A stretch of 64,000 nucleotides of DNA, from NCBI GenBank assembly GCA_015492075.1, contig WGFU01000037.1:1425-65424 (forward strand), given 5' to 3'. Position numbers and translations under genes: made by a program. This document shows positions 1 to 64,000 of the stretch, one piece after another; positions within the stretch are counted from its first letter, which is position 1, and every line of letters starts with the position of its first letter. The DNA comes from Gammaproteobacteria bacterium. GTDB lineage: Bacteria > Pseudomonadota > Gammaproteobacteria > GCA-2400775. The notes under the pieces are model-generated. The model did not search any database, had not been told where the DNA came from, and saw nothing but the letters and a program-made list of their open reading frames with translations.

Positions 1-213
1 AGTGTTGGGGAAGGGACACCCATGTTTTCAATTACCCGACCTTTTGATGGTAACCCTACTACAGTGGGAAATGGAGGCATGATTGCATTGAAAGCGGAAA
101 GTTCGGAGGCAGTGGATTCTTTTCACACCAAAGCACTATCCCTTGGCGCTGTCGATGAAGGCGCGCCCGGCAAGCGCGAAGGTGGTTTTTATTGCGCCTA
201 TTTTCGTGATTGA
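1..213 (+). CDS. VOC/glyoxalase-family protein, C-terminal fragment (5' end outside window)
   Basis: ORF is open from nt 1 in frame with the 22..213 ORF. The C-terminal GGFYCAYFRD is typical of the glyoxalase/bleomycin-resistance fold. Confidence 0.45.
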   Translation, partial: SVGEGTPMFSITRPFDGNPTTVGNGGMIALKAESSEAVDSFHTKALSLGAVDEGAPGKREGGFYCAYFRD

Positions 214-411
214 GATGGTAACAAGTTAAACTATTATCATCAGTGATTCATTCCACATAACAAGTACATTCAGCGACCGGCGAAAAGCACCATGCCTCTT
301 TATGCCTCTTTCACAGCCACTGATATAGTGATAACAGGTGTAAGAGATAGATAATAAATTTTAAGAACTGAAAACCCTGAGCTTGCAGGGCCCCATTGAG
401 AGGAAGCTGTA

Positions 412-1722
412 TTGGAAAATCATTCGCAACATAATAAATCGTCGCAGTATAAAAAAAACAGCCTGACATTGGTGGGCGCCGTATCGATGGGCACCGGGGT
501 AATGATCGGTGCCGGCATACTTGCTCTGACGGGACAGATTGCTGAACTCGCTGGTTCACTATTCCCTCTGGCTTTTCTTGCCGCGGCAGTGGTGACCGCT
601 TTTAGCGCATATTCCTATGTGAAATTATCCAATGCTTATCCTTCTGCCGGCGGCATTGCCATGTTTTTGCAAAAAGCCTATGGCAAGGGGGTGTTGACGG
701 CTGCCGGCGCACTGCTCATGTATTTTTCGATGGTCATCAATCAGAGCCTGGTGGCAAAAACTTTCGGCACCTACAGTATACAACTGTTCGATATTGACGC
801 TGGCAGTTGGATAGTACCGGCTCTAGCGGTCGGGCTGCTGGTGTTTGCCTTTTTGCTCAACATCTCAGGCAATCGTGCTATTGGTCTTTTTTCACTGCTG
901 ATGGCCTTTATCAAAATTGGCGGTATTGTAGTATTTGCCCTTGGCGGTTTGTGGATGGCTGATTTTTCGTTTGAAAGTAGTTCGGCAAGCATAACAGAGT
1001 CTTCCGCGACTGGCTTCATCGCGGCCATGGCGCTGGCCATTCTGGCTTATAAAGGGTTTACCACCATTACCAATAGCGGCTCAGAGATTGTTGATCCACA
1101 TCGTAATGTAGGTCGCGCCATTATCATTTCAATTGCGGTCTGTGTCGTGATTTACATCCTGGTTGCGCTGGCGGTAGCAGGCAACCTGAGTTTGACGGAA
1201 ATCATTGCGGCAAAGGATTTCGCCCTGGCAGAGGCGGCGCGTCCGGCGCTGGGGGATTACGGTTTATGGTTCACCGTTGCCTTGGCAATTGTCGCCACAA
1301 CTTCGGGCGTTATCGCCAGTATATTTGCGGTATCACGTATGCTGGCGATGTTGACTGACATGAAGCTGGTACCGCACCGCCATTTTGGCATGCCGGGTAG
1401 CATCCAAAATCATGCTCTGGTTTACACTATTGCGGTAGCCATATTCCTGACCCTGTTTTTCGATTTGACTCGTATTGCCTCGCTAGGGGCCATTTTCTAT
1501 TTATTAATGGACATCGCTATACATTGGGGCGTGTTGCGTCACTTGCGCAAGGAAATCAAGGCCAATGCTGTTATTTTGATTGCCGCGATTGTTTTTGATG
1601 TCGTTGTACTGGCTGCATTTCTGACGGTAAAAGCGTCCACAGACATGATGGTGATCTACTCGGCATTAGTGGGAATTCTAGTGATATTTATCGGCGAGAG
1701 AATGTTCTTGCGCGAACGTTAA
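412..1722 (+). CDS. APC-family amino acid permease
   Basis: 436 aa, ~12 TM segments; N-terminal SLTLVGAVSMGTGVMIGAGIL motif typical of APC transporters; GAGG-like RBS upstream. Confidence 0.75.
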   Translation: MENHSQHNKSSQYKKNSLTLVGAVSMGTGVMIGAGILALTGQIAELAGSLFPLAFLAAAVVTAFSAYSYVKLSNAYPSAGGIAMFLQKAYGKGVLTAAGALLMYFSMVINQSLVAKTFGTYSIQLFDIDAGSWIVPALAVGLLVFAFLLNISGNRAIGLFSLLMAFIKIGGIVVFALGGLWMADFSFESSSASITESSATGFIAAMALAILAYKGFTTITNSGSEIVDPHRNVGRAIIISIAVCVVIYILVALAVAGNLSLTEIIAAKDFALAEAARPALGDYGLWFTVALAIVATTSGVIASIFAVSRMLAMLTDMKLVPHRHFGMPGSIQNHALVYTIAVAIFLTLFFDLTRIASLGAIFYLLMDIAIHWGVLRHLRKEIKANAVILIAAIVFDVVVLAAFLTVKASTDMMVIYSALVGILVIFIGERMFLRER

Positions 1723-1983
1723 AGAGTGCCACACATAACACTCGCTCCAGCCTTCGGCTGTTCAGCCAAATAAACTAGACCGGTGTTCCTGACAATTTTG
1801 TGACATTAAAAGCAACTCACCCAAGAGAGGGAAAAGGGATAATGGCTAGCACTGGAAGTGAGAAAAGTCCTTGTCGCCTCGACCTTAACCTTTGACATGC
1901 TCGGTGTTTGGGTGCTCCCTTGAGGGAGAAGGAATTGAAGCGAGTTTTTGCTTTTACAAAAATGACAAAACAGTTATAAAACA

Positions 1984-2012
1984 AAAACGGCTAGCAAAAG
2001 CTAGCCGTTTAT
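1984..2012. terminator. bidirectional intrinsic terminator (rpoH / permease)
   Basis: Perfect 9-bp stem ACGGCTAGC-AAAA-GCTAGCCGT flanked by A-run upstream and T-run downstream. On the minus strand it is followed by TTTTGTTTT, 25 nt after the rpoH stop. Confidence 0.6.
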
Positions 2013-2036
2013 AGAGTTATGTAAGCAAGTGTACGT

Positions 2037-2897
2037 TTAAGCCATCATCGCCTTTTTGATTTTACCCATTGCGCTTTTTTCAAGTTGGCGGATACGCTCG
2101 GCAGAGATATTGTATTCCGTTGCTAACTCTTGCAAGGTCGCTTTACCTTCATCGGCCAACCAACGACGTTGTACAATATCACGGCTGCGCTCATCTAGCT
2201 CTGTCATCGCCTTGAGTAAACCGCTATTGCTGTGGCTTGCCCAGTTAGCTTTCTCTACCAACTCAGCAGGGTCTGCGTCTTCATTCGTGAGATAGGCTGC
2301 CGGAGAAAAAGCACGCTCATCCTCGTCGCTCGCTTCCGGGCCTGGATCAAATGAGGCGTCATGTGCGCTCATGCGTTTTTCCATTTCAAGCACAGTCTCT
2401 GTTGGCACACCAAGATCTTTGGCAACCGCTTTGACTTCATCATGACTAAACCAACCAAGGCGTTTTTTGCTGCTACGCAGGTTAAAAAACAATTTGCGCT
2501 GCGCTTTGGTGGTCGCCACTTTAACAATACGCCAGTTACGCAAAATAAATTCGTGGATTTCGGCGCGGATCCAATGCACAGCAAAGGAGATAAGACGTAC
2601 GCCAACTTCCGGGTCAAAGCGCTTTACGGCCTTCATCAAGCCGATATTACCTTCCTGTATGAGGTCGGCCTGCTGCAGACCATAACCATTGTAGCCGCGG
2701 GCGATATGCACGACAAAACGCAATTGAGACATAATTAATCGACGTGCGGCTTCCAGGTCTTCTTGTTCGCGAAAGCGACGAGCAAGCTCGCGCTCTTCCT
2801 CTACTGGCAAAACAGGGACACGGGCAACCGCTTGGCAATATGATTCGATACTGCCGACTGGGATAATCAAATTCATCGAGTTCATATTAGTGGTCAT
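2037..2897 (-). CDS. rpoH: RNA polymerase sigma-32 factor RpoH
   Basis: 286 aa; sigma-70 regions 2/4 and the RpoH-box QRKLFFNLR are present; located after ftsYEX as in enterobacteria. Confidence 0.9.
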
Positions 2898-3011
2898 TAT
2901 TCCGTCCTTCGTAGTCTGCGCATAATTTTAGCACTCTCCTACTTCGAGTGCTAATTATAGCGGAAGTTCAATTGAAACCTTAACATTTATACCTAAAAAC
3001 TATCGTAAACC

Positions 3012-3044
3012 GATCAACTATTGATCAACTATTGATCAACTTGG
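3012..3044. promoter_or_regulatory. Tandem 11-bp repeat (ATCAACTATTG x~3) carrying three GATC/TTGATCAA palindromes in the rpoH upstream region
   Basis: Sequence cgATCAACTATTGATCAACTATTGATCAACttgg lies between ftsX stop (3058) and rpoH start (2897). GATC sites are phased at 11 bp. Confidence 0.45.
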
Positions 3045-3057
3045 CGATTGTCGTGCC

Positions 3058-4089
3058 TTAAGTCGGCTGAATATCACGTAAATGGCGGCTTACCGCCAAC
3101 CAGGAGCCTCCCCAGCCTAATAAGACGGCCCCGATAACAACCGTGCCGGTGGTCGATAAATCGACAGCTAACAAGCCAAAACTGTCATCATAAAGCCGCG
3201 CCAAGGCTTTCACAGGACCACGAATCGCCAACAAAGCGATATTGATGAGGATTAAAGCAAAAACCCCGCCAAAGAGCCCATACCAAAGCCCACTGTAAAG
3301 AAATGGTCGCCGAATAAAGCCATCAGTACCACCAATCAGCTTGGTAATCTGAATTTCAGCGCGGCGGCCTTCGATACTGAGTCGTATGGTATTGCCAACC
3401 ACCAGCAATACCGCCAAACCCAGCAAACAGGCAAGCACGATAATCGCGCGTTGACCGATATCGACAATGGCATACAAACGCTCTAACCAGCGCCGGTCAA
3501 GCTGAACAAAGTCGACTTCGGCCTTCGCCTCTAAACGCGCAGCCAGTTTAGTCATAGCCTGCGTATCAGTAGCGCTGGCTTGAACAATAATGATACCCGG
3601 CAGCGGGTTGTCATCCAACACCTCGAGGCTATCACCCAGATCAGCTAACTGGCTAAACTCGATGAGTACTGCGGCCGGATCACGGTACTCAAAATCGCTA
3701 ATCTCCGCATCCTGTTTAAATTCATCAAGCAGCTTATTAAGCCGTGCTGCGGGCAGTTCTTTTTGCAAGAAGACCGAGAGCTGCGTCGCGCTTTGCCATT
3801 GGTCATCAAAACCACGCAGGTTTTTAATCACCAGATACAAACCGGTCGGCAAGGCCAAGGCAATACCGATTACCATGATGGTCATGATGCTGGCCAGCGG
3901 GGCCTTGCGTAAACGGCCCAAGCTATCAATGAAGGCCTGGGCATGGCGCAAGACATAAAGGCGTAACCGCATGCGCAGACCACCCGCACGTGGTGCGCGC
4001 CGGTGCCGGGCGCTGACGCCTTTCAAATGGGCCGATGCATGGTCGCGTCGGCTCGAGGGGCGACGCTGCTGAGACTGGCGCCGCTTCAT
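3058..4089 (-). CDS. ftsX: cell division ABC transporter permease FtsX
   Basis: 343 aa with 4 C-terminal TM helices and a periplasmic domain; 4-nt overlap with ftsE; the Arg-rich N-terminal extension may be shorter (alternative start near MRLRLYVL). Confidence 0.85.
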   Translation of the reverse strand: MKRRQSQQRRPSSRRDHASAHLKGVSARHRRAPRAGGLRMRLRLYVLRHAQAFIDSLGRLRKAPLASIMTIMVIGIALALPTGLYLVIKNLRGFDDQWQSATQLSVFLQKELPAARLNKLLDEFKQDAEISDFEYRDPAAVLIEFSQLADLGDSLEVLDDNPLPGIIIVQASATDTQAMTKLAARLEAKAEVDFVQLDRRWLERLYAIVDIGQRAIIVLACLLGLAVLLVVGNTIRLSIEGRRAEIQITKLIGGTDGFIRRPFLYSGLWYGLFGGVFALILINIALLAIRGPVKALARLYDDSFGLLAVDLSTTGTVVIGAVLLGWGGSWLAVSRHLRDIQPT

Positions 4090-4760
4090 GCCAGCACCCT
4101 GTCATCGACCAGGCGGCCTTGCTTTAAAGTCAGCACACGCGTGCGCATACTGGCAATAAGGGCCAAATCATGGCTGGCTATCATGACGCTGACGCCGACC
4201 TGGTTAAATTGCTGAAAGAGCGTCATGATTTCTGCAGACAATTCCGGGTCCAGGTTTCCGGTCGGCTCGTCGGCGAGCAATAGAGGAGGACGATTGACCA
4301 CGGCACGGGCAATACCGACACGCTGTTGTTCGCCGCCGGATAAGCGCTGCGGATTCATTTTTTCTTTATCCAGCAGACCCACTTTGTCCAGGGCCGCGCG
4401 TACGCGCCTGGCAATCTCGGCGTGCTCAAGTTGGCCGCTAACAATCAAGGGCAGCGCAACATTGTCAAACACGGTGCGATCGTTGAGCAGGCAATGATCT
4501 TGAAAGACGATGCCGACATTACGTCGTAAAAACGGTACCTGCCGCGGCTTTACTTTCGCCAGATCTTTACCGTAGACAAAAAGGCGGCCGCTGCTCGGCC
4601 GCTCTATCAGGGCAATCAAGCGCAACAAGCTGCTTTTACCGGCGCCGGAATGGCCTGTCAAAAAGGCCATTTCACCACGATCCAACGTAAAATTGATGTC
4701 ATGCAAGGCATCGCGACTGCCTTCATAACGCTTGGAAACATGGTCGAATTCAATAATCAT
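4086..4760 (-). CDS. ftsE: cell division ATP-binding protein FtsE
   Basis: 224 aa ABC ATPase with Walker [10 protein letters not shown], signature LSGGEQQR and Walker B LLLADEPT. Confidence 0.9.
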
Positions 4761-4788
4761 CGAGCTAACGGCGTCTTCCCAGTATTTA

Positions 4789-5784
4789 TTATTCTTCTAC
4801 AGCCAGTAGTGAATCGACAAAGTCCTCGGCGTCAAAGAGGCGCAGGTCATCGATACCTTCGCCGACACCGATATAGCGAATGGGGATACCAAGCTTATGG
4901 GCGATGGCAAAGGTAATCCCCCCTTTAGCGGTACCGTCAAGCTTGGTCAGAACGATACCGGTCACGCCCACTGCCTCATTAAATTGCTGTGCCTGCACCA
5001 GGCCATTTTGCCCGGTCGTGGCGTCAATCACAATCCAGGTTTCATGTGGTGCATCGGGTAGCTCGCGCGCGATCACTCGCTTGATCTTTTGCAGCTCGGC
5101 TATCAAATTCGATTGCGTGTGTAAACGACCTGCGGTATCAGCCAGCAGCACGTCGATATCGCGCGCCTTGGCAGCATTAATGGCATCAAAACTGACTGCG
5201 GCCGGATCGGCATCCTGACCTTGCGCAATCACCGGAATATCGTTGCGCTCACCCCACACTTGCAGCTGTTCTACCGCCGCCGCGCGGAAGGTGTCGCCAG
5301 CAGAAAGCATGACACGCTTGCCATCGCTTTGAAACTGCTTGGCGAGCTTGCCAATGGTGGTGGTTTTGCCGACACCATTAACTCCCACCATCATCAACAC
5401 CCAAGGCTTGGCGCTATACAGCTCAACCGGCTTACTGACCGGTGCCAATGCCGCCAACAGTTCTTCACGCAAGGCCGCCAGTAACTGATCGACATCAGAC
5501 AATTGATTACGCTTTAGCCGTGTTTGCAGCGAAGCAATAATCTCCATGGTCAGCTCAACACCCATATCGGCGCTTAGCAGCCGCGTTTCCAACGCATCCA
5601 GCACCTCATCATCGATTTTTTTCTTGCCTGACACAAGGCCGGCCAAACCGCCGGTCAGGCCTTTACGGGTGCGCGACAGGCCACTTTTCAATCTTCCCCA
5701 CAGGCCTTTATCCCCCCCGCTATCTTCGGGGCGATCCTCTTCTGCACTTTTGTTTTTGAAACCAAACACCATCTTTTCACTCAA
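4789..5784 (-). CDS. ftsY: signal recognition particle receptor FtsY
   Basis: 331 aa; SRP54-type GTPase (GVNGVGKTTTIGKLA, DTAGR, TKLDG); short acidic N-domain. Confidence 0.9.
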   Translation of the reverse strand: MSEKMVFGFKNKSAEEDRPEDSGGDKGLWGRLKSGLSRTRKGLTGGLAGLVSGKKKIDDEVLDALETRLLSADMGVELTMEIIASLQTRLKRNQLSDVDQLLAALREELLAALAPVSKPVELYSAKPWVLMMVGVNGVGKTTTIGKLAKQFQSDGKRVMLSAGDTFRAAAVEQLQVWGERNDIPVIAQGQDADPAAVSFDAINAAKARDIDVLLADTAGRLHTQSNLIAELQKIKRVIARELPDAPHETWIVIDATTGQNGLVQAQQFNEAVGVTGIVLTKLDGTAKGGITFAIAHKLGIPIRYIGVGEGIDDLRLFDAEDFVDSLLAVEE

Positions 5785-5912
5785 AACTTGGCGCGTGAGG
5801 CTGCCAACACGGTAACATCACGCTTTTGTAAAGCGCACTATCCTACCATCTAGTGCCGAATTCTGAATGACTGTTTTAGTCGGGACGCTATTCCCAGGGA
5901 ACACAACGAACA

Positions 5913-7298
5913 ATGCGAACAAAACAAACACTATTGAGTCTGGGGCTGGCCGCTCTGCTGGCGGCCATGACGCCTCCACTGCAGGCAAAGCCCAGCGACA
6001 ATACCCACGAATTCATCTTTGATAACGGCCTCAAACTGATCGTCAAAGAAGATCACCGGGCACCGGTACTGGTTTCCCAGATCTGGTACAAAGTCGGCAG
6101 CACCTATGAATATGACGGCATTACCGGTATTTCCCATGTACTGGAACATATGATGTTCAAGGGCACGAAAAAGTTTCCCGCCGGCGCCTTTGACCGCATC
6201 GTCTCCGACAACGGCGGCCGCCATAACGCCTTCACCAGTCAAGATTACACCGGCTATTATCAAGAGTTTGAAAAAAGCCGGCTCGCTATAAGCTTTGAGC
6301 TGGAAGCCGATCGTATGCGCAATTTATTGTTGCCTGAGGATGAATTCAAGAAAGAAATCCGAGTCGTGATGGAAGAACGCCAGCTACGCACGGAAGACAA
6401 TCCGCAAGCGCTCACCTATGAACAATTTAATGCCGCCGCTTTTCTCAGCAGTCCGTCACGCTTTCCCGTCGTCGGCTGGATGAATGACCTGGAAAATATG
6501 ACCATAAATGACCTGCATGCCTGGTACCAGCAATGGTACGCACCCAACAATGCGACTGTCGTCGTGGTCGGCGATGTCGACCCGAATGAAGTTCACGCGC
6601 TGGCAAAAAAATATTTTTCACCCATCAAAGCGAGTCCTGTCATCGCCCCCAAGCCACGCCGTGAAATCAAACAAAGTGGCATGCGCACTCTTGTTGTCAA
6701 AGCACCTGCAGAACTACCCTATTTCATCATGGGCTATAAGGTACCGTCACTGCTAACAGCCGAGGATGAATCAGACGTCTATGCGCTGGCAGTTTTATCA
6801 GCCGTACTCGATGGCGGCAACAGCTCGCGCTTTGCAAAAAAACTGGTTCGCGGTAGTGAGGTTGCAGCCAATGCGGGCACTGGCTACAGCATGCAGGCGC
6901 GTAGTGATACTCTGTTCTATATTGACGGCACACCTGCGCAAGGCAAAACGATTGGCGCACTAAGAAAAGTGATCGATGATGAAATAGAAATACTGAAAAC
7001 AGAATTGGTCAGCAAAAAAGAGTTAGAGCGGATCAAGGCGCAAGTGGTCGCAAGTGAAGTTTACCAACGCGATTCTGTCTCATCACAAGCATCGACGATT
7101 GGAGCACTTGAAAGCATTGGTCTTGACTGGCGCATCATCGACGAGTTCGTCGACAAAATCACTGCGGTCAAGGCAAAAGATATTCAACGCGTCGCCAAAA
7201 AATATCTCATCGATGACAATTTGACCATCGCTGAACTCGATCCGCAGCCGCTTGATCATGCCAGACCTCGACGCCCTGCTGCCAACATTCGCCACTAA
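5913..7298 (+). CDS. M16-family zinc metallopeptidase (insulinase/PqqL-like), active subunit
   Basis: 461 aa; signal peptide; inverted zinc motif HVLEHMMF (HxxEH). Confidence 0.8.
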   Translation: MRTKQTLLSLGLAALLAAMTPPLQAKPSDNTHEFIFDNGLKLIVKEDHRAPVLVSQIWYKVGSTYEYDGITGISHVLEHMMFKGTKKFPAGAFDRIVSDNGGRHNAFTSQDYTGYYQEFEKSRLAISFELEADRMRNLLLPEDEFKKEIRVVMEERQLRTEDNPQALTYEQFNAAAFLSSPSRFPVVGWMNDLENMTINDLHAWYQQWYAPNNATVVVVGDVDPNEVHALAKKYFSPIKASPVIAPKPRREIKQSGMRTLVVKAPAELPYFIMGYKVPSLLTAEDESDVYALAVLSAVLDGGNSSRFAKKLVRGSEVAANAGTGYSMQARSDTLFYIDGTPAQGKTIGALRKVIDDEIEILKTELVSKKELERIKAQVVASEVYQRDSVSSQASTIGALESIGLDWRIIDEFVDKITAVKAKDIQRVAKKYLIDDNLTIAELDPQPLDHARPRRPAANIRH

Positions 7299-8649
7299 TT
7301 CGAGAGCCGCCATGACAACCCTGATAACACCTGTAAAAAAAATTGTAATGGTATTCATTGCCGTTGCCCTATTTTCCTACGCCCAACTGTCCCATGCCAC
7401 GCCGGAGATACAACACTGGCAAAACACCCATGGCAGCGAGGTATACTTTGTCGCCGCCCCTGAACTGCCCATGATCGATATTCGCATCACCTTTGATGCC
7501 GGCAGTGCGCGCGATGGTGACAAACATGGCCTGGCATTGATAACCAACGGCTTATTGGCCGAGGGTGCCGGCACGTTGGATGCCGATACCATTGCCGAGC
7601 GCTTCGAAGAGGTTGGCGCCAAGTTTGGCAACAGCACCAACCGTGACAGCGCCGCACTTAGCCTGCGCAGCTTGTCGCAGACAAAATGGCTTAAGCCAGC
7701 GCTCGACACCTTTGTCACGGTGCTAAGCCGACCGACCTTTCCCGACATCGCATTGGAACGTGAACGGCAACGCGCGCTGGTGGCGTTGCGCGCACAAAAA
7801 CAATCGCCGCGGGCCTTGGTTGCGAATGCATTATACGAGAGCCTGTATGGTGCTCACGCCTATGCCGCGCCGACGCTCGGCTATGAGACGAGTGTGTCGG
7901 TATTAACACGCAGCGATATCGAGGATTTTTATCAACGCTATTATGTCGCTAGCAATGCAACCATTGCCATCGTTGGCGATCTCGATCGTGCAGGTGCAGA
8001 ATCGCTAGCCAATAGGCTGACCGCAAAATTAGGCAAAGGAGAAAAACCCACCGCAATTGAAGCCGTCGCCTATATGCCGAAGCAAAAACGGCTACATATC
8101 GAGTATCCGTCGACGCAAACGCATATTATGGTCGGCATGCCGTCGCATGCACGTGGCGACGAAGATCACTTTGCCTTGTTTGTCGGCAATCATATATTAG
8201 GCGGTAGCGGTTTTGGTTCGCGCATCACCAAAGCCATTCGTGAAGATCGTGGCCTGGCATACAGTGCTTACAGTTATTTTGCGCCGCTGCGTGCGCAAGG
8301 ACCGTTTGTTGTTGGCTTGCAGACCAGTAATCAGCAAACGACGGAGGCCTTGCAGGTGCTTTACGATACAGTAGCGGCGTTTCTCGAGGAGGGGCCGGAC
8401 GATCATGAGCTGGCCGCAGCGAAGCGTGATATTGTCAACGGCTTCCCTTTGCGCATTGCCAGTAACAGCAGCTTGATTGACTATGTCAGCCTCATCGGCT
8501 TTTATGGCCTGCCATTAGACTACCTCGATGCATTCACCAATAAGGTGGACAACATTAGCAAGCAACAAATACGTGACACCTTTACCAAGCGGATTAAACT
8601 GGACCAGTTGTTCACCGTTACGGTTGGCCAGAGTGTCGATGGAGAATAG
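7252..8649 (+). CDS. M16-family peptidase, second (likely non-catalytic) subunit
   Basis: 465 aa; signal peptide; M16 fold without an intact HxxEH; overlaps upstream paralog by 47 nt. Confidence 0.75.
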   Translation: MIMPDLDALLPTFATNSRAAMTTLITPVKKIVMVFIAVALFSYAQLSHATPEIQHWQNTHGSEVYFVAAPELPMIDIRITFDAGSARDGDKHGLALITNGLLAEGAGTLDADTIAERFEEVGAKFGNSTNRDSAALSLRSLSQTKWLKPALDTFVTVLSRPTFPDIALERERQRALVALRAQKQSPRALVANALYESLYGAHAYAAPTLGYETSVSVLTRSDIEDFYQRYYVASNATIAIVGDLDRAGAESLANRLTAKLGKGEKPTAIEAVAYMPKQKRLHIEYPSTQTHIMVGMPSHARGDEDHFALFVGNHILGGSGFGSRITKAIREDRGLAYSAYSYFAPLRAQGPFVVGLQTSNQQTTEALQVLYDTVAAFLEEGPDDHELAAAKRDIVNGFPLRIASNSSLIDYVSLIGFYGLPLDYLDAFTNKVDNISKQQIRDTFTKRIKLDQLFTVTVGQSVDGE

Positions 8650-8651
8650 TT

Positions 8652-9224
8652 TTGGCTAGCACACGGTCTCGTGGCACATTGCGTGTTATCAGTGGGGAAT
8701 GGCGTTCACGTGTGCTGGACTTCGACGCCACCAGCGGTGTCAGACCTACCACGGGCCGTGTTCGTGAGACGCTGTTTAATTGGCTCCAGCATGCCACCGC
8801 TGGCGCTGCATGTCTCGACTTGTTTGCAGGTAGTGGCGCATTGGGCATTGAAGCACTTTCGCGTGGCGCACGCGAGCTGACCTTTGTTGAACGGTCTAAG
8901 CGCCTGGCCAGTGAGCTGCGCGCGCGCTTAAGTCTGCTCAACGCGCAAGACCGCGCACAGGTTGTTCAGGCTGATGCCAAGGCTTTTTTGCAGACCTGCA
9001 ATAAGCAGTTTGATATTGTCTTTCTTGATCCGCCTTTTTCAACTGATATGACCGATGGCATTTGTGCTACCTTGGAACAGCGCGGGCTATTGAACGCAAA
9101 GGCCTATATCTATATCGAAACACCACGCTCTGGTGAGCCGCCATCATTGCCGTCGAACTGGGCGCTCGGTCGCGCTAAAATAGCCGGACAAGTCAGCTAC
9201 CAGTTGGCACAACGACACGATTAA
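8652..9224 (+). CDS. rsmD: 16S rRNA (guanine966-N2)-methyltransferase RsmD
   Basis: 190 aa; SAM motif DLFAGSGALGIEALSRGA and DPPF motif. Confidence 0.85.
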   Translation: MASTRSRGTLRVISGEWRSRVLDFDATSGVRPTTGRVRETLFNWLQHATAGAACLDLFAGSGALGIEALSRGARELTFVERSKRLASELRARLSLLNAQDRAQVVQADAKAFLQTCNKQFDIVFLDPPFSTDMTDGICATLEQRGLLNAKAYIYIETPRSGEPPSLPSNWALGRAKIAGQVSYQLAQRHD

Positions 9225-9240
9225 GTAACGAGAAAGCAAC

Positions 9241-11684
<2,444 letters not shown>

Positions 11685-11970
11685 AGAGCACCGTTAATAC
11701 CGAACCGGCATCCCGATGCGTGAGACTATCTCCTTGTTTCGCCAAAGTGGCTTGATTCACACTTTGTCTACGATAGGATTCCTTGTTTTACCTTGAAACA
11801 AAGCTAGCTTCCCTCCCTTTCGGATCAATAAGTTAGCGTCGCCTACAGACTTTTGTTAGCGATCATGCGCCAGCGAGCGCATAATCTCGTCAGCCAGCTT
11901 GTTTAGAGTGAAATAACCCCCTATAATCAGTCGCTAAGTTTTTGTGGTACACACTCTGAGGACTCTGACC

Positions 11971-12093
11971 ATGTATAACATTTTCCCGCTGATCTTGATT
12001 CCGATTGCTATTTTCTTCGGTCTGGCAGTATTTCTTGCAGGATCCATGTCTGAATCTGCCATTGCCTCTTCGCTCGCTGATAAAGACGAATAG
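11971..12093 (+). CDS. 40-aa hydrophobic peptide (single TM), unannotated small ORF
   Basis: MYNIFPLILIPIAIFFGLAVFLAGSMSESAIASSLADKDE. GAGG RBS sits 9 nt upstream, and a candidate sigma70 promoter lies upstream (TTGTTT 11899-11904, 18 bp gap, TATAAT 11923-11928). Sits at the head of module C. Confidence 0.35.
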   Translation: MYNIFPLILIPIAIFFGLAVFLAGSMSESAIASSLADKDE

Positions 12094-12190
12094 AAATTCT
12101 TCGCGGCGGCTGACCTCAAGCGCCGCAATCTGAACTTTTTTCAGCGCTGACAACCTAAATCAAGGTTATCGGTGTCTGTCAGTATTCTTC

Positions 12191-12706
12191 ATGCCTGCCA
12201 ATGATCAAGACCAGCGCCTAATTGTCTTTTTATTAGGCTCGGCATTTTTTTTGTTTATCGGTACTACGCATGGCGTCGTACAGGTCTTGCCCGGAATTAG
12301 AGACTGGCTGGTCTCGGTCGGCACTCCGGTGAGCGGCCCCGGCCATATGATTGACCCCCTGGCCCACGCCCATATCAATCTGGTAGGCGGTATGGTGCTG
12401 ATCGGCATGGCAATGAGCTATTATCTGTTTCCACGCATTGCTGGCTGCCGCATCTGGTCGAGCCGATTGATCAGTCATTCATTTTGGTGGACTGCTGCCG
12501 GCGTAGTCGGGTTCTACAGCACCTTGATGGTATTTGGCATCACTGAAGGCAATTTGATGCGCGCCGGAGAGCTGGAACAACAAGCGGCCGTTCATGCCTA
12601 CTACGGGCTAACCATTAGCGTCCCCGCAACTATTATGGCCATTGGTTTCTGGATGTTTTTTATCAACATCTTTGCTACCGCACGCACCTACTTCAAGAAC
12701 CGCTAA
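12191..12706 (+). CDS. stand-alone heme-copper oxidase subunit I C-terminal-like membrane protein (half subunit I)
   Basis: 171 aa, ~5 TM; LAHAHINLVGGMV...SYYLFPRI aligns with the helix-X HxH region of the CcoN-like protein (AHAHLALLGF...VYYGLQ) and with the 188-aa paralog at 27115. Confidence 0.5.
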   Translation: MPANDQDQRLIVFLLGSAFFLFIGTTHGVVQVLPGIRDWLVSVGTPVSGPGHMIDPLAHAHINLVGGMVLIGMAMSYYLFPRIAGCRIWSSRLISHSFWWTAAGVVGFYSTLMVFGITEGNLMRAGELEQQAAVHAYYGLTISVPATIMAIGFWMFFINIFATARTYFKNR

Positions 12707-12718
12707 CACTACATCACC

Positions 12719-13243
12719 ATGATTCTAGACTGCGGCTGCCCCGAACATTACCCAGCGCAATGGGATGGACAAGACGTTAACCTCGGCGGGCACTGCGTTC
12801 ATACTCTATCGATTCTGATGTTGCTGCATATGCCATTGGCCTATGCAAGCTATCTACAGCGCCAAGCCTACGCTATTGCCGATCTCGAATTGAAAGAGCG
12901 CTGGCCCGGTCTAGTGTTGACCAAAACCGGCATGTTCCGCGGCGAAATATTACGCCTGATTGAACCCAGCGATTCGCCATCGCGATTAATCAAATATCTG
13001 CCAGTAGATTTTAATGTTCGCTGCGTTATTCACCAGGGAAGCATGGCTACATTGCGAAACAGCGCGCGCCTGCTGCAACAGAGTTTGTTCGACGAGGGCA
13101 AGCTACCTAAAGAAATGTATCTCTGCCACCTTACCTGCCCCAGATGTGCTGATGACCGCGGCGGCGAAAAGATTCTTCTATTACGCCGCTGGCAGGCCAG
13201 CGCTACACTTCAGCGACGCCTTGATAGAAAAAAACGGTCTTAG
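12719..13243 (+). CDS. Cys/His-rich hypothetical protein
   Basis: 174 aa; CGCPEH at the N-terminus and CHLTCPRC near the C-terminus suggest metal binding; no recognisable family. Confidence 0.4.
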   Translation: MILDCGCPEHYPAQWDGQDVNLGGHCVHTLSILMLLHMPLAYASYLQRQAYAIADLELKERWPGLVLTKTGMFRGEILRLIEPSDSPSRLIKYLPVDFNVRCVIHQGSMATLRNSARLLQQSLFDEGKLPKEMYLCHLTCPRCADDRGGEKILLLRRWQASATLQRRLDRKKRS

Positions 13244-13620
13244 TCATTTTTTAGCCAAGGCAGCTCGAATTTGAGCTCAGTCTGCTGCTTACCACGGCGC
13301 AGATGCACATAGAGATACTTATCCCCCTCTTCGATTTTTACCGCCCGGCGAAAAATACCAATATGGCCATCCTGTACCGACTGCACCCATTCTGCAGATG
13401 GGTTTGCGCGTAAAGAAACGACCAGGCTCGAAGCCGGCCCACCCTTTTTCTTGGTTGCTTTTAACCAAATTTCATTATGGCCTACGCGCACTGGATAGGG
13501 GTGGGTTTCTATTTTGAAAATAATATCATTCCATAGCTGTGCTGGAATACGGGCACGCTCGCCTTTGCTGCAGGCAACGCTAAGTACACATAACAAAACA
13601 ATGAATAATAGTCGACGCAT
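13240..13620 (-). CDS. hypothetical periplasmic lipoprotein
   Basis: 126 aa; signal peptide ending LSVAC (lipobox-like); last gene of the long minus-strand polycistron. Confidence 0.45.
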   Translation of the reverse strand: MRRLLFIVLLCVLSVACSKGERARIPAQLWNDIIFKIETHPYPVRVGHNEIWLKATKKKGGPASSLVVSLRANPSAEWVQSVQDGHIGIFRRAVKIEEGDKYLYVHLRRGKQQTELKFELPWLKND

Positions 13621-13625
13621 TTAAC

Positions 13626-13934
13626 TTATTGATCCTTTGCATTCAGGGTTAAATAGTTAGTAATCTCGCTGAGTTCGGACTCGTTAAGCAAACGCATTGC
13701 CCGTTGTGCCCGGTGTCTTTGCATACGCCAAACAACTGCTTGCCATTGCGCTGCCGTTTTTGTTTCCGGCTTGGGCAGGCCGTGGCAACCACTGCAATAA
13801 CGACTCAAGATAGTGTTTGCCGGTAGTTTCTTCACTGTTACTTTCTTATCAAACGCTGCCGGCTTACTATCACAGCCGACACTTAGCACTATCGCAATAA
13901 AGGCAATCAGACTACGGTTTATCCGGCTCATCAT
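13626..13934 (-). CDS. mono-heme c-type cytochrome lipoprotein
   Basis: 102 aa; lipobox LSVGC; single CSGCH heme-binding motif. Confidence 0.6.
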   Translation of the reverse strand: MMSRINRSLIAFIAIVLSVGCDSKPAAFDKKVTVKKLPANTILSRYCSGCHGLPKPETKTAAQWQAVVWRMQRHRAQRAMRLLNESELSEITNYLTLNAKDQ

Positions 13935-14361
13935 CGCCCCGCTTTACCTCTTTGTCAGAGTCTAAACGCCCCCCTGCCTTGGAACCATAAAGACTCAGCA
14001 TAGCGTAAATAAAACCGGCACAGATCGCGATATAGACCAAGGCCAAAGCAAAGCCCCAGTTAAACCATTCACGCTCAAAGCCTTCGCGGTCACCCCAGAA
14101 AGGAAAACTCAAACCGATAGCAAATAACAAGACGGCGATAATTACCGCGACAAACCACTTGGGTATGGATGCCTGAGATTCCGGAATCTTATCAACCATC
14201 TCCCAGTCTTCAAGCCCACGCTTGGCCAGACGCTCTTCTTCCGAGCTATAGCCGTAAAAATCTTCCGCCTCCTGGCCCCATTTGGGTTGGGTCGGAGAGG
14301 AAGCCACATCACTTGTCTTTGAATCAAGGTCTTTAACTTGGTCTGTTTGTTTGGTAGCCAT
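13912..14361 (-). CDS. CcoP N-terminal-domain-like membrane protein without heme c (FixP_N-like)
   Basis: 149 aa, 2 TM; RGLEDWEMVDKIPESQASIPKWFVAVII resembles the CcoP N-terminal motif (DGI.E.DN.LP.WW); no CxxCH; start overlaps CcoG-like stop by 1 nt. Confidence 0.45.
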   Translation of the reverse strand: MATKQTDQVKDLDSKTSDVASSPTQPKWGQEAEDFYGYSSEEERLAKRGLEDWEMVDKIPESQASIPKWFVAVIIAVLLFAIGLSFPFWGDREGFEREWFNWGFALALVYIAICAGFIYAMLSLYGSKAGGRLDSDKEVKRGDDEPDKP

Positions 14362-15668
14362 TATTTTTTTACCGATACATGATTAACACGGAAACTACTT
14401 TGCCAGCCGTCACCAGCCTTTACACGCACCAAAAACGGATAAAAACCTGGTGCCAGCTTATCACTAATAGTGAAATTTACATCTTGTCGCTGTGCAGTAC
14501 TAAATCGTGCAACATCCGCCTCGAGTTGATAACTGTTTTCCGGCAAACCCTCTATCGTTACGGACACTTCACTCGGCCTATAGAGTTTGTGGGCCAGAGA
14601 GACACGATACTCATTTATTTCTCGCCCTTGCGCAGTGCCGGTGTGAGAGACTGAAAACCGATATGGCTCATACGTCACCATGCCCCAGCCAAACATGCCC
14701 AGCCCCAATATCACTAACGGTAATATCCACAACAAGCGCGCACGCAATGCAGTCATCACATTGCGTGGTTCATCCCGGTCTTGCTGGCGCTGCCCCAGCT
14801 CAAATTTAAGCAGGCTAGCGCCTGTTTTACGCGAACCGCGAATATTCTGACAAGCGGCAATGCATTCACCACAATTGACGCAGGCGTCGTAGGTTTGCGT
14901 CTGACGTGGGTCAATCTCGACAAAGCATGCTGTCTGACAAAAATTACAGCGCGCGCATTCTTCTTGCTCCGATGCATCGTAAACAATGTGCAAGGTTTCT
15001 TTTGTTTTAAAAGAATGCTGCCAAACCTTGTAAACACACATAAAGCGGCAAAAGAAATGGCGTAGATATGCAACATCGATAAAAATTATCAATACAAAAA
15101 TACTATAAATATAGTATTCAGAACCGCTCATACGCTCTTCGCTCTGAAAAGTGACAAAATTCCACAACATATCCAGAGGGTAAAAATAAAGCATTGGCAC
15201 TAATGCAACGATCATCGAAAAGCCAAGCAGTATCGCGCCTAAGCCCAGCCAGTTAACAAATTTGTTTTTTCCAGATGACACTTTCATCGGCGCGCCATCA
15301 AGCATAATCTCCGAACGTTTGCCCAGCAAACGTCGGTGCCAATAATTGGCCCACTCCGACAGCGTGTTTTGCGGGCAGCTCCAGCCACAAAAGGCAGTGC
15401 CCACTGCAGAATAAGTGATAATCAGCGCGCTCGACACCATTAACCAAAAACCAATAATAATAAAAAAGTCGCCAAAATCGATCTGCCTACCAAGTATGAC
15501 AAAGGCACCCGCCAGCACATCAATACGAAACACCCCTAACAAGGGTATCAGTATCGCGACTAATACGGTAATCGCCTGTAACCATCGGCGGCGACGATGT
15601 AATTTTTGACCAAGGTTATTATTAACGGTAATAACCGGTATTTGAGAGAGGGTAGATGGTTGGTTCAT
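14361..15668 (-). CDS. ccoG: cytochrome c oxidase accessory polyferredoxin CcoG/FixG-like
   Basis: Two 4Fe-4S motifs CNFCQTAC and CVNCGECIAAC, ~5 TM, and a C-terminal FixH-like beta domain. Start taken at Met52 of the 486-aa ORF (MNQPS...) to avoid overlap with the upstream gene. Confidence 0.7.
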   Translation of the reverse strand: MNQPSTLSQIPVITVNNNLGQKLHRRRRWLQAITVLVAILIPLLGVFRIDVLAGAFVILGRQIDFGDFFIIIGFWLMVSSALIITYSAVGTAFCGWSCPQNTLSEWANYWHRRLLGKRSEIMLDGAPMKVSSGKNKFVNWLGLGAILLGFSMIVALVPMLYFYPLDMLWNFVTFQSEERMSGSEYYIYSIFVLIIFIDVAYLRHFFCRFMCVYKVWQHSFKTKETLHIVYDASEQEECARCNFCQTACFVEIDPRQTQTYDACVNCGECIAACQNIRGSRKTGASLLKFELGQRQQDRDEPRNVMTALRARLLWILPLVILGLGMFGWGMVTYEPYRFSVSHTGTAQGREINEYRVSLAHKLYRPSEVSVTIEGLPENSYQLEADVARFSTAQRQDVNFTISDKLAPGFYPFLVRVKAGDGWQSSFRVNHVSVKK

Positions 15669-15690
15669 AGCTGCTTCGCTTATTCTTGCT

Positions 15691-18300
15691 CTACTCGACC
15701 CGGAAGGGTTCTGATTCATACAATGGACTAATCTGATGTAACTGATCCAAGTATTGACGACTGGCGTTGTCATCTTCCAAACGCTGCGCCAAACGCAACA
15801 AGGCCGCAAGCGTAGGTACATGACCCGGCTTAACGGCCAGAATTCGCATCAAACCGGCTTTCTCTGTTTCAGTCGCGACTGTCATGCCAGACATGGACGC
15901 TAACATTCGGTCTGCCAGTGTACCACTGACCCATTGGTCACGTGGATTCCCGCGGTAGGCGAATTGCAAAAAACGCTGTGCTCGCTCGCTGTCACCACGC
16001 AGTTGCGCCTGCCAACTGCGCATTGATGCATCAACAGACAAATAAGAGCGTTCGAAACTTTGCAGATCAGCATATTCAATAGCAAGTTCCTGCGCTGATT
16101 CCCGTGCCTGCGGCCGCTGTGCCAGCAACCAGGAAATAACTTGCTGTAAATCAATCTCGCCACTGTAGCGCACTCGCGGCAAATGATATTCGATACGCGG
16201 CCGCCATTCGTCTTCGATAATACTTGATGGACTATCGATACGGCCGAAATAACGCCCAAGCCATGTCCAAACTCCTTCCCCTCCGGTCTTGCTTTGATCG
16301 GATTCAATGTTGTTTCTGTTGGCCAGCAGATGGCTAGCGCTGATCGCACCATCCTTGCCGCCTACCATCGCCAACCTAAAACCATCGACAAACAAACTAG
16401 CACCGGGGAAGCTTTGTTGAAAACTCTTGAGCACAATTTGCAACGCCTCCAGGTCAAACTGATTTAGCGCCAACCATTGTACAAACAGACCATTGTCGTT
16501 CAGACGCGCTTTAACCCTCTCAAACTGCTGCGATGACAACAACCGACTGCGGCCAACCATGTCAGGATGAAACAAATCGCCAATGATGACATCGTAATGT
16601 TCATGGTTACGCATCAGGTAGCGACGTGCATCATCACGCACGATACGCGCCTTATTGATCACATCACGATTAAGCGGTGAAAACCATTTTTCGGCCGATT
16701 CGATAACGCCTGCCGATAACTCCACCGCAGTGATATCAACATCAAAATCCAGTGCTGCCGATGCAGATATTCCTGTTCCCAAACCCAGGAACAATACTGT
16801 TTCAGCTTTAGAATGCAATAACAAAGGTAAGCGTGCCTGGTTTCTTTGTGCGACCACCGCTGTTGGCTCTGTCGATGCATCCATACGCTGTAAATCTGAC
16901 AACAGCAGACGCTGACCTTCGTTGGTTTCAACCACATGGGTCATCGCTATCGCATCTTCATGTATAAATAGCGTAGAACGACTGTTCGCATGCGCTTGCG
17001 GTAAAAGCTTGGTTACCGACGGCAAATCAGAAAAAACGGCAAAACTAACCAGCAACACTGGCAAGGCCAGCCATAACCTGCGCCACTGGCACCAACGCAT
17101 ACCTACGACAAACAATGTGAGTGCGGCAACAAGAATAGTCGCCGGAGTACCAATTAATGGCATTAATACAAACCCGGCCAACATAGCGCCAAGACCGGCA
17201 CCCACCGCATTAGCGCCATAGAGCCAAGCGCCGGCACTTGCCGAGTCGGCATACGCTCTCACCAATAATGGTAACCATGCGCCAAGACAAAATGTGACAG
17301 TAACCGTCGCCAGCGCTAATACGGCACCTTGCTTCATGAGTACATTCGGTAGCGAGCTGTATGTCAGCGTCTCCGCCCATGCCGATATCGACGGCAGACT
17401 GATTAATGAAACCACTGCTGCAAACGCCGCCACAAGGGGTAATAGATTCAACCAGATGCGGTGTCGCCCCCATTGGGATAAGGCGCTGCCCAGTGCGGTT
17501 CCGACCAGAAACACGGCAATAATCACTGCCAGCACATATTCGGTTCGTAACAATGCCATACCATAGAGCCGCGCCCATGCAACCTGCAATATCAGCGCCG
17601 CTGCACCAATTAAGGCGTAACTCAATAAATCATTAACTGCTGGCCTCGGCTGGCGATGGCCCGTATCTGTGCTTATCGCTGGCATCGACTGTGATAGCAA
17701 TAGAAACAGTATGCCAACAGCGATGCCCAGGGCGGCGATACTATAAAGGCTGTTAACCCAGCCTATGGCTGGCAATAATAAAACGGGGATCAAAGCGCCA
17801 ACGCCTGCCCCCACAGTGTTCGCTGCGTAGACATGGGCTACCGAAATAGACGATTCTTTTATCGCTGCCAGAATCAGGGGGAAACCCAAGCCTAGGGCGG
17901 TCGCTGGCACTAGCATAAAGAATAGAGCACCGATCACCTCCATGCCATGCCAGGCAGCTAGGCCAAGCTCGCCATAAGAACTGACGAGAACATTAACCCA
18001 GTACTCGTTGAGTGCGGGCAAAATGAGCGCATAGAGCGCCACTGCTATCTCAATACATGCAAATATCAGCAAGGGGTTTTTAAACGGTGCGAGAATTATT
18101 CTGCCTAAAATGCTGCCTAGGCCTAAACCGAGCATAAAGGCACTAACCGTAATCACCACGCCAAAATTGCTTACCCCAAACTGCAAGCTCAGCATCCGCA
18201 TCCAGAGCACTTCGTAAGACAGGGCGGCCAACCCCGACAGTGCATAGAGAGTAAGCAGGCTAATGGCGACTAAGCTTGTGTTTGACCGTATGGTGGTCAT
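15691..18300 (-). CDS. fused MFS-like membrane domain / spermidine synthase-like (PABS fold) protein with C-terminal TPR-like region
   Basis: 869 aa; ~14 TM N-terminal region starting LSGLAALSYEVLWMRML; SAM/aminopropyltransferase-like core LFLGLGTGISASAALDFDVDITAVE...DVIIGDLFHP; helical repeat tail. Confidence 0.7.
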   Translation of the reverse strand: MTTIRSNTSLVAISLLTLYALSGLAALSYEVLWMRMLSLQFGVSNFGVVITVSAFMLGLGLGSILGRIILAPFKNPLLIFACIEIAVALYALILPALNEYWVNVLVSSYGELGLAAWHGMEVIGALFFMLVPATALGLGFPLILAAIKESSISVAHVYAANTVGAGVGALIPVLLLPAIGWVNSLYSIAALGIAVGILFLLLSQSMPAISTDTGHRQPRPAVNDLLSYALIGAAALILQVAWARLYGMALLRTEYVLAVIIAVFLVGTALGSALSQWGRHRIWLNLLPLVAAFAAVVSLISLPSISAWAETLTYSSLPNVLMKQGAVLALATVTVTFCLGAWLPLLVRAYADSASAGAWLYGANAVGAGLGAMLAGFVLMPLIGTPATILVAALTLFVVGMRWCQWRRLWLALPVLLVSFAVFSDLPSVTKLLPQAHANSRSTLFIHEDAIAMTHVVETNEGQRLLLSDLQRMDASTEPTAVVAQRNQARLPLLLHSKAETVLFLGLGTGISASAALDFDVDITAVELSAGVIESAEKWFSPLNRDVINKARIVRDDARRYLMRNHEHYDVIIGDLFHPDMVGRSRLLSSQQFERVKARLNDNGLFVQWLALNQFDLEALQIVLKSFQQSFPGASLFVDGFRLAMVGGKDGAISASHLLANRNNIESDQSKTGGEGVWTWLGRYFGRIDSPSSIIEDEWRPRIEYHLPRVRYSGEIDLQQVISWLLAQRPQARESAQELAIEYADLQSFERSYLSVDASMRSWQAQLRGDSERAQRFLQFAYRGNPRDQWVSGTLADRMLASMSGMTVATETEKAGLMRILAVKPGHVPTLAALLRLAQRLEDDNASRQYLDQLHQISPLYESEPFRVE

Positions 18301-18309
18301 GGCACTTCT

Positions 18310-18684
18310 CTAAAATGGAAAAAACCAAACTACCGCTGCAATTCCATGTGCCAAGGCCAGGGTCACCGTCAAGCCTGCGCTGATCATATGCCAGACGAAC
18401 ACCTGTTTACCATATATGGCCATGCTAATACCCAGCACTGCTGTCGTCAGCACCAGTATTAACAAACTGCTACCCATAACAAAAAGGATGCTGTGTTTTT
18501 GCTTGATGCTGATCGCTCGTGGGCCGAGATCGATATCCTTGTCGGTAAACTCGCTGATCACATCCATGGCGTTATCGGTGGTTGTCACCGCATCGGTAGA
18601 CGCTACTACGGAGCTACCAAATAGCAGCGCCAGCACAAAGCCCACGGTTAAATAACGGCGACGCAACTGCAATAACATGGTCAT
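18310..18684 (-). CDS. hypothetical membrane protein
   Basis: 124 aa; signal peptide plus 2 TM; translationally coupled in the polycistron (4-nt overlap with upstream gene). Confidence 0.4.
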   Translation of the reverse strand: MTMLLQLRRRYLTVGFVLALLFGSSVVASTDAVTTTDNAMDVISEFTDKDIDLGPRAISIKQKHSILFVMGSSLLILVLTTAVLGISMAIYGKQVFVWHMISAGLTVTLALAHGIAAVVWFFPF

Positions 18685-18920
18685 TCAGAATCGGCATCGA
18701 TTTTGTTCTTGCCACTGTAGCGGCGTAAAGCAAAATACCAATACAAGATAGCCAACAGTACAAAAGGGGCCAATACTAAAAAACTGAGAAAAATAAAAAT
18801 CGCCCATGGCGTCTCAATCGTGACGTGAAAAAAACTATAACTGTCGATACCTGCCTGGGCCGAGGCCATTGGCAACAGCAATAACAAAAAAGCATATATG
18901 TTGTGTTTAAAATTAAGCAT
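18681..18920 (-). CDS. hypothetical small membrane protein
   Basis: 79 aa; signal peptide LLLLLPMASAQA plus 1 TM; starts 2 nt after the FGE gene stop. Confidence 0.4.
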   Translation of the reverse strand: MLNFKHNIYAFLLLLLPMASAQAGIDSYSFFHVTIETPWAIFIFLSFLVLAPFVLLAILYWYFALRRYSGKNKIDADSE

Positions 18921-18922
18921 AA

Positions 18923-19993
18923 TTAACCCTGTTCGCCTGTAATATCCTTAACGCAGCGAAAACCATAAAAATCCGAAGCATAGTGAGGAAACGAGTAATT
19001 ACGATGGTAAGAAGAGGTGGCAAAAGGATCACTTTTAAACGAACCGCCGCGCATCACCACATAGCTTGCTTCAACTTCAACCAAGTCGACAACTTTCAGT
19101 GACTTATCCAGCGATGTCGTTGCCTTGCCTATTTTTGGAATAAAGAGTTCCGCTGGTGCGTCGCTGCCTTGATACGCCTTGAATTCGTCTGCGGTCCATT
19201 CGCTAACATTACCTGCCATATCAAACACCCCATAAGGGCTTGCACCAGCAGGATAGCGCGTGACATCGGTCGCAGAACCAACATTATAGTAAGTATTAAG
19301 GTTGTCAGCGTCCATAATATTGCCCCATGGCCAGCGACGACCGTCGACACCGCGAGCGGCCTTTTCCCACTCCATCTCTCGAGGCAATCTTGCCCCTGCC
19401 CAATCGCAATACGCTGCCGCATCATACCAGGACACCATGGTCACTGGCGCCAACAAATCACCTGGTCGCATGCGACCGCCGTCCCAGTGTAAAGGCGGTC
19501 GATGCCCCGTATCGGCAACGAAGCGCGCATATTCCGCATTCGTCACGGGATACTTTCTAATAAAATAGGTATCAAGCCAGGGCCTATGCTCAGGCTTATC
19601 CTGGTCGTTAGCCAGCTTGCGGTTGGTACCCATAATAAACTCGCCAGCTGGGATCTCTATCCAAGTCCCTAGCTCCGACCAAATATCGTCTTTGAGTAAT
19701 TGCTCAGCTTGCTCAATGCTATAGGTGGTTGCGACCGTGTTTAACGCTTCGTTCTCCCGGTGGCGAGTAATATCTTCGCCGGCCGCACGAATGCGAGATG
19801 CCATTTCAGATAAATCGTAGGTGGCATTGGAGCGCATTTGGTCGATACGACTGCCACCCAACTGAACGATATGATAGAAAGCAAACGCGGTCGCTACCGC
19901 TGCGCAAGTGACCAGGGTTGCAGCCAAATAACTTTTGCGCTTTTTACGCTCAGCAGCGCTGACTTCAGGGCGTTGAGGGAAATGTGCCGACAT
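18923..19993 (-). CDS. membrane-anchored formylglycine-generating-enzyme (FGE/SUMF1) family protein, NirV-like
   Basis: 356 aa; N-terminal TM; FGE-sulfatase domain signatures (IPAGEFIMGT, DWAGARLPREMEWEKAARG, RGGSFKSDP). Confidence 0.8.
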   Translation of the reverse strand: MSAHFPQRPEVSAAERKKRKSYLAATLVTCAAVATAFAFYHIVQLGGSRIDQMRSNATYDLSEMASRIRAAGEDITRHRENEALNTVATTYSIEQAEQLLKDDIWSELGTWIEIPAGEFIMGTNRKLANDQDKPEHRPWLDTYFIRKYPVTNAEYARFVADTGHRPPLHWDGGRMRPGDLLAPVTMVSWYDAAAYCDWAGARLPREMEWEKAARGVDGRRWPWGNIMDADNLNTYYNVGSATDVTRYPAGASPYGVFDMAGNVSEWTADEFKAYQGSDAPAELFIPKIGKATTSLDKSLKVVDLVEVEASYVVMRGGSFKSDPFATSSYHRNYSFPHYASDFYGFRCVKDITGEQG

Positions 19994-19994
19994 G

Positions 19995-20486
19995 CTACTT
20001 GTCCGACTTCAGACTGTCTGGTTCATCCTTATAGACAAGATGACGCGGTAGCCGACCATAGGTTTTTTTTACCCATACCTCGCCCAGGATACCGCCAACC
20101 GCGGCAGACTCAATGGCGACGATGATAATAAACCCCATATAACCAATTGGCAGCAAACGCATATCGTCCGGTATCGCGCTGGTACCAGCCACGGTACTAA
20201 AATATTGATGTAGGTAAACAATAAGGGCTGGAAAATAACACAATACCTTACCACCTAGACCGTAGATAAGAGAAACAATAACACCGGCAACGAAGGGGGT
20301 GAAAACTAAGCCAATGAACAAACTAGGGTGAAAATACGAGGTCAGGTCACCGAACAGTTCCATGCGTACTCCGAATATAAAATTCAGTGCATACATCGCT
20401 GCTGCGCCAGCCGTAATGGCAATCAAGGCCCACTTAACAGCCTCTAATTTATTGCCGATCGCCATCGTTCGGACCAGGCCACTCAT
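19995..20486 (-). CDS. hypothetical 4-TM membrane protein
   Basis: 163 aa; 1-nt gap to the FGE gene; overlaps the upstream cytochrome c stop. Confidence 0.45.
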   Translation of the reverse strand: MSGLVRTMAIGNKLEAVKWALIAITAGAAAMYALNFIFGVRMELFGDLTSYFHPSLFIGLVFTPFVAGVIVSLIYGLGGKVLCYFPALIVYLHQYFSTVAGTSAIPDDMRLLPIGYMGFIIIVAIESAAVGGILGEVWVKKTYGRLPRHLVYKDEPDSLKSDK

Positions 20487-20997
20487 TACCGGTTAATTTT
20501 CTGTATTCCAGTTTTTTTAGATCCTCGAGATACCAATCTTCCACCTTCAAGCTAGCCATATAGGCCGCCAGGGTTCGTCTCTCTGACTCTGTCAGATGTG
20601 CATACGAAGGCATACTCCACTCACGCTTTAAGCGACCTTTCAGCATAGTTTGCGGGTTTTCCGAAGAGAAATACTCAAACAACCATTGTTCACTGCGCAA
20701 TGAACCGACACCGTCCAAAATTGGCGCAGGCACAGTCGCCATGATGTTTTTGACCGTCCACAGCGAATGGCATTTTTTACAGTTTTGCGCCTTATAAATT
20801 TTATCGCCGGCACGAGTAAGCTCTTTCGACGCGGTACTGTAAAAGGGAATTGATTTTTCTTGGCTAGGCGTCTCGGAAAAACCAAAATAATTACGCACCA
20901 TCAGCCCGACCACGAAGATGGCCATACCACCCAATATCCATTTTTCACCACGACGCATATTGACTACCCGTTTATATACTGAGACGATGACCACCAA
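20449..20997 (-). CDS. membrane-anchored mono-heme c-type cytochrome (paralog of 27678..28355)
   Basis: 182 aa; N-terminal TM; CKKCH motif. Shares the motif RGEK-TM...C..CH...LDG(V/I)GS(L/R)RS(E/Q)(Q/D)W(L/I)..F(F/L)S with the module B cytochrome. Confidence 0.6.
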   Translation of the reverse strand: MVVIVSVYKRVVNMRRGEKWILGGMAIFVVGLMVRNYFGFSETPSQEKSIPFYSTASKELTRAGDKIYKAQNCKKCHSLWTVKNIMATVPAPILDGVGSLRSEQWLFEYFSSENPQTMLKGRLKREWSMPSYAHLTESERRTLAAYMASLKVEDWYLEDLKKLEYRKLTGNEWPGPNDGDRQ

Positions 20998-21255
20998 TAC
21001 CGAGTAATCGCGATGTGCGCGCTCTGTATTCGCGAGTCAGCAAGAGTACTTGGGGCATACTCGGTGCTTGGAGAATCGCTCCTAGTCGATTCGAATTAGA
21101 GTGCTCACCTAATAACATGCTATTAATTTTTGCTCACGTGGGGGGCACGTAGAGAGCGCATAGCCCGCCTTCCATTCGCACTTCAACTTGCCTCCACCAG
21201 CCCCTGTGATTGGATTGACCAAAAACGCTGCAATCTAACTTGCCTCGCCAAAAGC

Positions 21256-21540
21256 TCAAGAACCTTGCTCTGCACTGCGCGCCGCCCTTTGCTTAGCCAA
21301 TACTTCGGCACGACGCTTTTCTTGTGCTGCATTAACTGCTTGCGATTTGGCAAACTCCTCTGGACTCATCTTATCCCGGTCTTTTTCATCGAATACGAGA
21401 TATTTGATATCTTCATCAAACTGCTCATTTTTATACGCCCATCGAATACCGTAGATAGCAGCAATAATAATACCGCCTGCCGCGACCATCCACAGATAGA
21501 TTGTCCACCCATCAGGTAAGGCTTGCATGAATTCAGTCAT
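21256..21540 (-). CDS. CcoQ/FixQ-like small subunit
   Basis: 94 aa; single TM followed by IRWAYKNEQFDEDIKYLVFDE, matching the FixQ pattern TM-W(A)Y..K(R)K..FDE. Confidence 0.45.
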   Translation of the reverse strand: MTEFMQALPDGWTIYLWMVAAGGIIIAAIYGIRWAYKNEQFDEDIKYLVFDEKDRDKMSPEEFAKSQAVNAAQEKRRAEVLAKQRAARSAEQGS

Positions 21541-21549
21541 CGGTCTCTC

Positions 21550-21840
21550 CTAAATAAGCTGGCCAAAAAGCAATTGCGCCGCGCCATATATCACCGCACA
21601 CACCAGGCCAAATATCAGCCAGACAAACAATATCACCTCGCCACGGCGCATACCCTCCTTCTGCGCATCCCTGGTAAATTTGTAAACAATCACCGCAAAC
21701 AAAACGATACCAGCCATCATAAAGAAAAAAATACCGATACTGTATTCTTGGGACTTCATCCCTTCGATCGTAAACTGGTCTAGCTCCTCATCGGAGAGAA
21801 CAATCGCTTGTTGGTCGGTTTCGTTCATTAGGTGACACAC
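21550..21840 (-). CDS. hypothetical 2-TM small membrane protein
   Basis: 96 aa; first gene after the hairpin terminator; 9-nt gap to the CcoQ-like gene. Confidence 0.4.
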   Translation of the reverse strand: MCHLMNETDQQAIVLSDEELDQFTIEGMKSQEYSIGIFFFMMAGIVLFAVIVYKFTRDAQKEGMRRGEVILFVWLIFGLVCAVIYGAAQLLFGQLI

Positions 21841-21898
21841 GAACTAACACAGTAGTAGACAATGCTAGACTGAAAAAGGTTTAAAAATTCTAAGAAAA

Positions 21899-21920
21899 AT
21901 GCCGCTCAGATGAGCGGCAT
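21899..21920. terminator. intrinsic terminator hairpin inside the oxidase locus
   Basis: ATGCCGCTC-AGAT-GAGCGGCAT, a perfect 9-bp stem with 4-nt loop. It is followed on the minus strand by TTTTTCTTAGAATTTTT and lies 195 bp after the CcoP-N-like gene. Confidence 0.5.
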
Positions 21921-22114
21921 TTCCTTATTTCCTTCAGAAGTGCGCTAAGAAGCCACGCACAGGCTATTTTACTGCTTATCAGACTTGTCGAATTTATCAA
22001 TCATAAAGCTATAGATATAAGGTGCTACGAACACGACCAAAATAGGTATGAGTATTATTAATGGTGGATTATCGATTTCTAACATTTCATTTCACCTGTA
22101 ACTGTAAGTAATGC

Positions 22115-22744
22115 CTAATGACCGATTGAGTGGTCGGGCTGCCAATCAGACGGCGGCAAGCGCTTAACAACAATCATTACGGCTATACAAAAATAGAGCA
22201 CATAAAAAACGTCGATGGTGTAACCGAGATCCCAAGATGGCTGAACCCGAATCTTAACACCATCATCGCCAATCTCACCTTCAAAGTTTGCTAACGCCAC
22301 GTCTTTACCTACGACAGTATAGTAGTCCATATGGGCATTTTCGCGCTGCAATTCGATGATTTGGTCTTTAATTAGTCGCAGATCATTCATAGTTAACGGA
22401 TGACGATCCTGATGACCAGCCCATTTCGAACCCTGAGATTTCACTGTATTAACAATGTATTCCATTTTTGCTTCATCGTCAGGTAATTTAGCAACTTCTG
22501 GCGAGTCCATGAGCGCGATATATTCTTCGTATATCGCAGCCATCGGGCGTTGCCCCCACAAAGGCGCAGTAATCAAAAAGGCAGTAATAATAGTCAGAAC
22601 CAACAACCAGACCACGGCTTGTGGCAAACGGTTATTGTCCTCCATAATACCACCCAGGCTTTCATGTTCCCAAACATACTTCGCTTGCTCATTCTGGTCA
22701 TCAGTTGCCAGGGTATAAAGTGGTTTATCGAATTTCCAAGCCAT
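22115..22744 (-). CDS. CcoP N-terminal-like membrane protein lacking both heme c domains
   Basis: 209 aa; EHESLGGIMEDNNRLPQAVVWLLVL matches the CcoP N-terminal motif; TM, periplasmic domain and a C-terminal TM; no CxxCH. Confidence 0.5.
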   Translation of the reverse strand: MAWKFDKPLYTLATDDQNEQAKYVWEHESLGGIMEDNNRLPQAVVWLLVLTIITAFLITAPLWGQRPMAAIYEEYIALMDSPEVAKLPDDEAKMEYIVNTVKSQGSKWAGHQDRHPLTMNDLRLIKDQIIELQRENAHMDYYTVVGKDVALANFEGEIGDDGVKIRVQPSWDLGYTIDVFYVLYFCIAVMIVVKRLPPSDWQPDHSIGH

Positions 22745-22771
22745 GTGGCTATCCCTCCCAGGAGAACTTAA

Positions 22772-23722
22772 TTACTTCAAACTCAAAACATAATCCATGA
22801 GATAACGTATTTCGCTATTTGGCGCATAATCGGGAACCTCAGGCGGATAAATACTCGTACCGGCGGCGTAAGCATTATAATCCGCCCGCCATTGATCATA
22901 GTCAATATCGTTACCATTAGCATCCACTTCACCCCAGAGATAATCGAAGCGAGGCATAATTGAATGTGGCTGCACCAATCTTGGGTTAAAGAAGTGCATC
23001 ATCAGCCATTCTTTTGACGAGTTACGTGAACCAACATGCAGCAAGTCAGGCGCTTTGCGATCCGAACCAAAGGCTGTTGGCGCTTCACCATTAAAGTCTC
23101 CCAGCCGCGGCGGTAAACCGAAGTATTGCCAATCCTGTGTTTGTTCTGGCAATAGTGTGTGACACCACCAGCAACCTTCACGCACAAACATGGTCTTACC
23201 GCTACCTACATGCTGCTTATCGCTGTCTGCAGCAGCTGCCAATACCAACTCAGCTGTCCAGTCACGCGTTGCCGTCACATTTTCGATATAAGGGAAGGTC
23301 TCCCCTTCGTAGTCACCACGCGACACCAAAAATACAGCGCCTTGATCTTCCTCTGCTTCACCCACGCGACCCTCGTCGGCACTTAAGGCCTGCACTTCCC
23401 TACCCAAAATATCTGGGTTACGAATTGCGCTCGGAAAAGGTGTCCCGGCGGTATAAACATAGGCATCTACCGGGTCAATATCCGCGCCAGTAACTGGGTC
23501 TTTTTTAACCGTCACCGTTAAAGGCTTGCCTTTCCCTCGCAAGAATGGGTCTTCATACGAGAAACCAGAGTTATGACCATAGGACAGACCTTTGACCAGA
23601 CCAGTTTCCGTCACACCCACACTATAGATAGTTAAGCTGGGCATATAGAGGGTGATCATCATTGAACCACCCAGGGCGATACCAAACATGCGGGTACCAA
23701 TTTTATATTCTCTAAAAGCCAT
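22772..23722 (-). CDS. CcoO/FixO-like mono-heme cytochrome c subunit with ~110-aa insertion
   Basis: 316 aa; N-terminal TM; CWWCH; C-terminal NSSKEWLMMHFFNPRLVQPHSIMPRF resembles the conserved CcoO C-terminal segment; heme motif displaced to ~residue 180. Confidence 0.7.
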   Translation of the reverse strand: MAFREYKIGTRMFGIALGGSMMITLYMPSLTIYSVGVTETGLVKGLSYGHNSGFSYEDPFLRGKGKPLTVTVKKDPVTGADIDPVDAYVYTAGTPFPSAIRNPDILGREVQALSADEGRVGEAEEDQGAVFLVSRGDYEGETFPYIENVTATRDWTAELVLAAAADSDKQHVGSGKTMFVREGCWWCHTLLPEQTQDWQYFGLPPRLGDFNGEAPTAFGSDRKAPDLLHVGSRNSSKEWLMMHFFNPRLVQPHSIMPRFDYLWGEVDANGNDIDYDQWRADYNAYAAGTSIYPPEVPDYAPNSEIRYLMDYVLSLK

Positions 23723-23784
23723 TATTCATTACTCCGCTAAAGGTTAACGCTATTCGTATTTTTTCAAATCTACACGAGCAGCTA

Positions 23785-25191
23785 TTAACGTTCGTAAGCG
23801 ATTTCATGCGGTAAGCGTCCCACTGGCACCGGTGTACCTGCACGAGCCGTCATCCACATGTTGTAGAGCCATACAACGTTACCAGTAAATACCATGGTAC
23901 CGCCAACCCAACGCGCAATCATGTACGGATGCTCCGCAATCACCACGTCGATATACGGCACTTCGTAGATCTTGGCAGCGCCTTGAATCAAACCGGCAAT
24001 CGTGATCGAAATCCAGTAGGTGGCGAAACCGATCAGCAAGAACCAGAAATGAAAGTTGGCCAGCGCCAAAGAGTAGATCTTGCGACGCAGAATCGTTTGC
24101 AGACCATAGTACACGGCTGCCGCCTCAAGGAAGGTCGAGAAACCCAGCAAAGCAAGGTGAGCATGAGCGACAATCCAGCCAGTGCCATGGACATACCAGT
24201 TGATCGCACGTGTCTGCTGAAAACCGCCCTGCATATTCAAAGGAATCGCCAGCATAACCCCGGTGATGGTGAACCGGATCTCAATATTATCAACAAAGTA
24301 ATGCCACTTGCCCGTCATGGTTAACAACAAGTTCGACACGAATGCGATCGCAGGCACCAGAATCAACACCCCTTCAACAGAAGCGAAAGATTTCAGCCAC
24401 TCAGGCAGTGGTGAAGACATCAAATGGTGGGCTGCCGGCGTTGAGTAGAACACCACCACCGACCAGAAATGCAAGTGACCAATACGGTGAGAGTACAGTG
24501 GGTTACCGGTAATTTTCGGCACCGTATAGTATGCAATCGCCGCCGCCACCGGGGTAATCCACAGGCCAAGGATGTTATGGGCATGCCACCAGGTCAAATA
24601 GGCTTCGGTCAATCCAGTCAGGGAAAAGTATTCCGGCAGATTACCGACCAGCACCACGATCATCAGCATGAATATCGCCGCACCAAAGAACCAGTTGGTG
24701 GTATAGATACCCTGCGTCTTACGATGAACAATGGTCATCCAGACATTGATTCCCAGCGGCAGCAATACTGCAAACAGGATAATCAAATCAATCGGCCATG
24801 GAAAATCAGTGTATTCACGGCCTGAAGTCACACCGGCCCACATCAAACACAAAGCGACGGCAAGACCACCGTTCCAGTTGAAGCAGGTCCAGATGCCCAG
24901 CTTCTCGGACCATAGCTTGGTATTACCCAAGGCAGGCGTGATATACATAAAGGCCATTGCAAACGCCATGGAAATCCAGCCAAAAATAACGGCCATGACA
25001 TGAACCTGGCGCATATGACCAAAGGCAAACATATAGCTACCGGTAACAAAATCCGGAAAAGCCAACTTGGCTGCGTTGAAAGAACCTAGTCCAGTACCAA
25101 TAATGAACCAGATAATGGATGAAAACCCAAAAAAGACAGCCGCAGAACCTGCGGGAATATCTTCGTTCTTCGCAAAGAGATACTTGAACAT
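23785..25191 (-). CDS. C-family (cbb3-type) heme-copper oxidoreductase subunit I, CcoN-like, divergent
   Basis: 468 aa, 12 TM. W201-W-H-A-H205-N replaces the CcoN WWYGHN motif; Y249-5x-H255-H256 (crosslink Tyr plus CuB His pair) and helix-X H343-x-H345 are present; heme ligand region FGHMRQVHVMAVIF. Confidence 0.85.
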   Translation of the reverse strand: MFKYLFAKNEDIPAGSAAVFFGFSSIIWFIIGTGLGSFNAAKLAFPDFVTGSYMFAFGHMRQVHVMAVIFGWISMAFAMAFMYITPALGNTKLWSEKLGIWTCFNWNGGLAVALCLMWAGVTSGREYTDFPWPIDLIILFAVLLPLGINVWMTIVHRKTQGIYTTNWFFGAAIFMLMIVVLVGNLPEYFSLTGLTEAYLTWWHAHNILGLWITPVAAAIAYYTVPKITGNPLYSHRIGHLHFWSVVVFYSTPAAHHLMSSPLPEWLKSFASVEGVLILVPAIAFVSNLLLTMTGKWHYFVDNIEIRFTITGVMLAIPLNMQGGFQQTRAINWYVHGTGWIVAHAHLALLGFSTFLEAAAVYYGLQTILRRKIYSLALANFHFWFLLIGFATYWISITIAGLIQGAAKIYEVPYIDVVIAEHPYMIARWVGGTMVFTGNVVWLYNMWMTARAGTPVPVGRLPHEIAYER

Positions 25192-25275
25192 GGGACCTGT
25201 GCTCCGTTTAAGACGTAAAACTTAAATTAAAAAGATCATCAAAATATTGCCGATTTAGACCTTCAGCGGCATCGG

Positions 25276-25368
25276 CTAGTGTTTACCCGGCATCATCAAA
25301 TACCAAGCGAACCACATGCTTGAGAATGCCAGCACAATACAAAATACAGTTGCGATAATAGTAACCAT
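25276..25368 (-). CDS. 30-aa single-TM peptide, unannotated (candidate small oxidase subunit)
   Basis: MVTIIATVFCIVLAFSSMWFAWYLMMPGKH; GAGGA RBS 6 nt upstream; lies between the 95-aa gene and the CcoN-like gene; weak paralogy to the peptide at 29338..29430. Confidence 0.4.
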   Translation of the reverse strand: MVTIIATVFCIVLAFSSMWFAWYLMMPGKH

Positions 25369-25398
25369 CGTTTTTCCTCTATTTAGTACGTGTCGCGC

Positions 25399-25686
25399 TT
25401 AGGCTGCAGCACGTGACTGCGCTTCCAAAGCACCATGACGTGACGCAGAAATCATCATGATCGCCATAAAGGCAAAGCCGAACACAATCATGCACCAATT
25501 GATGAAGCCCATAAAGGTGGTTGGATCATAGGCCTGACCACCCCAACCGCCCCAGTCATCAAAACGACCGCGACCGAGAGCACACATCAATGCGGCACCA
25601 AAAACACTGCCGTTGCCCATGCCGGTGGTAACACCAGCAACCAAGCTCACCCAAAAAGTTTTCGAATATGGCAATAAATTGTCCAT
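25399..25686 (-). CDS. hypothetical 2-TM membrane protein, first gene of the CcoN-like operon
   Basis: 95 aa; AAGGAG RBS 5 nt upstream; Gly/Trp-rich loop (DDWGGWGGQ). Confidence 0.4.
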   Translation of the reverse strand: MDNLLPYSKTFWVSLVAGVTTGMGNGSVFGAALMCALGRGRFDDWGGWGGQAYDPTTFMGFINWCMIVFGFAFMAIMMISASRHGALEAQSRAAA

Positions 25687-25916
25687 ATTAGCTCCTTATT
25701 TTCACGCCGCAGGCAATGGCTGCCTTTGCGTATTTTAGTGTGAATTTATTGAGTAGGTAGAATCTAATTTAGACTTACCCTACAAAAAGTCGGGGAATAT
25801 TCACATAACGTACCTTTTGAGTCAAGTCTTGATGCACGCTGAACTGAAAATGAAGACATGGTTCTGTTACCAAAAAATCGTTTAAAATATAAACAATTCA
25901 ATCAATTAGTGGTCTT

Positions 25917-26141
25917 ATGATGCCTTATCATAACTGGATATCAATAAAAGAAATTATTCTCTACCTTATCGCCATTGTCACGGGCCTTTTTATCGCTGCT
26001 TATTCGGTACATATGTTGATTGGTGGACTTGTCAGCGCTACCACTGAGAAAACCATTATCGCCATTGTCTGCACCCTCATGGCACTGGCCATCGGATTCA
26101 TGGTTTACGACGTGAAAAAACAGCGTGAAAAACAGGGCTGA
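25917..26141 (+). CDS. hypothetical 2-TM small membrane protein
   Basis: 74 aa; only plus-strand gene in the island interior; divergent from the CcoN-like operon. Confidence 0.35.
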   Translation: MMPYHNWISIKEIILYLIAIVTGLFIAAYSVHMLIGGLVSATTEKTIIAIVCTLMALAIGFMVYDVKKQREKQG

Positions 26142-26157
26142 GCGCCCCCAGATGCAT

Positions 26158-26610
26158 TTATTTGTATACGCGCAGACTTGCCAGTGCATCATCATAAACG
26201 GCCTGAGACTCGAACTGACCACGATGAAAAACGTATTGGCGTTTTTTGCCCGACATATCAATCCCTGTTAGACCAAAGGATTTGCCAGCGTAATCTGAAA
26301 AAAAACGCACTTCTTTCACCAGCGCAACCTGGTCATTATTGCGTAGCCGGACACTGACGTGCTGCTTACTCACACTCAGCGCAACCGGTGCGCTCGGCAA
26401 CAACATCAGTCGACCGGAAAGAATGCGGTTGGCGCCGATAAAGGCCATAAAACTAGCGAGAAACATCAGCAAATAGGCAAACGCTTGATTATTCTGGTGC
26501 CACAGCACCAATGAATAAGCACCAAGCAAAATCACCACTGGCAGATACAGCAATGAATCCCACGCCGCGCCGCGCCGGTCTGGCGTTAATTTGTAATCAC
26601 TTTTGGCCAC
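26158..26610 (-). CDS. membrane protein with C-terminal PH-like (YdbT/bPH-type) domain
   Basis: 150 aa; 2 N-terminal TM plus ~80-aa soluble domain; last gene of module B. Confidence 0.4.
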   Translation of the reverse strand: MAKSDYKLTPDRRGAAWDSLLYLPVVILLGAYSLVLWHQNNQAFAYLLMFLASFMAFIGANRILSGRLMLLPSAPVALSVSKQHVSVRLRNNDQVALVKEVRFFSDYAGKSFGLTGIDMSGKKRQYVFHRGQFESQAVYDDALASLRVYK

Positions 26611-26614
26611 AAAA

Positions 26615-27172
26615 CTATCCTGCGTCGGCTAAGGTCTCGGCCAGTAAAGCGTCCATTTCACCATAAAGCATACGACCTGGCCGCCTGAACTTAACTTGTC
26701 GGTCGGCGCCAATAACAAATGTCCACGGATCACCTTGGACACCAAATGCAGTGAAAGCTTCAGGGTTTTGATACTGATCCATATGCAAAAACAGCACATC
26801 ATCTTCGTACTTATTCAATATGGCTTTGAGCATCTGCAGCTGTTTATCGCATACCGTACAATGTCCAGGTGTAGCAAATTCGAGCAAAATCGTCTTGTTT
26901 TGCGCCAAGGCTTCATCGATCGAAAGCTGATACATGCGGGCATCGGGATGTCTGTAGGTTGTAATGCGGCTGAAATCACCGTTCACGTCCGCCAGCGTCT
27001 TGGTCTTCAATGACGGGGCGATCGCACCAACCCGAAGCTGACCCTCTGGCCTGATATCGCATGCGCTTAAGGCTGCTGCTACTACGATTGTCAGCAATAT
27101 TGCTATAAACGGCCTCACGAGACCTCCTTCGCAGACGATGATGGTGCGCTGCCTAGAACGTCTTTTTCCCAA
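26615..27172 (-). CDS. thioredoxin-fold (TlpA/ResA-like) thiol-disulfide oxidoreductase lipoprotein
   Basis: 185 aa; lipobox LSAC; CxxC active site FATPGHCTVC; redoxin fold length. Confidence 0.6.
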   Translation of the reverse strand: MGKRRSRQRTIIVCEGGLVRPFIAILLTIVVAAALSACDIRPEGQLRVGAIAPSLKTKTLADVNGDFSRITTYRHPDARMYQLSIDEALAQNKTILLEFATPGHCTVCDKQLQMLKAILNKYEDDVLFLHMDQYQNPEAFTAFGVQGDPWTFVIGADRQVKFRRPGRMLYGEMDALLAETLADAG

Positions 27173-27681
27173 CCGACACAGCTACGAAAAACGTTATAGC
27201 CCCAGATAATGTTGGCTAACAGCACCATACTGCCAAAGATGCCCATCGCAGCCAACCAAGGCCTGATTATGGCTTCCACTTCATCGGGCGGCAAACTCAC
27301 ACTCGCAGTACCACCGAGAATACCTGCAATCGTAAACAAACTCACCATACCGATCAGACCGGTGTTATGGATCCAAAAGTGTACTTTTACCAATTTCAAA
27401 CTGAAAATAGGGCGTTTAACCAAACGCGGCACGAAATAATACACCGAGGCAAAAATCGCCATCTCCACCCAGCCTAACAGGTTAACGTGGGTGTGCGCGC
27501 GTACAATCAGCTGCCCATGTGCGCGATGATCGACGAAATGGCGCAGTTCGGCCACCCCTCCCATTAACGCACCCCAGGAAAAGCCGATTATGCTGTAGAT
27601 GATACAGGCATAAAGAAACCACAGTGTATAACGCGTGTATTCAATATCTGTCTCCCAGGGGGAGTGACTCGAAACCTTCAC
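27115..27681 (-). CDS. stand-alone heme-copper oxidase subunit I C-terminal-like membrane protein (half subunit I), paralog of 12191..12706
   Basis: 188 aa, ~5 TM; RAHTHVNLLGWVEMAIFASVYYFVPRL and HFWIHNTGL align to helix IX-XII of the CcoN-like protein; 4-nt overlap with the upstream cytochrome c gene. Confidence 0.5.
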   Translation of the reverse strand: MKVSSHSPWETDIEYTRYTLWFLYACIIYSIIGFSWGALMGGVAELRHFVDHRAHGQLIVRAHTHVNLLGWVEMAIFASVYYFVPRLVKRPIFSLKLVKVHFWIHNTGLIGMVSLFTIAGILGGTASVSLPPDEVEAIIRPWLAAMGIFGSMVLLANIIWGYNVFRSCVGWEKDVLGSAPSSSAKEVS

Positions 27682-28355
27682 TGCTGCGCCTCCGGGTTTT
27701 CAGCCAATTTCCCATTGGGAGACTTCAGGACTTCGGTAAAATTCTTGTCACGCACATCACCGTATTTCTCTTTCCAGCTTTCCGGCGCCCAGATACTGAG
27801 CATGCTCTCAATAAACGGCGAGCGCCCTTCCGGCGGCTTAGGTGCCGTTGAGGAACCCTGTTTAGCACGCAGTTGAGACAAAAACGTTGCGATCAAGTCA
27901 TGCTCTCGCGGCGTCAGCTCAGCCACATAGGCAGCTTCTTTACCCAAACCGTGATCAAGCGTTGCTGCGTGGTAGGTGTCTTTGTATACCGGCTCTGGGT
28001 CACTGAGAAAGCGCCTGATCCAATCCTGGCTACGACGCGAGCCAATACCATCGAGCGTGGTCTGACCGCCCATACTCGTGCCAGACAAAAAAGCACGATG
28101 ACAAGACGCACAACGCTTAGCCTTGAAAAGTCGATGGCCCTTATTGCCGTCTTCGGACAAATCAAAACTGGTGAGATTTGAAAAAATCTGCTTGTTCGAA
28201 GTCAGGCGATACCCTTCCAAGCCGACATAACCCACCAACGCCACCACAATAAATACACCAGCGATGCCAAATAAGACCTTTTCGCCTCGCTTTAGCCTCG
28301 ACTTCGCAGCCATAAAAACCCCGCAATTATTCCAGATAAAACAAAAGGTGGACAA
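27678..28355 (-). CDS. membrane-anchored mono-heme c-type cytochrome (paralog of 20449..20997)
   Basis: 225 aa; N-terminal TM; CASCH; shares RGEK...LDGIGSRRSQDWIRRFLSDP with the module A cytochrome. Confidence 0.6.
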   Translation of the reverse strand: MSTFCFIWNNCGVFMAAKSRLKRGEKVLFGIAGVFIVVALVGYVGLEGYRLTSNKQIFSNLTSFDLSEDGNKGHRLFKAKRCASCHRAFLSGTSMGGQTTLDGIGSRRSQDWIRRFLSDPEPVYKDTYHAATLDHGLGKEAAYVAELTPREHDLIATFLSQLRAKQGSSTAPKPPEGRSPFIESMLSIWAPESWKEKYGDVRDKNFTEVLKSPNGKLAENPEAQQ

Positions 28356-28419
28356 GCCACCCTTTGCTTAGTTCAAACCCGCACCATCATGCCATGGCGC
28401 GGGATACCACATACCGAAC

Positions 28420-29181
28420 CTAGTGGTAAGGCACGTGGCGTGGCGGTAAGCGGGAATTACCCATGCTGTAGGGGGATGCTTCCTTGGTGCTGAGATAGGC
28501 AGCAACGTTGTGGATGTCCTCGTCGGACATATTCTTGGCAACATTGCGCATCGCTGCCTGCGGATCATTGGTCCGCACACCATCACGCCATTGCTTCATT
28601 TGAGCCACGAGATAGGTATATTTCTGCTGCCCAATCATCGGGAACATTGGCTCAACGCCGCGGCCGTTATAATCATGGCAAGAACGGCAAGCTGCCACAC
28701 TCTTTTCAGCAATACCGTGATTAACGATGGCTTTACCCAAATAGGTTTCACCGACCTCAACACCATTCGCCTTCAATGTGGCCAGATTAGAAACAGAGGC
28801 ATCAACCGTTTCTCTATCATGTTGCCATTCGCTGATATAAGCCGCCACATCAAGGCGCTCCTGCGAAGTCAGGCCTTTGGCGTTAGCATTCATGATAAAC
28901 ATGACGGTATCTTCACGCTTGTCGGTCGCATAATCTTCCAGCTGCTTGACGATAAACTGGAAAATCTGGCCGGCCAGACGCGGGGTGCCTAAATCGTCAC
29001 TGCCCATTCCGTCCGGCATATGGCAGCCAGAACACGCTGGTACGCCAGTGGCTTCTTTGCCGTTGTTATAAATCTGCTCGCCGTTTGCTACATCGACAGT
29101 CACGCCGCCGGCGAAAACAGCGGAACTTGCTGAAAACGCAAAAGCAAAAAGCGAACCCACCAACCTAGTTGAGTAACGCAT
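28420..29181 (-). CDS. di-heme c-type cytochrome (c4-like), periplasmic
   Basis: Two heme motifs CSGCH and CRSCH. Start moved to the internal Met (MRYSTRLVG...) with signal peptide and GGAGGG RBS; the ORF-track 29271 start adds a non-signal extension. Confidence 0.7.
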   Translation of the reverse strand: MRYSTRLVGSLFAFAFSASSAVFAGGVTVDVANGEQIYNNGKEATGVPACSGCHMPDGMGSDDLGTPRLAGQIFQFIVKQLEDYATDKREDTVMFIMNANAKGLTSQERLDVAAYISEWQHDRETVDASVSNLATLKANGVEVGETYLGKAIVNHGIAEKSVAACRSCHDYNGRGVEPMFPMIGQQKYTYLVAQMKQWRDGVRTNDPQAAMRNVAKNMSDEDIHNVAAYLSTKEASPYSMGNSRLPPRHVPYH

Positions 29182-29337
29182 TACTACACCCTCCAAAAAA
29201 CTGTGTCGAGGCCGTAACCGGCCTTTTGTTAAAGGTAGTCTGTGACCTACTGCCAACGCAGAGCATTTCACTATGCAGCAGCCAATAATGTCAGATCTAT
29301 GTCAGGTAAGTGAATCACCTACCATTTTTTGGTTTGC

Positions 29338-29430
29338 TTAAGAGTTTTTCTTCAGCAAAAACCAAGCAAATCCCCAAGCCAGCGGGAACCAAATCGCATA
29401 AAGTATAACTACACTGGCAGTATCTAGCAT
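29338..29430 (-). CDS. 30-aa single-TM peptide, unannotated (paralog of 25276..25368)
   Basis: MLDTASVVILYAIWFPLAWGFAWFLLKKNS; GAGGT RBS 6 nt upstream; lies upstream of the di-heme cytochrome gene; shares the W-FAW(F/Y)L(L/M) C-terminal pattern. Confidence 0.4.
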   Translation of the reverse strand: MLDTASVVILYAIWFPLAWGFAWFLLKKNS

Positions 29431-29558
29431 GGCTTACCTCAATTATTTATGATTCATTTAATGAACAAAACGGGCGACTGTATACCATGTTAACCCTACT
29501 CAGCGCAAGTTTATACAAACTGTAGCAGGGCCAAAAATGGCGCCTTTTTTACCCAAAT

Positions 29559-29579
29559 TATCAACCTAACAGATTGATA
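29559..29579. promoter_or_regulatory. inverted repeat TATCAA-N9-TTGATA in the divergent intergenic region
   Basis: Perfect 6-bp arms with a 9-bp spacer, ~135 bp upstream of the plus-strand GT-C-like gene and ~380 bp upstream of the di-heme cytochrome operon. Confidence 0.3.
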
Positions 29580-29712
29580 TTTAATAAAAAAACGATCGTC
29601 TTTAAAAAACACGAACGTCGCTCCAAAAAGTTTTTCAAAATTCTGGCAGATGACCATTCGCGCAGTTTCGGGTATGCTCCGCAGCCATCTCCAATGTCGG
29701 CAATTCTAAGCC

Positions 29713-31104
29713 ATGATCAACGACCAAATCAAACAGCGAGCGCTCGTTTTTGCCATCCTCATCGTTTGGGGCGGCCTCATTCTTTGGTTCAAACTTGTGC
29801 AGTTCAGCCCCTACGGCATAGAAGAAGGTGCTGCACGTGCTTTACTGCTGACTTGGTCGCTGACCGAACGCATCGTTAATCCTATTGTATTTTTTGGCGC
29901 GCCCGACTTTCGCGCGCTGATATTTATTCCCTTGGCGCTATATTGGAGCGGTAGCTTGCTCGCCGCCAAGGTCTTTACCCTGCTCTCCCTATTTGGTGCC
30001 GTGCTATTCCTCTATCGCTGGGCCCGCTCGACTATGGATGCAGAAGTGGCCTTAATCGCCAGTGGCTTGCTACTGATTGCACCACTGAGCCTGCAACAAA
30101 TCGATGCCATGGGCGCCGGTGTTTATTTATTACTCGCTTTCGGTCTCGGTATCTGGCTTAACCAACGTATTCGCAGCAAAGAAAAATTACTGACTGCATG
30201 GTATTTCGTCCACCTTATCGTGGTCGCCGCGATTATCAGCCTACACCCCATAGGGCTGGGTTATGCACTCGGCATACTCTGGTTATGGCAACGTCAGCCG
30301 ATCAATAGCGGCATGAAAAAACAGATGCTGATAGGTCTTGGCCTAAGCGCTGTGTTTGTCGGTTTGCTGCAGGCTGGCTGGATCGACATTACATGGTTCA
30401 ACAACCCGATCACGGTTCTCGGCAGCGCCTTACTCGCTATCAACGATTCCAATAGCGGTGCCGCCTGGTTTGCTGGCGCAGTAACCCTGGCCTTGTTCGC
30501 TATAGCGGTCATTCGCTCGCGCAAGCTGATATTCAATGACGGTATGGCACTGAGCTTATTGCTGGCCAGCCTCATTGGCCTCTTATGCGCCGACAAAGCA
30601 TGGGCCTTGTTGCTACTCACCTTATTGCTCTATATCGGCACACAACAGCTGATTCACGCCCAACAATTTGGCATGCGTGGTTTTATGGCCCAGCGCGGCC
30701 TCGCCCTCGCCATATTGTTCATTGTCGCGTTTATTTTTATGCAAGGCGACAAGTCGCACTATACAACCTTGGCGCGCGCTGATTTCGGTGATAACGACCG
30801 TTTAATAGCGACACTGGTAGCATCGGTCGGCCAGGACGCCAAGCTCCGAGTCAGCAGTCAATGGCCAGGCCGCACCATGCTCGCCTTAAAGCAAGCAACG
30901 CTACCGCTACCGCCCACCATCGATGACGATGCGCGTTTTCTTGAGATCACCCAAGGTCTGACTCATATTATCTTCGACCATACCGACCCGAACAATAGGG
31001 CTTTAGCGCGACAAATTGCACGGCTTAGCGGCAATCTGTCAACATTGTCGCGCGAACCCGGCGGTGTCATTATTGAAGTGCGGTCTCAGCGAAACGCACC
31101 CTAA
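29713..31104 (+). CDS. GT-C-fold glycosyltransferase-like membrane protein (ArnT/PMT family-like)
   Basis: 463 aa; ~10 TM; acidic EE pair (IEEG) in the first extracytoplasmic loop; ~110-aa C-terminal soluble domain. Family assignment is by topology only. Confidence 0.4.
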   Translation: MINDQIKQRALVFAILIVWGGLILWFKLVQFSPYGIEEGAARALLLTWSLTERIVNPIVFFGAPDFRALIFIPLALYWSGSLLAAKVFTLLSLFGAVLFLYRWARSTMDAEVALIASGLLLIAPLSLQQIDAMGAGVYLLLAFGLGIWLNQRIRSKEKLLTAWYFVHLIVVAAIISLHPIGLGYALGILWLWQRQPINSGMKKQMLIGLGLSAVFVGLLQAGWIDITWFNNPITVLGSALLAINDSNSGAAWFAGAVTLALFAIAVIRSRKLIFNDGMALSLLLASLIGLLCADKAWALLLLTLLLYIGTQQLIHAQQFGMRGFMAQRGLALAILFIVAFIFMQGDKSHYTTLARADFGDNDRLIATLVASVGQDAKLRVSSQWPGRTMLALKQATLPLPPTIDDDARFLEITQGLTHIIFDHTDPNNRALARQIARLSGNLSTLSREPGGVIIEVRSQRNAP

Positions 31105-31126
31105 GCAGGCTGTAGGCGACAGGCTC

Positions 31127-31942
31127 CTAGCGCTGACAACGACTACAATAAACCGTCGCGCGCTGACCGAGACGCACTAATTTAAGCATTGCGCCGCAGA
31201 CCTGGCAAGCTTGGCTACCACGCCCATAAACCTTGTGCTTAAAGGCAAAATAACCAGGCTTGCCATCACTGTTGACAAAATCGCGCAAAGTAGAACCACC
31301 ACTTTCTATCGCTGCTTGTAGAACGCATTTTATTTCGTTCGCCAATATTCGATAACGTTTGATGGAAATACGGCCTGCCGCGCGCAGCGGGTGAATACCT
31401 GCCATAAACAAAGCCTCATTGGCGTAGATATTACCGACGCCGGCCACCACACCACTGTCCATAATAAAATTTTTTACCGCTGTACTGCGCCCGCGCGAAC
31501 GAGTCAGCAAATACTCGCCATTAAATTCATCTGACAAGGGCTCAGGGCCGATAGTCGCTAACAGCTTGTGCTGCGCCTCACCTTGCGGCAACCACAATAC
31601 GCTGCCAAAACGCCGCGGATCGTGCAAACGCAAACAAGCGCCGTTTTCAAATACAACATCGACATGGTCATGTTTACCTGCTGAAGGCGCCTGCGCTAAA
31701 TAACGCAGATTGCCAGACATGCCAAGATGCACCATCATCGTCCCGGCCGCGCTCAGCAACAACAAATACTTACCACGGCGTTCAACGCTGTCAACGGTTT
31801 GCCCACGGAACTCCCTGGCCAAACTCTTCGGCACACCGTAGCGAAGCTTCGGGTTACGTACCACCACTCTGGCAACACGCTGCCCCACAACGTGCGGCGC
31901 TATGCCCCGGCGGGTGATTTCCACTTCAGGTAATTCGGGCAT
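31127..31942 (-). CDS. mutM: formamidopyrimidine-DNA glycosylase
   Basis: N-terminal MPELPEVE (catalytic Pro2); C-terminal zinc finger CQVCG...CSRCQ; start set at Met12 of the 282-aa ORF. Confidence 0.85.
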   Translation of the reverse strand: MPELPEVEITRRGIAPHVVGQRVARVVVRNPKLRYGVPKSLAREFRGQTVDSVERRGKYLLLLSAAGTMMVHLGMSGNLRYLAQAPSAGKHDHVDVVFENGACLRLHDPRRFGSVLWLPQGEAQHKLLATIGPEPLSDEFNGEYLLTRSRGRSTAVKNFIMDSGVVAGVGNIYANEALFMAGIHPLRAAGRISIKRYRILANEIKCVLQAAIESGGSTLRDFVNSDGKPGYFAFKHKVYGRGSQACQVCGAMLKLVRLGQRATVYCSRCQR

Positions 31943-31953
31943 TGGCTGCTCTT

Positions 31954-33306
31954 TTAGTAACGGCGGCGACGCCACCAGATGAGGCCACCTGTTAGCAGCA
32001 ATAATGCCGGCAAAACAATAAGGAAACCTATTGCTATCAGCTGCGACTGCAACAAGCTGAGGTTTAACTCTCGGTCACCACGCTCGACCAATGGAATGGA
32101 CATTAACTTGTCGTCGGCACTTAGCCAGTTCACTAGCCGCAAACCGAGACCAAGATTGCCTGCGTTGCCTATATACTGGTTAGAGATGAAATCGCCATCG
32201 CCCAAAACAATAATACGCTGCGCTTTTTTATGTCCCGCGCCAAGCACAAACTGGCGCTCTAGCGCCACCGCAATAGGGACAGGGCCTGCCAGATCTGCAT
32301 CACCCAATCTCACATTGCCGGCGATATCGCCACGCTCAAGCCAACTTTGATCACCGCTGTTTAATACAATATCTCGATGCCAGCCCTTAGGGTCAGTTTG
32401 CAACATAACCGCGGTCACTTGCGGAAATAATGTCGTTGCCTCGAATTTGGCCCATAAAGGGTGATCAGGGTAGTTCGCAACAACAGTAAAGGTCGGATTA
32501 TCGAGACCCACCAAACGCGCCAGGGGATCGACGACAGTTGCGCCATCAATGGTCAGCGTCAAATACTTTGCCAGCCTGGCCAGGCCGTAATCATTGCCTG
32601 GCTCCACCAACCATAGCAGGTTGCCACCTGACTCGACATACTTGATAACGTGATCAACCTCGCCAGGCAACCAGCTCAATTGCGGCCCGGCAATAATCAG
32701 CATCGCTGCGTTATCAGGCACGCCGGCGCTTTGCGAAAGATTGACGTTGGCAATATGAAAGCCTTGCTGTTTTAGCTCATTGCCCCAATTACCCAGATCG
32801 TGATTGGTCCGCCCGCCGGATTTGCGTTCACCATGACCGATAGCAAAAACCAGCCAACGATCACCTTGGCGCAACAGTCTTTGCAAACCGTTGCTAAATG
32901 CCTGCTCGCGCAAACTTTTCACGTGCTCGCTGCGACTGCCCAGCGTTAACACCATTTCGCCGTCAACCTCGATATTACGATCACGCACCTGCTGCGGCTG
33001 CGCGTCGGGATCAATAAATGACAAATCAATATCGGGCTTGAAGCGACGATAACGTGCGACCAATTGGGTAATGGCTTGCCGAACCGCTATGTTTTTTTCG
33101 CGCGCATAGACGGTGACACTGAGCGGGTCATCGATTTTTGCTAGCACGGCGACGCTGTTTGCTGACAGCGTATTGCTTTGCGTTTGCGTCCAGTCAAACT
33201 GCCGGTCCCATTTCAGCACCAGCCAATAGACAACACTGGCAAGAAAAATGACCGCAATGAAAACCAATGTGGCTGAAACGCGATGCCATGCGGACTCTTT
33301 AACCAT
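31954..33306 (-). CDS. GldG-like ABC transporter auxiliary component
   Basis: 450 aa; N- and C-terminal TM segments flanking a large periplasmic domain; followed by ABC-2 permease and ATPase. Confidence 0.65.
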   Translation of the reverse strand: MVKESAWHRVSATLVFIAVIFLASVVYWLVLKWDRQFDWTQTQSNTLSANSVAVLAKIDDPLSVTVYAREKNIAVRQAITQLVARYRRFKPDIDLSFIDPDAQPQQVRDRNIEVDGEMVLTLGSRSEHVKSLREQAFSNGLQRLLRQGDRWLVFAIGHGERKSGGRTNHDLGNWGNELKQQGFHIANVNLSQSAGVPDNAAMLIIAGPQLSWLPGEVDHVIKYVESGGNLLWLVEPGNDYGLARLAKYLTLTIDGATVVDPLARLVGLDNPTFTVVANYPDHPLWAKFEATTLFPQVTAVMLQTDPKGWHRDIVLNSGDQSWLERGDIAGNVRLGDADLAGPVPIAVALERQFVLGAGHKKAQRIIVLGDGDFISNQYIGNAGNLGLGLRLVNWLSADDKLMSIPLVERGDRELNLSLLQSQLIAIGFLIVLPALLLLTGGLIWWRRRRY

Positions 33307-34048
33307 ACACGCGCTCGCGATGAAGTTGTCGTACAGTGAGCAATAAAAACACTGCTGCCACGAGCAGGAAATACGCCACGCTTTCTAAGGCTAGCAAACC
33401 ACTGAGCAAGGTTTGATAGTGGTGACTCATCGAAATATGGCTCAGTAAGCTGTCACCGCCATCAGGCTTGACGCCGCTATCGACCATCCATAACAACAAG
33501 ACCAAGGCGAATGTCGTTATTGCGGCAATCGCCGATTGCGCGGTCAGAGATGACATGTAAAGACCGATGGCGACCAGTGCCATGATGAATAAAAATACGG
33601 CCAGCAACGCTGCTGCGATCTGCCCCAAATCCAGCTCCGTACCGAGATTTAACGATATTGCCATCAAGGCGATCATTAGCCAGCTAAAACCAAAAAAGGC
33701 CATCACCGCAAGATATTTACCCAACACAATGGCTCGCATCGATAGCGGTGAACTTAATAACAACACACGTGTATGCAAACGTTTTTCGTCGCACAGCATA
33801 CGCATGGTGAGCAGGGGTATCACCACCATGAATAGCGTTGGTACGTTGCCCAACATACGTATCACCACCAGCAAAGTGGCACCCGGCGCCTGCGGGTTTA
33901 GTGCTAGTTCATCTTGCCCTGCAATAAAACTGTCTATGTTTAACAAAAAGATATAAGCCAACAATAATTGCACCAAGGCCAGCGCCACCCACGCCAGCGG
34001 TGATAAAAACAGGCTGCGTAATTCATGACGTGCAATATGAACAATCAT
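33299..34048 (-). CDS. ABC-2 family transporter permease
   Basis: 249 aa; 6 TM; 8-nt overlap with the GldG-like gene. Confidence 0.7.
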   Translation of the reverse strand: MIVHIARHELRSLFLSPLAWVALALVQLLLAYIFLLNIDSFIAGQDELALNPQAPGATLLVVIRMLGNVPTLFMVVIPLLTMRMLCDEKRLHTRVLLLSSPLSMRAIVLGKYLAVMAFFGFSWLMIALMAISLNLGTELDLGQIAAALLAVFLFIMALVAIGLYMSSLTAQSAIAAITTFALVLLLWMVDSGVKPDGGDSLLSHISMSHHYQTLLSGLLALESVAYFLLVAAVFLLLTVRQLHRERVYG

Positions 34049-35031
34049 GACCGCGTGCCCTCGGGGGACAACGCCCGCTCGTTCGTCGTAATATCAATAA
34101 ACACCTGCTCAAGATCCATCTGTTGCGGGATCAATTCGTAGAGACCGAGCTGATTCTCCACTGCATATTGTGCGACGCGTTCTGCTGGATTATTTTTTTC
34201 ATCAATCTCCAGCTGAAAATGACAGTCACCACGAGGGCACATTGCACCAACACGCTGGACGGCGACAACACCATCAATAGCTAACAAGGCACCAAGATTC
34301 GGTTCTTTGCGTACGGAAAGCAACAAGGTGGCAGCCGACATCTGCGCCGACAAGGACGATATATCGTCTGCGAAAACAATACGACCATGGTCTAGAATCT
34401 GTACGCGGTCGCACACCGCTTGCACTTCAGACAAAATATGCGTCGATAAAATCACGCCATGATCCCGGGCAAGCTCACGAATCAAACCGCGAATCTCGCG
34501 AATCTGTACCGGGTCAAGACCCACTGTGGGCTCGTCAAGCACAATCAAGTCGGGTAAATGCACTATCGCCTGGGCAATTCCCACGCGTTGCTGATAACCC
34601 TTCGATAGCCGACCAATAATGCGTCGACCTACCTTGCTAAGCCCACAGCGTTGCTTGATATCGCGAATACGTTGATATCGCTGAACAGCAGGCACGCGGC
34701 GAAGTCGCGCGCAATAATCGAGATACTCATCAACGCTTAAATCACGGTATAAAGGCGGTTGTTCCGGTAGATAACCGAGTCGACTCTTAGCCTTAATAGC
34801 GTCTTTGATGATATCGTGACCAACAATTGTAATGGTGCCATGTGTCGGCGCCAACACGCCACACAACATATTCATGGTAGTGGATTTGCCCGCGCCGTTG
34901 GCGCCAAGAAAACCCAGAACTTCACCACGCTTGAGATAAAAGCTCACCTCATGAACGGCGGTCAAATCACCGTAGCGCCTACCGACCCTGTCAACGCTAA
35001 CCAATATTTGCTTATCCATTATGGCTATCAT
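34045..35031 (-). CDS. ABC transporter ATP-binding protein
   Basis: 328 aa; Walker A GANGAGKST; signature LSKGYQQR; Walker B IVLDEPT; C-terminal extension. Confidence 0.85.
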   Translation of the reverse strand: MIAIMDKQILVSVDRVGRRYGDLTAVHEVSFYLKRGEVLGFLGANGAGKSTTMNMLCGVLAPTHGTITIVGHDIIKDAIKAKSRLGYLPEQPPLYRDLSVDEYLDYCARLRRVPAVQRYQRIRDIKQRCGLSKVGRRIIGRLSKGYQQRVGIAQAIVHLPDLIVLDEPTVGLDPVQIREIRGLIRELARDHGVILSTHILSEVQAVCDRVQILDHGRIVFADDISSLSAQMSAATLLLSVRKEPNLGALLAIDGVVAVQRVGAMCPRGDCHFQLEIDEKNNPAERVAQYAVENQLGLYELIPQQMDLEQVFIDITTNERALSPEGTRS

Positions 35032-35101
35032 ACATGACAGTAGAGGCCGTTACCGTTATCATTCTTTTGTGAAAACATGTCATTGCGCATAGAAATTACC
35101 A

Positions 35102-37087
35102 TTGCCTGAGAAAAACATCCACATCATCGGCGTCGACAGCGGTGGCACGTTTACCGATTTTATTTACTACAATGGTCACATACTGACCACCTGCAAAGTC
35201 TTGTCAACGCCTCAAGCCCCTGAACGCGCTATTTTACAAGGCTTACAGCAACTCGGCGCTCCTCTTGATAAGAGTACGATTATCCATGGCTCAACCGTGG
35301 CAACCAATGCGGTGCTCGAAGGCAAAGGCGCGCGCACCGCTTTGGTAACAAATCGTGGCTTTGCCGACATGCTGACGATTGGCCGCCAGACACGTAGCGC
35401 GCTCTATGCGCTCGAGCCTACCTCTGCTGCAGCACCCGTCCCGGCAGAGCTATGTTTTGAAATCGGCGCGCGTATTGATGCCAGCGGCAATATTCTCTGT
35501 GAGCCCGATCGACAACAGCTGGCCGCCTTGAGCCAGCAAATCCGTGCCGCCAAGGTTGAAGCCGTGGCCATTAATTTACTGTTTTCCTTTGTGGATAGCC
35601 GTCATGAACAAGCGATTGCCAAGGCCTTACCAGCGCAGTTGTTTATTTCATGCTCATCGGCCGTACTGGCCGAATATAAAGAATACGAACGCGGCGTTAG
35701 CACCTGGCTCAATGCCTTTGTCGGCCCGGTCATTAAACGCTATTTAACGCAGCTTGCTAGCAAATTACCAAATAGCTCTATCAGCATTATGCAAAGCTCA
35801 GGCGGTATCGCAGCGATTGATCATTGCGCTGATCACGGTGTACGCCTGCTTTTGTCAGGCCCTGCCGGTGGCCTGGCAGCGGCGCGCCATATCGCCAAGC
35901 AATGCCACATCTCTCGCTTGCTCAGCTTGGATATGGGCGGTACGTCAACCGATGTCGCATTGATTGACGGCGAGCTGCAACTCACCACTGAGGGACGTAT
36001 CGGCTCTTATCCGGTTGCCGTGGCCATGGTCGACATCCATACGATTGGCGCTGGCGGTGGCTCTATCGCCTGGGTCGATGAAGGTGGCCTGTTGCAAGTC
36101 GGGCCGCAATCCGCCGGTGCTGATCCGGGACCTGCATGTTATGGCAATGTGGGCACCTCTGCTGTCGCCACGCTCACTGACGCCAATCTCGTGCTTGGCA
36201 AGCTGCCCCGTGATACGTGTCTGGCGGGTGATATGGCGCTCGATTATGATGCGGCCGCGGCAGCCATCCACCCCTTATCGAAACAACTCGGCCTCAGCAT
36301 CGCTGACACTGCGGCCGGTATTGTTGTCATCGCAGAACAACATATGAGCACTGCGCTAAGGCAAATCTCTATTCAGCGCGGCCATGATCCGCGCCAATTT
36401 TGCATAAGCTCATTTGGTGGTGCCGGCGGCCTGCATGTATGCGCACTGGCAGATAGCTTGGGCATAGTGCAAGCGATTATTCCACACTACGCAGGTGTTT
36501 TATCTGCCTTTGGCATGCTCGTCGCACCATGTAAAGAACTACTTTCCCGCACACTGCTTGGTGACGATAGGCGCTCAGACCAAAACATCGAACGCGCCTT
36601 CGCACAGCTTGTCACACAGGCGCAGACCAATCTGCGCGCGCAAGGCTTTGCAAAGCGTGATATCACGGTGCAACGCAGTGTCGACATGCGGTATCAAGGC
36701 CAGTCATTTACACTTAATGTCGATTGGCTAGGACTCGATAAGTCGAGCCACCTTTTTCAAGACAAACATCAGCAGCGCTATGGCCACCGGCTCAATCATG
36801 ATGTCGAGCTGGTCACTATACGTGTTACGGCTATCGGGCCGGAGCCGTCTCTGACCGTCTCGCCTATTGAAAGGGCTATGCCTGACAGTCGGCCAATAAA
36901 GCAAACAAATATCTACCAAGTAGATGCCGCCGTGCCAGTCTATCAACGCCAACAATTAAGCCAAGATAAACTGGTCGTCGGCCCAGCGATTATTTGCGAA
37001 ACGATGACGACCAGCTATATTGCACCTAAGTGGCAGGCTCGGCTGGACAAACACGGCCATCTACGGCTATCAAGGCATCACGACTGA
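35102..37087 (+). CDS. hydantoinase/5-oxoprolinase family protein (HyuA-like)
   Basis: 661 aa; N-terminal IIGVDSGGTFTDFI (ASKHA fold); second ATPase domain LLSLDMGGTSTD. Confidence 0.75.
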   Translation: MPEKNIHIIGVDSGGTFTDFIYYNGHILTTCKVLSTPQAPERAILQGLQQLGAPLDKSTIIHGSTVATNAVLEGKGARTALVTNRGFADMLTIGRQTRSALYALEPTSAAAPVPAELCFEIGARIDASGNILCEPDRQQLAALSQQIRAAKVEAVAINLLFSFVDSRHEQAIAKALPAQLFISCSSAVLAEYKEYERGVSTWLNAFVGPVIKRYLTQLASKLPNSSISIMQSSGGIAAIDHCADHGVRLLLSGPAGGLAAARHIAKQCHISRLLSLDMGGTSTDVALIDGELQLTTEGRIGSYPVAVAMVDIHTIGAGGGSIAWVDEGGLLQVGPQSAGADPGPACYGNVGTSAVATLTDANLVLGKLPRDTCLAGDMALDYDAAAAAIHPLSKQLGLSIADTAAGIVVIAEQHMSTALRQISIQRGHDPRQFCISSFGGAGGLHVCALADSLGIVQAIIPHYAGVLSAFGMLVAPCKELLSRTLLGDDRRSDQNIERAFAQLVTQAQTNLRAQGFAKRDITVQRSVDMRYQGQSFTLNVDWLGLDKSSHLFQDKHQQRYGHRLNHDVELVTIRVTAIGPEPSLTVSPIERAMPDSRPIKQTNIYQVDAAVPVYQRQQLSQDKLVVGPAIICETMTTSYIAPKWQARLDKHGHLRLSRHHD

Positions 37088-37137
37088 TATCAGGCCGATA
37101 GAGTTTCTTTTAATGAATGCACTTACAGCTGAGCCCA

Positions 37138-38490
37138 TCACAACAAAAAGACCGTGGCCAGACCAAGGAAGACCAAAAAACCTATGACATCTGTCACCGT
37201 GGTGAGCAACACACTGCCACCCAATGCGGGGTCGCTGCCGATACGCCTGAGCAACAAGGGGATAGCCACACCGGCCAGCGCCGCAACGACGAGATTGATC
37301 ACTAAGGCAACTGCGATAATCGCCCCTATTTCATAGTCATCAAACCAAAACACGACAACCAATGTGACCACCACCGCCCATAACAAACCATTGAGTATCC
37401 CTACTGCCATTTCTTTACGTAACAAGCGCCAGGAGTTTGATGAACTGACCTGATCCAGAGCCAAGCCTCTGATCACCAACGTTAAGGTCTGGCTCCCAGC
37501 AATGCCTCCCATGCTGGCAACAATTGGCATCAGTACCGCCAAGGCAACGATCTTTTCTATGGTTGCATCAAACAGAGCGATCACCACAGAGGCAGCAAAC
37601 GCGGTCAATAAATTCGTCCCCAGCCAAACAGCGCGGCGACCAGTACTAATCCAAATAGGCGAGAACAAGCCTTCTTCCTCGCGCAAACCGGCCATACTGG
37701 TTAGCGACTGACCGCCTTGCTCACGGATGACGTCGACAATATCGTCAATAGTAATACGACCCAACAAGCGATTGTGGTCATCAACTACCGGCGCAGATAT
37801 TATATCGTGGCGCGCAAAATGGTTCGCAATATCTGCTTCCGGCATCGCCACATTAATGGCATCAAAGTCGCTGGCCATTGCCTCAGCAACGGTAGTATCA
37901 GGTTGCAGCGTGACAATTTGTGCAATGCGCAACACGCCCAAATAGCTGTCATCGCGATCGACAACAAATAACTTGTCGGTCGATTCGGGCAATTCACCAC
38001 GCAAACGCAGATAGCGCAGCACCACATCAAGGCTGACGTCGGGCCGTACAGTGATGGCGTCGGTGTTCATCAAACCACCGGCGGTATCCTCAGGATAAGA
38101 AAGTACTTGTTCGATGCGTTCGCGATCCTGGCGATCCATGCTTTCAAGAATTTCACGGCTGTCCTGGTCTGACAGGCTTTGCAAAATATCGGCAATGTCG
38201 TCGGTATCCAGGCCTTCTGTTGCAGCGATTATCTGCGGCAGGCCCATGTCACGAATCAGGCTGGCACGAACGTCGTCGTGCAAATGTGATAACACTGCGC
38301 CACGAGTATCCGCTGTTAGCCAACGCCAGACGGTTTCGCGTTCACTGCTCGGCATACCTTCGATGAGATGCGCGATCTCGGCCGGATGTAACTCAGGCAG
38401 CAAGGCGCGCGCCTCATCATGGGCATCATTACGTAAATACGTCATGAATTCCTGCAACTGTTCTTTATATTCTTGTTTTTCGCCTGACAT
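37138..38490 (-). CDS. mgtE: magnesium transporter MgtE
   Basis: 450 aa; N-domain, tandem CBS pair and 5-TM C-terminal pore domain. Confidence 0.85.
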   Translation of the reverse strand: MSGEKQEYKEQLQEFMTYLRNDAHDEARALLPELHPAEIAHLIEGMPSSERETVWRWLTADTRGAVLSHLHDDVRASLIRDMGLPQIIAATEGLDTDDIADILQSLSDQDSREILESMDRQDRERIEQVLSYPEDTAGGLMNTDAITVRPDVSLDVVLRYLRLRGELPESTDKLFVVDRDDSYLGVLRIAQIVTLQPDTTVAEAMASDFDAINVAMPEADIANHFARHDIISAPVVDDHNRLLGRITIDDIVDVIREQGGQSLTSMAGLREEEGLFSPIWISTGRRAVWLGTNLLTAFAASVVIALFDATIEKIVALAVLMPIVASMGGIAGSQTLTLVIRGLALDQVSSSNSWRLLRKEMAVGILNGLLWAVVVTLVVVFWFDDYEIGAIIAVALVINLVVAALAGVAIPLLLRRIGSDPALGGSVLLTTVTDVIGFLVFLGLATVFLL

Positions 38491-38614
38491 AGGTCACTGT
38501 GCCGCCAACTCGTTAATCTGCCTGAGTGTAGGCAATATTTATGAATAAAAAAACCCTGGCCTGCAGTGATAGTCAGGGTAGGGCGAAAACAAGCAGTTTC
38601 GCTTGGCGCTTTGA

Positions 38615-40357
38615 CTAGATATCGTAGTTAATACGATCGAGCAATTCTTCAACTTCATTACTGGTGCCGGCACGATGCACGCTATGCATCAGCGCGGACA
38701 ATTCTGATACCGAACTGTTGACCACAATGCGGCGCACATCGAGGCAGGCGCGCGGGTTCATGCTAAACACTCGCAAACCCATCCCCAAGAGCAAACGTAT
38801 ATAGCGCGCGTCACCCGCCATCTCACCACACATTGCTACTGGAATCCCGGCCTTGAGACCGGCCTTAATGGTCATACCAATCAACTTTAGTACGGCCGGA
38901 TGCGCAGGCTTGTAAAGATGGTTGACGTCCTCATCGAGCCGATCAACGGCCAGCGTATACTGAATGAGATCATTAGTACCAATCGACAAAAAGTCGAGAT
39001 GGCGTGCAAAAGCATCGGCATCGAGGGCTGCAGCCGGTACCTCGATCATGCCACCGATAGGAATATCGTCATCAAACGGGATATTGGCCTGGCGCAGTTC
39101 TCGCTTAACATCCTCAATCAATTGAACCGCCTGCAATAACTCTTCTACGTTAGTGAGCATCGGTAACATAAGGCGTAATTTACCGTACACTGACGCACGC
39201 AAAATCGCGCGCAATTGCGGATAAAACAAGGAAGGGTCTTTCAGGCACAAGCGTATCGCGCGCAAGCCAAGTGCCGGATTGGTTGCGATGGCGCCACCTC
39301 GACCGACACCATCCACCTGCTTGTCAGCACCGAGATCCAATGTCCGTATCGTCACCGGCGCCCTATTAGCGCGCTCAACAATATGCCGGTAGGCGCTGTA
39401 TTGCGCCTCTTCGCTTGGCGCTCCATTGCCCATCATAAACACCATCTCAGTGCGATAAAGGCCTATGCCATCACTGCCAGCAGCATGCATTAAGTCAATG
39501 TCTTCTTCTGTTTCGACGTTAGCCAGCAATTCAATATTGACGCCATCCAGCGTTACCGCCGAACGATCCCTTAAATCGGCCAGCCGCGCCCGCTGCCGCA
39601 AGGCGATTTGTTGACGGCTTTCAATATGCTGCAACAAGGCTTCATCACAATCCGCCAGCACCATGCCGCGCTCACTATCTAGCGCTATCATCTCATTGTG
39701 GTAGATATAACGGCGCAGATGATGCACACCAACAATGGCAGGAATACCCAAGCTGCGGGCCAAAATCGCTGCATGTGAATTGATGCCACCGTGCTCGCTG
39801 ACAAAGCCCGCTACGCCCTGTGATTTGAATAATATCGTTTCTGCCGGCGTCACGTCCTCGGCGATAATCACACGACCCGCCAGCGATGCTTCCGTTCCGA
39901 CAAGACCTTGCTCGCCGGAGTCACCGAGCAAACTTTGCACGCGGTTAACGACATGATCGACGTCATCTCGCCGGCTACGCAGATAAGGATCATCCATTTC
40001 CTCGAACACGGTGACCAAGGCGTCACGCTGATATTTCAGTGCCCACTCGGCATTGCACTGATGCTCTCGCATATAGTCTATAGGCACTTTCGAAAGCGCA
40101 CTGTCCTCCAGCATCAGTATGTGGGTGTCGATAAACGCGGCAATCTCCGTTGGCGCCGAAGCAGGGATATGCTGTCGTATGGTATCAAGCTGTTGCTTGG
40201 CTCGCGCCAACGCCAGCTCGTAACGGGTCACTTCATCATCGACATATTGCTGCGGAATATTGTATTCAAGCACTTCCGGCTGGATACTATGGAAGATATG
40301 TGCGCGACCGATAACGAGACCACGTGTAACACCGATTCCCGTTAGTGCAGTTGTCAT
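38615..40357 (-). CDS. ptsI: phosphoenolpyruvate-protein phosphotransferase (enzyme I; no GAF domain)
   Basis: 580 aa; phospho-His region GGINSHAAILARSLGIPAIVG; PEP-utilizing TIM-barrel domain. Confidence 0.85.
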   Translation of the reverse strand: MTTALTGIGVTRGLVIGRAHIFHSIQPEVLEYNIPQQYVDDEVTRYELALARAKQQLDTIRQHIPASAPTEIAAFIDTHILMLEDSALSKVPIDYMREHQCNAEWALKYQRDALVTVFEEMDDPYLRSRRDDVDHVVNRVQSLLGDSGEQGLVGTEASLAGRVIIAEDVTPAETILFKSQGVAGFVSEHGGINSHAAILARSLGIPAIVGVHHLRRYIYHNEMIALDSERGMVLADCDEALLQHIESRQQIALRQRARLADLRDRSAVTLDGVNIELLANVETEEDIDLMHAAGSDGIGLYRTEMVFMMGNGAPSEEAQYSAYRHIVERANRAPVTIRTLDLGADKQVDGVGRGGAIATNPALGLRAIRLCLKDPSLFYPQLRAILRASVYGKLRLMLPMLTNVEELLQAVQLIEDVKRELRQANIPFDDDIPIGGMIEVPAAALDADAFARHLDFLSIGTNDLIQYTLAVDRLDEDVNHLYKPAHPAVLKLIGMTIKAGLKAGIPVAMCGEMAGDARYIRLLLGMGLRVFSMNPRACLDVRRIVVNSSVSELSALMHSVHRAGTSNEVEELLDRINYDI

Positions 40358-40397
40358 ACCGCCTCCGTGCTGCAGCTATCAGCCCCGGTCCGCCTTA

Positions 40398-40676
40398 TCA
40401 TTGCAGGCCTTCATCAAATCCGGCATGGAACAAGCTCGCTAAGCTATCAAGCGCCTCATCTTCATCGACCCCATCAGCAACTAACTCTAGTTTAGTGCCC
40501 TTGCTCGCCGCCAGCATCATGACCCCCATAATGCTCTTTCCATTAACACAATGCGAACCATTGATAAGCTGCACAGAACTCTGAAAACTTGACGCCAATT
40601 TAACAAACTTGGCTGCCGCGCGTGCGTGCAAACCCAATTTATTAACGACCGTTACCTCCCTATTTTGCATGCCCAC
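40398..40676 (-). CDS. ptsO: HPr/NPr phosphocarrier protein
   Basis: 92 aa; active His in NKLGLHARAAAKFV; regulatory Ser region GKSIMGVM. Confidence 0.75.
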   Translation of the reverse strand: MGMQNREVTVVNKLGLHARAAAKFVKLASSFQSSVQLINGSHCVNGKSIMGVMMLAASKGTKLELVADGVDEDEALDSLASLFHAGFDEGLQ

Positions 40677-41076
40677 CTTCCTTTATCTGCGGCGGATAAA
40701 TAAACACTCCATCACGACCGCCATAAGCCGCCTTGGCAGATAATTCGTCAAGGTCATCGCCCGAATAATTGAATACGCGAATCAACATCGGCAAGTTCAC
40801 CCCCAAAACCACGGCGACCTTTCCCGGCTGATAAAACAGGGTGGCGATGTTACTTGGTGTGCTGCCGTACAAATCGCTCAAAATCAACACGCCAGAACCG
40901 CTATTCAGATCATCCAGCTTTTTCGCGATACTCTGCAACAGCTGCTCCGGCATCGCCGTATGGGCTACAGCCAACTCACTAACATCACCCTGGTAATTAC
41001 CACAAATCGATCTGGCAGCTGACAATAAACCAGAGCCGACATGCTCGTGACTAATCAACAGTAAGCCAACACTCAT
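40660..41076 (-). CDS. PTS EIIA component, mannose/fructose type
   Basis: 138 aa; N-terminal LLISHEHVGSGLL (EIIA-Man phospho-His loop). Confidence 0.7.
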   Translation of the reverse strand: MSVGLLLISHEHVGSGLLSAARSICGNYQGDVSELAVAHTAMPEQLLQSIAKKLDDLNSGSGVLILSDLYGSTPSNIATLFYQPGKVAVVLGVNLPMLIRVFNYSGDDLDELSAKAAYGGRDGVFIYPPQIKEGGHAK

Positions 41077-41933
41077 ATCAATTCTCTATGCCTAACCAGC
41101 AACGATGAGCATTCATCGCGCAAGCCATCAGCAATACTCTCGACCAAAAAGACTGAGCGATGCTGGCCGCCGGTACAACCGATAGCAATTGTCAGGTAAC
41201 TTCGATTTTCCATAGCATAGCGTGGCAACCACGTCTGCAGATAGTGTTTGATATCTGCCAGCATACTCATGACATCTTCTTGCCGCGATAGAAACAATTT
41301 TACATCATCGTCGATACCGGTTAACTTACGTAATTGCGGGTCCCAATGCGGATTGGGCAAACAACGCACATCAAAAACAAAGTTTGCATCAACGGGCACG
41401 CCGTTTTTAAAACCAAATGACGTCAGCAAAACAGAAAGGCCATCACCCTCTTTTTTGCCGACACGCTGTGCCAGCATGTCGCGCAATTGATGAACATTCG
41501 TATAAGTCGTATCAATACGAAGATCGGCGAACTCTGATATTACAGAAAGCAATGATGACTCTTTATCAATCGCTTCAGCAAGCGAGACCTTGTCGCTGGT
41601 CAGCGGGTGCTTACGTCGCGTTTCACTAAATCGACGGATCAGTGTTTCTTTTTTTGCATCAAGAAACAGCACCTCCACTGGCACCTTAAGCTGGTGAATT
41701 TTTCCCAGCACATCAGAAAAGTCGTGGATATCCTGCACCATATTGCGCGCATCGATCGCCACTGCACTCAGTCGGTTAACGGCATTGTCTGCCGAGCGCA
41801 ACATCTGTTTGGCAAAATCCGGCAGCAGTCCGGCCGGTAGATTATCGATGCAGTAATAACCCAGGTCTTCCAAAGTGCCTAAGGCAACACTCTTGCCAGA
41901 ACCCGACAAACCGCTGACTATGATGAGCTTCAT
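41073..41933 (-). CDS. rapZ: RNase adapter protein RapZ (YhbJ)
   Basis: 286 aa; P-loop GLSGSGKS; conserved C-terminal domain; standard position after hprK/ptsN. Confidence 0.85.
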   Translation of the reverse strand: MKLIIVSGLSGSGKSVALGTLEDLGYYCIDNLPAGLLPDFAKQMLRSADNAVNRLSAVAIDARNMVQDIHDFSDVLGKIHQLKVPVEVLFLDAKKETLIRRFSETRRKHPLTSDKVSLAEAIDKESSLLSVISEFADLRIDTTYTNVHQLRDMLAQRVGKKEGDGLSVLLTSFGFKNGVPVDANFVFDVRCLPNPHWDPQLRKLTGIDDDVKLFLSRQEDVMSMLADIKHYLQTWLPRYAMENRSYLTIAIGCTGGQHRSVFLVESIADGLRDECSSLLVRHRELI

Positions 41934-42889
41934 TCTTGTTGGTCTTCGTTTAAGCGCGCATCGTGCTTGCCGAGAAAATCATCCACGGCGTTATAACCAC
42001 GGTATAGCAGCACGTGATTTCGAACTGCAGTTTCTACCAACACCGCAAGGTTACGGCCCGCTGCCACAGGTAAAATAATCTGTGCCACTTCGATTCCGAG
42101 AATATCAATACTCTGGCGGCTACCGCGCAAACGGTCAACCTGAGCCAACTGCTCTTCATCAAGGTGATCTATATGAATCACCAAACGCAGTTGCTTGGTT
42201 TGTTTTACTGCGCTATCACCGAACATCGCTCTGATATTGAGCACACCCAGTCCGCGCACTTCGATAAAATCACGCAACGGTGGTGGACAGCTGCCCTTAA
42301 TCATTGCAGTTCCTGAAAGCATAAAAAGTGGTGCATCGTCAGCCACCAATCGATGACCTCTGCTCACCAGTTCCAACGCCAGCTCGCTTTTCCCTATACC
42401 GCTGGGGCCAGTTAGTAAGACGCCGGTTCCTAATACTTCCATAAACACGCCGTGCATCACCACGTGTTCAGCAACTAACTGTGTTAAGTAATAATGTAGG
42501 TGATTAACAATTTTATAACTACCGGCATTGGATTTTAATAAAGGTGTTTGCGTGATACGTGCCTGCGCCTCAAACACATCGGGTGCAGCAATACCCTCAG
42601 CCAGGATGATAGTCGCTGGCTTACTGGAAAATAACCGCGCCACCGTATCAGCATAGGAATTCTTGCCCAGCCCTTGTAAAAACTCGAGTTCGCTGGCACC
42701 AATAACCTGAACACGGTTTGGCTTGATAACATTAAGAAAGCCAACAAGTGGTAGAGGCTCATCCGCAGCATCAGCAACAAGCGATGTTGCAATGGTGCGA
42801 TCGGCACCCTCTTCGCCAGCCACCCATGACAACATGAGCGTTTTTTTATGCTGTGCAAAGAGGGTACCGACTGTGATCGGGTTGGTCAT
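41930..42889 (-). CDS. hprK: HPr kinase/phosphorylase
   Basis: 319 aa; P-loop GPSGIGKSE; HprK C-terminal domain; 4-nt overlap with rapZ. Confidence 0.85.
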   Translation of the reverse strand: MTNPITVGTLFAQHKKTLMLSWVAGEEGADRTIATSLVADAADEPLPLVGFLNVIKPNRVQVIGASELEFLQGLGKNSYADTVARLFSSKPATIILAEGIAAPDVFEAQARITQTPLLKSNAGSYKIVNHLHYYLTQLVAEHVVMHGVFMEVLGTGVLLTGPSGIGKSELALELVSRGHRLVADDAPLFMLSGTAMIKGSCPPPLRDFIEVRGLGVLNIRAMFGDSAVKQTKQLRLVIHIDHLDEEQLAQVDRLRGSRQSIDILGIEVAQIILPVAAGRNLAVLVETAVRNHVLLYRGYNAVDDFLGKHDARLNEDQQE

Positions 42890-42891
42890 GC

Positions 42892-43386
42892 CTATTCTAT
42901 AGATTTAGATTCAGGGGCTTCGGAATCGTTACGCGATGACTGGGATAATAATTCGTAAAGCTCTTCACTGCTCGCAGCCAGCCGCAGCTTTTCACGCATT
43001 GCAGGATTGCTAAACAGCTTTGCCAACTGTGCCAAAAGATCAAGGTGCTCGTCATTGGAGTCTTTCGGAACGAGCAAAGCAAACATATAGGCGACAGGCT
43101 CATTATCAATGGCATCAAAATCAACGCCTTTTTCAAAACGCATAAAAGCAGACACGGCATGATCGAGCTTACTTAAGCGGCCATGGGGTATTGCCACCCC
43201 ATGACCTATGCCAGTACTACCCAGTCGCTCACGCGCGACCAGGCTGTCGAACACCTCGGTCGCCAGCAAGGCATCTTCATCATTGGCAACCAGACTGCTC
43301 AGGTGCTCTAGCGCACACTTCTTACTGGTCGCGCGCGCGTTCGATACGATACGTTGCGGCGAAATGGTATCAGCAATATGAATCAC
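42892..43386 (-). CDS. ptsN: PTS IIA-like nitrogen regulatory protein PtsN (EIIA-Ntr)
   Basis: 164 aa; active-site His region GIGHGVAIPHGR. Confidence 0.8.
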   Translation of the reverse strand: MIHIADTISPQRIVSNARATSKKCALEHLSSLVANDEDALLATEVFDSLVARERLGSTGIGHGVAIPHGRLSKLDHAVSAFMRFEKGVDFDAIDNEPVAYMFALLVPKDSNDEHLDLLAQLAKLFSNPAMREKLRLAASSEELYELLSQSSRNDSEAPESKSIE

Positions 43387-43415
43387 TGTTTTGGCTCCAA
43401 ACCTGCTTCTCTGTT

Positions 43416-43712
43416 TTAGTGGGGGTGATGATTTGACTGCTTTTCTTTAAATTTTATCACCTGACGGTCAAGCTTATCGATCAAGCTGTCAATCGCCGCA
43501 TACATATCATTTTCAACTGAGTCGGCGTGCAGATTGCCACCATTAACATGTACAGTTGCTTCGGCTTTTTGACCTGGTTTTTCAACTGTCAGGGTGACAT
43601 GCACATTGCCGACCTGATCAAAATGCCGCTCAAGTCGCTCAAACTTACTGTTAACATAATCTTTCAATGCCTGGGTAATATCGACATGATGTCCGCTTAG
43701 GGTTAATTGCAT
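43416..43712 (-). CDS. hpf: ribosome hibernation promoting factor
   Basis: 98 aa; short HPF/YfiA fold (MQLTLSGHHVDIT...), immediately downstream of rpoN. Confidence 0.85.
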   Translation of the reverse strand: MQLTLSGHHVDITQALKDYVNSKFERLERHFDQVGNVHVTLTVEKPGQKAEATVHVNGGNLHADSVENDMYAAIDSLIDKLDRQVIKFKEKQSNHHPH

Positions 43713-43749
43713 AATATCTCCTTCACTGACTTTTAGGGGTTATAACACC

Positions 43750-45225
43750 CTAGGCCAAGCGCTTGCGCTCGTTCGAGGGTGGAATCATCATCGCCTCACG
43801 GTACTTGGCGATAGTGCGACGCGCGACGTTAATGCCTTGATCTTCCAATAGGCTGGCGATCTTGCTGTCGCTCAATGGTTTAGTGACGTTTTCAGCTGCG
43901 ACAAGTTTTTTGATCAAGGCACGTATCGCCGTCGCGGAACATTCACCGCCACTGGCGGTGCTGACATGGCTGGAAAAAAAATACTTGAGTTCAAATACAC
44001 CGCGCGGCGTACGCATGTATTTTCGCGTCGTGACACGGGAAATAGTGGATTCATGCATTTCCACTGCTTCAGCAATATCATGCAATACTAGCGGCTTCAT
44101 GGCTTCTTCACCATACTCCAGAAAGCCGCGTTGATGCTCGACAATACAGCTGGCCACTTTTAACAAGGTTTCATGGCGACTTTGCAGGCTTTTTATAAAC
44201 CAACGCGCCTCCTTCATCTGGTTTTTGAGATAGGTGGTATCGTCGCCACGGGCACCATTTTGCGCCATACGCGCGTAATGCTGGTTAATAGAAACCTTAG
44301 GTAAAGAATCGGTATTCAGTTCCACCTTCCATTTACCCTTGTCCTTTTTGACCATGACATCGGGCACAATATACTCAGAGTGACTGGCACTGATAGTGGC
44401 TCCCGGCCTGGGATTAAGCTGTTGAATCAAGGACACGACCTGTTGCAGCTCATCACGCGACAGCTTCAAGCGTCGTGTCAGCTGCGTAAAATCACGGCTG
44501 CCAAGCAATTGAATATGCTCTTCCAAAAGCAACTTGGCCTCGGCATACCATTCGATACTCTTATCGTACTGATTAAGCTGTATCAGCAAAGTTTCACGCA
44601 AATCACGGCCAGCGACCCCGAGCGGGTCGAAATGCTGGACGCGACGCAGTACGGCCTCAACCTCATCAAGCTCCACTTCTTCAAAGTCGTCAATCACACT
44701 ATTGCGCAGCTCTTCCAACGACGTCTGCAAATAACCGTCCTCGCCAAGGCTGTCTATAATCGCCCCAGCAATCGCCGCATCAGCCGGGCTGAACGGGGTC
44801 AACATCATTTGCCACTTAAGGTGTTCTTGCAATGAAGGTGTGGCGCTATCGGATTGCTCAAAATCACGCTCAGGCGCGGCGGGAGTTGCCATTGCCGTGG
44901 GCGCATAATCATAGACGTCATCCCAGGCACTATCGACAGGGAGTTCTTCCGGAATATTTTGGCTGTCTTGCAGATTAATGTCGTCATCAGGCTGGTCATT
45001 GACGGCGGCATCGCCACCCTCTCTGTCTTGAGTGGCTCTGTCGCTGTCAGCGCGCTCGTTTTGCGCCGCTTCTTCCGCCATTTCCAGCAGCGGGTTGCTA
45101 TCGAGAGCCTCTTGAACCTCGGCCTGTAATTCTAGCGCTGAAAGCTGCAACAGACGTATCGCCTGTTGCAGTTGAGGCGTCATCGTAAGATGTTGCCCTA
45201 GGCGAAGCTGAAGACTCTGTTTCAT
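43750..45225 (-). CDS. rpoN: RNA polymerase sigma-54 factor
   Basis: 491 aa; Gln-rich region I; acidic region II; C-terminal RpoN box [10 protein letters not shown]. Confidence 0.9.
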
Positions 45226-45310
45226 GAACTCGTACTACACACTTGGCTATCTACGCCTTTTCACAGTATTGATTTCATTCTAGCGCAAATGATGTGCCAG
45301 CACAGCGTTT

Positions 45311-46036
45311 TCATATTCTGAATTCTTCTCCCAAGTAGACCTTTCTCACTTGCTCATTGGCTAACACGTCTTGCGGCTCCCCCTCAGCGATCACCGCCCC
45401 ATTATTAACAATGTAGGCACGCTGGCAGATTGACAAGGTCTCACGGACATTATGATCGGTAATCAAAACGCCGATATTGCGCTCACTTAAATGTCTTATT
45501 ATTCTTTGTATATCGACCACGGAAATCGGATCAACACCCGCAAACGGCTCATCCAGCAAAATAAACCCCGGGTCACTGGCCAGGGCGCGGGCGATTTCCA
45601 GCCGTCGCCGCTCGCCGCCAGAAAGCGACATCCCCAGCGATGGCGCTAAATGAGCGAGGCTGAACTCATCCAATAATTGCTGCAACCGTAGCTGGCGCTC
45701 GCCGGGCGACAGTTTCTTTTGTGTTTCGAGCACCGCATTGATGTTGTCGGCAACGCTGAGTTTGCGGAAAACAGAGGCCTCTTGCGCGAGATAGCCGAGA
45801 CCCAGGCGCGCACGCGCATGCATCGGCAAGCGGGTGATATCCATCTCATCGATCATAACCCTGCCTGCATCGACAGCAACAAGGCCAACGATCATATAAA
45901 AGCAGGTTGTCTTGCCGGCGCCGTTAGGACCGAGCAAACCGACGACTTCACCGCGACTCAACTCCAGCGATACCTGCTTAACCACCTGGCGCGCGCGATA
46001 ACGTTTGGCCAAACCCAGCGCCCTAAGCGTATTCAT
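45311..46036 (-). CDS. lptB: LPS export ABC transporter ATP-binding protein LptB
   Basis: Walker [10 protein letters not shown]; signature LSGGERRR; start set at [13 protein letters not shown] (Met16 of the 256-aa ORF). Confidence 0.9.
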
Positions 46037-46058
46037 AGGAAAATTACGTCCTGACCAC

Positions 46059-46580
46059 TTATTGCCCGCCGCCCTCACCATTGTTCAGCGTTGCAGGTTG
46101 AATAATAATCTTGATGCGCTCGCTGCCATCGTCGGCACGTTTCGCTTTTACCTTTTCGTTAACCGTGTCGTAGCGCAGATAATTTCCGGTAAAAACGTCG
46201 CCGTCACGCGTTAACTTGGCCTGATTACGCATGGTCAATATGCCATCAACAACGTTGTAATGGATATGTTTTGCATTACCCAGCACGGGGCTTTGGTTCA
46301 ATTCAAGTTGTTGCTGAAACCTGGCCGGCGCGCCAATGGAGGTGAGCGAACTGAATTTGCGGTCCTTGGTTTTGATGGTGACTTCATCGCCGCGGATTTC
46401 CATTGTGCCCTGTTTGATCAGGACGTTACCACGATAGATACCGATACCTTTGGCCTCGTCAAGGTCTGCGCTGTCCGCCTCGACATAGACTTCTTGCTCG
46501 CGATCGCTCTGTAAGGCATAGGCCGGAACCAACAGTGCGGGTGACAATAAAGCAACAATACTAAGAACCAGGTACCGCAT
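46059..46580 (-). CDS. lptA: LPS transport periplasmic protein LptA
   Basis: 173 aa; signal peptide; OstA-N beta-jellyroll; position between lptC and lptB. Confidence 0.8.
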
Positions 46581-47154
46581 AGCGTCCTCTTACACGATGT
46601 GTTAACAATAAACCATTTTCTGCAAAATGCGCGCGCATCCCGACAGACTCGGTAACCCCTCTGTCAGCCACAATCAATGCTTCTTTATCTGTCACAGCAA
46701 TATCCGTGAGTAAATCGATATCGACATCACGGGTATCAATTTTAATCGCCTCATTCACTTCGTCGCGCTCACGCCAAGCTACCACCTTGCCTTGCAAACG
46801 CAGGGTATCGCCATCAGCGGAGAGCCAGCCTCGCGCCGCGTCAATATTCCAGGGGGGGGTGTCCGCGTTATAAACAACCACATGAGGCTGATCCACCGTC
46901 GCGGTTTGGTCATCGGCATAATGCAGCAGTGTCGGCGCGCTCATGCGTCGGCGCGGTCTGCCGTCAGCGTCCATCACCACCGCTTCAAAAGCTTCAATGG
47001 TAAAATCAGGGATATGCGGTACAGCAGCTGTCTCGATTACTGCCGGTGCCGGATCACGCGCCTGGCCGCGCAGCCAAAGACTGGCAGCTGCCATCACCAG
47101 TACGCCGACAAAAATCAGCACATTACCGCGATTAATCAGACGATTCATGGTCAC
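46561..47154 (-). CDS. lptC: LPS export system protein LptC
   Basis: 197 aa; single N-terminal TM anchor plus periplasmic domain; synteny kdsC-lptC-lptA-lptB. Confidence 0.7.
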   Translation of the reverse strand: MTMNRLINRGNVLIFVGVLVMAAASLWLRGQARDPAPAVIETAAVPHIPDFTIEAFEAVVMDADGRPRRRMSAPTLLHYADDQTATVDQPHVVVYNADTPPWNIDAARGWLSADGDTLRLQGKVVAWRERDEVNEAIKIDTRDVDIDLLTDIAVTDKEALIVADRGVTESVGMRAHFAENGLLLTHRVRGRYAVPGS

Positions 47155-47157
47155 AGC

Positions 47158-47727
47158 TTAACGCTGATCGACATTTGGCGCTATATATGAGTGTAACATC
47201 GCATCAAGCCTGCCCTGCGCATGCAGCAACATTTCACAGGCATCGCGCGCAGCGCCGGCGCCGCCATTTTTTTCTGTTACCCAATGACAATGTTCCAGCA
47301 CAAAAGGATGTGCATCCGCCGTTGCAATCGCCAGACCGACTTGCGTCATAACCGGCAAGTCGACCACGTCATCACCCATAAAAGCCACTTCTTCAGGCAC
47401 CAGGCTCAGCTGTTCGAGCAAGGCTTTATAGGCATGTCGCTTATCACGCTGGCCTTGATGAACAAGAGAGATACCAAGATTTTGCATGCGATATTTAACC
47501 GTTTCAGATTGGCGGCCAGTAATAATAGCCATCTCCACGCCACTGTCATGTAACATCTTGATGCCATGACCATCACGCGAATGAAAAGCCTTGGACTCGA
47601 CGCCCTTGTCGTCAAAATACAGGCGGCCATCGGTTAACACGCCGTCAACGTCAAAGATCAGTAAGCGAATTTTTTCAGCGCGCCGCGCGATATCTTCAGC
47701 AAGTTTCAAAGTAACCATCTCCATCAA
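47158..47727 (-). CDS. kdsC: 3-deoxy-D-manno-octulosonate 8-phosphate phosphatase KdsC
   Basis: 189 aa; HAD motif LLIFDVDGVLTDG. Confidence 0.85.
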   Translation of the reverse strand: MMEMVTLKLAEDIARRAEKIRLLIFDVDGVLTDGRLYFDDKGVESKAFHSRDGHGIKMLHDSGVEMAIITGRQSETVKYRMQNLGISLVHQGQRDKRHAYKALLEQLSLVPEEVAFMGDDVVDLPVMTQVGLAIATADAHPFVLEHCHWVTEKNGGAGAARDACEMLLHAQGRLDAMLHSYIAPNVDQR

Positions 47728-47866
47728 GAAGTGCCTGAATCATTCAGGCTATCAAAAAACATTCTTAGCAAATTTGCCGTTAGACCGGGTAACGGGAAAA
47801 ACGGGAGTATGGATAAATATCGCGTATTCCAAAACAGTTTGGCACCGTCAATACGTATATGCGTTG

Positions 47867-48838
47867 CTAAACGACGCCCGCCTTTAACAAGTCATGCATA
47901 TTAAAAGCACCCACCACGGTGTTATCGTCATCCACTACCGGGAAGGAATTGATCTTATACTCTTCCATGATCTGCAAGGCCTCGGCTGCCAGTATATTCG
48001 CGCTAACGGTTTTGCAATCTGCGGTCATCACGTCGCTGATGCGACCAGCGCGAATATCAAAGCCTCTATCCAGTAAGCGCCGCAAGTCACCATCGGTGAT
48101 TAAACCTACCATTTTATTATTATCGTCAACAATAATTGTCATGCCCAAGCCTTTTTTTGTCATTTCCAGCAAGGCGCTATGGAAGCTGGCATTCTCCTTA
48201 ACTCTGGGTATGGCATCACCACTTCGCATCAGATCTGACACATACAATAAAAGACGGCGGCCCAAGCGCCCGCCCGGATGCGAACGGGCGAAATCATCGG
48301 CAGTGAAGCCGCGCGCCTCTAACAAGGCGACCGCTAAGGCATCACCCATGACCAAGGTCGCCGTCGTACTCGAAGTCGGTGCCAGCCCCAATGGGCATGC
48401 CTCTTCTTCAATGCCGATATTAAGGTGCACATCTGCCAACTCGGCAATCGTTGAACAATGATTCCCTGTCATCGCCACCAGGGGGACATGCAAACGCTTG
48501 ATAACGGGCAGAATAGTAATAATTTCGTCAGTTTCACCGGAATTGGAAATCGCCAGCACGACGTCATCAGCGGTAATCATACCAAGGTCACCATGACTGG
48601 CCTCTCCGGGGTGAACAAAAAAGGCGGGGGAGCCGGTACTGGCTAAGGTCGCCGCGATCTTGTTGCCGATATGACCGGACTTACCCATACCAAGAACAAT
48701 AATGCGGCCCTTGCATTCGAGCATCAAGACGCAGGCCTGAACAAAAACATCATCAATACGCTGTTTTAATAGTGCGATCGAACGCATCTCGATATCGATT
48801 ACCGCGCGCGCCAACTGCTTCAATTTCGTTTTATCCAT
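47867..48838 (-). CDS. kdsD: arabinose-5-phosphate isomerase KdsD
   Basis: 323 aa; SIS domain (GMGKSGHIG) plus tandem CBS domains. Confidence 0.85.
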   Translation of the reverse strand: MDKTKLKQLARAVIDIEMRSIALLKQRIDDVFVQACVLMLECKGRIIVLGMGKSGHIGNKIAATLASTGSPAFFVHPGEASHGDLGMITADDVVLAISNSGETDEIITILPVIKRLHVPLVAMTGNHCSTIAELADVHLNIGIEEEACPLGLAPTSSTTATLVMGDALAVALLEARGFTADDFARSHPGGRLGRRLLLYVSDLMRSGDAIPRVKENASFHSALLEMTKKGLGMTIIVDDNNKMVGLITDGDLRRLLDRGFDIRAGRISDVMTADCKTVSANILAAEALQIMEEYKINSFPVVDDDNTVVGAFNMHDLLKAGVV

Positions 48839-48847
48839 TCGCTATAC

Positions 48848-49819
48848 TCAAACAGCCAAAGATTGATAATAGATGAACACCATATAGGCTATAAAGACTG
48901 TCAACAATATCGCGCCTTCCCAACGCATAATATAACCCGCTTTACGAACGCCCCTGGCCATTAAAAACAGGGCTACGGTCAAGGCGAGAGTTATCGGCGC
49001 ATCGCGATAAAGTGCTTCTTGTGCAAAGGGCCCCGGCGCAAATAAAGCGGGCATAGCCAGCACCAGCAGAAAATTGAAAATATTTGAACCGACTACGTTA
49101 CCAATAGCAATATCATGCTCACCCTTGAGTGCGCTGGTCACCGATGCCGCCAGCTCAGGCAAGCTGGTGCCAATGGCAACGATAGACAGGCCTATGACAA
49201 GATCACTAACCCCCATAGCATGAGCAATATCAACTGCACCCCAGACCAGGAGCTTGGCACTGGCGACCAGCAGCACCAATCCCACCAACAACCAAATCAA
49301 TGCTTTGGCCATCGACCCCTGCTCTTTGAGCTCATCATCAAACTCAAGCTTAATCGGGTCACTGGCACCTGCGCTGCGCGATAAACGTATTAAGATAGCC
49401 ATGACCACCACCATTGCGATCAACAACAGCACTCCTTCTAACTGGCCAAGAGTGCCATCAAACATCAATGCGATCACCGCAACATTAATAATGAGCAGGA
49501 TCGGCAGCTCGCGCCTCAGTGTTACTGAATGCACGGCCAGCGGCGTCACCAACGCCGTAATACCTAGCACCAATGCAATATTGGCAATATTGGAACCATA
49601 GACGTTACCGATAGCAAGTCCAGGGTTACCCCGCAAAGAGGCGGACAAAGACACCAAGGCCTCAGGTGCCGACGTGCCAATACTAACGATTGTTAGACCG
49701 ATCAGTATGGGTGGCACTTTACAATGTGTCGCCGTCTGTGCAGCACCAAAGATAAAGCGATCAGCACTCCATACTAAAACAACGAGGCCAGCTATCACTG
49801 CAGCAACGGAAACCATCAT
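48848..49819 (-). CDS. yrbG: CaCA-family cation/Ca2+ exchanger (YrbG-like)
   Basis: 323 aa; two alpha-repeat halves with GTSAPE / GTSLPE motifs. Confidence 0.8.
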   Translation of the reverse strand: MMVSVAAVIAGLVVLVWSADRFIFGAAQTATHCKVPPILIGLTIVSIGTSAPEALVSLSASLRGNPGLAIGNVYGSNIANIALVLGITALVTPLAVHSVTLRRELPILLIINVAVIALMFDGTLGQLEGVLLLIAMVVVMAILIRLSRSAGASDPIKLEFDDELKEQGSMAKALIWLLVGLVLLVASAKLLVWGAVDIAHAMGVSDLVIGLSIVAIGTSLPELAASVTSALKGEHDIAIGNVVGSNIFNFLLVLAMPALFAPGPFAQEALYRDAPITLALTVALFLMARGVRKAGYIMRWEGAILLTVFIAYMVFIYYQSLAV

Positions 49820-50691
49820 GCTTGCTTAACCCAAAAATCCAGAAAAATACTCACAAAAACCACCAATCCAAACCAATTATTATTCAAAAATGCCTGAAAA
49901 AAATGTACTTTATCATTATCGCGCACCAACCATTGCTGATAAACAAAAAACAACGTTGCAGCAAATAAGCCAATATAGTAAACAGGGCTGGCAGCGATCC
50001 ACTTTCCGGCCAGTAGCAAGAGCAGCAGCACCAGTCCCTGCAATACTGAGACAATAATACGGTCGTAGCGGCCAAACAGTATTGCCGTTGATTTAACGCC
50101 TATGCGCAGATCATCATCACGATCCACCATACCGTAAAAAGTATCGTAGGCGACCGCCCACAAAACCGTTGTCAAAAACAGTAACCAGGCGAGTGGCGGG
50201 ATTTCTCCACGTATCGCGGCGAACGCCATGGGTATCGCCCAGGCAAAGGCAACACCGAGCACGACTTGCGGCACGTGGATATAGCGTTTAGTAAAGGGAT
50301 ATACCATCGCCAGCAATAAGGCTACCACGGATAGGGCAACCGTAAAAAAACCTAGAGTCAGCACCAGTATAAAGGATGTCATCACTAACACAGCAAAAAG
50401 CAGCCATGCTTCTTTGCTCGTCACCGCGCCGCTGACCAAAGGTCTTGCCCGGGTGCGCTCAACATGGCCATCAAATTCACGATCCGCGTAATCATTGATC
50501 ACGCAACCAGCCGAACGCATCAACACCACGCCGGCAACGAAAACAAATAGAACATGCCATGAAGGCACGCCCTCTGCAGCCATCCACAAGCCCCATAACG
50601 CAGGCCATAATAGCAATAGTATTCCAATCGGTTTATCGAGACGCATCAATCGTGCGTAAACAGGTAGACGACTGCAAATAGCAATACTCAT
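49816..50691 (-). CDS. ubiA: 4-hydroxybenzoate octaprenyltransferase
   Basis: 291 aa; UbiA prenyltransferase motifs NDYADREFD and YDTFYGMVDRDDD. Confidence 0.85.
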   Translation of the reverse strand: MSIAICSRLPVYARLMRLDKPIGILLLLWPALWGLWMAAEGVPSWHVLFVFVAGVVLMRSAGCVINDYADREFDGHVERTRARPLVSGAVTSKEAWLLFAVLVMTSFILVLTLGFFTVALSVVALLLAMVYPFTKRYIHVPQVVLGVAFAWAIPMAFAAIRGEIPPLAWLLFLTTVLWAVAYDTFYGMVDRDDDLRIGVKSTAILFGRYDRIIVSVLQGLVLLLLLLAGKWIAASPVYYIGLFAATLFFVYQQWLVRDNDKVHFFQAFLNNNWFGLVVFVSIFLDFWVKQA

Positions 50692-51248
50692 AGACAGCTA
50701 ATCGCCGGTAAAAACATTTCACTCACCAGCAGCGGCTGGCCGGCAAAGAAAAATACGCTGCGACGCCCCCATACACTATGATCTTTTTTCCCAGATTTTA
50801 GCCTTATGCCTTTCAACATGGCATTGCCACTAGCGACACATGCCACCTGCAAACCGCTGCGCAATACCGAGTGATCACGAAACAGAAGCTCGCCCAAAGG
50901 TTTGCGACCGAGCTGCGACAAGCGATGTCCGGCGCCGCGCAAAGTGCTATGGGGAATAATGGTGCGGGCAAAGATCAAAGGAATTCGGTCACAACACAAT
51001 ACGACTTCGCGACACAGTGCACGCGCGGCATCGGGCATTAGCAGCAAACGCCGTTCATTGAGCTGGGGGCGGACCCAACCATGTCGCACTATTTCCAGAT
51101 GAAAACGGCCACCGCAACGCGATTGCACTTTTTGTGTCAACGACTCAGGCGTTAGCATCCATTCACGCAAGGCGACCGGAATCTCTTCGTCGCGAGTCAA
51201 GTCGCGCCACTGTGGTTCTTGCTGATATTTACCCCAACGTATTTGCAC
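50688..51248 (-). CDS. ubiC: chorismate-pyruvate lyase (UbiC-like)
   Basis: 186 aa; UTRA/UbiC fold length; 4-nt overlap upstream of ubiA as in the ubiCA operon. Confidence 0.6.
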   Translation of the reverse strand: MQIRWGKYQQEPQWRDLTRDEEIPVALREWMLTPESLTQKVQSRCGGRFHLEIVRHGWVRPQLNERRLLLMPDAARALCREVVLCCDRIPLIFARTIIPHSTLRGAGHRLSQLGRKPLGELLFRDHSVLRSGLQVACVASGNAMLKGIRLKSGKKDHSVWGRRSVFFFAGQPLLVSEMFLPAISCL

Positions 51249-51259
51249 TGTTTATCCCA

Positions 51260-53341
51260 TCACACTGTGGCGAAGTCTTGCGCCTGATTCAGCCAACGTT
51301 GTAGCAGCTGGCCAATCAGCTCAGGATGCTTGCTCAATAGCTCATCAGCAGCAGAGCGGATATCATCAAACATCGCCTCACCAACATCGAGCCGCGCGAC
51401 ACGCAGCTGCATATCGCCAGTTTGACGCACTCCCAACAATTCACCAGCGCCACGCAGCTCAAGGTCTTTATGCGCGATGACAAAACCATCGTTAGTCTCT
51501 CGCATGATCGCCAAACGCGAGCGCGCTGTTTGCGAAAGCGTGCCATGATACATCAACACGCAGTGGCTTTTGCGGGCGCCTCGACCGACCCGGCCTCGCA
51601 GCTGATGCAGCTGGGACAAACCGAGCCGCTCGGCATTCTCAACAATCATCAGACTGGCGTTGGCTACGTCGACCCCAACCTCGATAACCGTGGTCGCCAC
51701 CAAGACATGAATCGTGCCGGCTTTAAACGCCGCCATCTGCGCCGCCTTGTCATCCGCTTTCATACGGCCATGAACCAAACCTATACACAAACCCGGCAAC
51801 TGCTCAGTCAATTCAGCCGCCGTATCGGTCGCAGCCTGGCTCACTATCAATTCTGATTCATCGATCAGTGTGCATACCCAATAAACTTGCCGCCCCTCTA
51901 GACAGGCATGGCGAATACGCGCTATGACTTCGCCGCGTCGCTGCGCTGACATCACTGTCGTCATAATTTGCTGGCGACCCGGTGGCAATTCATCTATTAC
52001 TGACAAATCAAGATCGGCATAAAAGGTCATGGCCAGTGAACGTGGAATCGGGGTTGCCGTCATGATCAATTGATGTGGACGACTGTTTTCGCATTCCCCC
52101 TTGCGCTGTAAGGCCAGGCGTTGCGACACACCAAAGCGATGCTGTTCATCGATAATAACCAGGCCGAGTTGACGAAAAATAACATCGTCCTGAAAAACTG
52201 CATGAGTACCTACCAGTATATCAATCTCGCCGTGCGCAAGCTCTGCCAGCAACTGCCTGCGCTGCACGCCTTTGACACGACCATGGAGCCAGGCGACACG
52301 CACACCAAAAGGTTCAAACCAAGTAAGTAAACTACGATAGTGTTGTTCTGATAATATCTCGGTCGGCACCATCAACACACTTTGCTCGCCAGCGGCAACA
52401 GCGTTGGCCAAGATCGCAGCTGCGACAATAGTTTTGCCTGATCCGACATCGCCTTGCAACAAACGCTGCATGGGTAAGGCCGATGCACAGTCTTTGGCGA
52501 TTTCGTCTATCACACGTTGCTGCGCTAGCGTCAGTGTAAATGGCAGTGCAGCAATCAACTTGAGATGCAAGTCAGAATTCGCTGCAATCACAGGGGCCCG
52601 ATAGCATTCACGCTGCTTGCGACGTTGCCGCAGACTGAGATGATGCGCGAGCAACTCTTCAAATATCAATCGTCGCAACATCGGATGACTGCCATCGCGG
52701 AGCTTTTCCAAATCGGCGTTAGCAGGCGGCCGATGAATGTAATTGATGGCATCAATCAGAGCGGACAATTGAAAACGCTCCAGCATCGGCAACGGCAATA
52801 ACTCAGGCAAAGCATTCTTGTTGTTTAGAGTATCCAGGGCGCTGTCACGAATCTGCCGTAACAAATGTTGGCTTACTCCCTCGACTACAGGGTAAACCGC
52901 TGTCAAGACGTCAGCCGGCTCGCCGACACCAGCTTGAGTCAACAACTGATACTCCGGATGCACCATTTCAACATGGCCTGGCACTCCCATCCTGGGATTA
53001 CCGTAACAACGCAGCCAGTTCGCTCGCTGCAACAGTTGCTGTTGTCTTTGGCTGAAATGGAAAAAGCGCAATGTCATTTCCGCGCTATCATCTTGCAAGG
53101 TACAAAGCATGGCTCGACGGCGGCCATAGACGATCCTAACGCTTGTTACCCGCCCTTCAACCTGGGCATCGATACCGTGAACCAGCTGATCAATAGGTGT
53201 GACACGAGTACGGTCCTCATAACGTAGTGGCAAATGGAACAACATGTCGGCAAGGGTGCGCAGACCCAGTCGCTCCAAACGTTGTGCTTTTTTAGGCCCG
53301 ACACCAGAAAGCGTGCTTACCGCAGCACCCAGTGCAACCAC
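51260..53341 (-). CDS. recG: ATP-dependent DNA helicase RecG
   Basis: 693 aa; wedge domain; helicase motifs GDVGSGKT, DEQHRFG and C-terminal QLRGRVGRG. Confidence 0.9.
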   Translation of the reverse strand: MVALGAAVSTLSGVGPKKAQRLERLGLRTLADMLFHLPLRYEDRTRVTPIDQLVHGIDAQVEGRVTSVRIVYGRRRAMLCTLQDDSAEMTLRFFHFSQRQQQLLQRANWLRCYGNPRMGVPGHVEMVHPEYQLLTQAGVGEPADVLTAVYPVVEGVSQHLLRQIRDSALDTLNNKNALPELLPLPMLERFQLSALIDAINYIHRPPANADLEKLRDGSHPMLRRLIFEELLAHHLSLRQRRKQRECYRAPVIAANSDLHLKLIAALPFTLTLAQQRVIDEIAKDCASALPMQRLLQGDVGSGKTIVAAAILANAVAAGEQSVLMVPTEILSEQHYRSLLTWFEPFGVRVAWLHGRVKGVQRRQLLAELAHGEIDILVGTHAVFQDDVIFRQLGLVIIDEQHRFGVSQRLALQRKGECENSRPHQLIMTATPIPRSLAMTFYADLDLSVIDELPPGRQQIMTTVMSAQRRGEVIARIRHACLEGRQVYWVCTLIDESELIVSQAATDTAAELTEQLPGLCIGLVHGRMKADDKAAQMAAFKAGTIHVLVATTVIEVGVDVANASLMIVENAERLGLSQLHQLRGRVGRGARKSHCVLMYHGTLSQTARSRLAIMRETNDGFVIAHKDLELRGAGELLGVRQTGDMQLRVARLDVGEAMFDDIRSAADELLSKHPELIGQLLQRWLNQAQDFATV

Positions 53342-53356
53342 TGCGATGACCTCTCT

Positions 53357-53752
53357 TTAGCCTGCGCAATGATCAATACGCAACACGGCATCCATTTCCA
53401 CACTCGCGTCTTTGGGTAAGGCGGCGACACCAATCGCCGCACGAGCCGGATAAGGTGACCGAAAATAGCGTGCCATCACTTCATTAACCACCGCAAAATG
53501 CGACAGATCAGTGAGAAAGACATTGAGTTTGACAACATCAGCAAGATCACCACCCGCTGCTTGCGCAACGGCTTTCAAATTGTCAAATACTTGCGTAATT
53601 TGCGCCTCGATATCCCCTGCCACCATCTGCATGGTTTCTGGCAGCAATGGAATCTGGCCAGACAAATAGACTTCATTGCCGACGCGAACGGCTTGCGAGT
53701 AAGTACCAATAGCGGCCGGCGCTTTATCTGTTGCGATAATCTGGCGTTGCAT
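53357..53752 (-). CDS. ridA: RidA family reactive-intermediate deaminase
   Basis: 131 aa; YjgF/chorismate-mutase-like fold; C-terminal [12 protein letters not shown]. Confidence 0.8.
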
Positions 53753-53985
53753 TTTTCCTCCTAAAACACGTATTACAATGATTGTTGTAACCGCTTAGCA
53801 AGCATAAATGCATGCTCCAGACCCGACAAGTCATCGCCTACTGACAAACATTCGCAAGATGTGTTTGGCAACATGCTCAAACCAGACAACAATACCTTGC
53901 AATCCATAAAGTGGCGTTCACTCGGAGTCGGCAAGGTTTGCGAATTGACACCATAGCGACGGTGCGGAGACTTTTTAACCGCCAG

Positions 53986-56211
53986 CTATGCGTGCTTGTC
54001 ACGCTGGATTTTCGCCACTGAATCCACTCTTCTCACTCTGCGCATAATCCTGGCAAGATGCCGACGATCACTGACATCGACTGTTACGTGCAGCACGCTG
54101 TACTTGCCGTCACGGTCTTCAACACTGATATTGTCAATATTGGCGCCCATATCGGAGAATACCGCAGCAACGTTGGCCAGCACACCACGGCGATTATGTG
54201 CGTGAATCGCCACCTCCACCGGGAAAACCACACCGATCTCGCGCTCCCAATGCACGTCCAGCAATTTTTCTGGTGACTTGCGTGCAGACAGCGCATTTCT
54301 ACATGTACTTTGATGAACAACGATACCGCGGCCAGACGTTAACAGTGCGCAAATGGTATCACCCGGAATCGGGCGGCAACACTTACCAAAACTCACTACC
54401 ATACCCTCGGTGCCCTTAATGGCCAAGGGAGCGCCAGAAGCACGCTCGCGTCGTAGCCAACTCGGCACATAACGACGCCATTTCCGGGCTGCATTGCCGT
54501 CACTTAGTTGATCATGAATACGTTTAGCGACCAATATTGGCGGCCGATTGCCGAGTCCCACATCGGCATACAAATCTTCCAGCGATTCAAGATTAAAATC
54601 GTTCAGTAAAACCTTTAATGCTTGCTCACCGATTTCATTAATATTGATTGAAAAGGCATCAAGCGCCTTGCCCAGCAAGCGCTTACCCAGACCCACAGAC
54701 TCGTCACGACGAAGATTTTTCAGATAATGACGTATCTTACTGCGCGCCTTACCGGTCACAACAAAGTTCAACCATGCGGCATTGGGACGCGCACTCAGCG
54801 CGGTAATCACCTCTACTGTCTGGCCATTTAATAAAGGTGTGCTCAATGGCACCAAACGGCGATCCACCTTTGCCGCAACGCAGGTAGCGCCGACATCGGT
54901 ATGGACGCAGTAGGCAAAATCAATGGCAGTGGAGCCGCGCGGCAAGCGCATAATCTTACCTTTCGGGGTAAACACATAGACCTCGTCCGGAAACAAGTCG
55001 ATCTTGACGTTCTCAAGAAATTCGATGGAGTCACCGGCCTGTTGCTGCATTTCCAACAAGCCCCTCATCCATTCATGAACGTTAGCCGTGGTACCGCTCG
55101 ACTTAAGATTAGACGTTTTATATAACCAATGTGCGGCCACACCGGCCTCCGCCACCTTATCCATATCGTGGGTGCGGATCTGAACTTCGACTGGCACGCC
55201 ATAGGGGCCAAACAGTACGGTATGCAATGATTGGTAACCGTTGGCCTTAGGAATAGCAATATAATCTTTGAAGCGCCCGCCAACCGGTTTGTACAAGTGA
55301 TGCAGAATCCCCAATGTACGGTAGCAACCATCAACGCTATCAACAATGACGCGAAACGCATAGACATCAAAAACTTCAGAAAAAGACAGTCGCTTGACCT
55401 TCATCTTTTGATAGATGCTATACAAATGCTTTTCGCGGCCCTCGACTTTTGCTTTCAGCCCTTCTTGCCGCAGACGCTGTTCAAGTGATTTGTCAATTTT
55501 TTGAATAACTTCTTTTCGATTGCCGCGCGCACGTTTTACCGATTCCGCTAAAACTCGATAACGTTGCGGATAAAGCGCCTGAAAACCTAAATCTTGCAGC
55601 TCAATACGAAATTGGTTCATACCCAAGCGATTAGCCATGGGCGCATAAACCTCGAGCGTTTCTTTCGCTATGCGGCGGCGTTTATAAGCAACTAGCGCAC
55701 CCAGGGTGCGCATATTATGCAGACGGTCGGCCAGCTTAATGATGATGACGCGGATATCACGCACCATCGCCAACATCATCTTGCGGAAATTTTCGGCCTC
55801 GGCCTCGAGCTTGTTTTCGAATTCGATTTGAGTAAGCTTGGTAACACCGTCAACCAGCTCGGCAATCTCAGCGCCAAACTCAGTTTCAATCTCTTCTTTA
55901 ACAACTGGCGTATCTTCAATAACATCATGCAAAATGGCCGCAGTAATGGTGCAATGATCAAGTCGCATCCTGGCCAAAATGCACGCAACCACCAAAGGGT
56001 GATGAATATAAGGTTCGCCCGATGCACGATACTGGTCATGATGAACCCGTGCGCCAAATTGGTAAGCGCGGTAAACACAGGCGACTTGGTCTTCGGGCAG
56101 ATACTCTTCTAAAAGGGTCTGCAATGTATCGAGCAGATGACCGCCTTGAACAACCGGAGAGCTTGCCTCTATTGCCTTAGTGGCACCACTCTCCATCCAG
56201 CTAAACTTCAA
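53986..56211 (-). CDS. spoT: bifunctional (p)ppGpp synthetase/hydrolase SpoT/RelA
   Basis: 741 aa; HD hydrolase (HDVIEDT); synthetase, TGS and ACT domains; rpoZ-spoT synteny. The true start may be a few residues downstream. Confidence 0.9.
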   Translation of the reverse strand: MKFSWMESGATKAIEASSPVVQGGHLLDTLQTLLEEYLPEDQVACVYRAYQFGARVHHDQYRASGEPYIHHPLVVACILARMRLDHCTITAAILHDVIEDTPVVKEEIETEFGAEIAELVDGVTKLTQIEFENKLEAEAENFRKMMLAMVRDIRVIIIKLADRLHNMRTLGALVAYKRRRIAKETLEVYAPMANRLGMNQFRIELQDLGFQALYPQRYRVLAESVKRARGNRKEVIQKIDKSLEQRLRQEGLKAKVEGREKHLYSIYQKMKVKRLSFSEVFDVYAFRVIVDSVDGCYRTLGILHHLYKPVGGRFKDYIAIPKANGYQSLHTVLFGPYGVPVEVQIRTHDMDKVAEAGVAAHWLYKTSNLKSSGTTANVHEWMRGLLEMQQQAGDSIEFLENVKIDLFPDEVYVFTPKGKIMRLPRGSTAIDFAYCVHTDVGATCVAAKVDRRLVPLSTPLLNGQTVEVITALSARPNAAWLNFVVTGKARSKIRHYLKNLRRDESVGLGKRLLGKALDAFSININEIGEQALKVLLNDFNLESLEDLYADVGLGNRPPILVAKRIHDQLSDGNAARKWRRYVPSWLRRERASGAPLAIKGTEGMVVSFGKCCRPIPGDTICALLTSGRGIVVHQSTCRNALSARKSPEKLLDVHWEREIGVVFPVEVAIHAHNRRGVLANVAAVFSDMGANIDNISVEDRDGKYSVLHVTVDVSDRRHLARIMRRVRRVDSVAKIQRDKHA

Positions 56212-56219
56212 TTAAAAAA

Positions 56220-56486
56220 TTATTGAAGTGTGGAACCCGGAGCTTCGTCAATGCTTTCAAGCACTGGCTCGGGCAGAATTGGCTTGGCCACTTCCGTCAG
56301 GATAGAGGCATTGGTCAAGCCTTCGGCCACTTCGCGCAATGCGACCACCGTTGGCTTATCATTTTCCCAGGCAACCTTTGGGTCCTGGCCCATTTCAAAC
56401 TGACGCGCGCGCTTGGTCGCAACCAGCACCAGTTCAAAGCGGTTGTCGACGTTCTCGAGACAGTCTTCTACAGTAACGCGAGCCAT
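56220..56486 (-). CDS. rpoZ: RNA polymerase omega subunit
   Basis: 88 aa; [10 protein letters not shown]-terminus typical of RpoZ. Confidence 0.85.
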
Positions 56487-56554
56487 AATAACCTCCTACA
56501 AAACAAAACTCTAATCGGCGAATTGTAGCACACCCTCATATCGCTCCAGATGCA

Positions 56555-57163
56555 CTATATCAGGCCGAATAAACTGCCATACTTCTGTAACTGCTTATCG
56601 CGACGCAAGTCAGTAACATGAAAAATCGCCCGCATATCCGCTACCGCAGTATCAAAATCATCATTCATAACGATGTAATCAAAATCCTTACAATGCTCGA
56701 TATCATCACGTGCCTCCCGCATGCGACGGGCAATGATTTCTTCACTATCCTGGCGCCGATGACGTAAACGTTGTTCAAGCACCTCTAATGACGGCGGCAG
56801 TATAAAAATACTAATGGCGTCGGGCATATTTTGCTTAACCTGCGCCGCACCCTGCCAATCGATTTCTAATATCACATTCTCGGCTTTACGCAGCCGATCT
56901 TCAACAAATGTACGTGAAGTCCCGTAATAATTATCAAAAACGCAGGCATTTTCCAAAAAACCATTAGCCTGCTTAATAGCCATAAACTCTTTTCTAGAGA
57001 CAAAATAATAGTCTTCTCCGTCCACTTCACCTGGTCGAGCCGGGCGCGTAGTATGTGAAACGGACACATTAAAATTTGGCGCGCTTGCCAGCAGCGCTTT
57101 CACCAACGAGGTCTTGCCAGCACCAGATGGTGCCGACACCACAAATAACGTCCCGTTCACCAC
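56555..57163 (-). CDS. gmk: guanylate kinase
   Basis: 202 aa; P-loop SAPSGAGKTS. Confidence 0.9.
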   Translation of the reverse strand: MVNGTLFVVSAPSGAGKTSLVKALLASAPNFNVSVSHTTRPARPGEVDGEDYYFVSRKEFMAIKQANGFLENACVFDNYYGTSRTFVEDRLRKAENVILEIDWQGAAQVKQNMPDAISIFILPPSLEVLEQRLRHRRQDSEEIIARRMREARDDIEHCKDFDYIVMNDDFDTAVADMRAIFHVTDLRRDKQLQKYGSLFGLI

Positions 57164-57193
57164 CCGATGCCTCCTGATCTAGAGCTGCCGATA

Positions 57194-58057
57194 TTACTCA
57201 ATGTTCTGTACCTGCTCGCGTATCTGTTCAATTAATACCTTCATATCGACCGTTAGCTGCGTCACTGCGCTATCCACCGATTTCGAAGACAAAGTGTTGG
57301 TCTCGCGATTGAGTTCCTGCATCAAAAAATCCAGTCGACGACCAATACTTTTATCGCTATCCAGTGTATCCCTCACTTCTTGAATATGCAGCCGCAGGCG
57401 ATCCAGCTCTTCCGCCACATCCATCTTTTGCGAAGCAAATAATAATTCCTGTTCTATGCGCGCCGGGTCGACGTCAACATCGATCTCGGCAATGCGCGCA
57501 AGCAAACGACTACGCCAATGCTCACGCACCTGCGGCAACCTCTTTGCCACCGTAGCAGCGGCTTTTTCAAGCTCATCGCAACGCGACAATATCACTGTTT
57601 TTAAGCTCGCACCCTCACGCAAACGATAAGCCAATAGCTCATCCAGCGCTTCTGCCAGGACTGCCAGCGCTGTTTGCTTCAAGGCGTCCACGTCATCCAC
57701 CTCCTTCGCAAGCACCCCTTCCCAGCTCAGAACATCCAAGGCCGTAGGCTGCGCTAAAGCACCCATCTCTTGCTGTACTTTATCTATCGCCACTGCCAAC
57801 TGTGCCAAAACCGCCTTATCAATACGCAAAGAGGCAGTACCGGTCGCCGATTCCAGCTTAAGACAACAATCTACCTTGCCGCGACCAAGCTTTTGCCTGA
57901 TGCGCTCGCGCAAAAGTGGCTCCAAGCCGCTCCAGTCCCGTGGTAAACGACATGAAATCTCCAAATAGCGGTGATTGACCGTTTTTATCTCCCAGACGAT
58001 CTCGACATCACTCAGACTGCGACGAATGCTGGCAAAACCAGTCATACTACGTATCAT
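57194..58057 (-). CDS. yicC: YicC-family stress-induced protein
   Basis: 287 aa; YicC N- and C-terminal domains (MTGFASI...). Confidence 0.8.
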   Translation of the reverse strand: MIRSMTGFASIRRSLSDVEIVWEIKTVNHRYLEISCRLPRDWSGLEPLLRERIRQKLGRGKVDCCLKLESATGTASLRIDKAVLAQLAVAIDKVQQEMGALAQPTALDVLSWEGVLAKEVDDVDALKQTALAVLAEALDELLAYRLREGASLKTVILSRCDELEKAAATVAKRLPQVREHWRSRLLARIAEIDVDVDPARIEQELLFASQKMDVAEELDRLRLHIQEVRDTLDSDKSIGRRLDFLMQELNRETNTLSSKSVDSAVTQLTVDMKVLIEQIREQVQNIE

Positions 58058-58153
58058 TGTTTCTTCTCAACTCTGTTTTGGGCAAGCGCATCAGACAGCG
58101 CGACCTGCTGACGCTATAATTGTCCGCTTTTACTTAAACCAGAAGGTTATATC

Positions 58154-58858
58154 ATGCGCCCTAGCGGACGAGCCCCCGATCAACTACGCACTGTCAAACT
58201 CACGCGCAACTATACCAAGCATGCAGAAGGTTCTGTACTGATAGAGTTTGGCGACACCAAAGTACTGTGCACCGCTTCGGTGGAAACTCGTGTACCCGGC
58301 TTTTTAAAAGGCTCAGGCAAAGGCTGGGTGACCGCCGAGTACGGTATGCTGCCACGCTCCACCGGTTCACGCATGCGTCGCGAAGCAAACAGCGGTAAGC
58401 AAGGTGGCCGCACCATGGAAATCCAGCGTCTTATCGGTCGCTCCCTGCGCGCAGCGATTAATCTCGATGCCTTAGGTGAAAACAGTATTACCATCGATTG
58501 TGATGTCATTCAAGCGGATGGCGGCACTCGCACCGCCGCCATCACTGGCGCCTATGTCGCTTTGGTCGATGCTATCAATACCATGAAACTGAAGAAGCAC
58601 CCTATCCATGGTAGCGTCGCCTCCGTCTCGGTGGGCATCTATCGAGGCACCCCAGTGCTCGACCTCGACTACGCCGAAGACTCTGCTGCGGAAACCGACA
58701 TGAATGTTGTCATGAATGAAGCCGGTGCTTTTATTGAAGTACAAGGCACTGCTGAAGGTCACGCCTTCCATAAGCCCGAGCTTGACACCATGCTGGCCCT
58801 GGCCAAAAAAGGTATCGACGAACTCGTCACCTTGCAACAGAAAGCCTTAGCCCGCTAA
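58154..58858 (+). CDS. rph: ribonuclease PH
   Basis: 234 aa; [13 protein letters not shown]-terminus and TAxxxE phosphate-binding motifs. Confidence 0.9.
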
Positions 58859-58860
58859 CC

Positions 58861-59481
58861 ATGGCTAATAAGAAACTGGTATTGGCCAGCAATAACAAGA
58901 AAAAGATTGCCGAAATACAAGCCATTCTGGCCGATATCGGGGCCGACGTGTCGATTGTTACACAAGCCAGCGTCGGCGTTGAAGAAATCCCCGAAAATGG
59001 CCTCAGCTTTGTCGAAAACGCACTCATCAAGGCACGCAATGCGGCCAAAGGTTCGGGCCTGCCTGCCATCGCTGACGACTCCGGTTTAGAGGTCGACATT
59101 CTCAAAGGGGCACCTGGCATTTATTCTGCGCGCTACGCTGGCGAAAATGCCAGCGATGAAGACAACAACCAAAAACTATTAAAAGCCCTGTCTGGTATCG
59201 AGCCAAAAAAACGCACAGCGCGCTTTTATTGCGCTATTGTTTATCTGCGTCACGAACTCGATCCGACACCGCTGATTTGTACTGGCACGTGGGAAGGCCG
59301 CATTATTAACAAAGCGCAAGGTGCAAACGGCTTTGGCTATGACCCCTTGTTTTACCTGCCGAGTCATCAATGCACTTCAGCAGAGCTTGCACCCGAAACA
59401 AAATCGCAAATCAGCCATCGCGGCCAGGCACTGCGTATATTTGCTGAACGCTACCGCAGCATGCGCGGGGATTCTGTTTAG
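58861..59481 (+). CDS. rdgB: non-canonical purine NTP pyrophosphatase RdgB/ITPase
   Basis: 206 aa; SNNKKK N-terminus; Ham1 family motifs GFGYDPLF. Confidence 0.85.
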   Translation: MANKKLVLASNNKKKIAEIQAILADIGADVSIVTQASVGVEEIPENGLSFVENALIKARNAAKGSGLPAIADDSGLEVDILKGAPGIYSARYAGENASDEDNNQKLLKALSGIEPKKRTARFYCAIVYLRHELDPTPLICTGTWEGRIINKAQGANGFGYDPLFYLPSHQCTSAELAPETKSQISHRGQALRIFAERYRSMRGDSV

Positions 59482-59485
59482 TAAC

Positions 59486-60652
59486 GTGTTTCAATTTACC
59501 GCCCCGCCACCCCTGTCGTTATACATTCACCTGCCTTGGTGCGAAAAAAAATGTCCCTACTGTGATTTCAATTCACACGGACTTAAAGACGAGCCACCAG
59601 AGCAAGCCTACATCGATGCCTTACTGACTGATCTCGAAACGGAGCTGCCTTTAGTTTGGGGACGATCTATCGTCAGCGTCTTTATGGGTGGCGGCACGCC
59701 CAGCTTGTTCAGCGCCGCGGCCATAGACCGCTTGCTCTGCGGTATTCGTGCGCGACTGCCTCTGCGCGCTGATGCCGAAATCACGATGGAAGCCAACCCG
59801 GGCAGCGTCGAACAAGCGCGTTTTGCAGCCTACCGCAAATCGGGTGTTAATCGATTATCACTCGGCATACAAAGTTTTGACGATTCGCATCTTGCGGCCC
59901 TTGGTCGCATACACAATGGCGCACAAGCAAAGAAAGCCATCGCTGTCGCACAGGAAGCGGGCTTTGACAGACTCAATCTCGACTTAATGTATGGCTTGCC
60001 CAATCAAAATGTAGAACAAGCCTTGGCCGACCTTGACGCTGCTATGAATTTTGAACCTGAACATATTTCTCATTACCAGCTGACTATTGAGCCGGACACC
60101 GCATTTGCCAAACAACCGCCCCTGTTACCCAGCGACGAAAATCGCTGGGACATGCAACAGCAGTGTCAACAACGCTTGGCCGACGCTGGCTATCGGCAAT
60201 ACGAAGTCTCCGCCTATGCGCGCAATAAAAAGCAGTGCCGACACAATATGAATTATTGGGCCTATGGCGACTATCTTGGGATTGGTGCTGGCGCCCATGG
60301 CAAAATTACGATTGGTCCGGAACAACGTATCGAGCGCCGCTCCAAACTACGCAACCCCTTACGCTATATAGAAGCGAGTAAAACCAAACAATTCATCGAT
60401 GAAAACCACGACATAGATCCCGACAATGCCGCCTTTGAATTTATGCTTAATGGTATGAGACTGATTGAGGGAATCAAAACTGAAACCTTTGCCTTGCACA
60501 CCGGCCTCGACATCGGCTTTATTAGGGATAAAATTGAGTTCGCTCAAGAACGTGGTTTATTAAAAAAAGACACGGAGCGCTTGCAAGCTACTGAGCACGG
60601 TCGCCGCTTTCTTAACGACCTGACAGAATTATTTTTACCCACACATTGTTAG
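59486..60652 (+). CDS. hemW: radical SAM heme chaperone HemW (coproporphyrinogen III oxidase-like)
   Basis: CxxxCxxC radical SAM motif CPYCDFNS preceded by PLSLYIHLPW; start set at in-frame GTG 4 nt after the rdgB stop. Confidence 0.75.
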   Translation: MFQFTAPPPLSLYIHLPWCEKKCPYCDFNSHGLKDEPPEQAYIDALLTDLETELPLVWGRSIVSVFMGGGTPSLFSAAAIDRLLCGIRARLPLRADAEITMEANPGSVEQARFAAYRKSGVNRLSLGIQSFDDSHLAALGRIHNGAQAKKAIAVAQEAGFDRLNLDLMYGLPNQNVEQALADLDAAMNFEPEHISHYQLTIEPDTAFAKQPPLLPSDENRWDMQQQCQQRLADAGYRQYEVSAYARNKKQCRHNMNYWAYGDYLGIGAGAHGKITIGPEQRIERRSKLRNPLRYIEASKTKQFIDENHDIDPDNAAFEFMLNGMRLIEGIKTETFALHTGLDIGFIRDKIEFAQERGLLKKDTERLQATEHGRRFLNDLTELFLPTHC

Positions 60653-60665
60653 AAACAGGAATAAC

Positions 60666-61526
60666 ATGAGTACACACCCTATCGTTGTCAGCGGCACATT
60701 GACTGAATCTATTGTTGAAATCATAAAGCAACAAATCGGTGGCGACATCCTGCTACAAAACGAAGAGCTGCTTGTCATCAGCGCCAGTCATTATCTACCC
60801 AAGACACGACTCGTGGCTTTGCGCCAAGGCCTCGATGTCGACATCAACCAACTGCCCAAATCATTTGACCCAAACACCGTCGGTCTGGTCATCAGCGATA
60901 TGGACTCCACCTTCATTACCATTGAATGCGTCGATGAGATCGCCGACTTCGCTAATATCAAACCGCAGATATCAGCAGTCACTGAATCTGCCATGCGTGG
61001 TGAAATTGATTTCGAAACCTCATTGCAACAACGCGTTGGCCTGCTCGCCGGTCTCGATGACAGCGCATTGGATCATGTTTACAAAGAAAGGCTACGACTC
61101 AATCCCGGCGCTGCTGACCTGGTAACAGGCCTACATAATAAATCGATACCCTTTGCCCTGGTTTCGGGTGGCTTTACTTTTTTTACTGAAAGGCTCAAAG
61201 CGGAATACGCGCTCGACTTCAGTAAAGCCAATACACTCGAAATCATTGACCATAAACTCACCGGCAAGGTTTTAGGCAACATCGTCGGCGCTCAAGCCAA
61301 AGTCGATTATCTGGAAGAACTGTGCCAAACTCTAAAAATCGAACCAAACCAGACCATCGCCATGGGTGACGGCGCCAATGATTTATTGATGATGGAACAG
61401 GCCGGCTTGAGTGTGGGGTATTATGCAAAGCCTGTTGTTCAGGAGAAAGCAGATATTGTGATCAATTATTCGCCATTGAGTTTGGTTTTGGAATTAATAA
61501 AAAAAGATCAGATTCTCGATTTTTAG
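60666..61526 (+). CDS. serB: phosphoserine phosphatase SerB
   Basis: 286 aa; HAD motif I ISDMDSTFI; N-terminal ACT-like region. Confidence 0.8.
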   Translation: MSTHPIVVSGTLTESIVEIIKQQIGGDILLQNEELLVISASHYLPKTRLVALRQGLDVDINQLPKSFDPNTVGLVISDMDSTFITIECVDEIADFANIKPQISAVTESAMRGEIDFETSLQQRVGLLAGLDDSALDHVYKERLRLNPGAADLVTGLHNKSIPFALVSGGFTFFTERLKAEYALDFSKANTLEIIDHKLTGKVLGNIVGAQAKVDYLEELCQTLKIEPNQTIAMGDGANDLLMMEQAGLSVGYYAKPVVQEKADIVINYSPLSLVLELIKKDQILDF

Positions 61527-61651
61527 TGCTCAACTGATGAAGCACTATTTGGAATCAAGAAATCATATAAATATAACTTATTGATAAATAACAACTTAAT
61601 ATTTATTTATATATATTATTCACAGTCAAAATCAAAACCCAATCAAGAAAC

Positions 61652-63106
61652 TTATTTAGCCCACCACGGCAAATAGCCAGCCCTAGGATGTTCAGTATCA
61701 GCCACCTGTATTGCACCATCTTTTAGAGCCGCATTAATCACAGCAGTCGCCTGCGCAGCATTTTTACTATCTATACCAAGACGCTCGCATAAACTAGCAT
61801 TTTTCAGTCGCTCCCCGCTTAGATATTTAATAACAGCATGCTGATAACAAGCACGCACTCGTTCATCTACTGTCATATTTGCAAAAGAACGCGGGGCATA
61901 CAATATAACTTGCATCGTGTTGGAATCATCCTGAAATTTTGGGGCAGGCAATTGAAACAACTCAACACTAATTATTACTTTATCCAATCCACTACCCTGC
62001 TCCTCACACATATCCATACGTCGCATCAGGGAAGCTAATGCTTCATTTCGAGAACGCGGCGGAAGATCAATCATTCGATCTGTCTGAATCAATGGGGAAC
62101 CTGGGTTTGTAATTTCTAGACGATCAATAAAAAGTTCTATTTGCGGGCCGGCACCGGTAATCGTCATATCTTGATGAATAAGTGCGTTCGCAACGAGCTC
62201 CCTAATAGCTATTTCTGGGAATAACCTCTGTTCCTTGCGAAATACAGAGCCAATATGTTCATTTTGCGGCAACAGATTATTGATGTAATTAACCAAACCT
62301 TCAAAACCTGTAGCGTAACCCTTTTTTCCATCTTTTCTATGAGTAACAGTGGAGGCCTTATTATTATCGTTATAAGCAACAAAACGAATTCCTTTGCGAG
62401 CAATTGATGGGTCAAATTGACCTAAATCATTTGCAAATAAAATTGCTCCTAAGTTGCTTATTTTCCACCTCCCACCTACGTCCTTCACTATTAACTGTTC
62501 TACATGAAGATGCTTTAATATCTCTTCACGGTTATCAGGCACCCGCTGTTTAGTAAGCCTGAAGTAAGAATGGTAATCTAGCAGTTCTAATAACTCATCT
62601 TCAGATAGAAAACTTTTCGCCACCCCTTTTTCCCAAGTAAACGGCCGAATATTATCGACCAACTTTTGGAACCGCTCTGGATAATCAGCCAATTTAGGTG
62701 TCGCACTTCCTATCCGGATATATGCGATACTATCGGCAGTAATAGGCGCAGTTGTCGCTGCTGGTATCTCCAGAATTACGACTCGCCCATCAGGATGGTC
62801 TACAGCCCTAAACGAAAAAGCAAGACTTGGGCTAAGATTCTGAGCCAACCACATTTGGAATACTTGGTTATTGACAGTTTCGTTATCCGGGTTAAATCGT
62901 GTGCCAACCACACTGTGACTATTATCTTCAACTCCCCACAATATATAGGCATAATCTCGCTGATCCACTCGCGCCGCATTAGATAATGCAGAACACAGTT
63001 TCGCGATTAGTTTAGGATCGATATTATCCTTCTTAAATTCAAGCCACGGTAATTCTGAGGGATTTCCACATAACTCATCAATCAACGCAATATCGCGTTC
63101 TAACAT
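61652..63106 (-). CDS. AlbA_2 (Schlafen-like) DNA-binding domain + HATPase_c_4 ATP-binding protein (RecG-like-annotated regulator family)
   Basis: 484 aa; N-terminal AlbA_2-type region and C-terminal GHKL-like ATPase region; lower GC than upstream genes. Confidence 0.55.
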   Translation of the reverse strand: MLERDIALIDELCGNPSELPWLEFKKDNIDPKLIAKLCSALSNAARVDQRDYAYILWGVEDNSHSVVGTRFNPDNETVNNQVFQMWLAQNLSPSLAFSFRAVDHPDGRVVILEIPAATTAPITADSIAYIRIGSATPKLADYPERFQKLVDNIRPFTWEKGVAKSFLSEDELLELLDYHSYFRLTKQRVPDNREEILKHLHVEQLIVKDVGGRWKISNLGAILFANDLGQFDPSIARKGIRFVAYNDNNKASTVTHRKDGKKGYATGFEGLVNYINNLLPQNEHIGSVFRKEQRLFPEIAIRELVANALIHQDMTITGAGPQIELFIDRLEITNPGSPLIQTDRMIDLPPRSRNEALASLMRRMDMCEEQGSGLDKVIISVELFQLPAPKFQDDSNTMQVILYAPRSFANMTVDERVRACYQHAVIKYLSGERLKNASLCERLGIDSKNAAQATAVINAALKDGAIQVADTEHPRAGYLPWWAK

Positions 63107-63245
63107 TTAACTCTAACCTCTCCCAAATCACACATATATAAGTAATATCCATATTGATTAATGTAGTTTCATTTTCAAGCTTGTAACACGAAAAGCGGTT
63201 CGCCACCTAGCCCTTTAACGAGAGAGTGAAAAATATGGGGAATAG

Positions 63246-64000
63246 CTATTCGAATTTAGGATACAACAGCGCTAAACCTTTAACATCCTCACCACTCTTC
63301 ATCTTATCTAGTTGTTCAACAATCTTAAGCAACACAGAACCCTGCCATTCAGCATCTTCAGCTTGGCCATATAGACAATAATTCAAGTGATTCACTTGTT
63401 CCAGCAATTCACCATCGTTTAACTGACTTACTTTATCACTCAAAGAACCACTACCAAGCCGGGGGAAACGAATAGATAACCATTTCTCTAATGCTAGCTT
63501 TGCTGAAGCTGCGTCATTACTTAAGCAGGATTTTTTTAGCTCGTGATAGGCATGGCGCAAAGAAGGATCAATATCTTCTTTAACCATAGTTCGCTTTGGC
63601 GCACGCTGATAACGCGTTGACCATAGATATACTAGTGTGAGCAGCCAAGCAAAGGTGGAGAATAGCGCTAAATATTGCCACCAAGACCGGACGCGATTCA
63701 ATGCATTCTGCGAACCAACGCTATTGGTATCAAATACAGGCTGATTATTAATTGTAGGTAAATCGCTTAATGCTGCGTTGCTGTTTGCGGCCGGCAGAAT
63801 GGTCAGTGTTTTTTGGGGTAATTCTGCTAATTGATAGCGCTTGTTTAGTGTATCCCACCATTTGATCGATACCTTGGGTAAAGTGTACGTCCCGTGTTGT
63901 GTTGGGATGAGCGCTAGCGTTTCTGTTCGTTGACCGATGATGCCTTTATCTGTGGCTTCACTTTTTAGTTCAGGCTTTTCCGGATAGATATTGATGCCAG
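63246..64000 (-). CDS. BatD-like / hypothetical membrane protein, partial (5' end beyond window)
   Basis: Reading frame of the 63246..63701 ORF stays open to nt 64000. Extended N-terminal part is followed by a TM segment (WWQYLALFSTFAWLLTLVYLW) and a soluble C-terminal region. Confidence 0.35.
   Translation of the reverse strand, partial: GINIYPEKPELKSEATDKGIIGQRTETLALIPTQHGTYTLPKVSIKWWDTLNKRYQLAELPQKTLTILPAANSNAALSDLPTINNQPVFDTNSVGSQNALNRVRSWWQYLALFSTFAWLLTLVYLWSTRYQRAPKRTMVKEDIDPSLRHAYHELKKSCLSNDAASAKLALEKWLSIRFPRLGSGSLSDKVSQLNDGELLEQVNHLNYCLYGQAEDAEWQGSVLLKIVEQLDKMKSGEDVKGLALLYPKFE

Follow-up and report, generated by a model that had tools for sequence, protein, structure and literature searches.

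A conserved multi-operon cbb3-type oxidase cluster between ggt and mutM in a gammaproteobacterium

Gene content of the interval and its oxidase core

The window, a 64,000-nucleotide stretch of contig WGFU01000037.1, contains a dense gene block of roughly 19 kb between ggt (gamma-glutamyltranspeptidase; 9993..11684, plus strand; Pfam PF01019 G_glu_transpept, 6.5e-156) and the housekeeping gene mutM (31127..31975, minus strand; Fapy_DNA_glyco, H2TH and zf-FPG domains), which itself lies outside the block. About 28 genes are tightly packed here. An initial annotation had described this block, and largely it is present as described, but several counts were wrong and the right boundary was drawn too short. 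Pfam domains confirm both flanks and the component list of one full and two short COX1 proteins, a polyferredoxin, a thioredoxin-like protein and five c-type cytochromes, and they also reveal a FixO/CcoO protein. Predicted TM helices or signal anchors occur on nearly all products, in keeping with the membrane or periplasmic location proposed for them, and Pfam and NCBIfam searches found no regulator, transposase or integrase domain in the block, as had been stated. The CxxCH motifs across the five cytochromes number six in frame rather than seven, and the minus-strand run from 20997 down to 13240 has gaps of 22 nt or less, or overlaps, but consists of 10 genes, not 12. The conserved block reaches 31104, because p463 (29713..31104, plus), a 463-aa, 12-TM membrane protein with no Pfam or NCBIfam family match, accompanies it in Gallionellaceae and Nitrotoga. 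Occurrence of individual genes is given below for a synteny sample of 51 loci with full 10-kb flanks unless another count is named.

Judged from its sequence, the core is a divergent CcoN/CcoO cbb3-type (C-family) heme-copper oxidase without CcoP. The catalytic subunit I, CcoN (468 aa; 23785..25191, minus; COX1, 2.2e-73), aligns over its full length with P. stutzeri CcoN (3mk7_A, E=4e-65), with equivalents of H60, H207, Y251, H257, H258, H345 and H347 all matched; the six His ligands (of heme b, heme b3 and CuB) are retained, as is the cross-link Tyr. The mono-heme CcoO-like subunit (22772..23722, minus; FixO, 1.1e-16; CxxCH) keeps the heme c site and carries a conserved insertion, with ~120-140 aa of additional periplasmic sequence separating the anchor from the heme domain; only its residues 174-269 align with solved CcoO, at residues 55-144. 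The ccoP position is occupied by p209 (22115..22744, minus), a heme-less protein whose sequence has no CxxCH and in which only the CcoP N-terminal anchor motif is recognised. Its FixP_N match (E=4e-4) scores 20.4 bits, below the cutoff of 24.9, and this sub-threshold match and short motif make it a candidate CcoP-N protein. Scores against the NCBIfam equivalogs fall far under their cutoffs for CcoN (223 vs 583 bits), CcoO (59 vs 201) and CcoG (108 vs 317), and therefore canonical enzyme activities may not transfer. Subunit composition and the literature would place the oxidase in the 'distal' clade.

Several small membrane proteins accompany these subunits on the minus strand. The oxidase operon begins with p95 (25399..25686; 50/51 loci), which has an invariant TGMGNGSVFGA motif, followed just upstream of ccoN by the conserved single-TM peptide p30a (25276..25368), which is 30 aa long here and 35 aa in the L002 and L004 gene calls, and which tblastn detects in 60 loci. 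After p209 come the single-TM micro-protein p38 (21969..22085; a gene call in the MAG and at L002-L004, and detected by tblastn in 61 loci), the 2-TM p96 (21550..21828; 47/51; 92 aa as called in the MAG) and the single-TM p94 (21256..21540), in which W..NEQFDEDIKY is invariant after the TM helix. The FixS match of p94 (E=0.0027) lies below gathering, and with that short motif it is a candidate CcoS/FixS-like protein.

Cytochromes, single-arc CcoN paralogues and accessory genes

Two TM-anchored mono-heme cytochromes c, cytA (20449..20958, minus; Cytochrom_C, 3.9e-9; CxxCH), the first gene of the accessory operon, and cytB (27678..28313, minus; Cytochrom_C, 5.4e-7; CxxCH), had been proposed as paralogues, and their similarity holds up (blastp E=3.6e-12; hhalign 99.4%, E=6e-21). 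In cytA, cytB and p96 alike, the TM helix is preceded by a GE(K) motif. The di-heme c4-type cytochrome (28420..29181, minus; two CxxCH; two Cytochrom_C domains, 1.3e-16) is Cyc1-like by architecture; it adjoins the oxidase cluster in the Sideroxydans MAG loci L048, L065 and L070, and a cyc1 homologue, Slit_2657, is located at a cbb3 cluster (PMC8788666), a synteny in Sideroxydans that makes it a candidate Cyc1 orthologue. Upstream of the di-heme gene is the 30-aa single-TM peptide p30b (29338..29430, minus), called in the MAG and weakly conserved as ORFs 40-44% identical in 15 loci (relaxed tblastn), whose coordinates appear to adjoin the di-heme gene. Its suggested pairing with p30a fails (blastp E=3.8, no significant similarity), each peptide being conserved at its own position. 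The fifth cytochrome, a mono-heme lipoprotein of 102 aa (13626..13934, minus; CxxCH at residue 47; DHC, 3.5e-5), varies in presence (18/51 loci).

The two short COX1 proteins had been called half subunits I, but each is a single four-helix unit, one third of the 12-TM subunit. The first, hN1 (171 aa, ~4 TM; 12191..12706, plus; COX1, 1.8e-10), covers COX1 model positions 308-427, aligns with CcoN 321-454 at 96.2% (hhalign) and has the motif GPGHMIDPLAHAHxN invariant across 64 orthologues. The second, hN2 (188 aa, 4 TM; 27115..27681, minus; COX1, 1.3e-16), starts within the cytB stop in a 4-nt overlap. As annotated, hN1 and hN2 are similar to each other (blastp E=8e-8; hhalign 98.7%, E=3e-16). 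Both free-standing paralogues retain the heme-ligand HxH motif, which most likely serves them in heme binding. Relatives of 130-190 aa make up a wider family. A DUF1858 gene adjoins one distant single-arc relative.

Since COX1 is matched over its C-terminal third only, these genes might be read as decaying pseudogene fragments of a duplicated ccoN. The conservation data effectively refute that reading: hN2 has 720 homologues, its orthologues are uniformly 168-185 aa long and 70-88% identical, and 71 columns are invariant, four histidines (H63, H65, H101 and H105) among them. Its AF2 model is a confident bundle of 4 long helices (pLDDT 79.9), and translational coupling with neighbouring genes and the existence of the wider family likewise argue against decay. 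From the conservation of hN2 homologues, hN1 and hN2 would both appear to be functional proteins under selection.

The best Foldseek matches of the hN2 model are cbb3 CcoN chains, and NOR chains are retrieved as well. Together with the DUF1858 neighbour and the position of cNOR and qNOR as the closest relatives of the C family, this could suggest that subunit I is a nitric oxide reductase, or that the block serves mainly against nitrosative stress rather than as an O2 reductase. We consider this very improbable, since CcoN has CuB-type histidines, the helix-7 tyrosine and a cbb3 CcoN as its best match, its partner is CcoO-like rather than NorC, and expression in carriers follows aerobic lithotrophy.

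Downstream of cytA, the accessory operon (all minus) continues with p163 (19995..20486; 50/51), a polytopic membrane protein with no significant hhalign match to hN1 or hN2, and a membrane-anchored FGE-sulfatase-fold protein (356 aa; 18923..19993; PF03781, 3e-53). The PDB matches of the latter (OvsA, SUMF2, ToxD, FGE, EgtB) span residues 132-289 only, the FGE catalytic Cys pair is absent, and the conserved C-terminus reads RGGSxKSDPFxTxxYHRN. Next are the single-TM p79 (18681..18920; 51/51; invariant DSY...HV motif), p124 (18310..18684; 51/51; 2-3 TM, invariant H99 and H113) and an 869-aa fusion of MFS, spermidine-synthase-fold and helical-repeat parts (15691..18300; NF037959, 99.7 bits, cutoff 40), with relatives in 398 species genomes, whose AF2 model (pLDDT 75) retrieves spermidine synthases (rmsd ~3 Å) and the MFS transporters G6PT1/SLC37A4 in Foldseek. 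A CcoG-like membrane polyferredoxin follows (435 aa from the MAG start; 14361..15668; Fer4_5, Fer4_18; TIGR02745 ccoG, 6.7e-31); CcoG has a known role as a cupric reductase (PMC7558416), for which this protein is a candidate. The 2-TM p149 (13912..14361; 46/51) shares the CcoP-N-terminal-like motif of p209, a proposed pairing that blastp does not support (E=1.1) but profile-profile comparison does (95.1%, E=3e-8, over ~49 columns including a TM helix). The small cytochrome lipoprotein and a 126-aa lipoprotein (13240..13620; invariant lipobox Cys17; 43/51) end the operon. CcoH and CcoI were not found in the block.

Elsewhere lie a thioredoxin-fold lipoprotein (26615..27118 with the MAG start, minus; Thioredoxin, 2.4e-6; invariant HCxxC, lipobox C38 and ATPGHC105TxC108D), p150 (26158..26610, minus; 38/51, always after the thioredoxin gene), with 2 TM helices and a conserved soluble C-terminal domain, and the divergently transcribed 2-TM p74 (25917..26141, plus; 48/51), which moves jointly with p463 and the hN2 module. 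Beside hN1 and in its orientation is hyd (12719..13243, plus; PF20603 Bact_hydrolase, 3.1e-10), with invariant C5, C7, C140 and C143 and no predicted TM helix; it adjoins hN1 in Gammaproteobacteria loci only.

Conservation, flanks and modularity

Gene set and gene order recur in dozens of species-level genomes, which belong to Gammaproteobacteria, Gallionellaceae (Gallionella, Sideroxydans, Ca. Nitrotoga) and Zetaproteobacteria. The core order is identical at 51/51 full-flank loci, where ccoN, the FGE-fold gene, p79, p124, cytA and p94 are always present and ccoO and p209 are each found at 50/51.

The initial annotation had taken the block for an island inserted between ggt and mutM. Horizontal acquisition at this site could draw on the high similarity of blocks in three proteobacterial classes (CcoN 76-88% identical), on flanks that depend on lineage (ACIII in a betaproteobacterium, but RND efflux and CCP in Zetaproteobacteria), on best matches between ES-1 and PV-1 (Emerson 2013, PMC3770913) and on a GC dip, which is only mild (to 0.45-0.47 at 20-26 kb). 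The ggt...mutM comparison proposed for this question instead shows a block that is widely shared, with its order conserved elsewhere and no empty ggt-mutM site found. The block showed neither an integrase nor a transposase, no tRNA and no direct repeats at its flanks, and the neighbouring genes are core housekeeping genes. While mutM is adjacent at only 2/51 full-flank loci, ggt adjoins hN1 at 15/51, all in related Gammaproteobacteria, and this junction, kept in at least 15 species-level genomes, indicates long residence. Insertion of an accessory island is thus highly unlikely, and the block is a copy of a conserved multi-operon cbb3-type oxidase cluster; ancient transfer between classes, a matter distinct from recent insertion at ggt-mutM, is possible.

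That ~25 genes nearly always co-occur in fixed order, with membrane proteins as most products, invites a different view, suggested by the Tenderiales preprint (10.1101/2022.05.06.490989), of one large supercomplex in which all or most membrane proteins (hN1, hN2, cytA, cytB, p209, p149 and the small TM proteins included) are structural subunits, with no separate maturation or electron-input modules. The GE(K) motif of cytA, cytB and p96 and the CcoP anchor motif of p209 and p149 could serve docking in such an assembly. The modules, however, move independently: in Gallionellaceae the di-heme cytochrome, TM cytochrome c, short CcoN, thioredoxin, p150, p74 and p463 form a module that lies at the opposite flank of the block, often inverted, and in Nitrotoga loci the hN2 module is missing within 10 kb. 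Conservation is also uneven, with a median CcoN identity across classes of 83% vs 34-55% for many accessory proteins, and where they have been studied, CcoG, thioredoxin and CcoS-like proteins act in assembly and are not subunits. A single supercomplex therefore seems unlikely, and the behaviour of the modules as units supports the original picture of an electron-transfer and oxidase system that is modular and in part duplicated, rather than one canonical ccoNOQP operon.

Proposed electron flow and known counterparts

The explanation we favour, at a probability of roughly 0.72, is that the block is the copy, in an uncultured gammaproteobacterium, of a conserved ~28-gene supercluster around a predicted CcoP-less cbb3-type oxygen reductase. 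A lithotrophic donor of the organism, for instance Fe(II), reduced sulfur or a donor outside the cell, would supply electrons to the block's periplasmic or membrane-anchored cytochromes c (the di-heme c4/Cyc1-like cytochrome, cytA, cytB and the 102-aa lipoprotein), which would deliver them to CcoO heme c. From there they would pass through heme b to the heme b3-CuB centre in CcoN, the place of O2 reduction and proton pumping. In this mechanism, p95, p30a, p38 and p96 are probably extra subunits, and maturation is the probable task of the 10-gene operon downstream and of the thioredoxin lipoprotein, with Cu(II) reduction by the CcoG-like protein, cofactor insertion by the CcoS-like protein, and thiol/Cu handling. 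The scheme gives no part to the FGE-fold protein or to the MFS-spermidine-synthase fusion. If hN2 and its translationally coupled cytB function together, they may form a small membrane module with heme c and heme b; alternatively, hN2 may be a scaffold in CcoN assembly.

The block had been presented as new, but it has already been described (10.1101/2022.05.06.490989; PMC3770913). The cluster is known from iron-oxidising and electrode-feeding bacteria through genes and expression rather than biochemistry, and the block has not proved to be a characterised complex of a model organism, the outcome named earlier as one that would refute the initial reading. A suite of roughly 20 genes is common to Sideroxydans ES-1 and Mariprofundus PV-1 (Emerson et al. 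2013, PMC3770913), to which the block probably corresponds, and in ES-1 the distal cbb3 is expressed about three times as highly as the proximal cbb3 (PMC8788666). In Ca. Tenderia, genes of the syntenic region respond to electrode potential (PMC5371394). The Tenderiales preprint reports the same 26 genes in identical order, two 'truncated CcoN' among them, and its Fig. 2B legend gives, in matching order, di-heme, mono-heme, truncated CcoN, thioredoxin, CcoN and CcoO, then mono-heme, CcoG, mono-heme and truncated CcoN, a region termed 'a sort of alternative complex IV' (10.1101/2022.05.06.490989). This 'cbb3-1/cbb3-2 region' of Ca. Tenderia electrophaga matches the block gene for gene.

Gene content and boundaries of the block

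The interval between ggt on the left (9993-11684; Pfam G_glu_transpept, 6.5e-156) and mutM on the right (31127-31975) is filled by a dense set of open reading frames, among them ccoN (23785-25191, 468 aa; COX1, Pfam 2.2e-73) with ccoO directly downstream (FixO, Pfam 1.1e-16, CxxCH at residue 184). Pfam and NCBIfam further assign a CcoG/NapH-type polyferredoxin (14361-15668), a thioredoxin-fold protein, an FGE-sulfatase-fold protein (PF03781, 3e-53), an 869-aa "fused MFS/spermidine synthase" (NF037959), and two free-standing short CcoN paralogues that match only the C-terminal third of COX1, hN1 (12191-12706, plus strand, 171 aa, Pfam 1.8e-10) and hN2 (27115-27681, minus strand, 188 aa, Pfam 1.3e-16). 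NF037959 is the only model among the block's assignments to score above its own cutoff.

The initial annotation had described the block as mostly membrane-bound or periplasmic and as free of regulators, transposases and integrases, and both descriptions hold: hydropathy predicts TM helices or an N-terminal anchor in nearly every product, and Pfam and NCBIfam scans of the block found no regulator, transposase or integrase domain. Two of its counts need adjusting. A six-frame census gives six in-frame CxxCH motifs in the five c-type cytochromes rather than seven, and the tight minus-strand run from 20997 down to 13240, whose spacings of 22 nt or less and overlaps are borne out using the gene starts called in the source assembly, comprises 10 genes rather than 12. 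Longest-ORF starts over-extend the genes at 14361-15821, 28420-29271, 27678-28355, 20449-20997 and 26615-27172; the assembly-called starts give a CcoG of 435 aa (start 15668), a di-heme cytochrome of 253 aa, the TM-anchored mono-heme cytochromes c cytB (211 aa) and cytA (169 aa), and a thioredoxin-fold protein (Trx) of 167 aa, so that an apparent 130-nt overlap of ccoG with the 869-aa gene disappears. With these minor miscounts, the observation was largely correct. The right boundary does move, since p463, a 12-TM protein encoded at 29713-31104 and beyond the range first proposed, belongs to the block.

At the left end, hyd (12719-13243, PF20603 "Bact_hydrolase") is paired with hN1; it is the sole clearly non-membrane protein of the block and is confined to the gammaproteobacterial version, and its four invariant cysteines (C5, C7, C140 and C143) suggest a metal site. 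The ggt-hN1 intergenic region contains a low-complexity 87-aa ORF on the minus strand (11890-12153) without a family match, which is probably not a gene.

An Rfam scan of the whole window gave zero matches, a sigma-70 promoter scan stayed at chance level, and no convincing FNR/Anr box (TTGAT-N4-ATCAA) was seen in the block's promoter regions. Terminator-like sites are somewhat enriched (37 observed, 22.7 ± 5.1 expected from shuffles) but only one strong hairpin stands out, at 21897-21922, a palindromic, perfect 11-bp stem (AAATGCCGCTCA GATG AGCGGCATTT) inside the oxidase operon, in the gap between p38 (21969-22085) and p96 (21550-21828). Possible roles for this hairpin are internal attenuation or RNA processing, either of which would part ccoN-ccoO-p209-p38 from p96-p94.

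The oxidase core and its candidate maturation proteins

An alignment to P. stutzeri CcoN (3mk7_A, E=4e-65) covers the whole of CcoN, and all six histidines that bind heme b (two), heme b3 (one) and CuB (three) are present in this alignment, with GHMRQVH matching H60, WWHAHN H207, AAHH H257/H258 and HAH H345/H347. FYSTPAAHH aligns with VYIWAGPHH, its tyrosine falling on Y251, the helix-7 cross-link tyrosine six residues before the HH pair, and the ligand and tyrosine equivalents are conserved in 60 orthologues. By these residues CcoN is predicted to be a C-family O2 reductase and not an NOR. It scores 223 bits against a TIGR00780 cutoff of 583, and CcoO (59 vs 201 bits) and CcoG (108 vs 317 bits) are similarly placed relative to their NCBIfam equivalog cutoffs; going by these scores, the three proteins form a divergent subfamily. 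CcoO matches solved CcoO structures only from residue 174 on, the preceding 120-140 residues being a conserved extra segment.

The di-heme CcoP of canonical ccoNOQP operons was not found in the block. The ccoP position is occupied by p209, which has no CxxCH and a sub-threshold FixP_N match, and the block's di-heme c4-type cytochrome lies in a separate module and reaches 26 bits against a TIGR00782 cutoff of 180. In Sideroxydans MAG loci the di-heme gene is directly beside the oxidase operon, and Slit_2657, the ES-1 homologue of cyc1(PV-1), is associated with a cbb3 cluster (PMC8788666). From the heme-less protein in the ccoP slot and these associations, we infer that the two roles of CcoP may be split, with p209 serving as the anchor and free or anchored cytochromes providing electron entry.

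Several other products could contribute to maturation of the oxidase. The 94-aa protein p94 has a weak FixS match and an invariant W..NEQFDEDIKY after its TM helix, a motif that we take to resemble CcoS. The polyferredoxin matches the CcoG family below cutoff (TIGR02745, 6.7e-31), and CcoG is a Cu(II) reductase required for CuB insertion (PMC7558416). Trx, a lipoprotein whose HCxxC motif is invariant, is reminiscent of the TlpA-type reductases that prepare Cu sites.

The FGE-fold protein, whose N-terminus is made up of a TM anchor and some 70 further residues, lacks the catalytic Cu-binding Cys pair of FGE across 71 orthologues; these share instead a conserved C-terminus, RGGSxKSDPFxTxxYHRNxSxPxYASDFxGFRC, and the alignments to PDB structures end at residue 289. 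Judged from its residues, it cannot be a true FGE. An ergothioneine-like pathway, combining an EgtB-like protein with a methyltransferase fold and ggt, was considered and rejected because the DinB-like iron-binding domain of EgtB/OvoA is absent ahead of the FGE-like domain; the match to the EgtB model (128 bits, cutoff 360) covers residues 175-277 only. The Cu enzyme NirK has an FGE-fold companion, NirV, in many genomes (PMC4770552), and by analogy with this pairing a role in Cu-site maturation is a lead only.

The 869-aa protein is modeled as an MFS-like domain of 12-14 TM helices, a spermidine-synthase Rossmann domain and a helical repeat. The spermidine-synthase part (PF01564, 6.7e-10) has an invariant GLGTGI and superposes on SpeE structures with a Foldseek rmsd of about 3 Å, and against spermidine synthase equivalog models the protein stays far below cutoff (59 vs 260 bits). 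Motif and model together predict a class-I Rossmann fold with a GxGxG nucleotide motif. We rejected the MFS domain as a CcoA-like Cu importer, since inspection of its invariant residues found no Met/His-rich motifs of the CcoA kind.

Paralogue pairs and single-arc relatives of CcoN

Four paralogue pairs had been proposed within the block, and they fare differently in all-against-all blastp and in profile-profile comparisons with orthologue alignments drawn from 80 related loci. The mono-heme cytochromes cytA and cytB (blastp E=3.6e-12; profile 99.4%, E=6e-21) and the short subunit I proteins hN1 and hN2 (blastp E=8e-8; profile 98.7%, E=3e-16) are solid pairs. The CcoP-N-like pair p209 and p149 is recovered at the profile level (95.1%, E=3e-8) but not by blastp (E=1.1), and the profile score may be inflated by composition, since the approximately 49 matched columns consist of a CcoP-N-terminal-like motif plus a TM helix. 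For the 30-aa peptides p30a and p30b a relationship is not demonstrable by blastp (E=3.8); p30a is kept at its own position in 60 loci, and p30b weakly in 15.

The short subunit I proteins are tightly conserved. hN2 has 720 homologues. Lengths of its orthologues are confined to 168-185 aa and identities to 70-88%, and 71 columns are invariant, H63, H65, H101 and H105 among them, while hN1 has an invariant GPGHMIDPLAHAHxN motif. Such conservation marks both as functional genes, not remnants. In hhalign comparisons hN2 aligns with CcoN residues 321-450 (helices 9-12, 98.2%), 162-300 (helices 5-8, 92.6%) and 10-155 (helices 1-4, 80.3%), and the histidines of its HxH fall on the CcoN ligands of heme b3 and heme b. 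Since hN2 matches all three thirds of CcoN, each short protein represents one "arc" of the pseudo-threefold subunit I. An AF2 model of hN2 has four long helices (pLDDT 79.9, pTM 0.73); its top PDB matches by Foldseek are cbb3 CcoN chains. Modeled in isolation, hN2 closes up into a bundle, which makes these matches weak (E about 0.01, rmsd about 9 Å), and we use them only in support of the profile result. An exhaustive HMMER search returned 505 representatives, among them many proteins of 130-190 aa with AHxHxNLLGW and (H)FW motifs as well as full-length oxidases matched in three stretches. A third, very divergent single-arc paralogue was sought in p163, which follows cytA, and was rejected for want of any hhalign signal or HxH.

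hN2 overlaps the preceding cytB and the following thioredoxin gene by 4 nt each, and through these overlaps cytB-hN2-trx are translationally coupled. We infer that hN2 is a putative heme-binding membrane partner of cytB or a scaffold for CcoN maturation, and this is the least certain part of our explanation. A bolder idea, which we think improbable, is that hN1 and hN2 are free-standing HCO-fold arcs that oligomerise or pair with cytB/cytA to form a minimal, hitherto unrecognised heme c/heme b membrane redox enzyme beside cbb3; hN1 and hN2 would then also be living kin of the ancestral unit whose triplication gave rise to subunit I. They would then be redox units and not mere assembly aids, for example as trimers rebuilding a 12-helix HCO-like body.

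Other free-standing short COX1-like proteins, annotated as "cbb3-type cytochrome c oxidase subunit I" and overlapping in part with Pfam DUF2871, are likewise about 130-190 aa long with four TM helices and share the AHxHxNLLGW and P..G+.YS...(H)FW motifs with hN1 and hN2. hN1 and hN2 differ from these in falling into separate, tightly conserved orthologous groups that are linked to the oxidase supercluster. No published function was found for the short COX1-like proteins, and a search of the DUF2871 literature gave nothing relevant. One distant single-arc protein, P0381 (162 aa; L085, an ENA contig of 1145 bp), is encoded immediately upstream of a DUF1858 gene; apart from this neighbor the contexts of P0381 and P0387, on contigs of about 1 kb, are uninformative. 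The DUF1858 neighbor hints that elsewhere in the family such proteins operate in other settings, perhaps ones related to gas or iron centres.

Distribution and known relatives of the supercluster

Synteny was anchored on the centrally placed 869-aa protein, which has relatives in 398 species-representative genomes; the best 80 loci of these relatives were fetched with 10-kb flanks, gene presence and order were assigned by tblastn, and counts were taken on the 51 loci with full flanks. The block was confirmed in the best 80 fetched loci, with Gallionella, Sideroxydans and Ca. Nitrotoga named among them. All 51 full-flank loci contain ccoN, the FGE-fold gene, p79, p124, cytA and p94; ccoO, p209, p163 and p95 are each present in 50, hN1 in about 48, and ccoG and p149 each in 46. 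The order is constant. It begins with a module of di-heme, cytB, hN2, trx and p150, with p74 next to it, followed by p95, p30a, ccoN, ccoO, p209, p38, p96 and p94; it continues with cytA, p163, FGE, p79, p124, MFS-SpdSyn (the 869-aa fusion), ccoG, p149, in some loci a small cytochrome c, and a lipoprotein, and closes with hyd and hN1.

Among the matches listed, CcoN homologues are 76-100% identical, the named ones belonging to Gamma-, Beta- and Zetaproteobacteria, and an identical CcoN is encoded on contig JALUQH010000221.1 of a gammaproteobacterial MAG (GCA_027053915.1). The median identity of CcoN (23785-25191) across proteobacterial classes is 83% vs 34-62% for its neighbors (loci L002-L084), an excess that indicates, from sequence comparison, either unusually strong constraint or a more recent exchange of the catalytic gene. 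Zetaproteobacteria and Mariprofundales appear by name among the CcoN matches, with the block in loci L002-L003, and the block is found entire and in unchanged order on zetaproteobacterial contigs, where its flanks hold an RND efflux system and a CCP/MauG gene. A betaproteobacterial MAG (GCA_027442175.1) also has the whole block in the same order, directly after alternative complex III genes. There the complete set (multiheme cytochrome, molybdopterin-type, FeS, NrfD, ActD and cytochrome c; L004 1-9347) immediately precedes the oxidase operon, so that two proposed iron-oxidiser respiratory modules are physically linked.

The initial annotation had read the block as an island inserted between ggt and mutM. 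No integrase, transposase or recombinase domain was found by Pfam or NCBIfam, the window contains no tRNA, a repeat search for island boundaries returned only short, chance-level flanking repeats, and GC dips only mildly, to 0.45-0.51 inside the block vs 0.50-0.53 in its flanks. Elsewhere the window carries core housekeeping genes (rpoH, ftsEX, ftsY, coaD, rpoN, ptsN, hprK, rapZ, recG, spoT and others). The flanks themselves vary: ggt adjoins hN1 in 15 of the 51 full-flank loci, all of them Gammaproteobacteria (L006, L007, L009-L012, L016 and others), mutM is adjacent in only 2, and no relative without the block at the ggt-mutM site was present among those retrieved. Taken together, these features leave the inserted-island reading unsupported. 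Where ggt is adjacent, a periplasmic ggt stands beside a thioredoxin-/Cu-handling cluster, which could reflect a functional link via glutathione or thiol turnover, or simply shared ancestry. At the far end of the window (about 60000-64000), GC drops to about 0.42 and a minus-strand gene at 61652-63106 encodes a Schlafen/AlbA_2 + HATPase_c_4 protein; by comparison with the oxidase block, this stretch has more of the appearance of foreign or defence-related DNA.

The view of the block as a modular, partly duplicated system is upheld, for its modules move as units. In Gallionellaceae the module of di-heme, cytB, hN2, trx, p150, p74 and p463 is located past hN1, in most cases in inverted orientation. 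The Ca. Nitrotoga loci show just two genes of the hN2 module, p463 and p74, which are upstream of the oxidase operon, the remainder not being seen within 10 kb. p463 travels with the block in both groups.

The novelty implied for the block does not stand, as it has already been published (Tenderiales preprint, bioRxiv 10.1101/2022.05.06.490989; PMC3770913): it is real, but it is not new and it is not an insertion. The window supplies a further example, from a gammaproteobacterium not yet in culture, of a supercluster already published for Proteobacteria that are iron-oxidising, nitrite-oxidising or electrotrophic. Emerson et al. (2013) described 20 genes in conserved order common to Sideroxydans ES-1 and Mariprofundus PV-1, 14 of which also have Leptospirillum homologues (PMC3770913, Fig. 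3). "Proximal" and "distal" cbb3 clusters are distinguished in iron oxidisers (PMC8788666, PMC7029218), and in ES-1 the distal cbb3 is expressed about 3x more strongly (PMC8788666). In Ca. Tenderia an alternative "complex IV", which we do not equate with the block's CcoN/CcoO, is among the most highly expressed gene sets, and a response to electrode potential is seen for the polyferredoxin and three of its neighbors, which PMC5371394 assigns to the syntenic region. These papers (the Tenderiales preprint, PMC3770913, PMC8788666, PMC7029218 and PMC5371394) report no biochemistry on the region, and searches on cbb3 with Zetaproteobacteria and spermidine synthase, or on distal cbb3/truncated ccoN, found no useful literature.

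Neutrophilic iron oxidisers, Ca. Nitrotoga nitrite oxidisers and cathode-oxidising Tenderiales seem to owe their main, or a major, terminal oxidase branch to this supercluster. These organisms matter both to the cycling of iron, nitrogen and carbon and to bioelectrochemistry. The idea of an "alternative complex IV" would become directly testable, in the cultured carriers Sideroxydans ES-1 and Mariprofundus PV-1, through three points: which products are subunits and which assembly factors, what replaces CcoP, and the role of the single-arc paralogues. The cluster would be familiar to a specialist in the bioenergetics of iron oxidisers; what is added here is the 398-genome spread of the anchor's relatives, the movement of modules, the p463 boundary, the recognition of single arcs and the verdict on the FGE-fold protein, and the function of the cluster is now more sharply testable.

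Compared with canonical CcoNOQP and ccoGHIS systems (P. stutzeri 3MK7/5DJQ; R. capsulatus 6XKW), the block has the same 12-TM CcoN with its metal ligands and His-Tyr cross-link tyrosine, a mono-heme CcoO, a CcoG-family polyferredoxin and a CcoS-like peptide. It differs in having a heme-less anchor-motif protein in place of the di-heme CcoP, an extra ~120-140 aa in CcoO, no CcoH or CcoI, three core proteins far below equivalog cutoffs, and ~20 further conserved genes. The block also resembles the cbb3 cluster termed "distal" in iron oxidisers (PMC8788666, PMC7029218) in lacking ccoP and ccoQ, and by this analogy CcoN would fall in the "distal" cbb3 clade of Ducluzeau et al. 2008. Compared by genes and order, the ES-1/PV-1 suite probably corresponds to the Sideroxydans, Gallionella and zetaproteobacterial loci that carry the block's genes in the same order, and a Mariprofundus ferrooxydans protein (P0213) is among the homologues of the 869-aa fusion. 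The Gallionellaceae version differs in having the hN2/Trx/di-heme/p463 module on the other side and in lacking hyd and ggt.

The closest correspondence is with the "cbb3-1/cbb3-2" region of Ca. Tenderia electrophaga and other Tenderiales (the "syntenous regions" of PMC5371394), whose gene list and order match the block one to one when the figure legend is set against the window map. The copy described here belongs to a different gammaproteobacterial MAG (GCA_027053915.1). Fig. 2B of the preprint, "the region containing cytochrome cbb3 oxidase 1 and 2", lists a di-heme and a mono-heme cytochrome, truncated CcoN, thioredoxin, four unnamed genes, CcoN, CcoO, three unnamed, a mono-heme cytochrome, one unnamed, a "Ser/Thr kinase", a single-TM protein, two unnamed, CcoG, one unnamed, a mono-heme cytochrome, two unnamed and a second truncated CcoN (10.1101/2022.05.06.490989). 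Its authors found 26 of 30 genes conserved, noted that the region had been seen earlier in freshwater iron oxidisers, and suggested that it is perhaps "a sort of alternative complex IV" (10.1101/2022.05.06.490989). The block shares with it ~26 genes, including two truncated CcoN, thioredoxin, CcoG, three mono-heme and one di-heme cytochromes; the gene annotated there as a Ser/Thr kinase is the block's FGE-fold protein, and p463 and ggt are additionally recognised here as conserved neighbors.

Follow-up and report, generated by a model that had tools for sequence, protein, structure and literature searches.

[quoted passage not shown] The question is raised by an open reading frame of 356 amino acids with an ATG start, which lies on the minus strand of the window, that is, the whole 64-kb stretch of DNA analysed here (Table 1). 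Residues 110-349 of its product match the FGE-sulfatase domain PF03781 (E=3e-53, 181 bits against a Pfam cut-off of 23), and the gene is not a chance reading frame because 167 unique full-length orthologues exist. The initial annotation had described an FGE-domain protein with an N-terminal membrane segment, separated from its neighbours by 1 and 2 nt, inside a heme-copper oxidase operon and with no sulfatase gene nearby. All of this is borne out by our analysis. The protein has a single hydrophobic segment and the two gaps are exact when read from the junction sequences: TAG-c-ATG towards the preceding gene (aagTAGcATGtcg), with one nucleotide at 19994, and TAA-tt-ATG towards the next (ggtTAAttATGctt), with two nucleotides at 18921-18922. 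The genes for CcoN and a CcoO-like protein lie on the same strand. The same annotation had further proposed that the protein is a copper-dependent oxidase comparable to NirV, and here our results differ.

In the protein the hydrophobic segment (Kyte-Doolittle peak at residues 21-39) is directly preceded by ERKKRK, which by the positive-inside rule implies that the N-terminus would lie inside and the C-terminus outside, so that the FGE domain is probably periplasmic. Between anchor and domain lies a stalk with conserved residues at M53, R69-A-A-G72-E73 and W105. A first AlphaFold2 model built from 30 close orthologues reached a pLDDT of only 61; it was superseded by a second one from an alignment of 148 sequences, which also took in a distant Blastocatellia-type clade (pLDDT 90.6, pTM 0.81). 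This model contains a long helix over residues 13-55 (the anchor and the start of the stalk), two short helices and a complete FGE fold at about 93-350. Structural matches retrieved with Foldseek all have the FGE fold and comprise ToxD, CalU17, the C-terminal domains of EgtB and OvsA, pFGE and FGE, at 24-29% identity and with none standing out. In a HMMER search of 1.84 billion cluster representatives (50% clustering) we obtained 122,844 superfamily matches. Among the top 150 only one was full-length (360 aa, 59% identity, residues 15-352), and the others cover the domain alone, from about residue 105. Therefore the combination of anchor, stalk and domain defines one compact orthologous family.

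Table 1. Features of the FGE-like gene and of the surrounding oxidase gene cluster (positions in the window)
Feature	Position	Strand	Support
Cys-less FGE-fold protein gene, 356 aa	18923..19993	-	ORF; PF03781 E=3e-53; 167 unique orthologues; AF2 pLDDT 90.6
Hydrophobic membrane anchor, residues 21-44	19862..19933	-	Kyte-Doolittle; model helix 13-55; A25/T26/C30/H41 in 167/167
Family-specific periplasmic (predicted) helical stalk, residues 45-105	19679..19861	-	Alignments; helices 61-67 and 73-82 in the model
FGE-fold domain, residues 106-350	18944..19678	-	Pfam; Foldseek E 1e-19 to 1e-15
Remodelled ex-catalytic loop RGGSFKSDPFATSSYHRN, residues 315-332	18998..19051	-	Alignment to true FGEs; counts in 167 orthologues
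95-aa protein (p95), first gene of the conserved cluster	25399..25686	-	Syntenic in all loci
CcoN-type catalytic subunit	23785..25191	-	COX1 E=2e-73; alignment to 3mk7_A
CcoO-like mono-heme subunit	22772..23722	-	FixO E=1e-16, residues 174-264
p209 (CcoP N-terminal-like, without heme motif), p96, p94 (CcoS-like)	21256..22744	-	FixP_N E=4e-4, FixS E=3e-3, both weak
Membrane-anchored mono-heme cytochrome c (c182), CKKCH	20449..20997	-	Cytochrom_C E=4e-9; C73/C76/H77 conserved
Polytopic membrane protein, 163 aa (mem163)	19995..20486	-	Stop 1 nt before FGE-like start; syntenic in all loci
Small membrane protein, 79 aa (p79)	18681..18920	-	Start 2 nt after FGE-like stop; H32 conserved
Membrane protein, 124 aa (p124)	18310..18684	-	H99 and H113 conserved, one helix
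Fused MFS-like/spermidine-synthase-like membrane protein, 869 aa	15691..18300	-	PF01564; NCBIfam NF037959
CcoG/FixG-like 4Fe-4S protein	14361..15821	-	Fer4_5, Fer4_18; source-record start 15668, giving 435 aa
Operon tail: 149-aa membrane protein, 102-aa lipoprotein-type cytochrome c, 126-aa lipoprotein	13240..14361	-	ORFs, Pfam

The Cu(I) cofactor of FGE is bound by exactly the active-site Cys pair (PMC5324649, PMC12123546). We aligned the protein with two bona fide FGEs encoded on plasmids (tblastn matches H2 and H5), one of which adjoins a sulfatase gene. The first cysteine corresponds to Ser321 and the second to Thr326; the catalytic motif RGGSFLCHVSYCDRYH of the true FGEs aligns to RGGSFKSDPFATSSYH, and around the Cys pair the true enzymes read RGGSFLCHVSYC where the FGE-like protein reads RGGSFKSDPFAT. 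Across the 167 unique orthologues position 321 is Ser in 142, Gly in 23 and Thr in one, with Cys in 0/167, and position 326 is Thr in 163 and Ser in three but never Cys. The Trp of the FGE motif GNVWEW is not conserved either, being Ser264 in the window protein and S110/D23/N18/F14/Y1 across the orthologues. Since the Cu(I)-binding Cys pair is gone, the protein is a pseudo-FGE that is unable to make formylglycine, and copper-oxygen chemistry of the FGE type is excluded. A sulfatase client was not found either. When the 64 kb were searched by tblastn, the best match to a true sulfatase had an E of 0.79; the sulfatase motif C/SxPxR....T/SG was not found in the window, and PF00884 is absent from all 20 reading frames of at least 330 aa. 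The CxPxR target motif is likewise absent from the cluster proteins, where only three non-conserved partial matches of the Ser type were noted. The FGE-like protein is unrelated to sulfatase activation, as had been supposed.

These results bear directly on the proposal of a copper-dependent oxidase of the FGE/NirV type that would oxidatively mature or modify a redox partner. The FGE fold with a copper enzyme encoded next door would speak for it, and so would NirV, which has a similar anchored architecture and in Sinorhizobium meliloti is encoded directly downstream of NirK (pSymA, L029:22737-23651). However, the Cu(I)-binding pair (PMC5324649) is missing from every orthologue. This NirV matches the window protein with 40 bits (31% identity, 28% gaps), whereas a true FGE gives 99 bits, so that orthology was rejected, and a NirK-type multicopper protein is not encoded in the cluster. 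NirV itself is functionally uncharacterised (PMC4770552; bioRxiv 10.1101/2021.05.21.445229) and has no demonstrated activity (PMC4770552). Hence we regard such an oxidase as very improbable. Of the earlier proposal, the link to the oxidase and the separation from sulfatases stand, and an oxidase-linked role is best supported, but the copper-oxidase chemistry does not hold; the parallel to NirV survives as an analogy of architecture and context and not as orthology. The plasmid tblastn matches H27, H2, H5 and H14 were all rejected as NirV.

It had also been suggested that loss of the catalytic cysteines would mark a degenerate domain. The cysteines are indeed lost, but the domain is not degenerate, because the ex-catalytic loop lies in the most conserved segment of the protein. 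In the 167 orthologues the entropy of the C-terminal segment 310-350 is 0.63 bits, compared with 1.14 bits for the FGE core (106-220) and 1.19 bits for the anchor (20-44). K320, D322, P323, F324 and R331 are invariant and H330 is kept in 163/167. The former substrate groove is under strong purifying selection. Such conservation would be expected equally of a re-tooled active or metal site and of a binding surface. It might be possible, although we think it unlikely, that the protein is an active enzyme in which the loop residues K320, D322, F324, Y329, H330, R331 and N332, perhaps together with a metal, catalyse a novel reaction, for instance the post-translational modification of a cytochrome or oxidase subunit, or chemistry on a small molecule that the complex needs. 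That the loop is the best-kept part of the protein argues in this direction, as do the closest solved relatives of the protein by sequence, which are enzymes or biosynthetic proteins (the OvsA and EgtB C-domains, ToxD and CalU17), and a weak similarity (23 bits, cut-off 71) to TIGR04373, a C-terminal signature related to EgtB. However, the known catalytic constellations are all gone, both the Cys pair of FGE and the DinB domain. Moreover, Y329 is Phe in 15/167 and H330 is Asn in 3/167 orthologues, the equivalent of the active-site Trp is variable, and the cluster holds no candidate substrate motif. An EgtB/OvoA-type synthase was rejected, as the DinB domain is missing and the match to TIGR03440 reaches 128 bits against a cut-off of 360.

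The anchor is about as conserved as the domain core, which is unusual for a helix that serves as a passive anchor. A25, T26, C30 and H41 are found in 167/167 orthologues. T26, C30, A34 and G38 follow each other at i+4 spacing on one helix face, with H41 one turn beyond, and positions 34 and 38 carry small residues mostly, though not always. This pattern suggests helix-helix packing. We also note that the residues LVTC at Cys30 resemble a lipobox. Thr at position -1 is unusual in a lipobox, and in the family this position varies to Ser or Ala only; the hydrophobic stretch runs on for 14 residues past Cys30. The invariance of Cys30 could thus reflect a lipobox rather than a docking face, with tethering by lipidation. 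Lipidated or not, the FGE-like domain would be periplasmic and held at the membrane.

The oxidase encoded by the cluster is itself distinctive, as CcoN and CcoO are its only recognisable structural subunits and are accompanied by about 14 further conserved genes. Aligned to the P. stutzeri cbb3 structure (3mk7_A), CcoN keeps the cross-link Tyr and every ligand of the hemes and of CuB. The complex is therefore taken to be a cbb3-type O2 reductase, and a NO reductase was rejected. The CcoO-like protein has about 150 residues without a family match ahead of its heme domain. Maturation-type genes are combined with structural ones in the operon, namely a CcoS-like gene (p94, with the motif WAYKNEQFDEDIKYLVFDE) and a CcoG-like gene. 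The ten genes between 20997 and 13240 either overlap or are separated by no more than 9 nt. A scan for promoters and terminators gave 23 promoter-like sites where 20.2 are expected, which is background level, and no terminator-like site that clearly splits the operon. A divergent upstream reading frame of 463 aa was considered as Cyc2 and rejected, since it lacks CXXCH and is a polytopic membrane protein.

Besides Ferrovum myxofaciens, an acidophilic iron oxidiser in culture, relatives occur in uncultured Thiotrichales, Chromatiales, Nitrosomonadales and unclassified Gammaproteobacteria. The window sequence is the same as that of a contig in the MAG GCA_027053915.1. The gene order is p95, ccoN, ccoO, p209, p96, ccoS-like, cytochrome c, the 4-TM protein and the FGE-like gene, followed by p79, p124, the MFS/SpdSyn fusion, ccoG-like, p149, in some cases a cytochrome c, and the lipoprotein. 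This order is identical in every locus with enough flank, and the cluster comprises 16-17 genes. CcoN of the window and that of Ferrovum are 81% identical; for the FGE-like protein the value is 52%. At the FGE-like gene, neighbouring genes overlap in other loci, compared with the gaps of 1 and 2 nt in the window. We also asked, as the initial annotation had recommended, how regularly the gene occurs with ccoN. Scanning metagenomes from the ccoN side yielded 80 loci, 36 of which have at least 5.3 kb of sequence downstream of ccoN, and the FGE-like gene is present at more than 80% coverage in 34 of these 36. Seen from the FGE side, all loci with enough flank have ccoNO. By contrast, distant FGE-domain homologues in Blastocatellia and other Acidobacteriota (29-42% identity) lack the oxidase context. 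The two exceptions on the ccoN side (L034 and L098) contain ccoN, ccoO and p209 with no FGE-like gene nearby: in L034 the cluster ends after p209 and is followed by housekeeping genes, and in L098 it ends after p96 and is followed by reading frames without a family match. The core of ccoN, ccoO and p209 is therefore separable from the accessory half, and the FGE-like protein may be part of a distinct module.

One way to understand such a module, which we consider doubtful, is that the genes from cytochrome c182 to the 126-aa lipoprotein, with the CcoG-like protein and the MFS-like fusion as central components, form a separate copper/redox unit that supplies or reduces copper for CuB. The FGE-like protein would then be a periplasmic copper-handling or chaperone-docking component outside the finished oxidase. 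CcoG has been described as a cupric reductase. The tight packing of these ten genes and the two loci in which the core occurs without the accessory half are in line with this idea. However, the CcoG-like protein reaches 108 bits with TIGR02745, below the family cut-off of 317. CcoA, an MFS protein, imports Cu for cbb3 oxidases (PMC3266609, PMC5829832), but the MFS part of the fusion can be likened to CcoA by class only. In favour of the idea, FGE folds recur beside genes for periplasmic copper centres, as in the pair NirV-NirK, and in Ferrovum, about 1 kb past the cluster, the stop of a second, unrelated FGE-like reading frame overlaps a SCO/SenC gene; Cys30 and His41 are moreover invariant. 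However, these two residues are 11 positions apart on the helix, which is too far for one ion, and the periplasmic domain has no conserved copper motif rich in Cys, Met or His.

Taken together, we propose with moderate confidence that the FGE-like protein is non-catalytic and, tethered to the membrane on the periplasmic side, serves as an accessory subunit or an assembly factor for an oxidase that has CcoN and CcoO only. A short, positively charged N-terminus would remain in the cytoplasm, followed by the anchor helix and a helical stalk of about 60 residues, which would direct the FGE-fold domain towards the periplasm. The anchor helix might dock onto the membrane complex via its conserved face of small residues, Cys and His. 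The remodelled groove, formerly the substrate site, might then serve as a binding surface for a periplasmic partner, for instance a cytochrome c, a maturation intermediate or the enlarged CcoO. On this view it would not be an oxidase but either an accessory subunit in stoichiometric amounts or an assembly factor. A fixed position in a tightly packed operon, a conserved anchor, the loss of all known catalytic features and the selection on the groove point to a product that is made at a constant ratio to its neighbours and acts together with them at the membrane. A bolder hypothesis is that the FGE fold has been re-tooled to a new functional class, either a Cys-independent enzyme site formed by K320/D322/H330/R331 or a heme- or copper-insertion factor acting via Cys30 and His41. 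Either way it would belong obligatorily to a C-family oxidase machinery with CcoN and CcoO only that had not been described before, and it would assume roles that CcoH or CcoP have in canonical cbb3 oxidases. This might be possible, but we think the odds are against it.

Oxidases of the cbb3 type have been proposed as the terminal oxidases in microaerophilic and acidophilic iron oxidisers, and the cluster is an unusual cbb3-type oxidase cluster of bacteria of the iron- and sulfur-oxidising type. The Ferrovum genome paper assigned it to the iron-oxidation chain as its cbb3 oxidase; of the complex it identified subunits I and II only, noted the co-located cytochromes and left the rest open (PMC4725956). 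We found no description of the FGE-like gene in the literature on cbb3/ccoNO, FGE and Ferrovum that we searched. The protein represents a new compact family within the FGE-fold superfamily, and its anchor-stalk architecture and oxidase context were absent from that literature. A CcoN/CcoO pair followed by a fixed set of about 14 genes is common to Beta- and Gammaproteobacteria. If the FGE-like protein were indeed a subunit or assembly factor, heme-copper oxidase biogenesis would gain a new type of accessory protein. The FGE fold would then also have been recruited once more as a non-FGE module next to a copper enzyme, and this may help to understand NirV. The function of the protein and of its roughly 14 conserved neighbours should be relevant to specialists in oxidase biogenesis and iron oxidation. 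There is a practical side as well. Some names under which members of the family are filed in databases are misleading, for example 'formylglycine-generating enzyme family protein', 'iron(II)-dependent oxidoreductase' and 'serine/threonine protein kinase', and when metagenomes are surveyed such names should not be taken as signs of sulfatase metabolism.

How does the protein compare with known systems? With FGE/SUMF1 (1Y1E, 6MUJ, 5NXL) it has the fold and the Pfam domain in common, and the RGGS, GFRC and GNVxEW motifs are kept. It differs from them by the missing Cys pair (Ser321, Thr326) and the missing conserved Trp of GNVWEW, by the absence of two insertions found in FGE, by an insert of its own family at 280-309, by the N-terminal anchor and stalk, and by the lack of a sulfatase client in the 64 kb. 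The C-domains of EgtB, OvoA and OvsA are related as well: OvsA is the best single-sequence PDB match (1.9e-24), and a C-terminal motif of the type Y-(H)-R-N is common to both. However, the DinB domain at the N-terminus of these synthases, which carries their Fe site, is absent, and anchor and stalk are found in its place. NirV is likewise an N-terminally anchored FGE-domain protein encoded beside a copper redox enzyme, but its C-terminal motifs differ and its partner is NirK instead of CcoN/O. In common with CcoH, CcoS, CcoG, CcoQ and CcoM, accessory and assembly proteins of cbb3 oxidases, it is a membrane protein with a small anchor whose gene lies with ccoNO, here next to CcoS-like and CcoG-like genes, although none of them has an FGE fold or a sequence relationship to it. 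The example of CcoM shows that additional single-helix subunits can go unnoticed (PMC4742706).

Like our protein, pFGE/SUMF2, PorK/GldK and Tsi3 have an FGE fold without the catalytic cysteines, which serves, or has been proposed to serve, for binding or as a structural element. The first two are among its PDB matches. Identity to pFGE is about 25% and does not indicate orthology, and both architecture and respiratory-operon context differ. PorK/GldK is not orthologous either, as TIGR03525 gives 77 bits against a cut-off of 350 and there are no T9SS genes near the FGE-like gene. The Tsi3 immunity proteins are a further instance of a Cys-less FGE fold with a binding or structural role (bioRxiv 10.1101/2021.05.21.445229). 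In conclusion, the window protein combines an FGE fold lacking the known catalytic residues with a conserved location beside ccoNO, and pFGE, PorK/GldK and Tsi3 illustrate that the FGE fold repeatedly serves as a non-enzymatic binding or structural module.

The cbb3-type oxidase cluster contains, besides ccoN, ccoO and the gene of the membrane-tethered FGE-like protein, several further features (see table). The 94-aa protein looks, by its resemblance, like an assembly factor of the CcoS/FixS family (Pfam FixS, E = 0.003), and therefore an oxidase maturation gene seems to be placed in the middle of the operon. Between the genes of p209, a protein weakly resembling the N-terminus of CcoP that has no heme motif, and p96 (cluster proteins are named by their length in aa) we found a gap of 275 nt holding a perfect hairpin, a candidate attenuator or RNA-stability element within the operon. 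Conserved histidines or cysteines are found in the small membrane proteins p124, p79, p95 and p209; these residues might bind cofactors or mediate interactions. A constant member of the cluster is a fusion protein in which an MFS-like membrane domain of many helices is linked to a domain resembling spermidine synthase, and whose C-terminus is helical.

Features in and around the oxidase cluster and in the Ferrovum loci
Feature	Position	Strand	Details
CcoN-fragment paralogue	12191-12706	+	171 aa
MFS-like/spermidine-synthase-like fusion	15691-18300	-	869 aa
p124	18310-18684	-	H99 and H113, same helix, 14 residues apart
p79	18681-18920	-	H32
CcoS/FixS-like protein	21256-21540	-	WAYKNEQFDEDIKYLVFDE
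Hairpin	21897-21922		11-bp stem; AAATGCCGCTC-AGAT-GAGCGGCATTT
p209	22115-22744	-	H115 and H205
p95	25399-25686	-	C35 and H84
Upstream module	26158-29271	-
CcoN-fragment paralogue	27115-27681	-	188 aa
FGE-sulfatase-domain ORF (315 aa) and SCO/SenC-type gene	L012:17380-18959	-	also in L009-L011; Ferrovum only

Upstream of the operon lies a conserved module encoding two c-type cytochromes, one di-heme (283 aa) and one mono-heme (225 aa), together with the 188-aa CcoN-fragment paralogue, a thioredoxin-fold protein with the motif HCTVC and a 150-aa protein, and the same gene set recurs in several related loci. The two small CcoN-fragment paralogues, this one and the 171-aa protein, flank the operon on either side and are both kept in related loci. 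They are similar to the last approximately four helices of CcoN and retain an HxH motif (AHTHVNLLGW in the 188-aa, AHAHINLVGG in the 171-aa protein) that resembles the heme b/b3 ligands.

Two metagenome contigs (L034 and L098; CcoN identity 83-88%) carry ccoN, ccoO and p209, with p96 also present in L098. In neither contig do these core genes lead on to the accessory half, to which the FGE-like gene belongs; in L034 they are followed by genes for a peroxiredoxin, a polyprenyl synthase and Obg.

In Ferrovum, a second ORF with an FGE-sulfatase domain, secreted, Cys-rich and unrelated to the FGE-like protein of the cluster, is located together with an adjoining gene ∼1 kb past the oxidase cluster. 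Its stop overlaps the start of this neighbour, which encodes a SCO/SenC-type copper chaperone (motif HCPDVCP). The pair is a further example of an FGE fold adjoining a copper-centre maturation gene.

What the first reader, a model, noticed from the sequence alone, without database searches (positions are those of the whole stretch)
19995..25686. Non-canonical C-family (cbb3-like) heme-copper oxidoreductase operon with altered subunit set
The 468-aa subunit I keeps the hallmark C-family active site: the crosslink Tyr six residues before the CuB His pair (Y249...H255-H256), the helix-VI His (H205) and helix-X HxH (H343/H345). However, the near-invariant CcoN motif WWYGHN reads WWHAHN.

Its partners are all atypical:
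- The CcoO-like mono-heme subunit carries a ~110-aa insertion between its membrane anchor and CWWCH.
- The CcoP-like protein has the conserved N-terminal motif but no heme c domains at all, and ends in an extra TM.
- A separate membrane mono-heme cytochrome c, a CcoQ-like protein, a 95-aa 2-TM protein and a 30-aa peptide complete the set.

The canonical ccoNOQP architecture, with a di-heme CcoP, is therefore replaced. This could be an undescribed variant of oxygen or NO reductase. From the sequence alone the substrate (O2 versus NO) cannot be decided.
Basis: partly seen in the sequence, partly recalled or inferred. Interest (0 to 1): 0.8.

Follow-up and report, generated by a model that had tools for sequence, protein, structure and literature searches.

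The report
Known "distal" cbb3-type oxidase cluster
This is an intact operon for a divergent cbb3-type oxygen-reducing respiratory enzyme that lacks the usual two-haem third subunit; the same large gene cluster is conserved in hundreds of iron-oxidising and electrode-feeding bacteria and is already noted in the literature, but has never been studied biochemically.

Summary
The subunit I active site, the WWHAHN motif, the ~115-aa insertion in CcoO and the haem-less CcoP-like protein are all as described.

None of it is an assembly or frameshift artefact. The same genes, in the same order, occur in 80 of 80 related genomic loci examined. A close relative is encoded in 354 species-level genomes, including Gallionella, Sideroxydans, Nitrotoga, Ferrovum, Ca. 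Tenderia, Chromatiales, Thiotrichales and Zetaproteobacteria.

It is not undescribed. The clade very probably matches the "distal" cbb3 oxidase of the iron-oxidiser literature. The whole ~26-gene region (window 12191-29271) matches, gene for gene, the conserved "cbb3-1/cbb3-2" region published for Ca. Tenderia electrophaga.

Sequence criteria favour O2 over NO reduction: three CuB histidines, the cross-link tyrosine, no FeB glutamate, and CcoS- and CcoG-like maturation genes.

I add four details:
- The "CcoQ-like" gene is CcoS-like.
- The separate monohaem cytochrome is a CcoO-like paralogue.
- The CcoP remnant keeps the conserved N-terminal motif.
- The clade uniquely replaces a near-universal proton-channel tyrosine (Y317A, S240G, I241H).

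Verdict: a member of a known but uncharacterised kind, of moderate interest.

The parts
23785..25191 (-). Subunit I (CcoN-like, 468 aa): low-spin haem b, and high-spin haem b3-CuB with the cross-link Tyr. It is a divergent C-family clade.
   Evidence: COX1 248 bits; TIGR00780 223 of 583 bits. Best solved relative 3mk7_A, E 4e-65. All metal ligands kept. At least 82% identical in the 80 loci.
22772..23722 (-). Subunit II (CcoO-like, 316 aa): N-terminal membrane helix, an inserted alpha/beta domain of about 115 aa (residues ~60-175), then a monohaem c domain (CWWCH 184-188, SIMP Met ligand, GSDR Ca-site Ser).
22115..22744 (-). Haem-less CcoP remnant (209 aa): conserved E..LGGI.E.N.R.P motif, a TM helix at about 42-62, a helical periplasmic domain, and a C-terminal TM helix at about 175-194.
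   Evidence: FixP_N matched in 32 of 47 members, best E 1.4e-5. Zero CxxCH in 80 of 80. AF2 pLDDT 70. No PDB fold or sequence match. All sources that give a name call it 'hypothetical protein'; most give none.
25399..25686 (-). Conserved 95-aa glycine-rich membrane protein, first gene of the operon and a candidate small subunit.
   Evidence: Found in 79 of 80 loci, median 62% identity, always just upstream of subunit I.
25276..25368 (-). Conserved 30-aa single-TM peptide, a candidate small subunit.
   Evidence: Found in 52-66 of 80 loci in the same position.
21969..22085 (-). Conserved 38-aa single-TM peptide (M..DNPPL...P.IYSFF.D), a candidate small subunit occupying the place of CcoQ. There is no FixQ match.
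   Evidence: Found in 64-73 of 80 loci. No Pfam match.
21550..21840 (-). Conserved 2-TM protein (96 aa), function unknown.
   Evidence: Found in 69-74 of 80 loci. TM segments at 34-52 and 69-87.
21256..21540 (-). CcoS/FixS-like maturation protein (94 aa) with a charged C-terminal extension.
   Evidence: Pfam FixS matched by 11 of 12 orthologues, best E 2.1e-5. Invariant W..N.QFDEDIKY.
20449..20958 (-). Membrane-anchored monohaem cytochrome c (CKKCH) with a CcoO-like haem domain (LDGVGS.RS..W). It is a candidate electron-entry subunit standing in for the CcoP haems. The conserved start is the ATG at 20958, not the TTG at 20997.
   Evidence: Cytochrom_C 38 bits and weak FixO. One CxxCH in 75 of 75. 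Paralogue of 27678-28355, E 7e-14. Orthologues align from residue 14.
19995..20486 (-). Conserved polytopic membrane protein (163 aa), function unknown.
   Evidence: Found in 68 of 80 loci. Three TM segments.
18923..19993 (-). Membrane-anchored FGE-sulfatase-domain protein (356 aa), a possible copper or cofactor maturation factor (inference only).
   Evidence: PF03781 181 bits. Found in 68 of 80 loci in the same position. Listed as 'serine threonine protein kinase' in the Tenderia region.
18310..18920 (-). Two conserved small membrane proteins (79 aa at 18681-18920; 124 aa at 18310-18684).
   Evidence: Found in 66 and 64 of 80 loci.
15691..18300 (-). Fused MFS / spermidine-synthase-like membrane protein (869 aa).
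   Evidence: NF037959 100 bits against a cut-off of 40. Found in 60 of 80 loci; the rest are cut by locus ends.
14361..15821 (-). CcoG/FixG-like polyferredoxin (cupric reductase family). The start codon is uncertain; orthologues align from about residue 45.
   Evidence: TIGR02745 108 bits, below the 317 cut-off. Fer4_5 and Fer4_18. It follows the MFS fusion in every one of the 9 metagenome loci that has upstream flank; the tenth has no usable flank.
12191..14361 (.). Distal end of the conserved region: a 149-aa membrane protein (13912-14361, -), a 102-aa lipoprotein monohaem cytochrome c (13626-13934, -), a 126-aa lipoprotein (13240-13620, -), a 174-aa protein (12719-13243, +) and a second truncated CcoN (12191-12706, +).
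   Evidence: Conserved in 6-9 of 10 metagenome loci. Pfam results. Matches genes 22-26 of the Tenderia region.
25917..29271 (.). Upstream module: a di-haem c4-type cytochrome (28420-29271, -; Cyc1-like), a CcoO-like anchored monohaem cytochrome (27678-28355, -), a truncated CcoN with AHTH (27115-27681, -), a thioredoxin-like protein (26615-27172, -), a 150-aa membrane protein (26158-26610, -) and a 74-aa ORF (25917-26141, +).
   Evidence: Present in 52-57 of 80 loci. Inverted in Sideroxydans, and absent within 7.5 kb upstream in some Gallionella. Pfam and NCBIfam. The 74-aa ORF is in 47 of 80 loci. Matches genes 2-7 of the Tenderia region.

Best explanation
The region encodes a proton-motive, O2-reducing C-family (cbb3-type) haem-copper oxidase. 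It belongs to the divergent clade that the iron-oxidiser literature very probably means by 'distal' cbb3.

**Catalytic core.** The core is CcoN-like subunit I (haem b, haem b3-CuB, His-Tyr cofactor) plus a CcoO-like monohaem cytochrome c. That cytochrome carries an extra periplasmic domain of about 115 aa.

**CcoP remnant.** The canonical di-haem CcoP has been reduced to a haem-less remnant. It keeps only the part that packs against subunit I: the conserved N-terminal motif with an invariant Glu, and its TM helix.

**Electron entry (inferred).** Electrons enter through CcoO directly or through the co-encoded, membrane-anchored, CcoO-like monohaem cytochrome. That cytochrome would be fed by the adjacent periplasmic di-haem (Cyc1-type) cytochrome. 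This suits high-potential electrons from Fe(II), sulfur compounds or electrodes.

**Other genes.** Several small TM proteins are likely extra subunits. The CcoS-like and CcoG-like proteins, and perhaps the FGE-domain and MFS-fusion proteins, serve haem and copper maturation.

**Basis.** Shown here: homology, ligand conservation, synteny and conservation. Inferred: subunit membership, the electron path, proton pumping and the maturation roles.
For: **Active site.**
- All six His ligands, the cross-link Tyr and the Ca-site Glu are conserved, and no Glu sits at the FeB position.
- The CcoO CxxCH, Met and Ser are conserved.
- By the published criteria, NORs lack the active-site Tyr and use a four-ligand FeB site (His3 plus Glu).

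**Maturation genes.** A CcoS-like gene lies inside the operon and a CcoG-like gene at its end.

**Conservation.**
- Subunit I is at least 76% identical across Gamma-, Beta- and Zetaproteobacteria.
- A close relative is in 354 species genomes, and gene order is kept.

**Partner proteins.**
- The CcoP remnant has the FixP_N motif in 32 of 47 members and invariant E35, N37 and P41.
- C182 is a CcoO-like paralogue.

**Literature.**
- Distal ccoNO in S. lithotrophicus ES-1 is expressed at about the 99th percentile under microoxic growth, with a two-haem cyc1 homologue beside the cluster.
- In Ca. Tenderia, one of several non-canonical 'complex IV' gene sets (complex IV-2) is among the most highly expressed genes. 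Whether it is this cluster was not checked.
- The orthologous Tenderia region is interpreted as 'a sort of alternative complex IV'.
Against: - No biochemical data exist for any member.
- Subunit I fails the NCBIfam ccoN equivalog cut-off (223 against 583 bits).
- Two residues of the single C-family proton channel are lost. Y317 is Ala here, against Tyr in 42 of 43 other oxidase-like representatives. S240 is Gly. Proton uptake or pumping may therefore differ or be impaired.
- The CcoP homology rests on a sub-threshold motif match. Neither a profile search nor a fold search recovers CcoP chains.
- Which small proteins are true subunits is untested.
- In Ca. Tenderia the authors' view of the main oxidase changed between papers.
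Confidence: 0.78

Rival explanations
1. The catalytic genes are only one part of a larger, distinct membrane machine, an 'alternative complex IV'. In it the two truncated-CcoN modules, their CcoO-like cytochromes, the thioredoxin and the many small membrane proteins work together. The machine would be dedicated to extracellular electron uptake rather than general microaerobic respiration.
For: - The whole 12.2-29.3 kb neighbourhood is conserved, including both truncated CcoN genes that keep the AHxH haem-ligand motif.
- The host range is dominated by lithoautotrophs: Fe(II), sulfur and nitrite oxidisers and electroautotrophs.
- The Tenderiales preprint proposes exactly this and notes a distribution similar to the uet electron-uptake cluster.
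Against: - The upstream module is inverted in Sideroxydans. It is missing within 7.5 kb upstream in several Gallionella and Nitrotoga loci that keep the core operon. It is therefore separable.
- Nitrotoga is a nitrite oxidiser, not an iron oxidiser.
- In ES-1 the distal genes were higher on thiosulfate than on Fe(II).
Confidence: 0.15
2. It is a nitric oxide reductase, or another non-O2 enzyme, derived from the C family, as the first reader left open.
For: - cNOR, qNOR and related enzymes branch with the C family, and C-family oxidases reduce NO in vitro.
- Subunit I is divergent, the proton channel is altered, and Q replaces E323.
Against: - The cross-link Tyr and all three CuB His are invariant, and Gly (not Glu) sits at the FeB-ligand position.
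- Q323 is the majority state among non-canonical C-family oxidase-like representatives, 34 of 43.
- There are no norD or norQ genes.
- Copper-type maturation genes (CcoS- and CcoG-like) are present.
- The hosts are microaerophiles that often have no other high-affinity cytochrome c oxidase.
Confidence: 0.04
3. The unusual features (haem-less CcoP, long CcoO) are annotation, assembly or frameshift artefacts, or the operon is decaying.
For: Nothing found.
Against: - The same lengths and motifs occur in 79-80 of 80 independent assemblies.
- Hundreds of full-length homologues exist for each protein.
Confidence: 0.01

Closest known systems
Conserved 'cbb3-1/cbb3-2' region of Candidatus Tenderia electrophaga (ALP51721-ALP51744; Tenderiales comparative-genomics preprint, bioRxiv 10.1101/2022.05.06.490989; see also the 2017 mSystems metatranscriptome paper PMC5371394)
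   Same: The gene list and order are the same: di-haem cytochrome, monohaem cytochrome, truncated CcoN, thioredoxin, small proteins, CcoN, CcoO, hypotheticals, monohaem cytochrome, FGE-domain protein ('Ser/Thr kinase'), small TM proteins, CcoG, monohaem cytochrome, second truncated CcoN. The Tenderia CcoN ALP51729.1 belongs to a 90%-identity cluster whose representative is 84% identical to the window protein.
   Different: - A different host: a Thiotrichales-like marine gammaproteobacterium, 98-99% identical to MAGs including NORP163 and NORP174.
- The window has a unique 297-nt intergenic insert.
- The published description leaves the CcoP-like, CcoS-like and small proteins unannotated.
'Distal' cbb3-type oxidase of neutrophilic iron oxidisers (the Ducluzeau et al. 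2008 subtree, as used for S. lithotrophicus ES-1, Zetaproteobacteria and Gallionellaceae)
   Same: - Close relatives (at least 82% identical) occur in Sideroxydans, Gallionella and Nitrotoga, and at 76-79% in Zetaproteobacteria.
- The clade lies outside the P. stutzeri-type group.
- A two-haem cyc1 homologue lies beside the cluster, as reported for Slit_2657.
   Different: I could not read Ducluzeau et al. 2008 or map locus tags. The equation of this clade with their 'distal' subtree is therefore an inference from taxa and topology, not a direct test.
Ferrovum sp. JA12 ccoNO cluster (FERRO_02510-02610; PMC4725956)
   Same: The same clade: a Ferrovum sp. protein, WP_297462258.1, is in a cluster 81% identical to the window protein. 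The authors report only subunits I and II, with co-localised c-type cytochromes proposed to replace subunit III.
   Different: The host is an acidophile. The accessory genes are not analysed there.
Canonical cbb3 oxidase CcoNOQP (P. stutzeri 3MK7; R. capsulatus 6XKW)
   Same: - The same fold and ligands in CcoN (E 4e-65, about 33% identity).
- The same CcoO haem domain and Ca site.
- The CcoP N-terminal motif.
- Dependence on CcoS- and CcoG-type factors.
   Different: - No CcoP haem domains and no CcoQ.
- CcoO carries an inserted domain of about 115 aa.
- Substitutions Y317A, S240G, I241H, T321N and E323Q.
- WW[F/H/N]AHN instead of WWYGHN.
- Extra small subunits, and no ccoH or ccoI in the cluster.
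cNOR / qNOR
   Different: NORs lack the active-site Tyr and have a Glu ligand for FeB. The window protein has Tyr and Gly at these positions.

Membership tests
C-family haem-copper O2 reductase (cbb3-type) | Subunit I with axial His for low-spin haem b (2), His for high-spin haem b3 (1) and three His for CuB. | tested here: met
   H64, H345; H343; H205, H255, H256 align to Pst H60, H347; H345; H207, H257, H258. The motifs are found in 102-120 of 120 clade clusters.
C-family haem-copper O2 reductase (cbb3-type) | Cross-link tyrosine supplied by helix VII, six residues before the HH pair. | tested here: met
   Y249 aligns with Pst Y251, and FYSTPAAHH is conserved. The covalent cross-link itself cannot be tested from sequence.
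C-family haem-copper O2 reductase (cbb3-type) | CcoO: a membrane-anchored monohaem cytochrome c with CxxCH and Met, sharing the Ca2+ site with CcoN. | tested here: met
   FixO 61 bits. CWWCH, SIMP and GSDR are conserved. E126 of subunit I equals Pst E122. It also carries an extra inserted domain.
C-family haem-copper O2 reductase (cbb3-type) | Single K(C) proton channel residues: T215, Y223, S240, H243, N289 and Y317 (Pst numbering; roles recalled from Buschmann 2010, Hemp 2007 and Ahn 2014, which were not read here). | tested here: inconclusive
   T, Y, H and N are kept. S240 becomes G and Y317 becomes A in 7 of 7 clade sequences, against S in 38 of 43 and Y in 42 of 43 outside. A clade-specific His replaces the hydrophobic residue at 241.
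Canonical ccoNOQP enzyme (NCBIfam ccoN, ccoO and ccoP equivalogs) | Scores above the curated equivalog cut-offs. | tested here: not met
   ccoN 223 against 583; ccoO 59 against 201; ccoP 14 against 180.
Canonical ccoNOQP enzyme | Di-haem CcoP subunit. | tested here: not met
   The CcoP-like protein has zero CxxCH in 80 of 80. The only di-haem cytochrome nearby is a separate c4-type protein, predicted periplasmic, in the upstream module.
Canonical ccoNOQP enzyme | CcoQ (FixQ) small subunit. | tested here: not met
   There is no FixQ match for any small ORF, even at E 10.
cNOR / qNOR nitric oxide reductases | No active-site Tyr, and an FeB site with a Glu ligand four residues after the first His, plus further conserved Glu. 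| tested here: not met
   Y249 is present, G209 sits at the Glu position, and Q321 replaces the Glu at 323.
'Distal' cbb3 / Tenderiales cbb3-1/2 conserved region | Orthology of CcoN and conserved order of the roughly 26 neighbouring genes. | tested here: met
   ALP51729.1 is in a cluster 84% identical to the window protein. The gene-by-gene order matches the published list.
'Distal' subtree of Ducluzeau et al. 2008 | Placement in their CcoN phylogeny. | not testable with these tools
   The paper and its data set are not held. The link is indirect: the papers that use the term cover taxa (Sideroxydans, Gallionellaceae, Zetaproteobacteria) that carry this clade.

The most novel reading that the evidence does not exclude
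The clade is not simply 'cbb3 without CcoP'. It would be a structurally distinct oxidase of eight or more subunits, with three defining changes:
- The only proton-input channel has been rebuilt. The near-universal channel tyrosine (Y317) and serine (S240) are lost, and an invariant histidine appears one residue after S240 (I241H). This would be a residue migration like the known helix switch of the C-family cross-link tyrosine.
- The CcoP haems are replaced by a second, CcoO-like membrane-anchored cytochrome.
- The CcoO insertion domain forms a docking site for Cyc1-type donors.

Such an enzyme could have a different H+/e- stoichiometry or redox tuning, suited to the very small energy span of Fe(II) or electrode oxidation.
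Probability: 0.3. Interest if true: 0.65.

Novelty: new member of a known kind. Interest (0 to 1): 0.35.

Why it matters
This clade is the main, or the only, high-affinity cytochrome c oxidase in many neutrophilic iron oxidisers, nitrite-oxidising Nitrotoga and cathode-feeding Tenderiales. It probably terminates the Cyc2 to Cyc1 to O2 chain on which their very tight energy budget depends.

No member has been purified. The accessory genes are still annotated 'hypothetical'. The proton channel carries substitutions that would be expected to inactivate a canonical cbb3 oxidase.

The refined annotation given here provides concrete, cheap targets for structural and mutational work:
- a haem-less CcoP remnant with the channel-entrance Glu motif;
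- a CcoS-like factor;
- a CcoO-like second cytochrome;
- the Y317A, S240G and I241H substitutions.

It is not, however, a new discovery of a system.

Tried and rejected
- **Frameshift or assembly artefact:** rejected by 80-locus synteny and length conservation.
- **Fold of the CcoP remnant:** AF2 gives only pLDDT 70. Foldseek against the PDB finds nothing below E 3.7. A family profile against PDB sequences does not recover CcoP chains.
- **afdb50 fold search:** the library was unavailable.
- **CcoQ:** no FixQ match for any small ORF.
- **Rfam over the whole window:** no hit.
- **The 297-nt window-specific insert:** no copy elsewhere in the window or in the loci, and no significant RNA structure (z -0.5).
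- **Promoter and terminator scans:** promoter-like sites are no more frequent than in shuffled sequence, and terminator-like sites only modestly more (22 against 13.3, sd 3.6). Neither defines operon boundaries.
- **Unavailable papers:** Ducluzeau 2008 and Barco 2015 could not be read. No open-access paper listing the K(C)-channel residues was found, so those roles rest on my recollection.
- **WWHAHN as a diagnostic:** rejected, because the position is variable both inside the clade and across non-canonical C-family enzymes.

Full report
**What is there**

Between 25686 and 19995 the minus strand carries a tight series of intact ORFs:
- a 95-aa and a 30-aa membrane protein;
- a 468-aa subunit I;
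- a 316-aa CcoO-like cytochrome;
- a 209-aa protein;
- a 96-aa 2-TM protein;
- a 94-aa protein;
- a monohaem cytochrome c;
- a 163-aa membrane protein.

Subunit I matches Pfam COX1 (248 bits). It reaches only 223 of the 583 bits required by the NCBIfam ccoN equivalog. Its best solved relative is P. stutzeri CcoN (3mk7_A, E 4e-65).

In that alignment every metal ligand is kept. H64 and H345 bind haem b, H343 binds haem b3, and H205, H255 and H256 bind CuB. Y249 aligns with the cross-link tyrosine and E126 with the Ca-site glutamate.

CcoO homology covers only residues 174-269 of the 316-aa protein. The haem motif CWWCH sits about 115 residues later than in canonical CcoO. The 209-aa protein has no haem motif and gives a weak FixP_N match.

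**Not an artefact, and not rare**

A word-indexed search found 347 protein clusters at E 1e-10 or better. The best 120 are 76-100% identical, almost all 468-470 aa long, and are annotated 'cbb3-type cytochrome c oxidase subunit I'. They come from Gamma-, Beta- and Zetaproteobacteria and from mine drainage.

A scan of one genome per species found 354 genomes that encode a relative. The 80 best (at least 82% identical) include Gallionella, Sideroxydans, Ca. Nitrotoga, Ca. Tenderia, Chromatiales, Ectothiorhodospiraceae and Thiotrichales. They also include gammaproteobacterial MAGs, among them NORP163 and NORP174, that are 98-99% identical. Cluster membership adds Ca. Tenderia electrophaga ALP51729.1, Ca. 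Nitrotoga arctica and Ferrovum sp..

tblastn of 19 window proteins against the 80 loci gave these results:
- The complete order recurs in 30 loci.
- The core order, from the 95-aa protein to the fused MFS/spermidine-synthase protein, recurs in nearly all loci not cut by contig ends.
- The CcoP-like protein is present in 79 of 80 loci, with a median length of 208 aa and no CxxCH in any copy.
- CcoO keeps its length of 316 aa and a single CxxCH in 80 of 81 copies.

Frameshift and decay explanations are therefore excluded.

**The unit is larger than the finding**

- an anchored FGE-sulfatase-domain protein;
- two small membrane proteins;
- an 869-aa fused MFS/spermidine-synthase protein;
- a CcoG-like polyferredoxin (TIGR02745, 108 bits).

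A metagenome scan seeded with the CcoG-like protein recovered 10 loci. In every locus with upstream flank, the CcoG-like gene follows the same genes. Further on come a small membrane protein, a lipoprotein monohaem cytochrome, a lipoprotein and, on the other strand, a second truncated CcoN.

Upstream lies a five-gene module:
- a di-haem c4-type cytochrome;
- an anchored monohaem cytochrome;
- a 188-aa truncated CcoN that keeps the AHTH haem-ligand motif;
- a thioredoxin-like protein;
- a 150-aa membrane protein.

This module is present in 52-57 of 80 loci. It is inverted in Sideroxydans, and absent within 7.5 kb upstream in some Gallionella and Nitrotoga loci. The conserved neighbourhood spans 12191-29271.

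**Placement**

An exhaustive HMMER search of 1.84 billion 50%-identity representatives shows the clade as a single cluster (representative 86% identical). The next hits are one sister at 57% (partial alignment), one at 40%, and many at 35% or less.

Canonical P. stutzeri-type representatives (WWYGHN, S240, H243, Y317, T321, E323) are only 28-30% identical. They form a separate group in a neighbour-joining tree. The window clade sits on its own long branch among the diverse Q323-type enzymes.

Inside the clade it reads WWFAHN in 81 of 120 clusters, WWHAHN in 17 and WWNAHN in 9. Other non-canonical C-family enzymes show WFYGHN, GLWIHD, GYYMHQ and more.

What is unique emerges from a comparison with 43 other oxidase-like representatives:

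| Position (Pst numbering) | Other representatives | This clade |
|---|---|---|
| 317 | Tyr in 42 of 43 | Ala in 7 of 7 |
| 240 | Ser in 38 of 43 | Gly or Ala |
| 241 | always hydrophobic | His in 7 of 7 |

From my knowledge of the P. stutzeri structure and the Gennis-lab mutagenesis, S240 and Y317 line the single K(C) proton channel. I did not re-read those papers. A compensating His is a plausible but untested reading.

**O2 or NO?**

Murali et al. 2024 state that HCO oxygen reductases need the His-Tyr cofactor and a three-His CuB. All NOR families lack the tyrosine, and cNOR and qNOR add a glutamate ligand for FeB.

The window protein keeps the tyrosine and all three histidines, and has Gly at the glutamate position. 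Three further points favour an oxidase:
- Eleven of 12 orthologues of the 94-aa protein match FixS/CcoS, the factor needed for cbb3 cofactor insertion.
- A CcoG-like gene closes the operon.
- No norD or norQ is present.

In S. lithotrophicus ES-1 the distal ccoN and ccoO are expressed at about the 99th percentile in microoxic cultures. I therefore commit to an O2 reductase, with confidence of about 0.8.

**The partners**

*CcoP remnant.* The FixP_N motif is matched by 32 of 47 family members, best E 1.4e-5. The residues E..LGGI.E.N.R.P are invariant or nearly so. In canonical enzymes this segment precedes the TM helix that packs on CcoN and, as I recall, provides the glutamate at the channel entrance.

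The AF2 model is of moderate quality (pLDDT 70). It shows a TM helix, a helical periplasmic domain and a C-terminal TM helix, and has no match in the PDB.

*Monohaem cytochrome at 20449-20958.* It is N-terminally anchored. It is a paralogue (27% identity, E 7e-14) of the cytochrome next to the truncated CcoN. Both carry a CcoO-like LDG[VI]GS.RS..W segment and weak FixO matches. It is the obvious candidate to replace the CcoP haems as electron entry.

*Di-haem cytochrome upstream.* It corresponds in type to Cyc1: Slit_2657 has two haems and is reported next to the cbb3 cluster.

*Small ORFs.* No small ORF matches FixQ.

**Comparison with what is known**

- The preprint on Tenderiales lists, for Ca. 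T. electrophaga, a conserved region of 26 orthologues. Its order is identical to the window. The authors say it was already noted in freshwater iron oxidisers, and they interpret it as 'a sort of alternative complex IV'.
- The 2017 metatranscriptome paper reports several non-canonical 'complex IV' gene sets, one of which (complex IV-2) is among the most highly expressed genes. It also mentions the polyferredoxin within the syntenic region. I did not check whether complex IV-2 is this cluster.
- Papers on ES-1, Zetaproteobacteria and Gallionellaceae distinguish proximal and distal cbb3 after Ducluzeau et al. 2008.
- The Ferrovum JA12 paper notes the missing subunit III and suggests that co-localised cytochromes replace it.
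- Only CcoN and CcoO were seen in the M. ferrooxydans PV-1 proteome.

The system is therefore known at the genomic and expression level, and uncharacterised biochemically.

**Verdict**

The finding is real.

What this analysis adds is annotation detail and a specific proton-channel anomaly worth testing. I rate it a new member of a known kind, with interest 0.35. I give a 0.3 chance that the enzyme proves mechanistically distinct enough to deserve about 0.65.

Noticed in passing
window 27115-27681 (-) and 12191-12706 (+): Two stand-alone 'truncated CcoN' proteins (188 and 171 aa) correspond to the last four helices of subunit I. Both keep the AHxH haem-ligand motif but have no CuB ligands. The 188-aa copy lies directly beside a CcoO-like anchored monohaem cytochrome; the 171-aa copy has a small lipoprotein monohaem cytochrome two genes away. 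Both are conserved with the cluster. Their function is unknown.
   Followed up: partly
window 20959-21256: A ~297-nt intergenic insert lies between the CcoS-like gene and the monohaem cytochrome gene. In 73 related loci the two genes abut or nearly so (gap mostly -23 to +41 nt, at most 120). The insert has no copy elsewhere in the window or in the loci, no Rfam hit and no significant RNA fold (z -0.5).
   Followed up: yes
window 21897-21922: A perfect 11-bp-stem palindromic hairpin (AAATGCCGCTCA GATG AGCGGCATTT) sits in the 128-nt gap between the 38-aa peptide gene and the 96-aa gene. It is a possible internal attenuator or processing site separating structural genes from accessory genes.
   Followed up: no
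window 23785-25191, residues G238, H239, A315 (Pst 240, 241, 317): A clade-specific triple change sits in the region of the K(C) proton channel. Y317A and I241H occur in 7 of 7 clade sequences and S240 is Gly or Ala. Outside the clade, position 317 is Tyr in 42 of 43, position 241 is never His, and position 240 is Ser in 38 of 43.
   Followed up: partly
window 18923-19993 and 15691-18300: An anchored FGE-sulfatase-domain protein and an 869-aa fused MFS/spermidine-synthase protein are fixed members of the oxidase cluster in most loci. A role in copper delivery or cofactor maturation is conceivable but untested. The former is annotated 'Ser/Thr kinase' in Ca. Tenderia.
   Followed up: no
window 13912-14361 (-): A 149-aa membrane protein after the CcoG-like gene gives a very weak FixP_N match (E 0.04). 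It may be a second CcoP N-terminal remnant belonging to the second truncated-CcoN module.
   Followed up: no
subunit I against accessory genes across loci L001-L080: Subunit I is at least 76% identical across three proteobacterial classes and forms a single 50%-identity cluster. The co-linear accessory proteins are only 40-65% identical. This points to extreme constraint on subunit I, lateral spread of the cluster among lithoautotrophs, or both.
   Followed up: no
L032 and L055 (Sideroxydans MAGs), positions ~790-3860: The five-gene upstream module is inverted relative to the oxidase operon. The di-haem Cyc1-like gene is therefore divergently adjacent to the 95-aa gene.
   Followed up: partly
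window 14361-15821 against 15691-18300: The longest ORF of the CcoG-like gene overlaps the end of the MFS-fusion gene by about 130 nt. Orthologues align only from residue 45-52, so the true start is probably an internal Met.
   Followed up: no

Follow-up and report, generated by a model that had tools for sequence, protein, structure and literature searches.

Small oxidase subunits that consist of a single helix are known, and CcoM, CcoQ, CydX and subunit IIa of the ba3 oxidase are the described examples (PMC4742706). CcoM of the Pseudomonas stutzeri cbb3-1 oxidase is a 36-aa protein with one helix packed against CcoN (PDB 5DJQ); it is almost exclusive to Pseudomonas and its gene lies far from the cco operons (PMC4742706). 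CydX and CydS of cytochrome bd and subunit IIa of ba3 are single-helix micro-subunits required for stability or activity and are encoded beside the catalytic genes. Within cbb3 operons, the gene for the single-pass membrane peptide CcoQ/FixQ (PF05545) sits between ccoO and ccoP. CcoQ is roughly 50-70 aa in size.

The genes studied here lie in the 'distal cbb3' region known from iron oxidisers and Tenderiales, which was described earlier (Ducluzeau et al.). In S. lithotrophicus ES-1 the distal ccoNO genes are highly expressed, their normalised level exceeding that of the proximal form about 3-fold (PMC8788666). A set of 20 genes, most of them hypothetical, keeps its order between ES-1 and PV-1 according to Emerson et al. 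2013 (PMC3770913), and the identity of this gene suite with the distal cbb3 cluster is only likely. A preprint on the Tenderiales described a conserved region of 26 genes as 'a sort of alternative complex IV' and noted small single-TM 'STMD' proteins in other Tenderiales cbb3 regions (10.1101/2022.05.06.490989). In Fig. 2B of that preprint, an unlabelled gene 1 (ALP51721.1) precedes the di-haem cytochrome gene and a gene 9 found by RAST only (peg.91) precedes CcoN, and neither of them is given a sequence, name, function or conservation analysis there.

In the 64-kb stretch of DNA analysed here (the window), the initial annotation had pointed to two 30-codon ORFs with a single TM segment and a Shine-Dalgarno (SD) motif, and both were borne out, each on the minus strand. 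Peptide A (25276..25368, minus strand; MVTIIATVFCIVLAFSSMWFAWYLMMPGKH) is a 30-aa single-helix micro-protein of an unnamed family with the core LAFSSMWFxWYLLxP. Peptide B (29338..29430, minus strand; MLDTASVVILYAIWFPLAWGFAWFLLKKNS) is likewise a single-helix micro-protein of 30 aa, the first gene of a neighbouring module (module B), and its family has the consensus MLxTGxVLxxYxxWFVxAFGLAxxxLKKNS. Both peptides start with ATG in the window. The SD was said to lie 6 nt before each start codon, which is the spacing that we read for peptide A (GAGGA, 25375..25379, minus strand), whereas the SD of peptide B (GAGGT, 29436..29440, minus strand) has a 5-nt spacer to its ATG. Synteny confirmed that A is directly followed by the CcoN-like gene, with an ATG 84 nt past the end of the peptide, and B by the di-haem cytochrome c gene, with an ATG 156 nt past its end. 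Of the proposal that the two peptides head their modules, the half on B stands but the half on A does not, because a gene for a 95-aa protein (p95) lies 30 nt before A in every locus. The description of both as unannotated needs a similar correction: in the gene calls of NCBI record GCA_027053915.1 (L089), which matches the window, A is uncalled but B is called, and the exact sequences of A and of B are present, though without a name, in public protein collections. ATG ORFs of 25-45 codons with an SD and a TM-like segment number four in the 64-kb window versus 0.2 expected from shuffles, and these four include A and B. The gene order over modules B and A of the window is the order in the Tenderiales preprint (10.1101/2022.05.06.490989), where ALP51721.1 and peg.91 occupy the positions of B and A, a correspondence by position alone. 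The two families are thus unnamed and uncharacterised, yet not wholly unseen before.

Read 5' to 3' on the minus strand, the cluster runs from B through the di-haem cytochrome c, a mono-haem cytochrome c, a 'truncated CcoN', a thioredoxin-like protein and p150; it continues past an opposite-strand 74-aa gene with p95, A, the CcoN-like gene, the FixO-like gene, p209, a 38-aa ORF, p96 and p94, and ends with a cytochrome c, p163, an FGE-like protein, p124 and an 869-aa protein with a spermidine-synthase-like domain. The CcoN-like gene (23785..25191, minus strand) encodes subunit I of a divergent ('distal') cbb3-type haem-copper oxidase (Pfam COX1, 2e-73). Its product reached 223 bits against the TIGR00780 ccoN model, whose cut-off is 583, and a score so far under the equivalog cut-off fits the divergent 'distal' subtree (PMC8788666). 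When the protein was aligned to P. stutzeri CcoN (3MK7 chain A), the histidines of haem b, haem b3 and CuB were all found to be kept, together with the helix-VII Tyr of the Y-x5-HH motif; judged by its sequence, the partner of A qualifies as a C-family (cbb3-type) haem-copper O2 reductase. The FixO/CcoO-like mono-haem subunit II of 316 aa (22772..23722, minus strand; Pfam FixO, 1e-16) is syntenic wherever it is in range. On the other side of A, the conserved membrane protein p95 (25399..25686, minus strand) precedes A by tblastn in all loci that reach far enough upstream, an order repeated by the Zetaproteobacterial loci and by the reciprocal look-ups described below, and searches of Pfam and NCBIfam gave no match for it. 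The sole CcoP-like protein of the cluster is p209, which matches the N-terminal FixP_N domain weakly and showed no match to a haem or cytochrome c domain in the profile scan. A weak FixS/CcoS match was obtained for p94 (21256..21540, minus strand; E=0.0027, 17.8 bits against a cut-off of 23.1 bits), which may be a CcoS-like maturation factor of the cluster; this protein carries a W..KNEQFDED motif after one TM helix. Between p150 and p95, on the plus strand, lies the gene for the two-helix 74-aa protein (25917..26141; motif GYSVHMxxGGLVS), which is kept in about 50 loci, measures 63 aa in Zetaproteobacteria and has no family match.

In module B, the di-haem cytochrome c (28420..29181, minus strand; 253 aa from the ATG at 29181, a start taken from the L089 gene call) has a signal-peptide-like N-terminus and matches Pfam Cytochrom_C twice. 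It is followed by a membrane-anchored mono-haem cytochrome c (27678..28313, minus strand; Pfam Cytochrom_C, L089 gene call) and by a 188-aa protein made of the C-terminal helices of COX1 (27115..27681, minus strand; Pfam COX1 profile positions 298-434), which is listed as a truncated CcoN in the Tenderiales preprint (10.1101/2022.05.06.490989). This stand-alone protein aligns to residues ~341-460 of solved CcoN chains (3MK7 chain A) and is conserved in module B beside the two cytochromes c and the thioredoxin-like protein.

Related loci were collected through an alignment of CcoN-like homologues (80 loci) and through exact-protein look-up (nine loci), Zetaproteobacteria included. Of the 88 loci with upstream sequence, which come from Gamma-, Beta- and Zetaproteobacteria, 87 have an A-like ORF shortly before the CcoN-like gene, and the order in these loci is always p95-like, A, CcoN-like and FixO-like. 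Reciprocal look-ups from three independent A-family proteins of the profile search returned p95-like, A, COX1 (468/469 aa) and FixO in 6 of 6 places. A therefore occurs strictly together with ccoN-ccoO and in the same orientation. The sole locus without A (L086) holds an orphan CcoN-like gene that is also devoid of FixO, p95 and all other partners. This orphan (10001..11410 in L086) is 76% identical to the window copy and is flanked by cydP-cydA-cydB-cydX directly downstream and by a divergent sigma-54 activator upstream; either the gene has truly relocated or the assembly is chimeric here.

The core LAFSSMWFxWYLLxP is near-identical across Gamma-, Beta- and Zetaproteobacteria (Zetaproteobacterial form, MDTIASILGVLLAFSSMWFAWYLLMPGQHDEEQDD). 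A family A profile search over 5.8 billion proteins, led by a natural 50-aa variant, placed the family in 488 public clusters. The best 120 of these 488 clusters are 29-76 aa long and without a Pfam domain, their source names read 'hypothetical protein' save for one JGI mislabel, and no natural A-CcoN fusion is among them. Candidatus Nitrotoga has throughout a 67-aa form of A with a soluble tail of ~40 residues (P0149; L095, 2501..2704). On identical or near-identical Zetaproteobacterial contigs, the 35-aa A gene is called in JGI/ENA sets (L081, L082, L084) and missing in NCBI sets (L083, L085), which looks like a systematic annotation gap for family A.

Conservation at the protein level was evident for both families. 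By codon position, the entropy is 0.85/0.32/1.42 in family A and 1.09/0.70/1.58 in family B (24 codons, 46 distinct sequences), and dN/dS was estimated at ~0.17 for A (NG86, 26 ungapped codons, 77 distinct nucleotide sequences) and ~0.32 for B, values that are rough since dS is near saturation (~1.5). At the invariant Ala, Ala and Pro columns of family A (A5, A13, P26) all four codons are used. The +1 frame of family A contains stops in 77 of 77 sequences, and its +2 frame has a dN/dS of ~3. All family A loci have an ATG and an SD, with a GGAGG/GGGG/GAGG-type motif in every locus listed; family B starts with ATG, or with GTG in a few cases, and shows an SD-like motif in every locus. Taken together, codon-position entropy, dN/dS, reading frames and start codons with SD motifs demonstrate that A and B are protein-coding genes under purifying selection, so that the checks proposed with the initial annotation, conservation by tblastn and the pattern of synonymous and non-synonymous changes, both came out in favour of the two ORFs. 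The ORFs are very short and A is uncalled in several NCBI records, as might be expected of chance ORFs in non-coding spacers, but the codon-position, dN/dS, frame and synteny results refute this explanation and we give it virtually no weight.

The same results bear on a possible role of the ORFs as leader peptides or regulatory upstream ORFs, whose translation itself would control the ccoN or cytochrome genes. Both lie immediately 5' of larger genes, and B is the first gene of its operon with a GGCCG-GTTA-CGGCC hairpin in the 156-nt gap behind it. Selection nevertheless acts at the amino-acid level, with conserved helix faces and conserved termini, and the distance to the following gene ranges between 18 and 208 nt (up to 142 nt without one outlier). 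Rfam and terminator/promoter scans detected no Rfam element or terminator-like site between either peptide and the downstream genes, and the Nitrotoga form of A has gained a 40-residue soluble tail that would be unexpected in a leader. We consider a leader function very unlikely on these grounds. The hairpin itself (29190..29225, minus strand), which has no T-run and lies inside the spacer between B and the di-haem gene, could modulate how strongly B and the downstream cytochromes are expressed relative to each other.

In 51 of 52 loci a family B ORF (at least 12 bits) lies no more than 500 nt before the di-haem cytochrome c gene, and the 52nd locus (L088) has a B-like ORF ending in KKNS that scored 11.7 bits, just under the threshold. 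The longest natural form of B in the locus set is 34 aa. Where module B is inverted and relocated (L032, L043, L055), B travels with it. Five Zetaproteobacterial loci from two distinct lineages are without the di-haem gene and also without B, while they keep the mono-haem cytochrome, the truncated CcoN, the thioredoxin-like protein and p150; 29 further loci have no module B in range and no B. The absence of B from the Zetaproteobacterial loci and from the 29 loci without module B indicates that the oxidase itself can do without B. Cross-tabulation of B with the di-haem gene, present together or absent together, further indicates that B tracks the di-haem cytochrome specifically, whereas A tracks the oxidase genes. 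The suggestion that both peptides are micro-subunits of a terminal oxidase is thus upheld in so far as both are conserved and linked to respiratory modules, but B follows the di-haem cytochrome gene and not the catalytic subunit of the oxidase.

The two peptides had been described as a conserved paralogous pair with a shared W-x-FAW-[FY]-L-[LM] pattern, and the window copies do have six residues in common, FAW[YF]L[ML], as well as the same length and a similar hydrophobicity; the leading W-x, however, occurs in B only. At the level of the families this likeness disappears. The Trp column of FAW in family B is A21/F10/W6, with FAW confined to the closest relatives of the window peptide, and the conserved residues differ, being A6, A14, S17, M18, Y23 and P27 in A and Y11, A22, K27 and S30 in B. 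Comparison of the two families by hhalign gave a probability of 0.95% (E=0.057) over 7 columns. Descent of A and B from one micro-subunit family is hardly tenable in light of these data.

Neither family resembles a known small subunit. In Pfam hmmscan searches at E<=10 with 34 members of A and 31 of B, none of the FixQ, FixS (PF03597), CydX and CcoM-like models was matched, and NCBIfam gave no match for either peptide. Profile searches with A and B against all PDB chains (E<=10) returned chance matches only, such as an LH1 alpha chain and antibody light chains, and did not meet the CcoM chain of 5DJQ with its conserved M17, F20 and F24. No structure of a distal-type cbb3 oxidase is in the PDB, where the closest entries are canonical cbb3 oxidases such as 3MK7/5DJQ (~224 bits). 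Two candidate matches for B were rejected as noise. CcmD_alt (PF20077) was hit by 4 of the 31 members with a best E of 5.6e-4, but on re-scan by one of 10 (E=0.11; 13 bits against a cut-off of 23.5), and there are no ccm genes near B; CydS was hit by one member (E=0.014).

The likeness to known subunits is one of kind. CcoM is of similar size to A and B (35-39 aa), also came to light late for want of annotation, and is proposed to have a stabilising role; A differs from it in being strictly operon-linked and spread over three proteobacterial classes. CcoQ resembles A as a single-pass membrane peptide encoded within a cbb3 operon, but the A gene lies between p95 and ccoN, and the B gene is further unlike that of CcoQ in lying ~4 kb upstream, before the di-haem cytochrome gene. 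CydX, CydS and ba3 subunit IIa belong to other oxidase superfamilies or subfamilies and have no sequence similarity to A or B.

The pattern of conservation along each helix provides a further distinction. In A, the C-terminal half (LAFSSMWFxWYLLxP) is conserved on all helix faces and is probably buried against partner helices for this reason, whereas in the N-terminal half only an i/i+4/i+8 stripe of small residues is kept (A6, G/C10, A14); a helical-moment test found no single conserved face in A. In B, conservation lies on one helix face (moment 0.51 at 100 degrees), as is typical of a helix packed on a partner. B has an acidic N-terminus and a C-terminus of +2 in 39 of 45 sequences, from which we infer an N-out/C-in topology by the positive-inside rule. 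The charge of the C-terminal tail of A spans -5 to +5 across the family, a spread from which the positive-inside rule predicts no single orientation.

Based on these data, our preferred reading, to which we assign a probability of about 0.6, is that A and B are genuine genes of two unrelated families, A being a small subunit or factor of the oxidase and B a membrane partner of the di-haem cytochrome. A would be translated from one transcript with p95, CcoN and CcoO, insert into the membrane as one helix, and serve the 'distal'-type cbb3 oxidase either as a small accessory subunit or as a factor closely coupled to it in assembly or stabilisation. B would be an N-out/C-in helix, co-inherited with the gene for the periplasmic di-haem cytochrome c, that most likely ties this cytochrome to the membrane proteins of module B, the mono-haem cytochrome c and the truncated CcoN. 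Coding status, purifying selection, strict synteny and the lack of homology to known small subunits are established for the two peptides. Their co-transcription, topology and insertion into the membrane are predictions, and their physical association with a complex and a role in stabilising it are suggested by synteny and by the precedent of known subunits; for A, the simplest account is that of a small subunit beside the cbb3-like oxidase.

The tail of A raises another prospect. Histidine occurs in 55 of 74 distinct A tails (PGxH, or PHE...HH), and two Gammaproteobacteria MAGs (L050, L076) have A forms of 50-54 aa with CxxC...CC tails. A, and perhaps B, might instead be a transient maturation factor, for example for the insertion of copper or haem into CcoN, with the His- or Cys-rich tail handling the metal, and the presence in the cluster of a thioredoxin-like protein and a weakly FixS/CcoS-like protein would suit such a role. 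A whole subgroup of A has His-free tails (PRDRG, PRNKD, PKKKK), however, the best-conserved part of A is the membrane helix and not the tail, and no similarity to the FixS, PCuAC or Sco families was found. A maturation factor is therefore possible but doubtful. It is also conceivable that A and B are independent small membrane proteins, such as stress peptides or transporter regulators, that sit in the cluster by linkage only, since many bacterial small membrane proteins target unrelated partners and it is gene context that links A and B to the complexes. The invariant gene order over three proteobacterial classes and the relocation of B together with its module argue against this, and we regard an independent role as distinctly unlikely. 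The assignment of A to the oxidase and of B to the di-haem cytochrome remains the reading that we favour.

The window contains further micro-ORFs. A third single-helix ORF of 38 aa (21969..22085, minus strand; MLEIDNPPLIILIPILVVFVAPYIYSFMIDKFDKSDKQ), absent from the initial annotation, lies between the FixP_N-like p209 and p96. It gave 67 tblastn matches, namely the window and 66 related loci, takes a 44-aa form in Zetaproteobacteria and is called in L089; its motif is M[IL][DE]xDN[PG]P...YSFF[VI]D and it has no Pfam match. Because it is placed after the CcoO-like and CcoP-like genes, this ORF corresponds to CcoQ in position more closely than A does. No match to the FixQ family was found among the cluster proteins scanned, so that either A or the 38-aa ORF could take the role of CcoQ. 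The only other intergenic match of the filter for an SD and a TM-like segment is a 40-codon ORF with an ATG start (11971..12093, plus strand; MYNIFPLILIPIAIFFGLAVFLAGSMSESAIASSLADKDE), which lies in the gap between the plus-strand ORFs 9993..11684 and 12191..12706.

A more far-reaching proposal is that A, B and the 38-aa peptide are stoichiometric subunits of one dedicated respiratory assembly, the 'alternative complex IV' of iron oxidisers and electroautotrophs, as suggested for the Tenderiales. In such an assembly A would complete a distal cbb3 oxidase lacking both CcoQ and a haem-bearing CcoP, B would dock the di-haem cytochrome c on the truncated-CcoN module, and the His- and Cys-rich tails of A would take part in copper handling or sensing. 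We consider this full proposal unlikely, and prefer the more limited one in which A belongs with the oxidase and B with the di-haem cytochrome.

With A and B, two new families join a kind of component already known, and the picture of how such oxidases work is unchanged by them. They expose an annotation gap, with A uncalled in several NCBI records, and the predicted masses and helices of the micro-proteins can serve as targets for purification, cryo-EM and proteomics. The distal cbb3 oxidase is a highly expressed terminal oxidase of neutrophilic iron oxidisers, and its region is also conserved in the electroautotrophic Tenderiales; the three micro-ORFs, which are strictly syntenic and under protein-level selection, provide concrete candidates for its missing small subunits.
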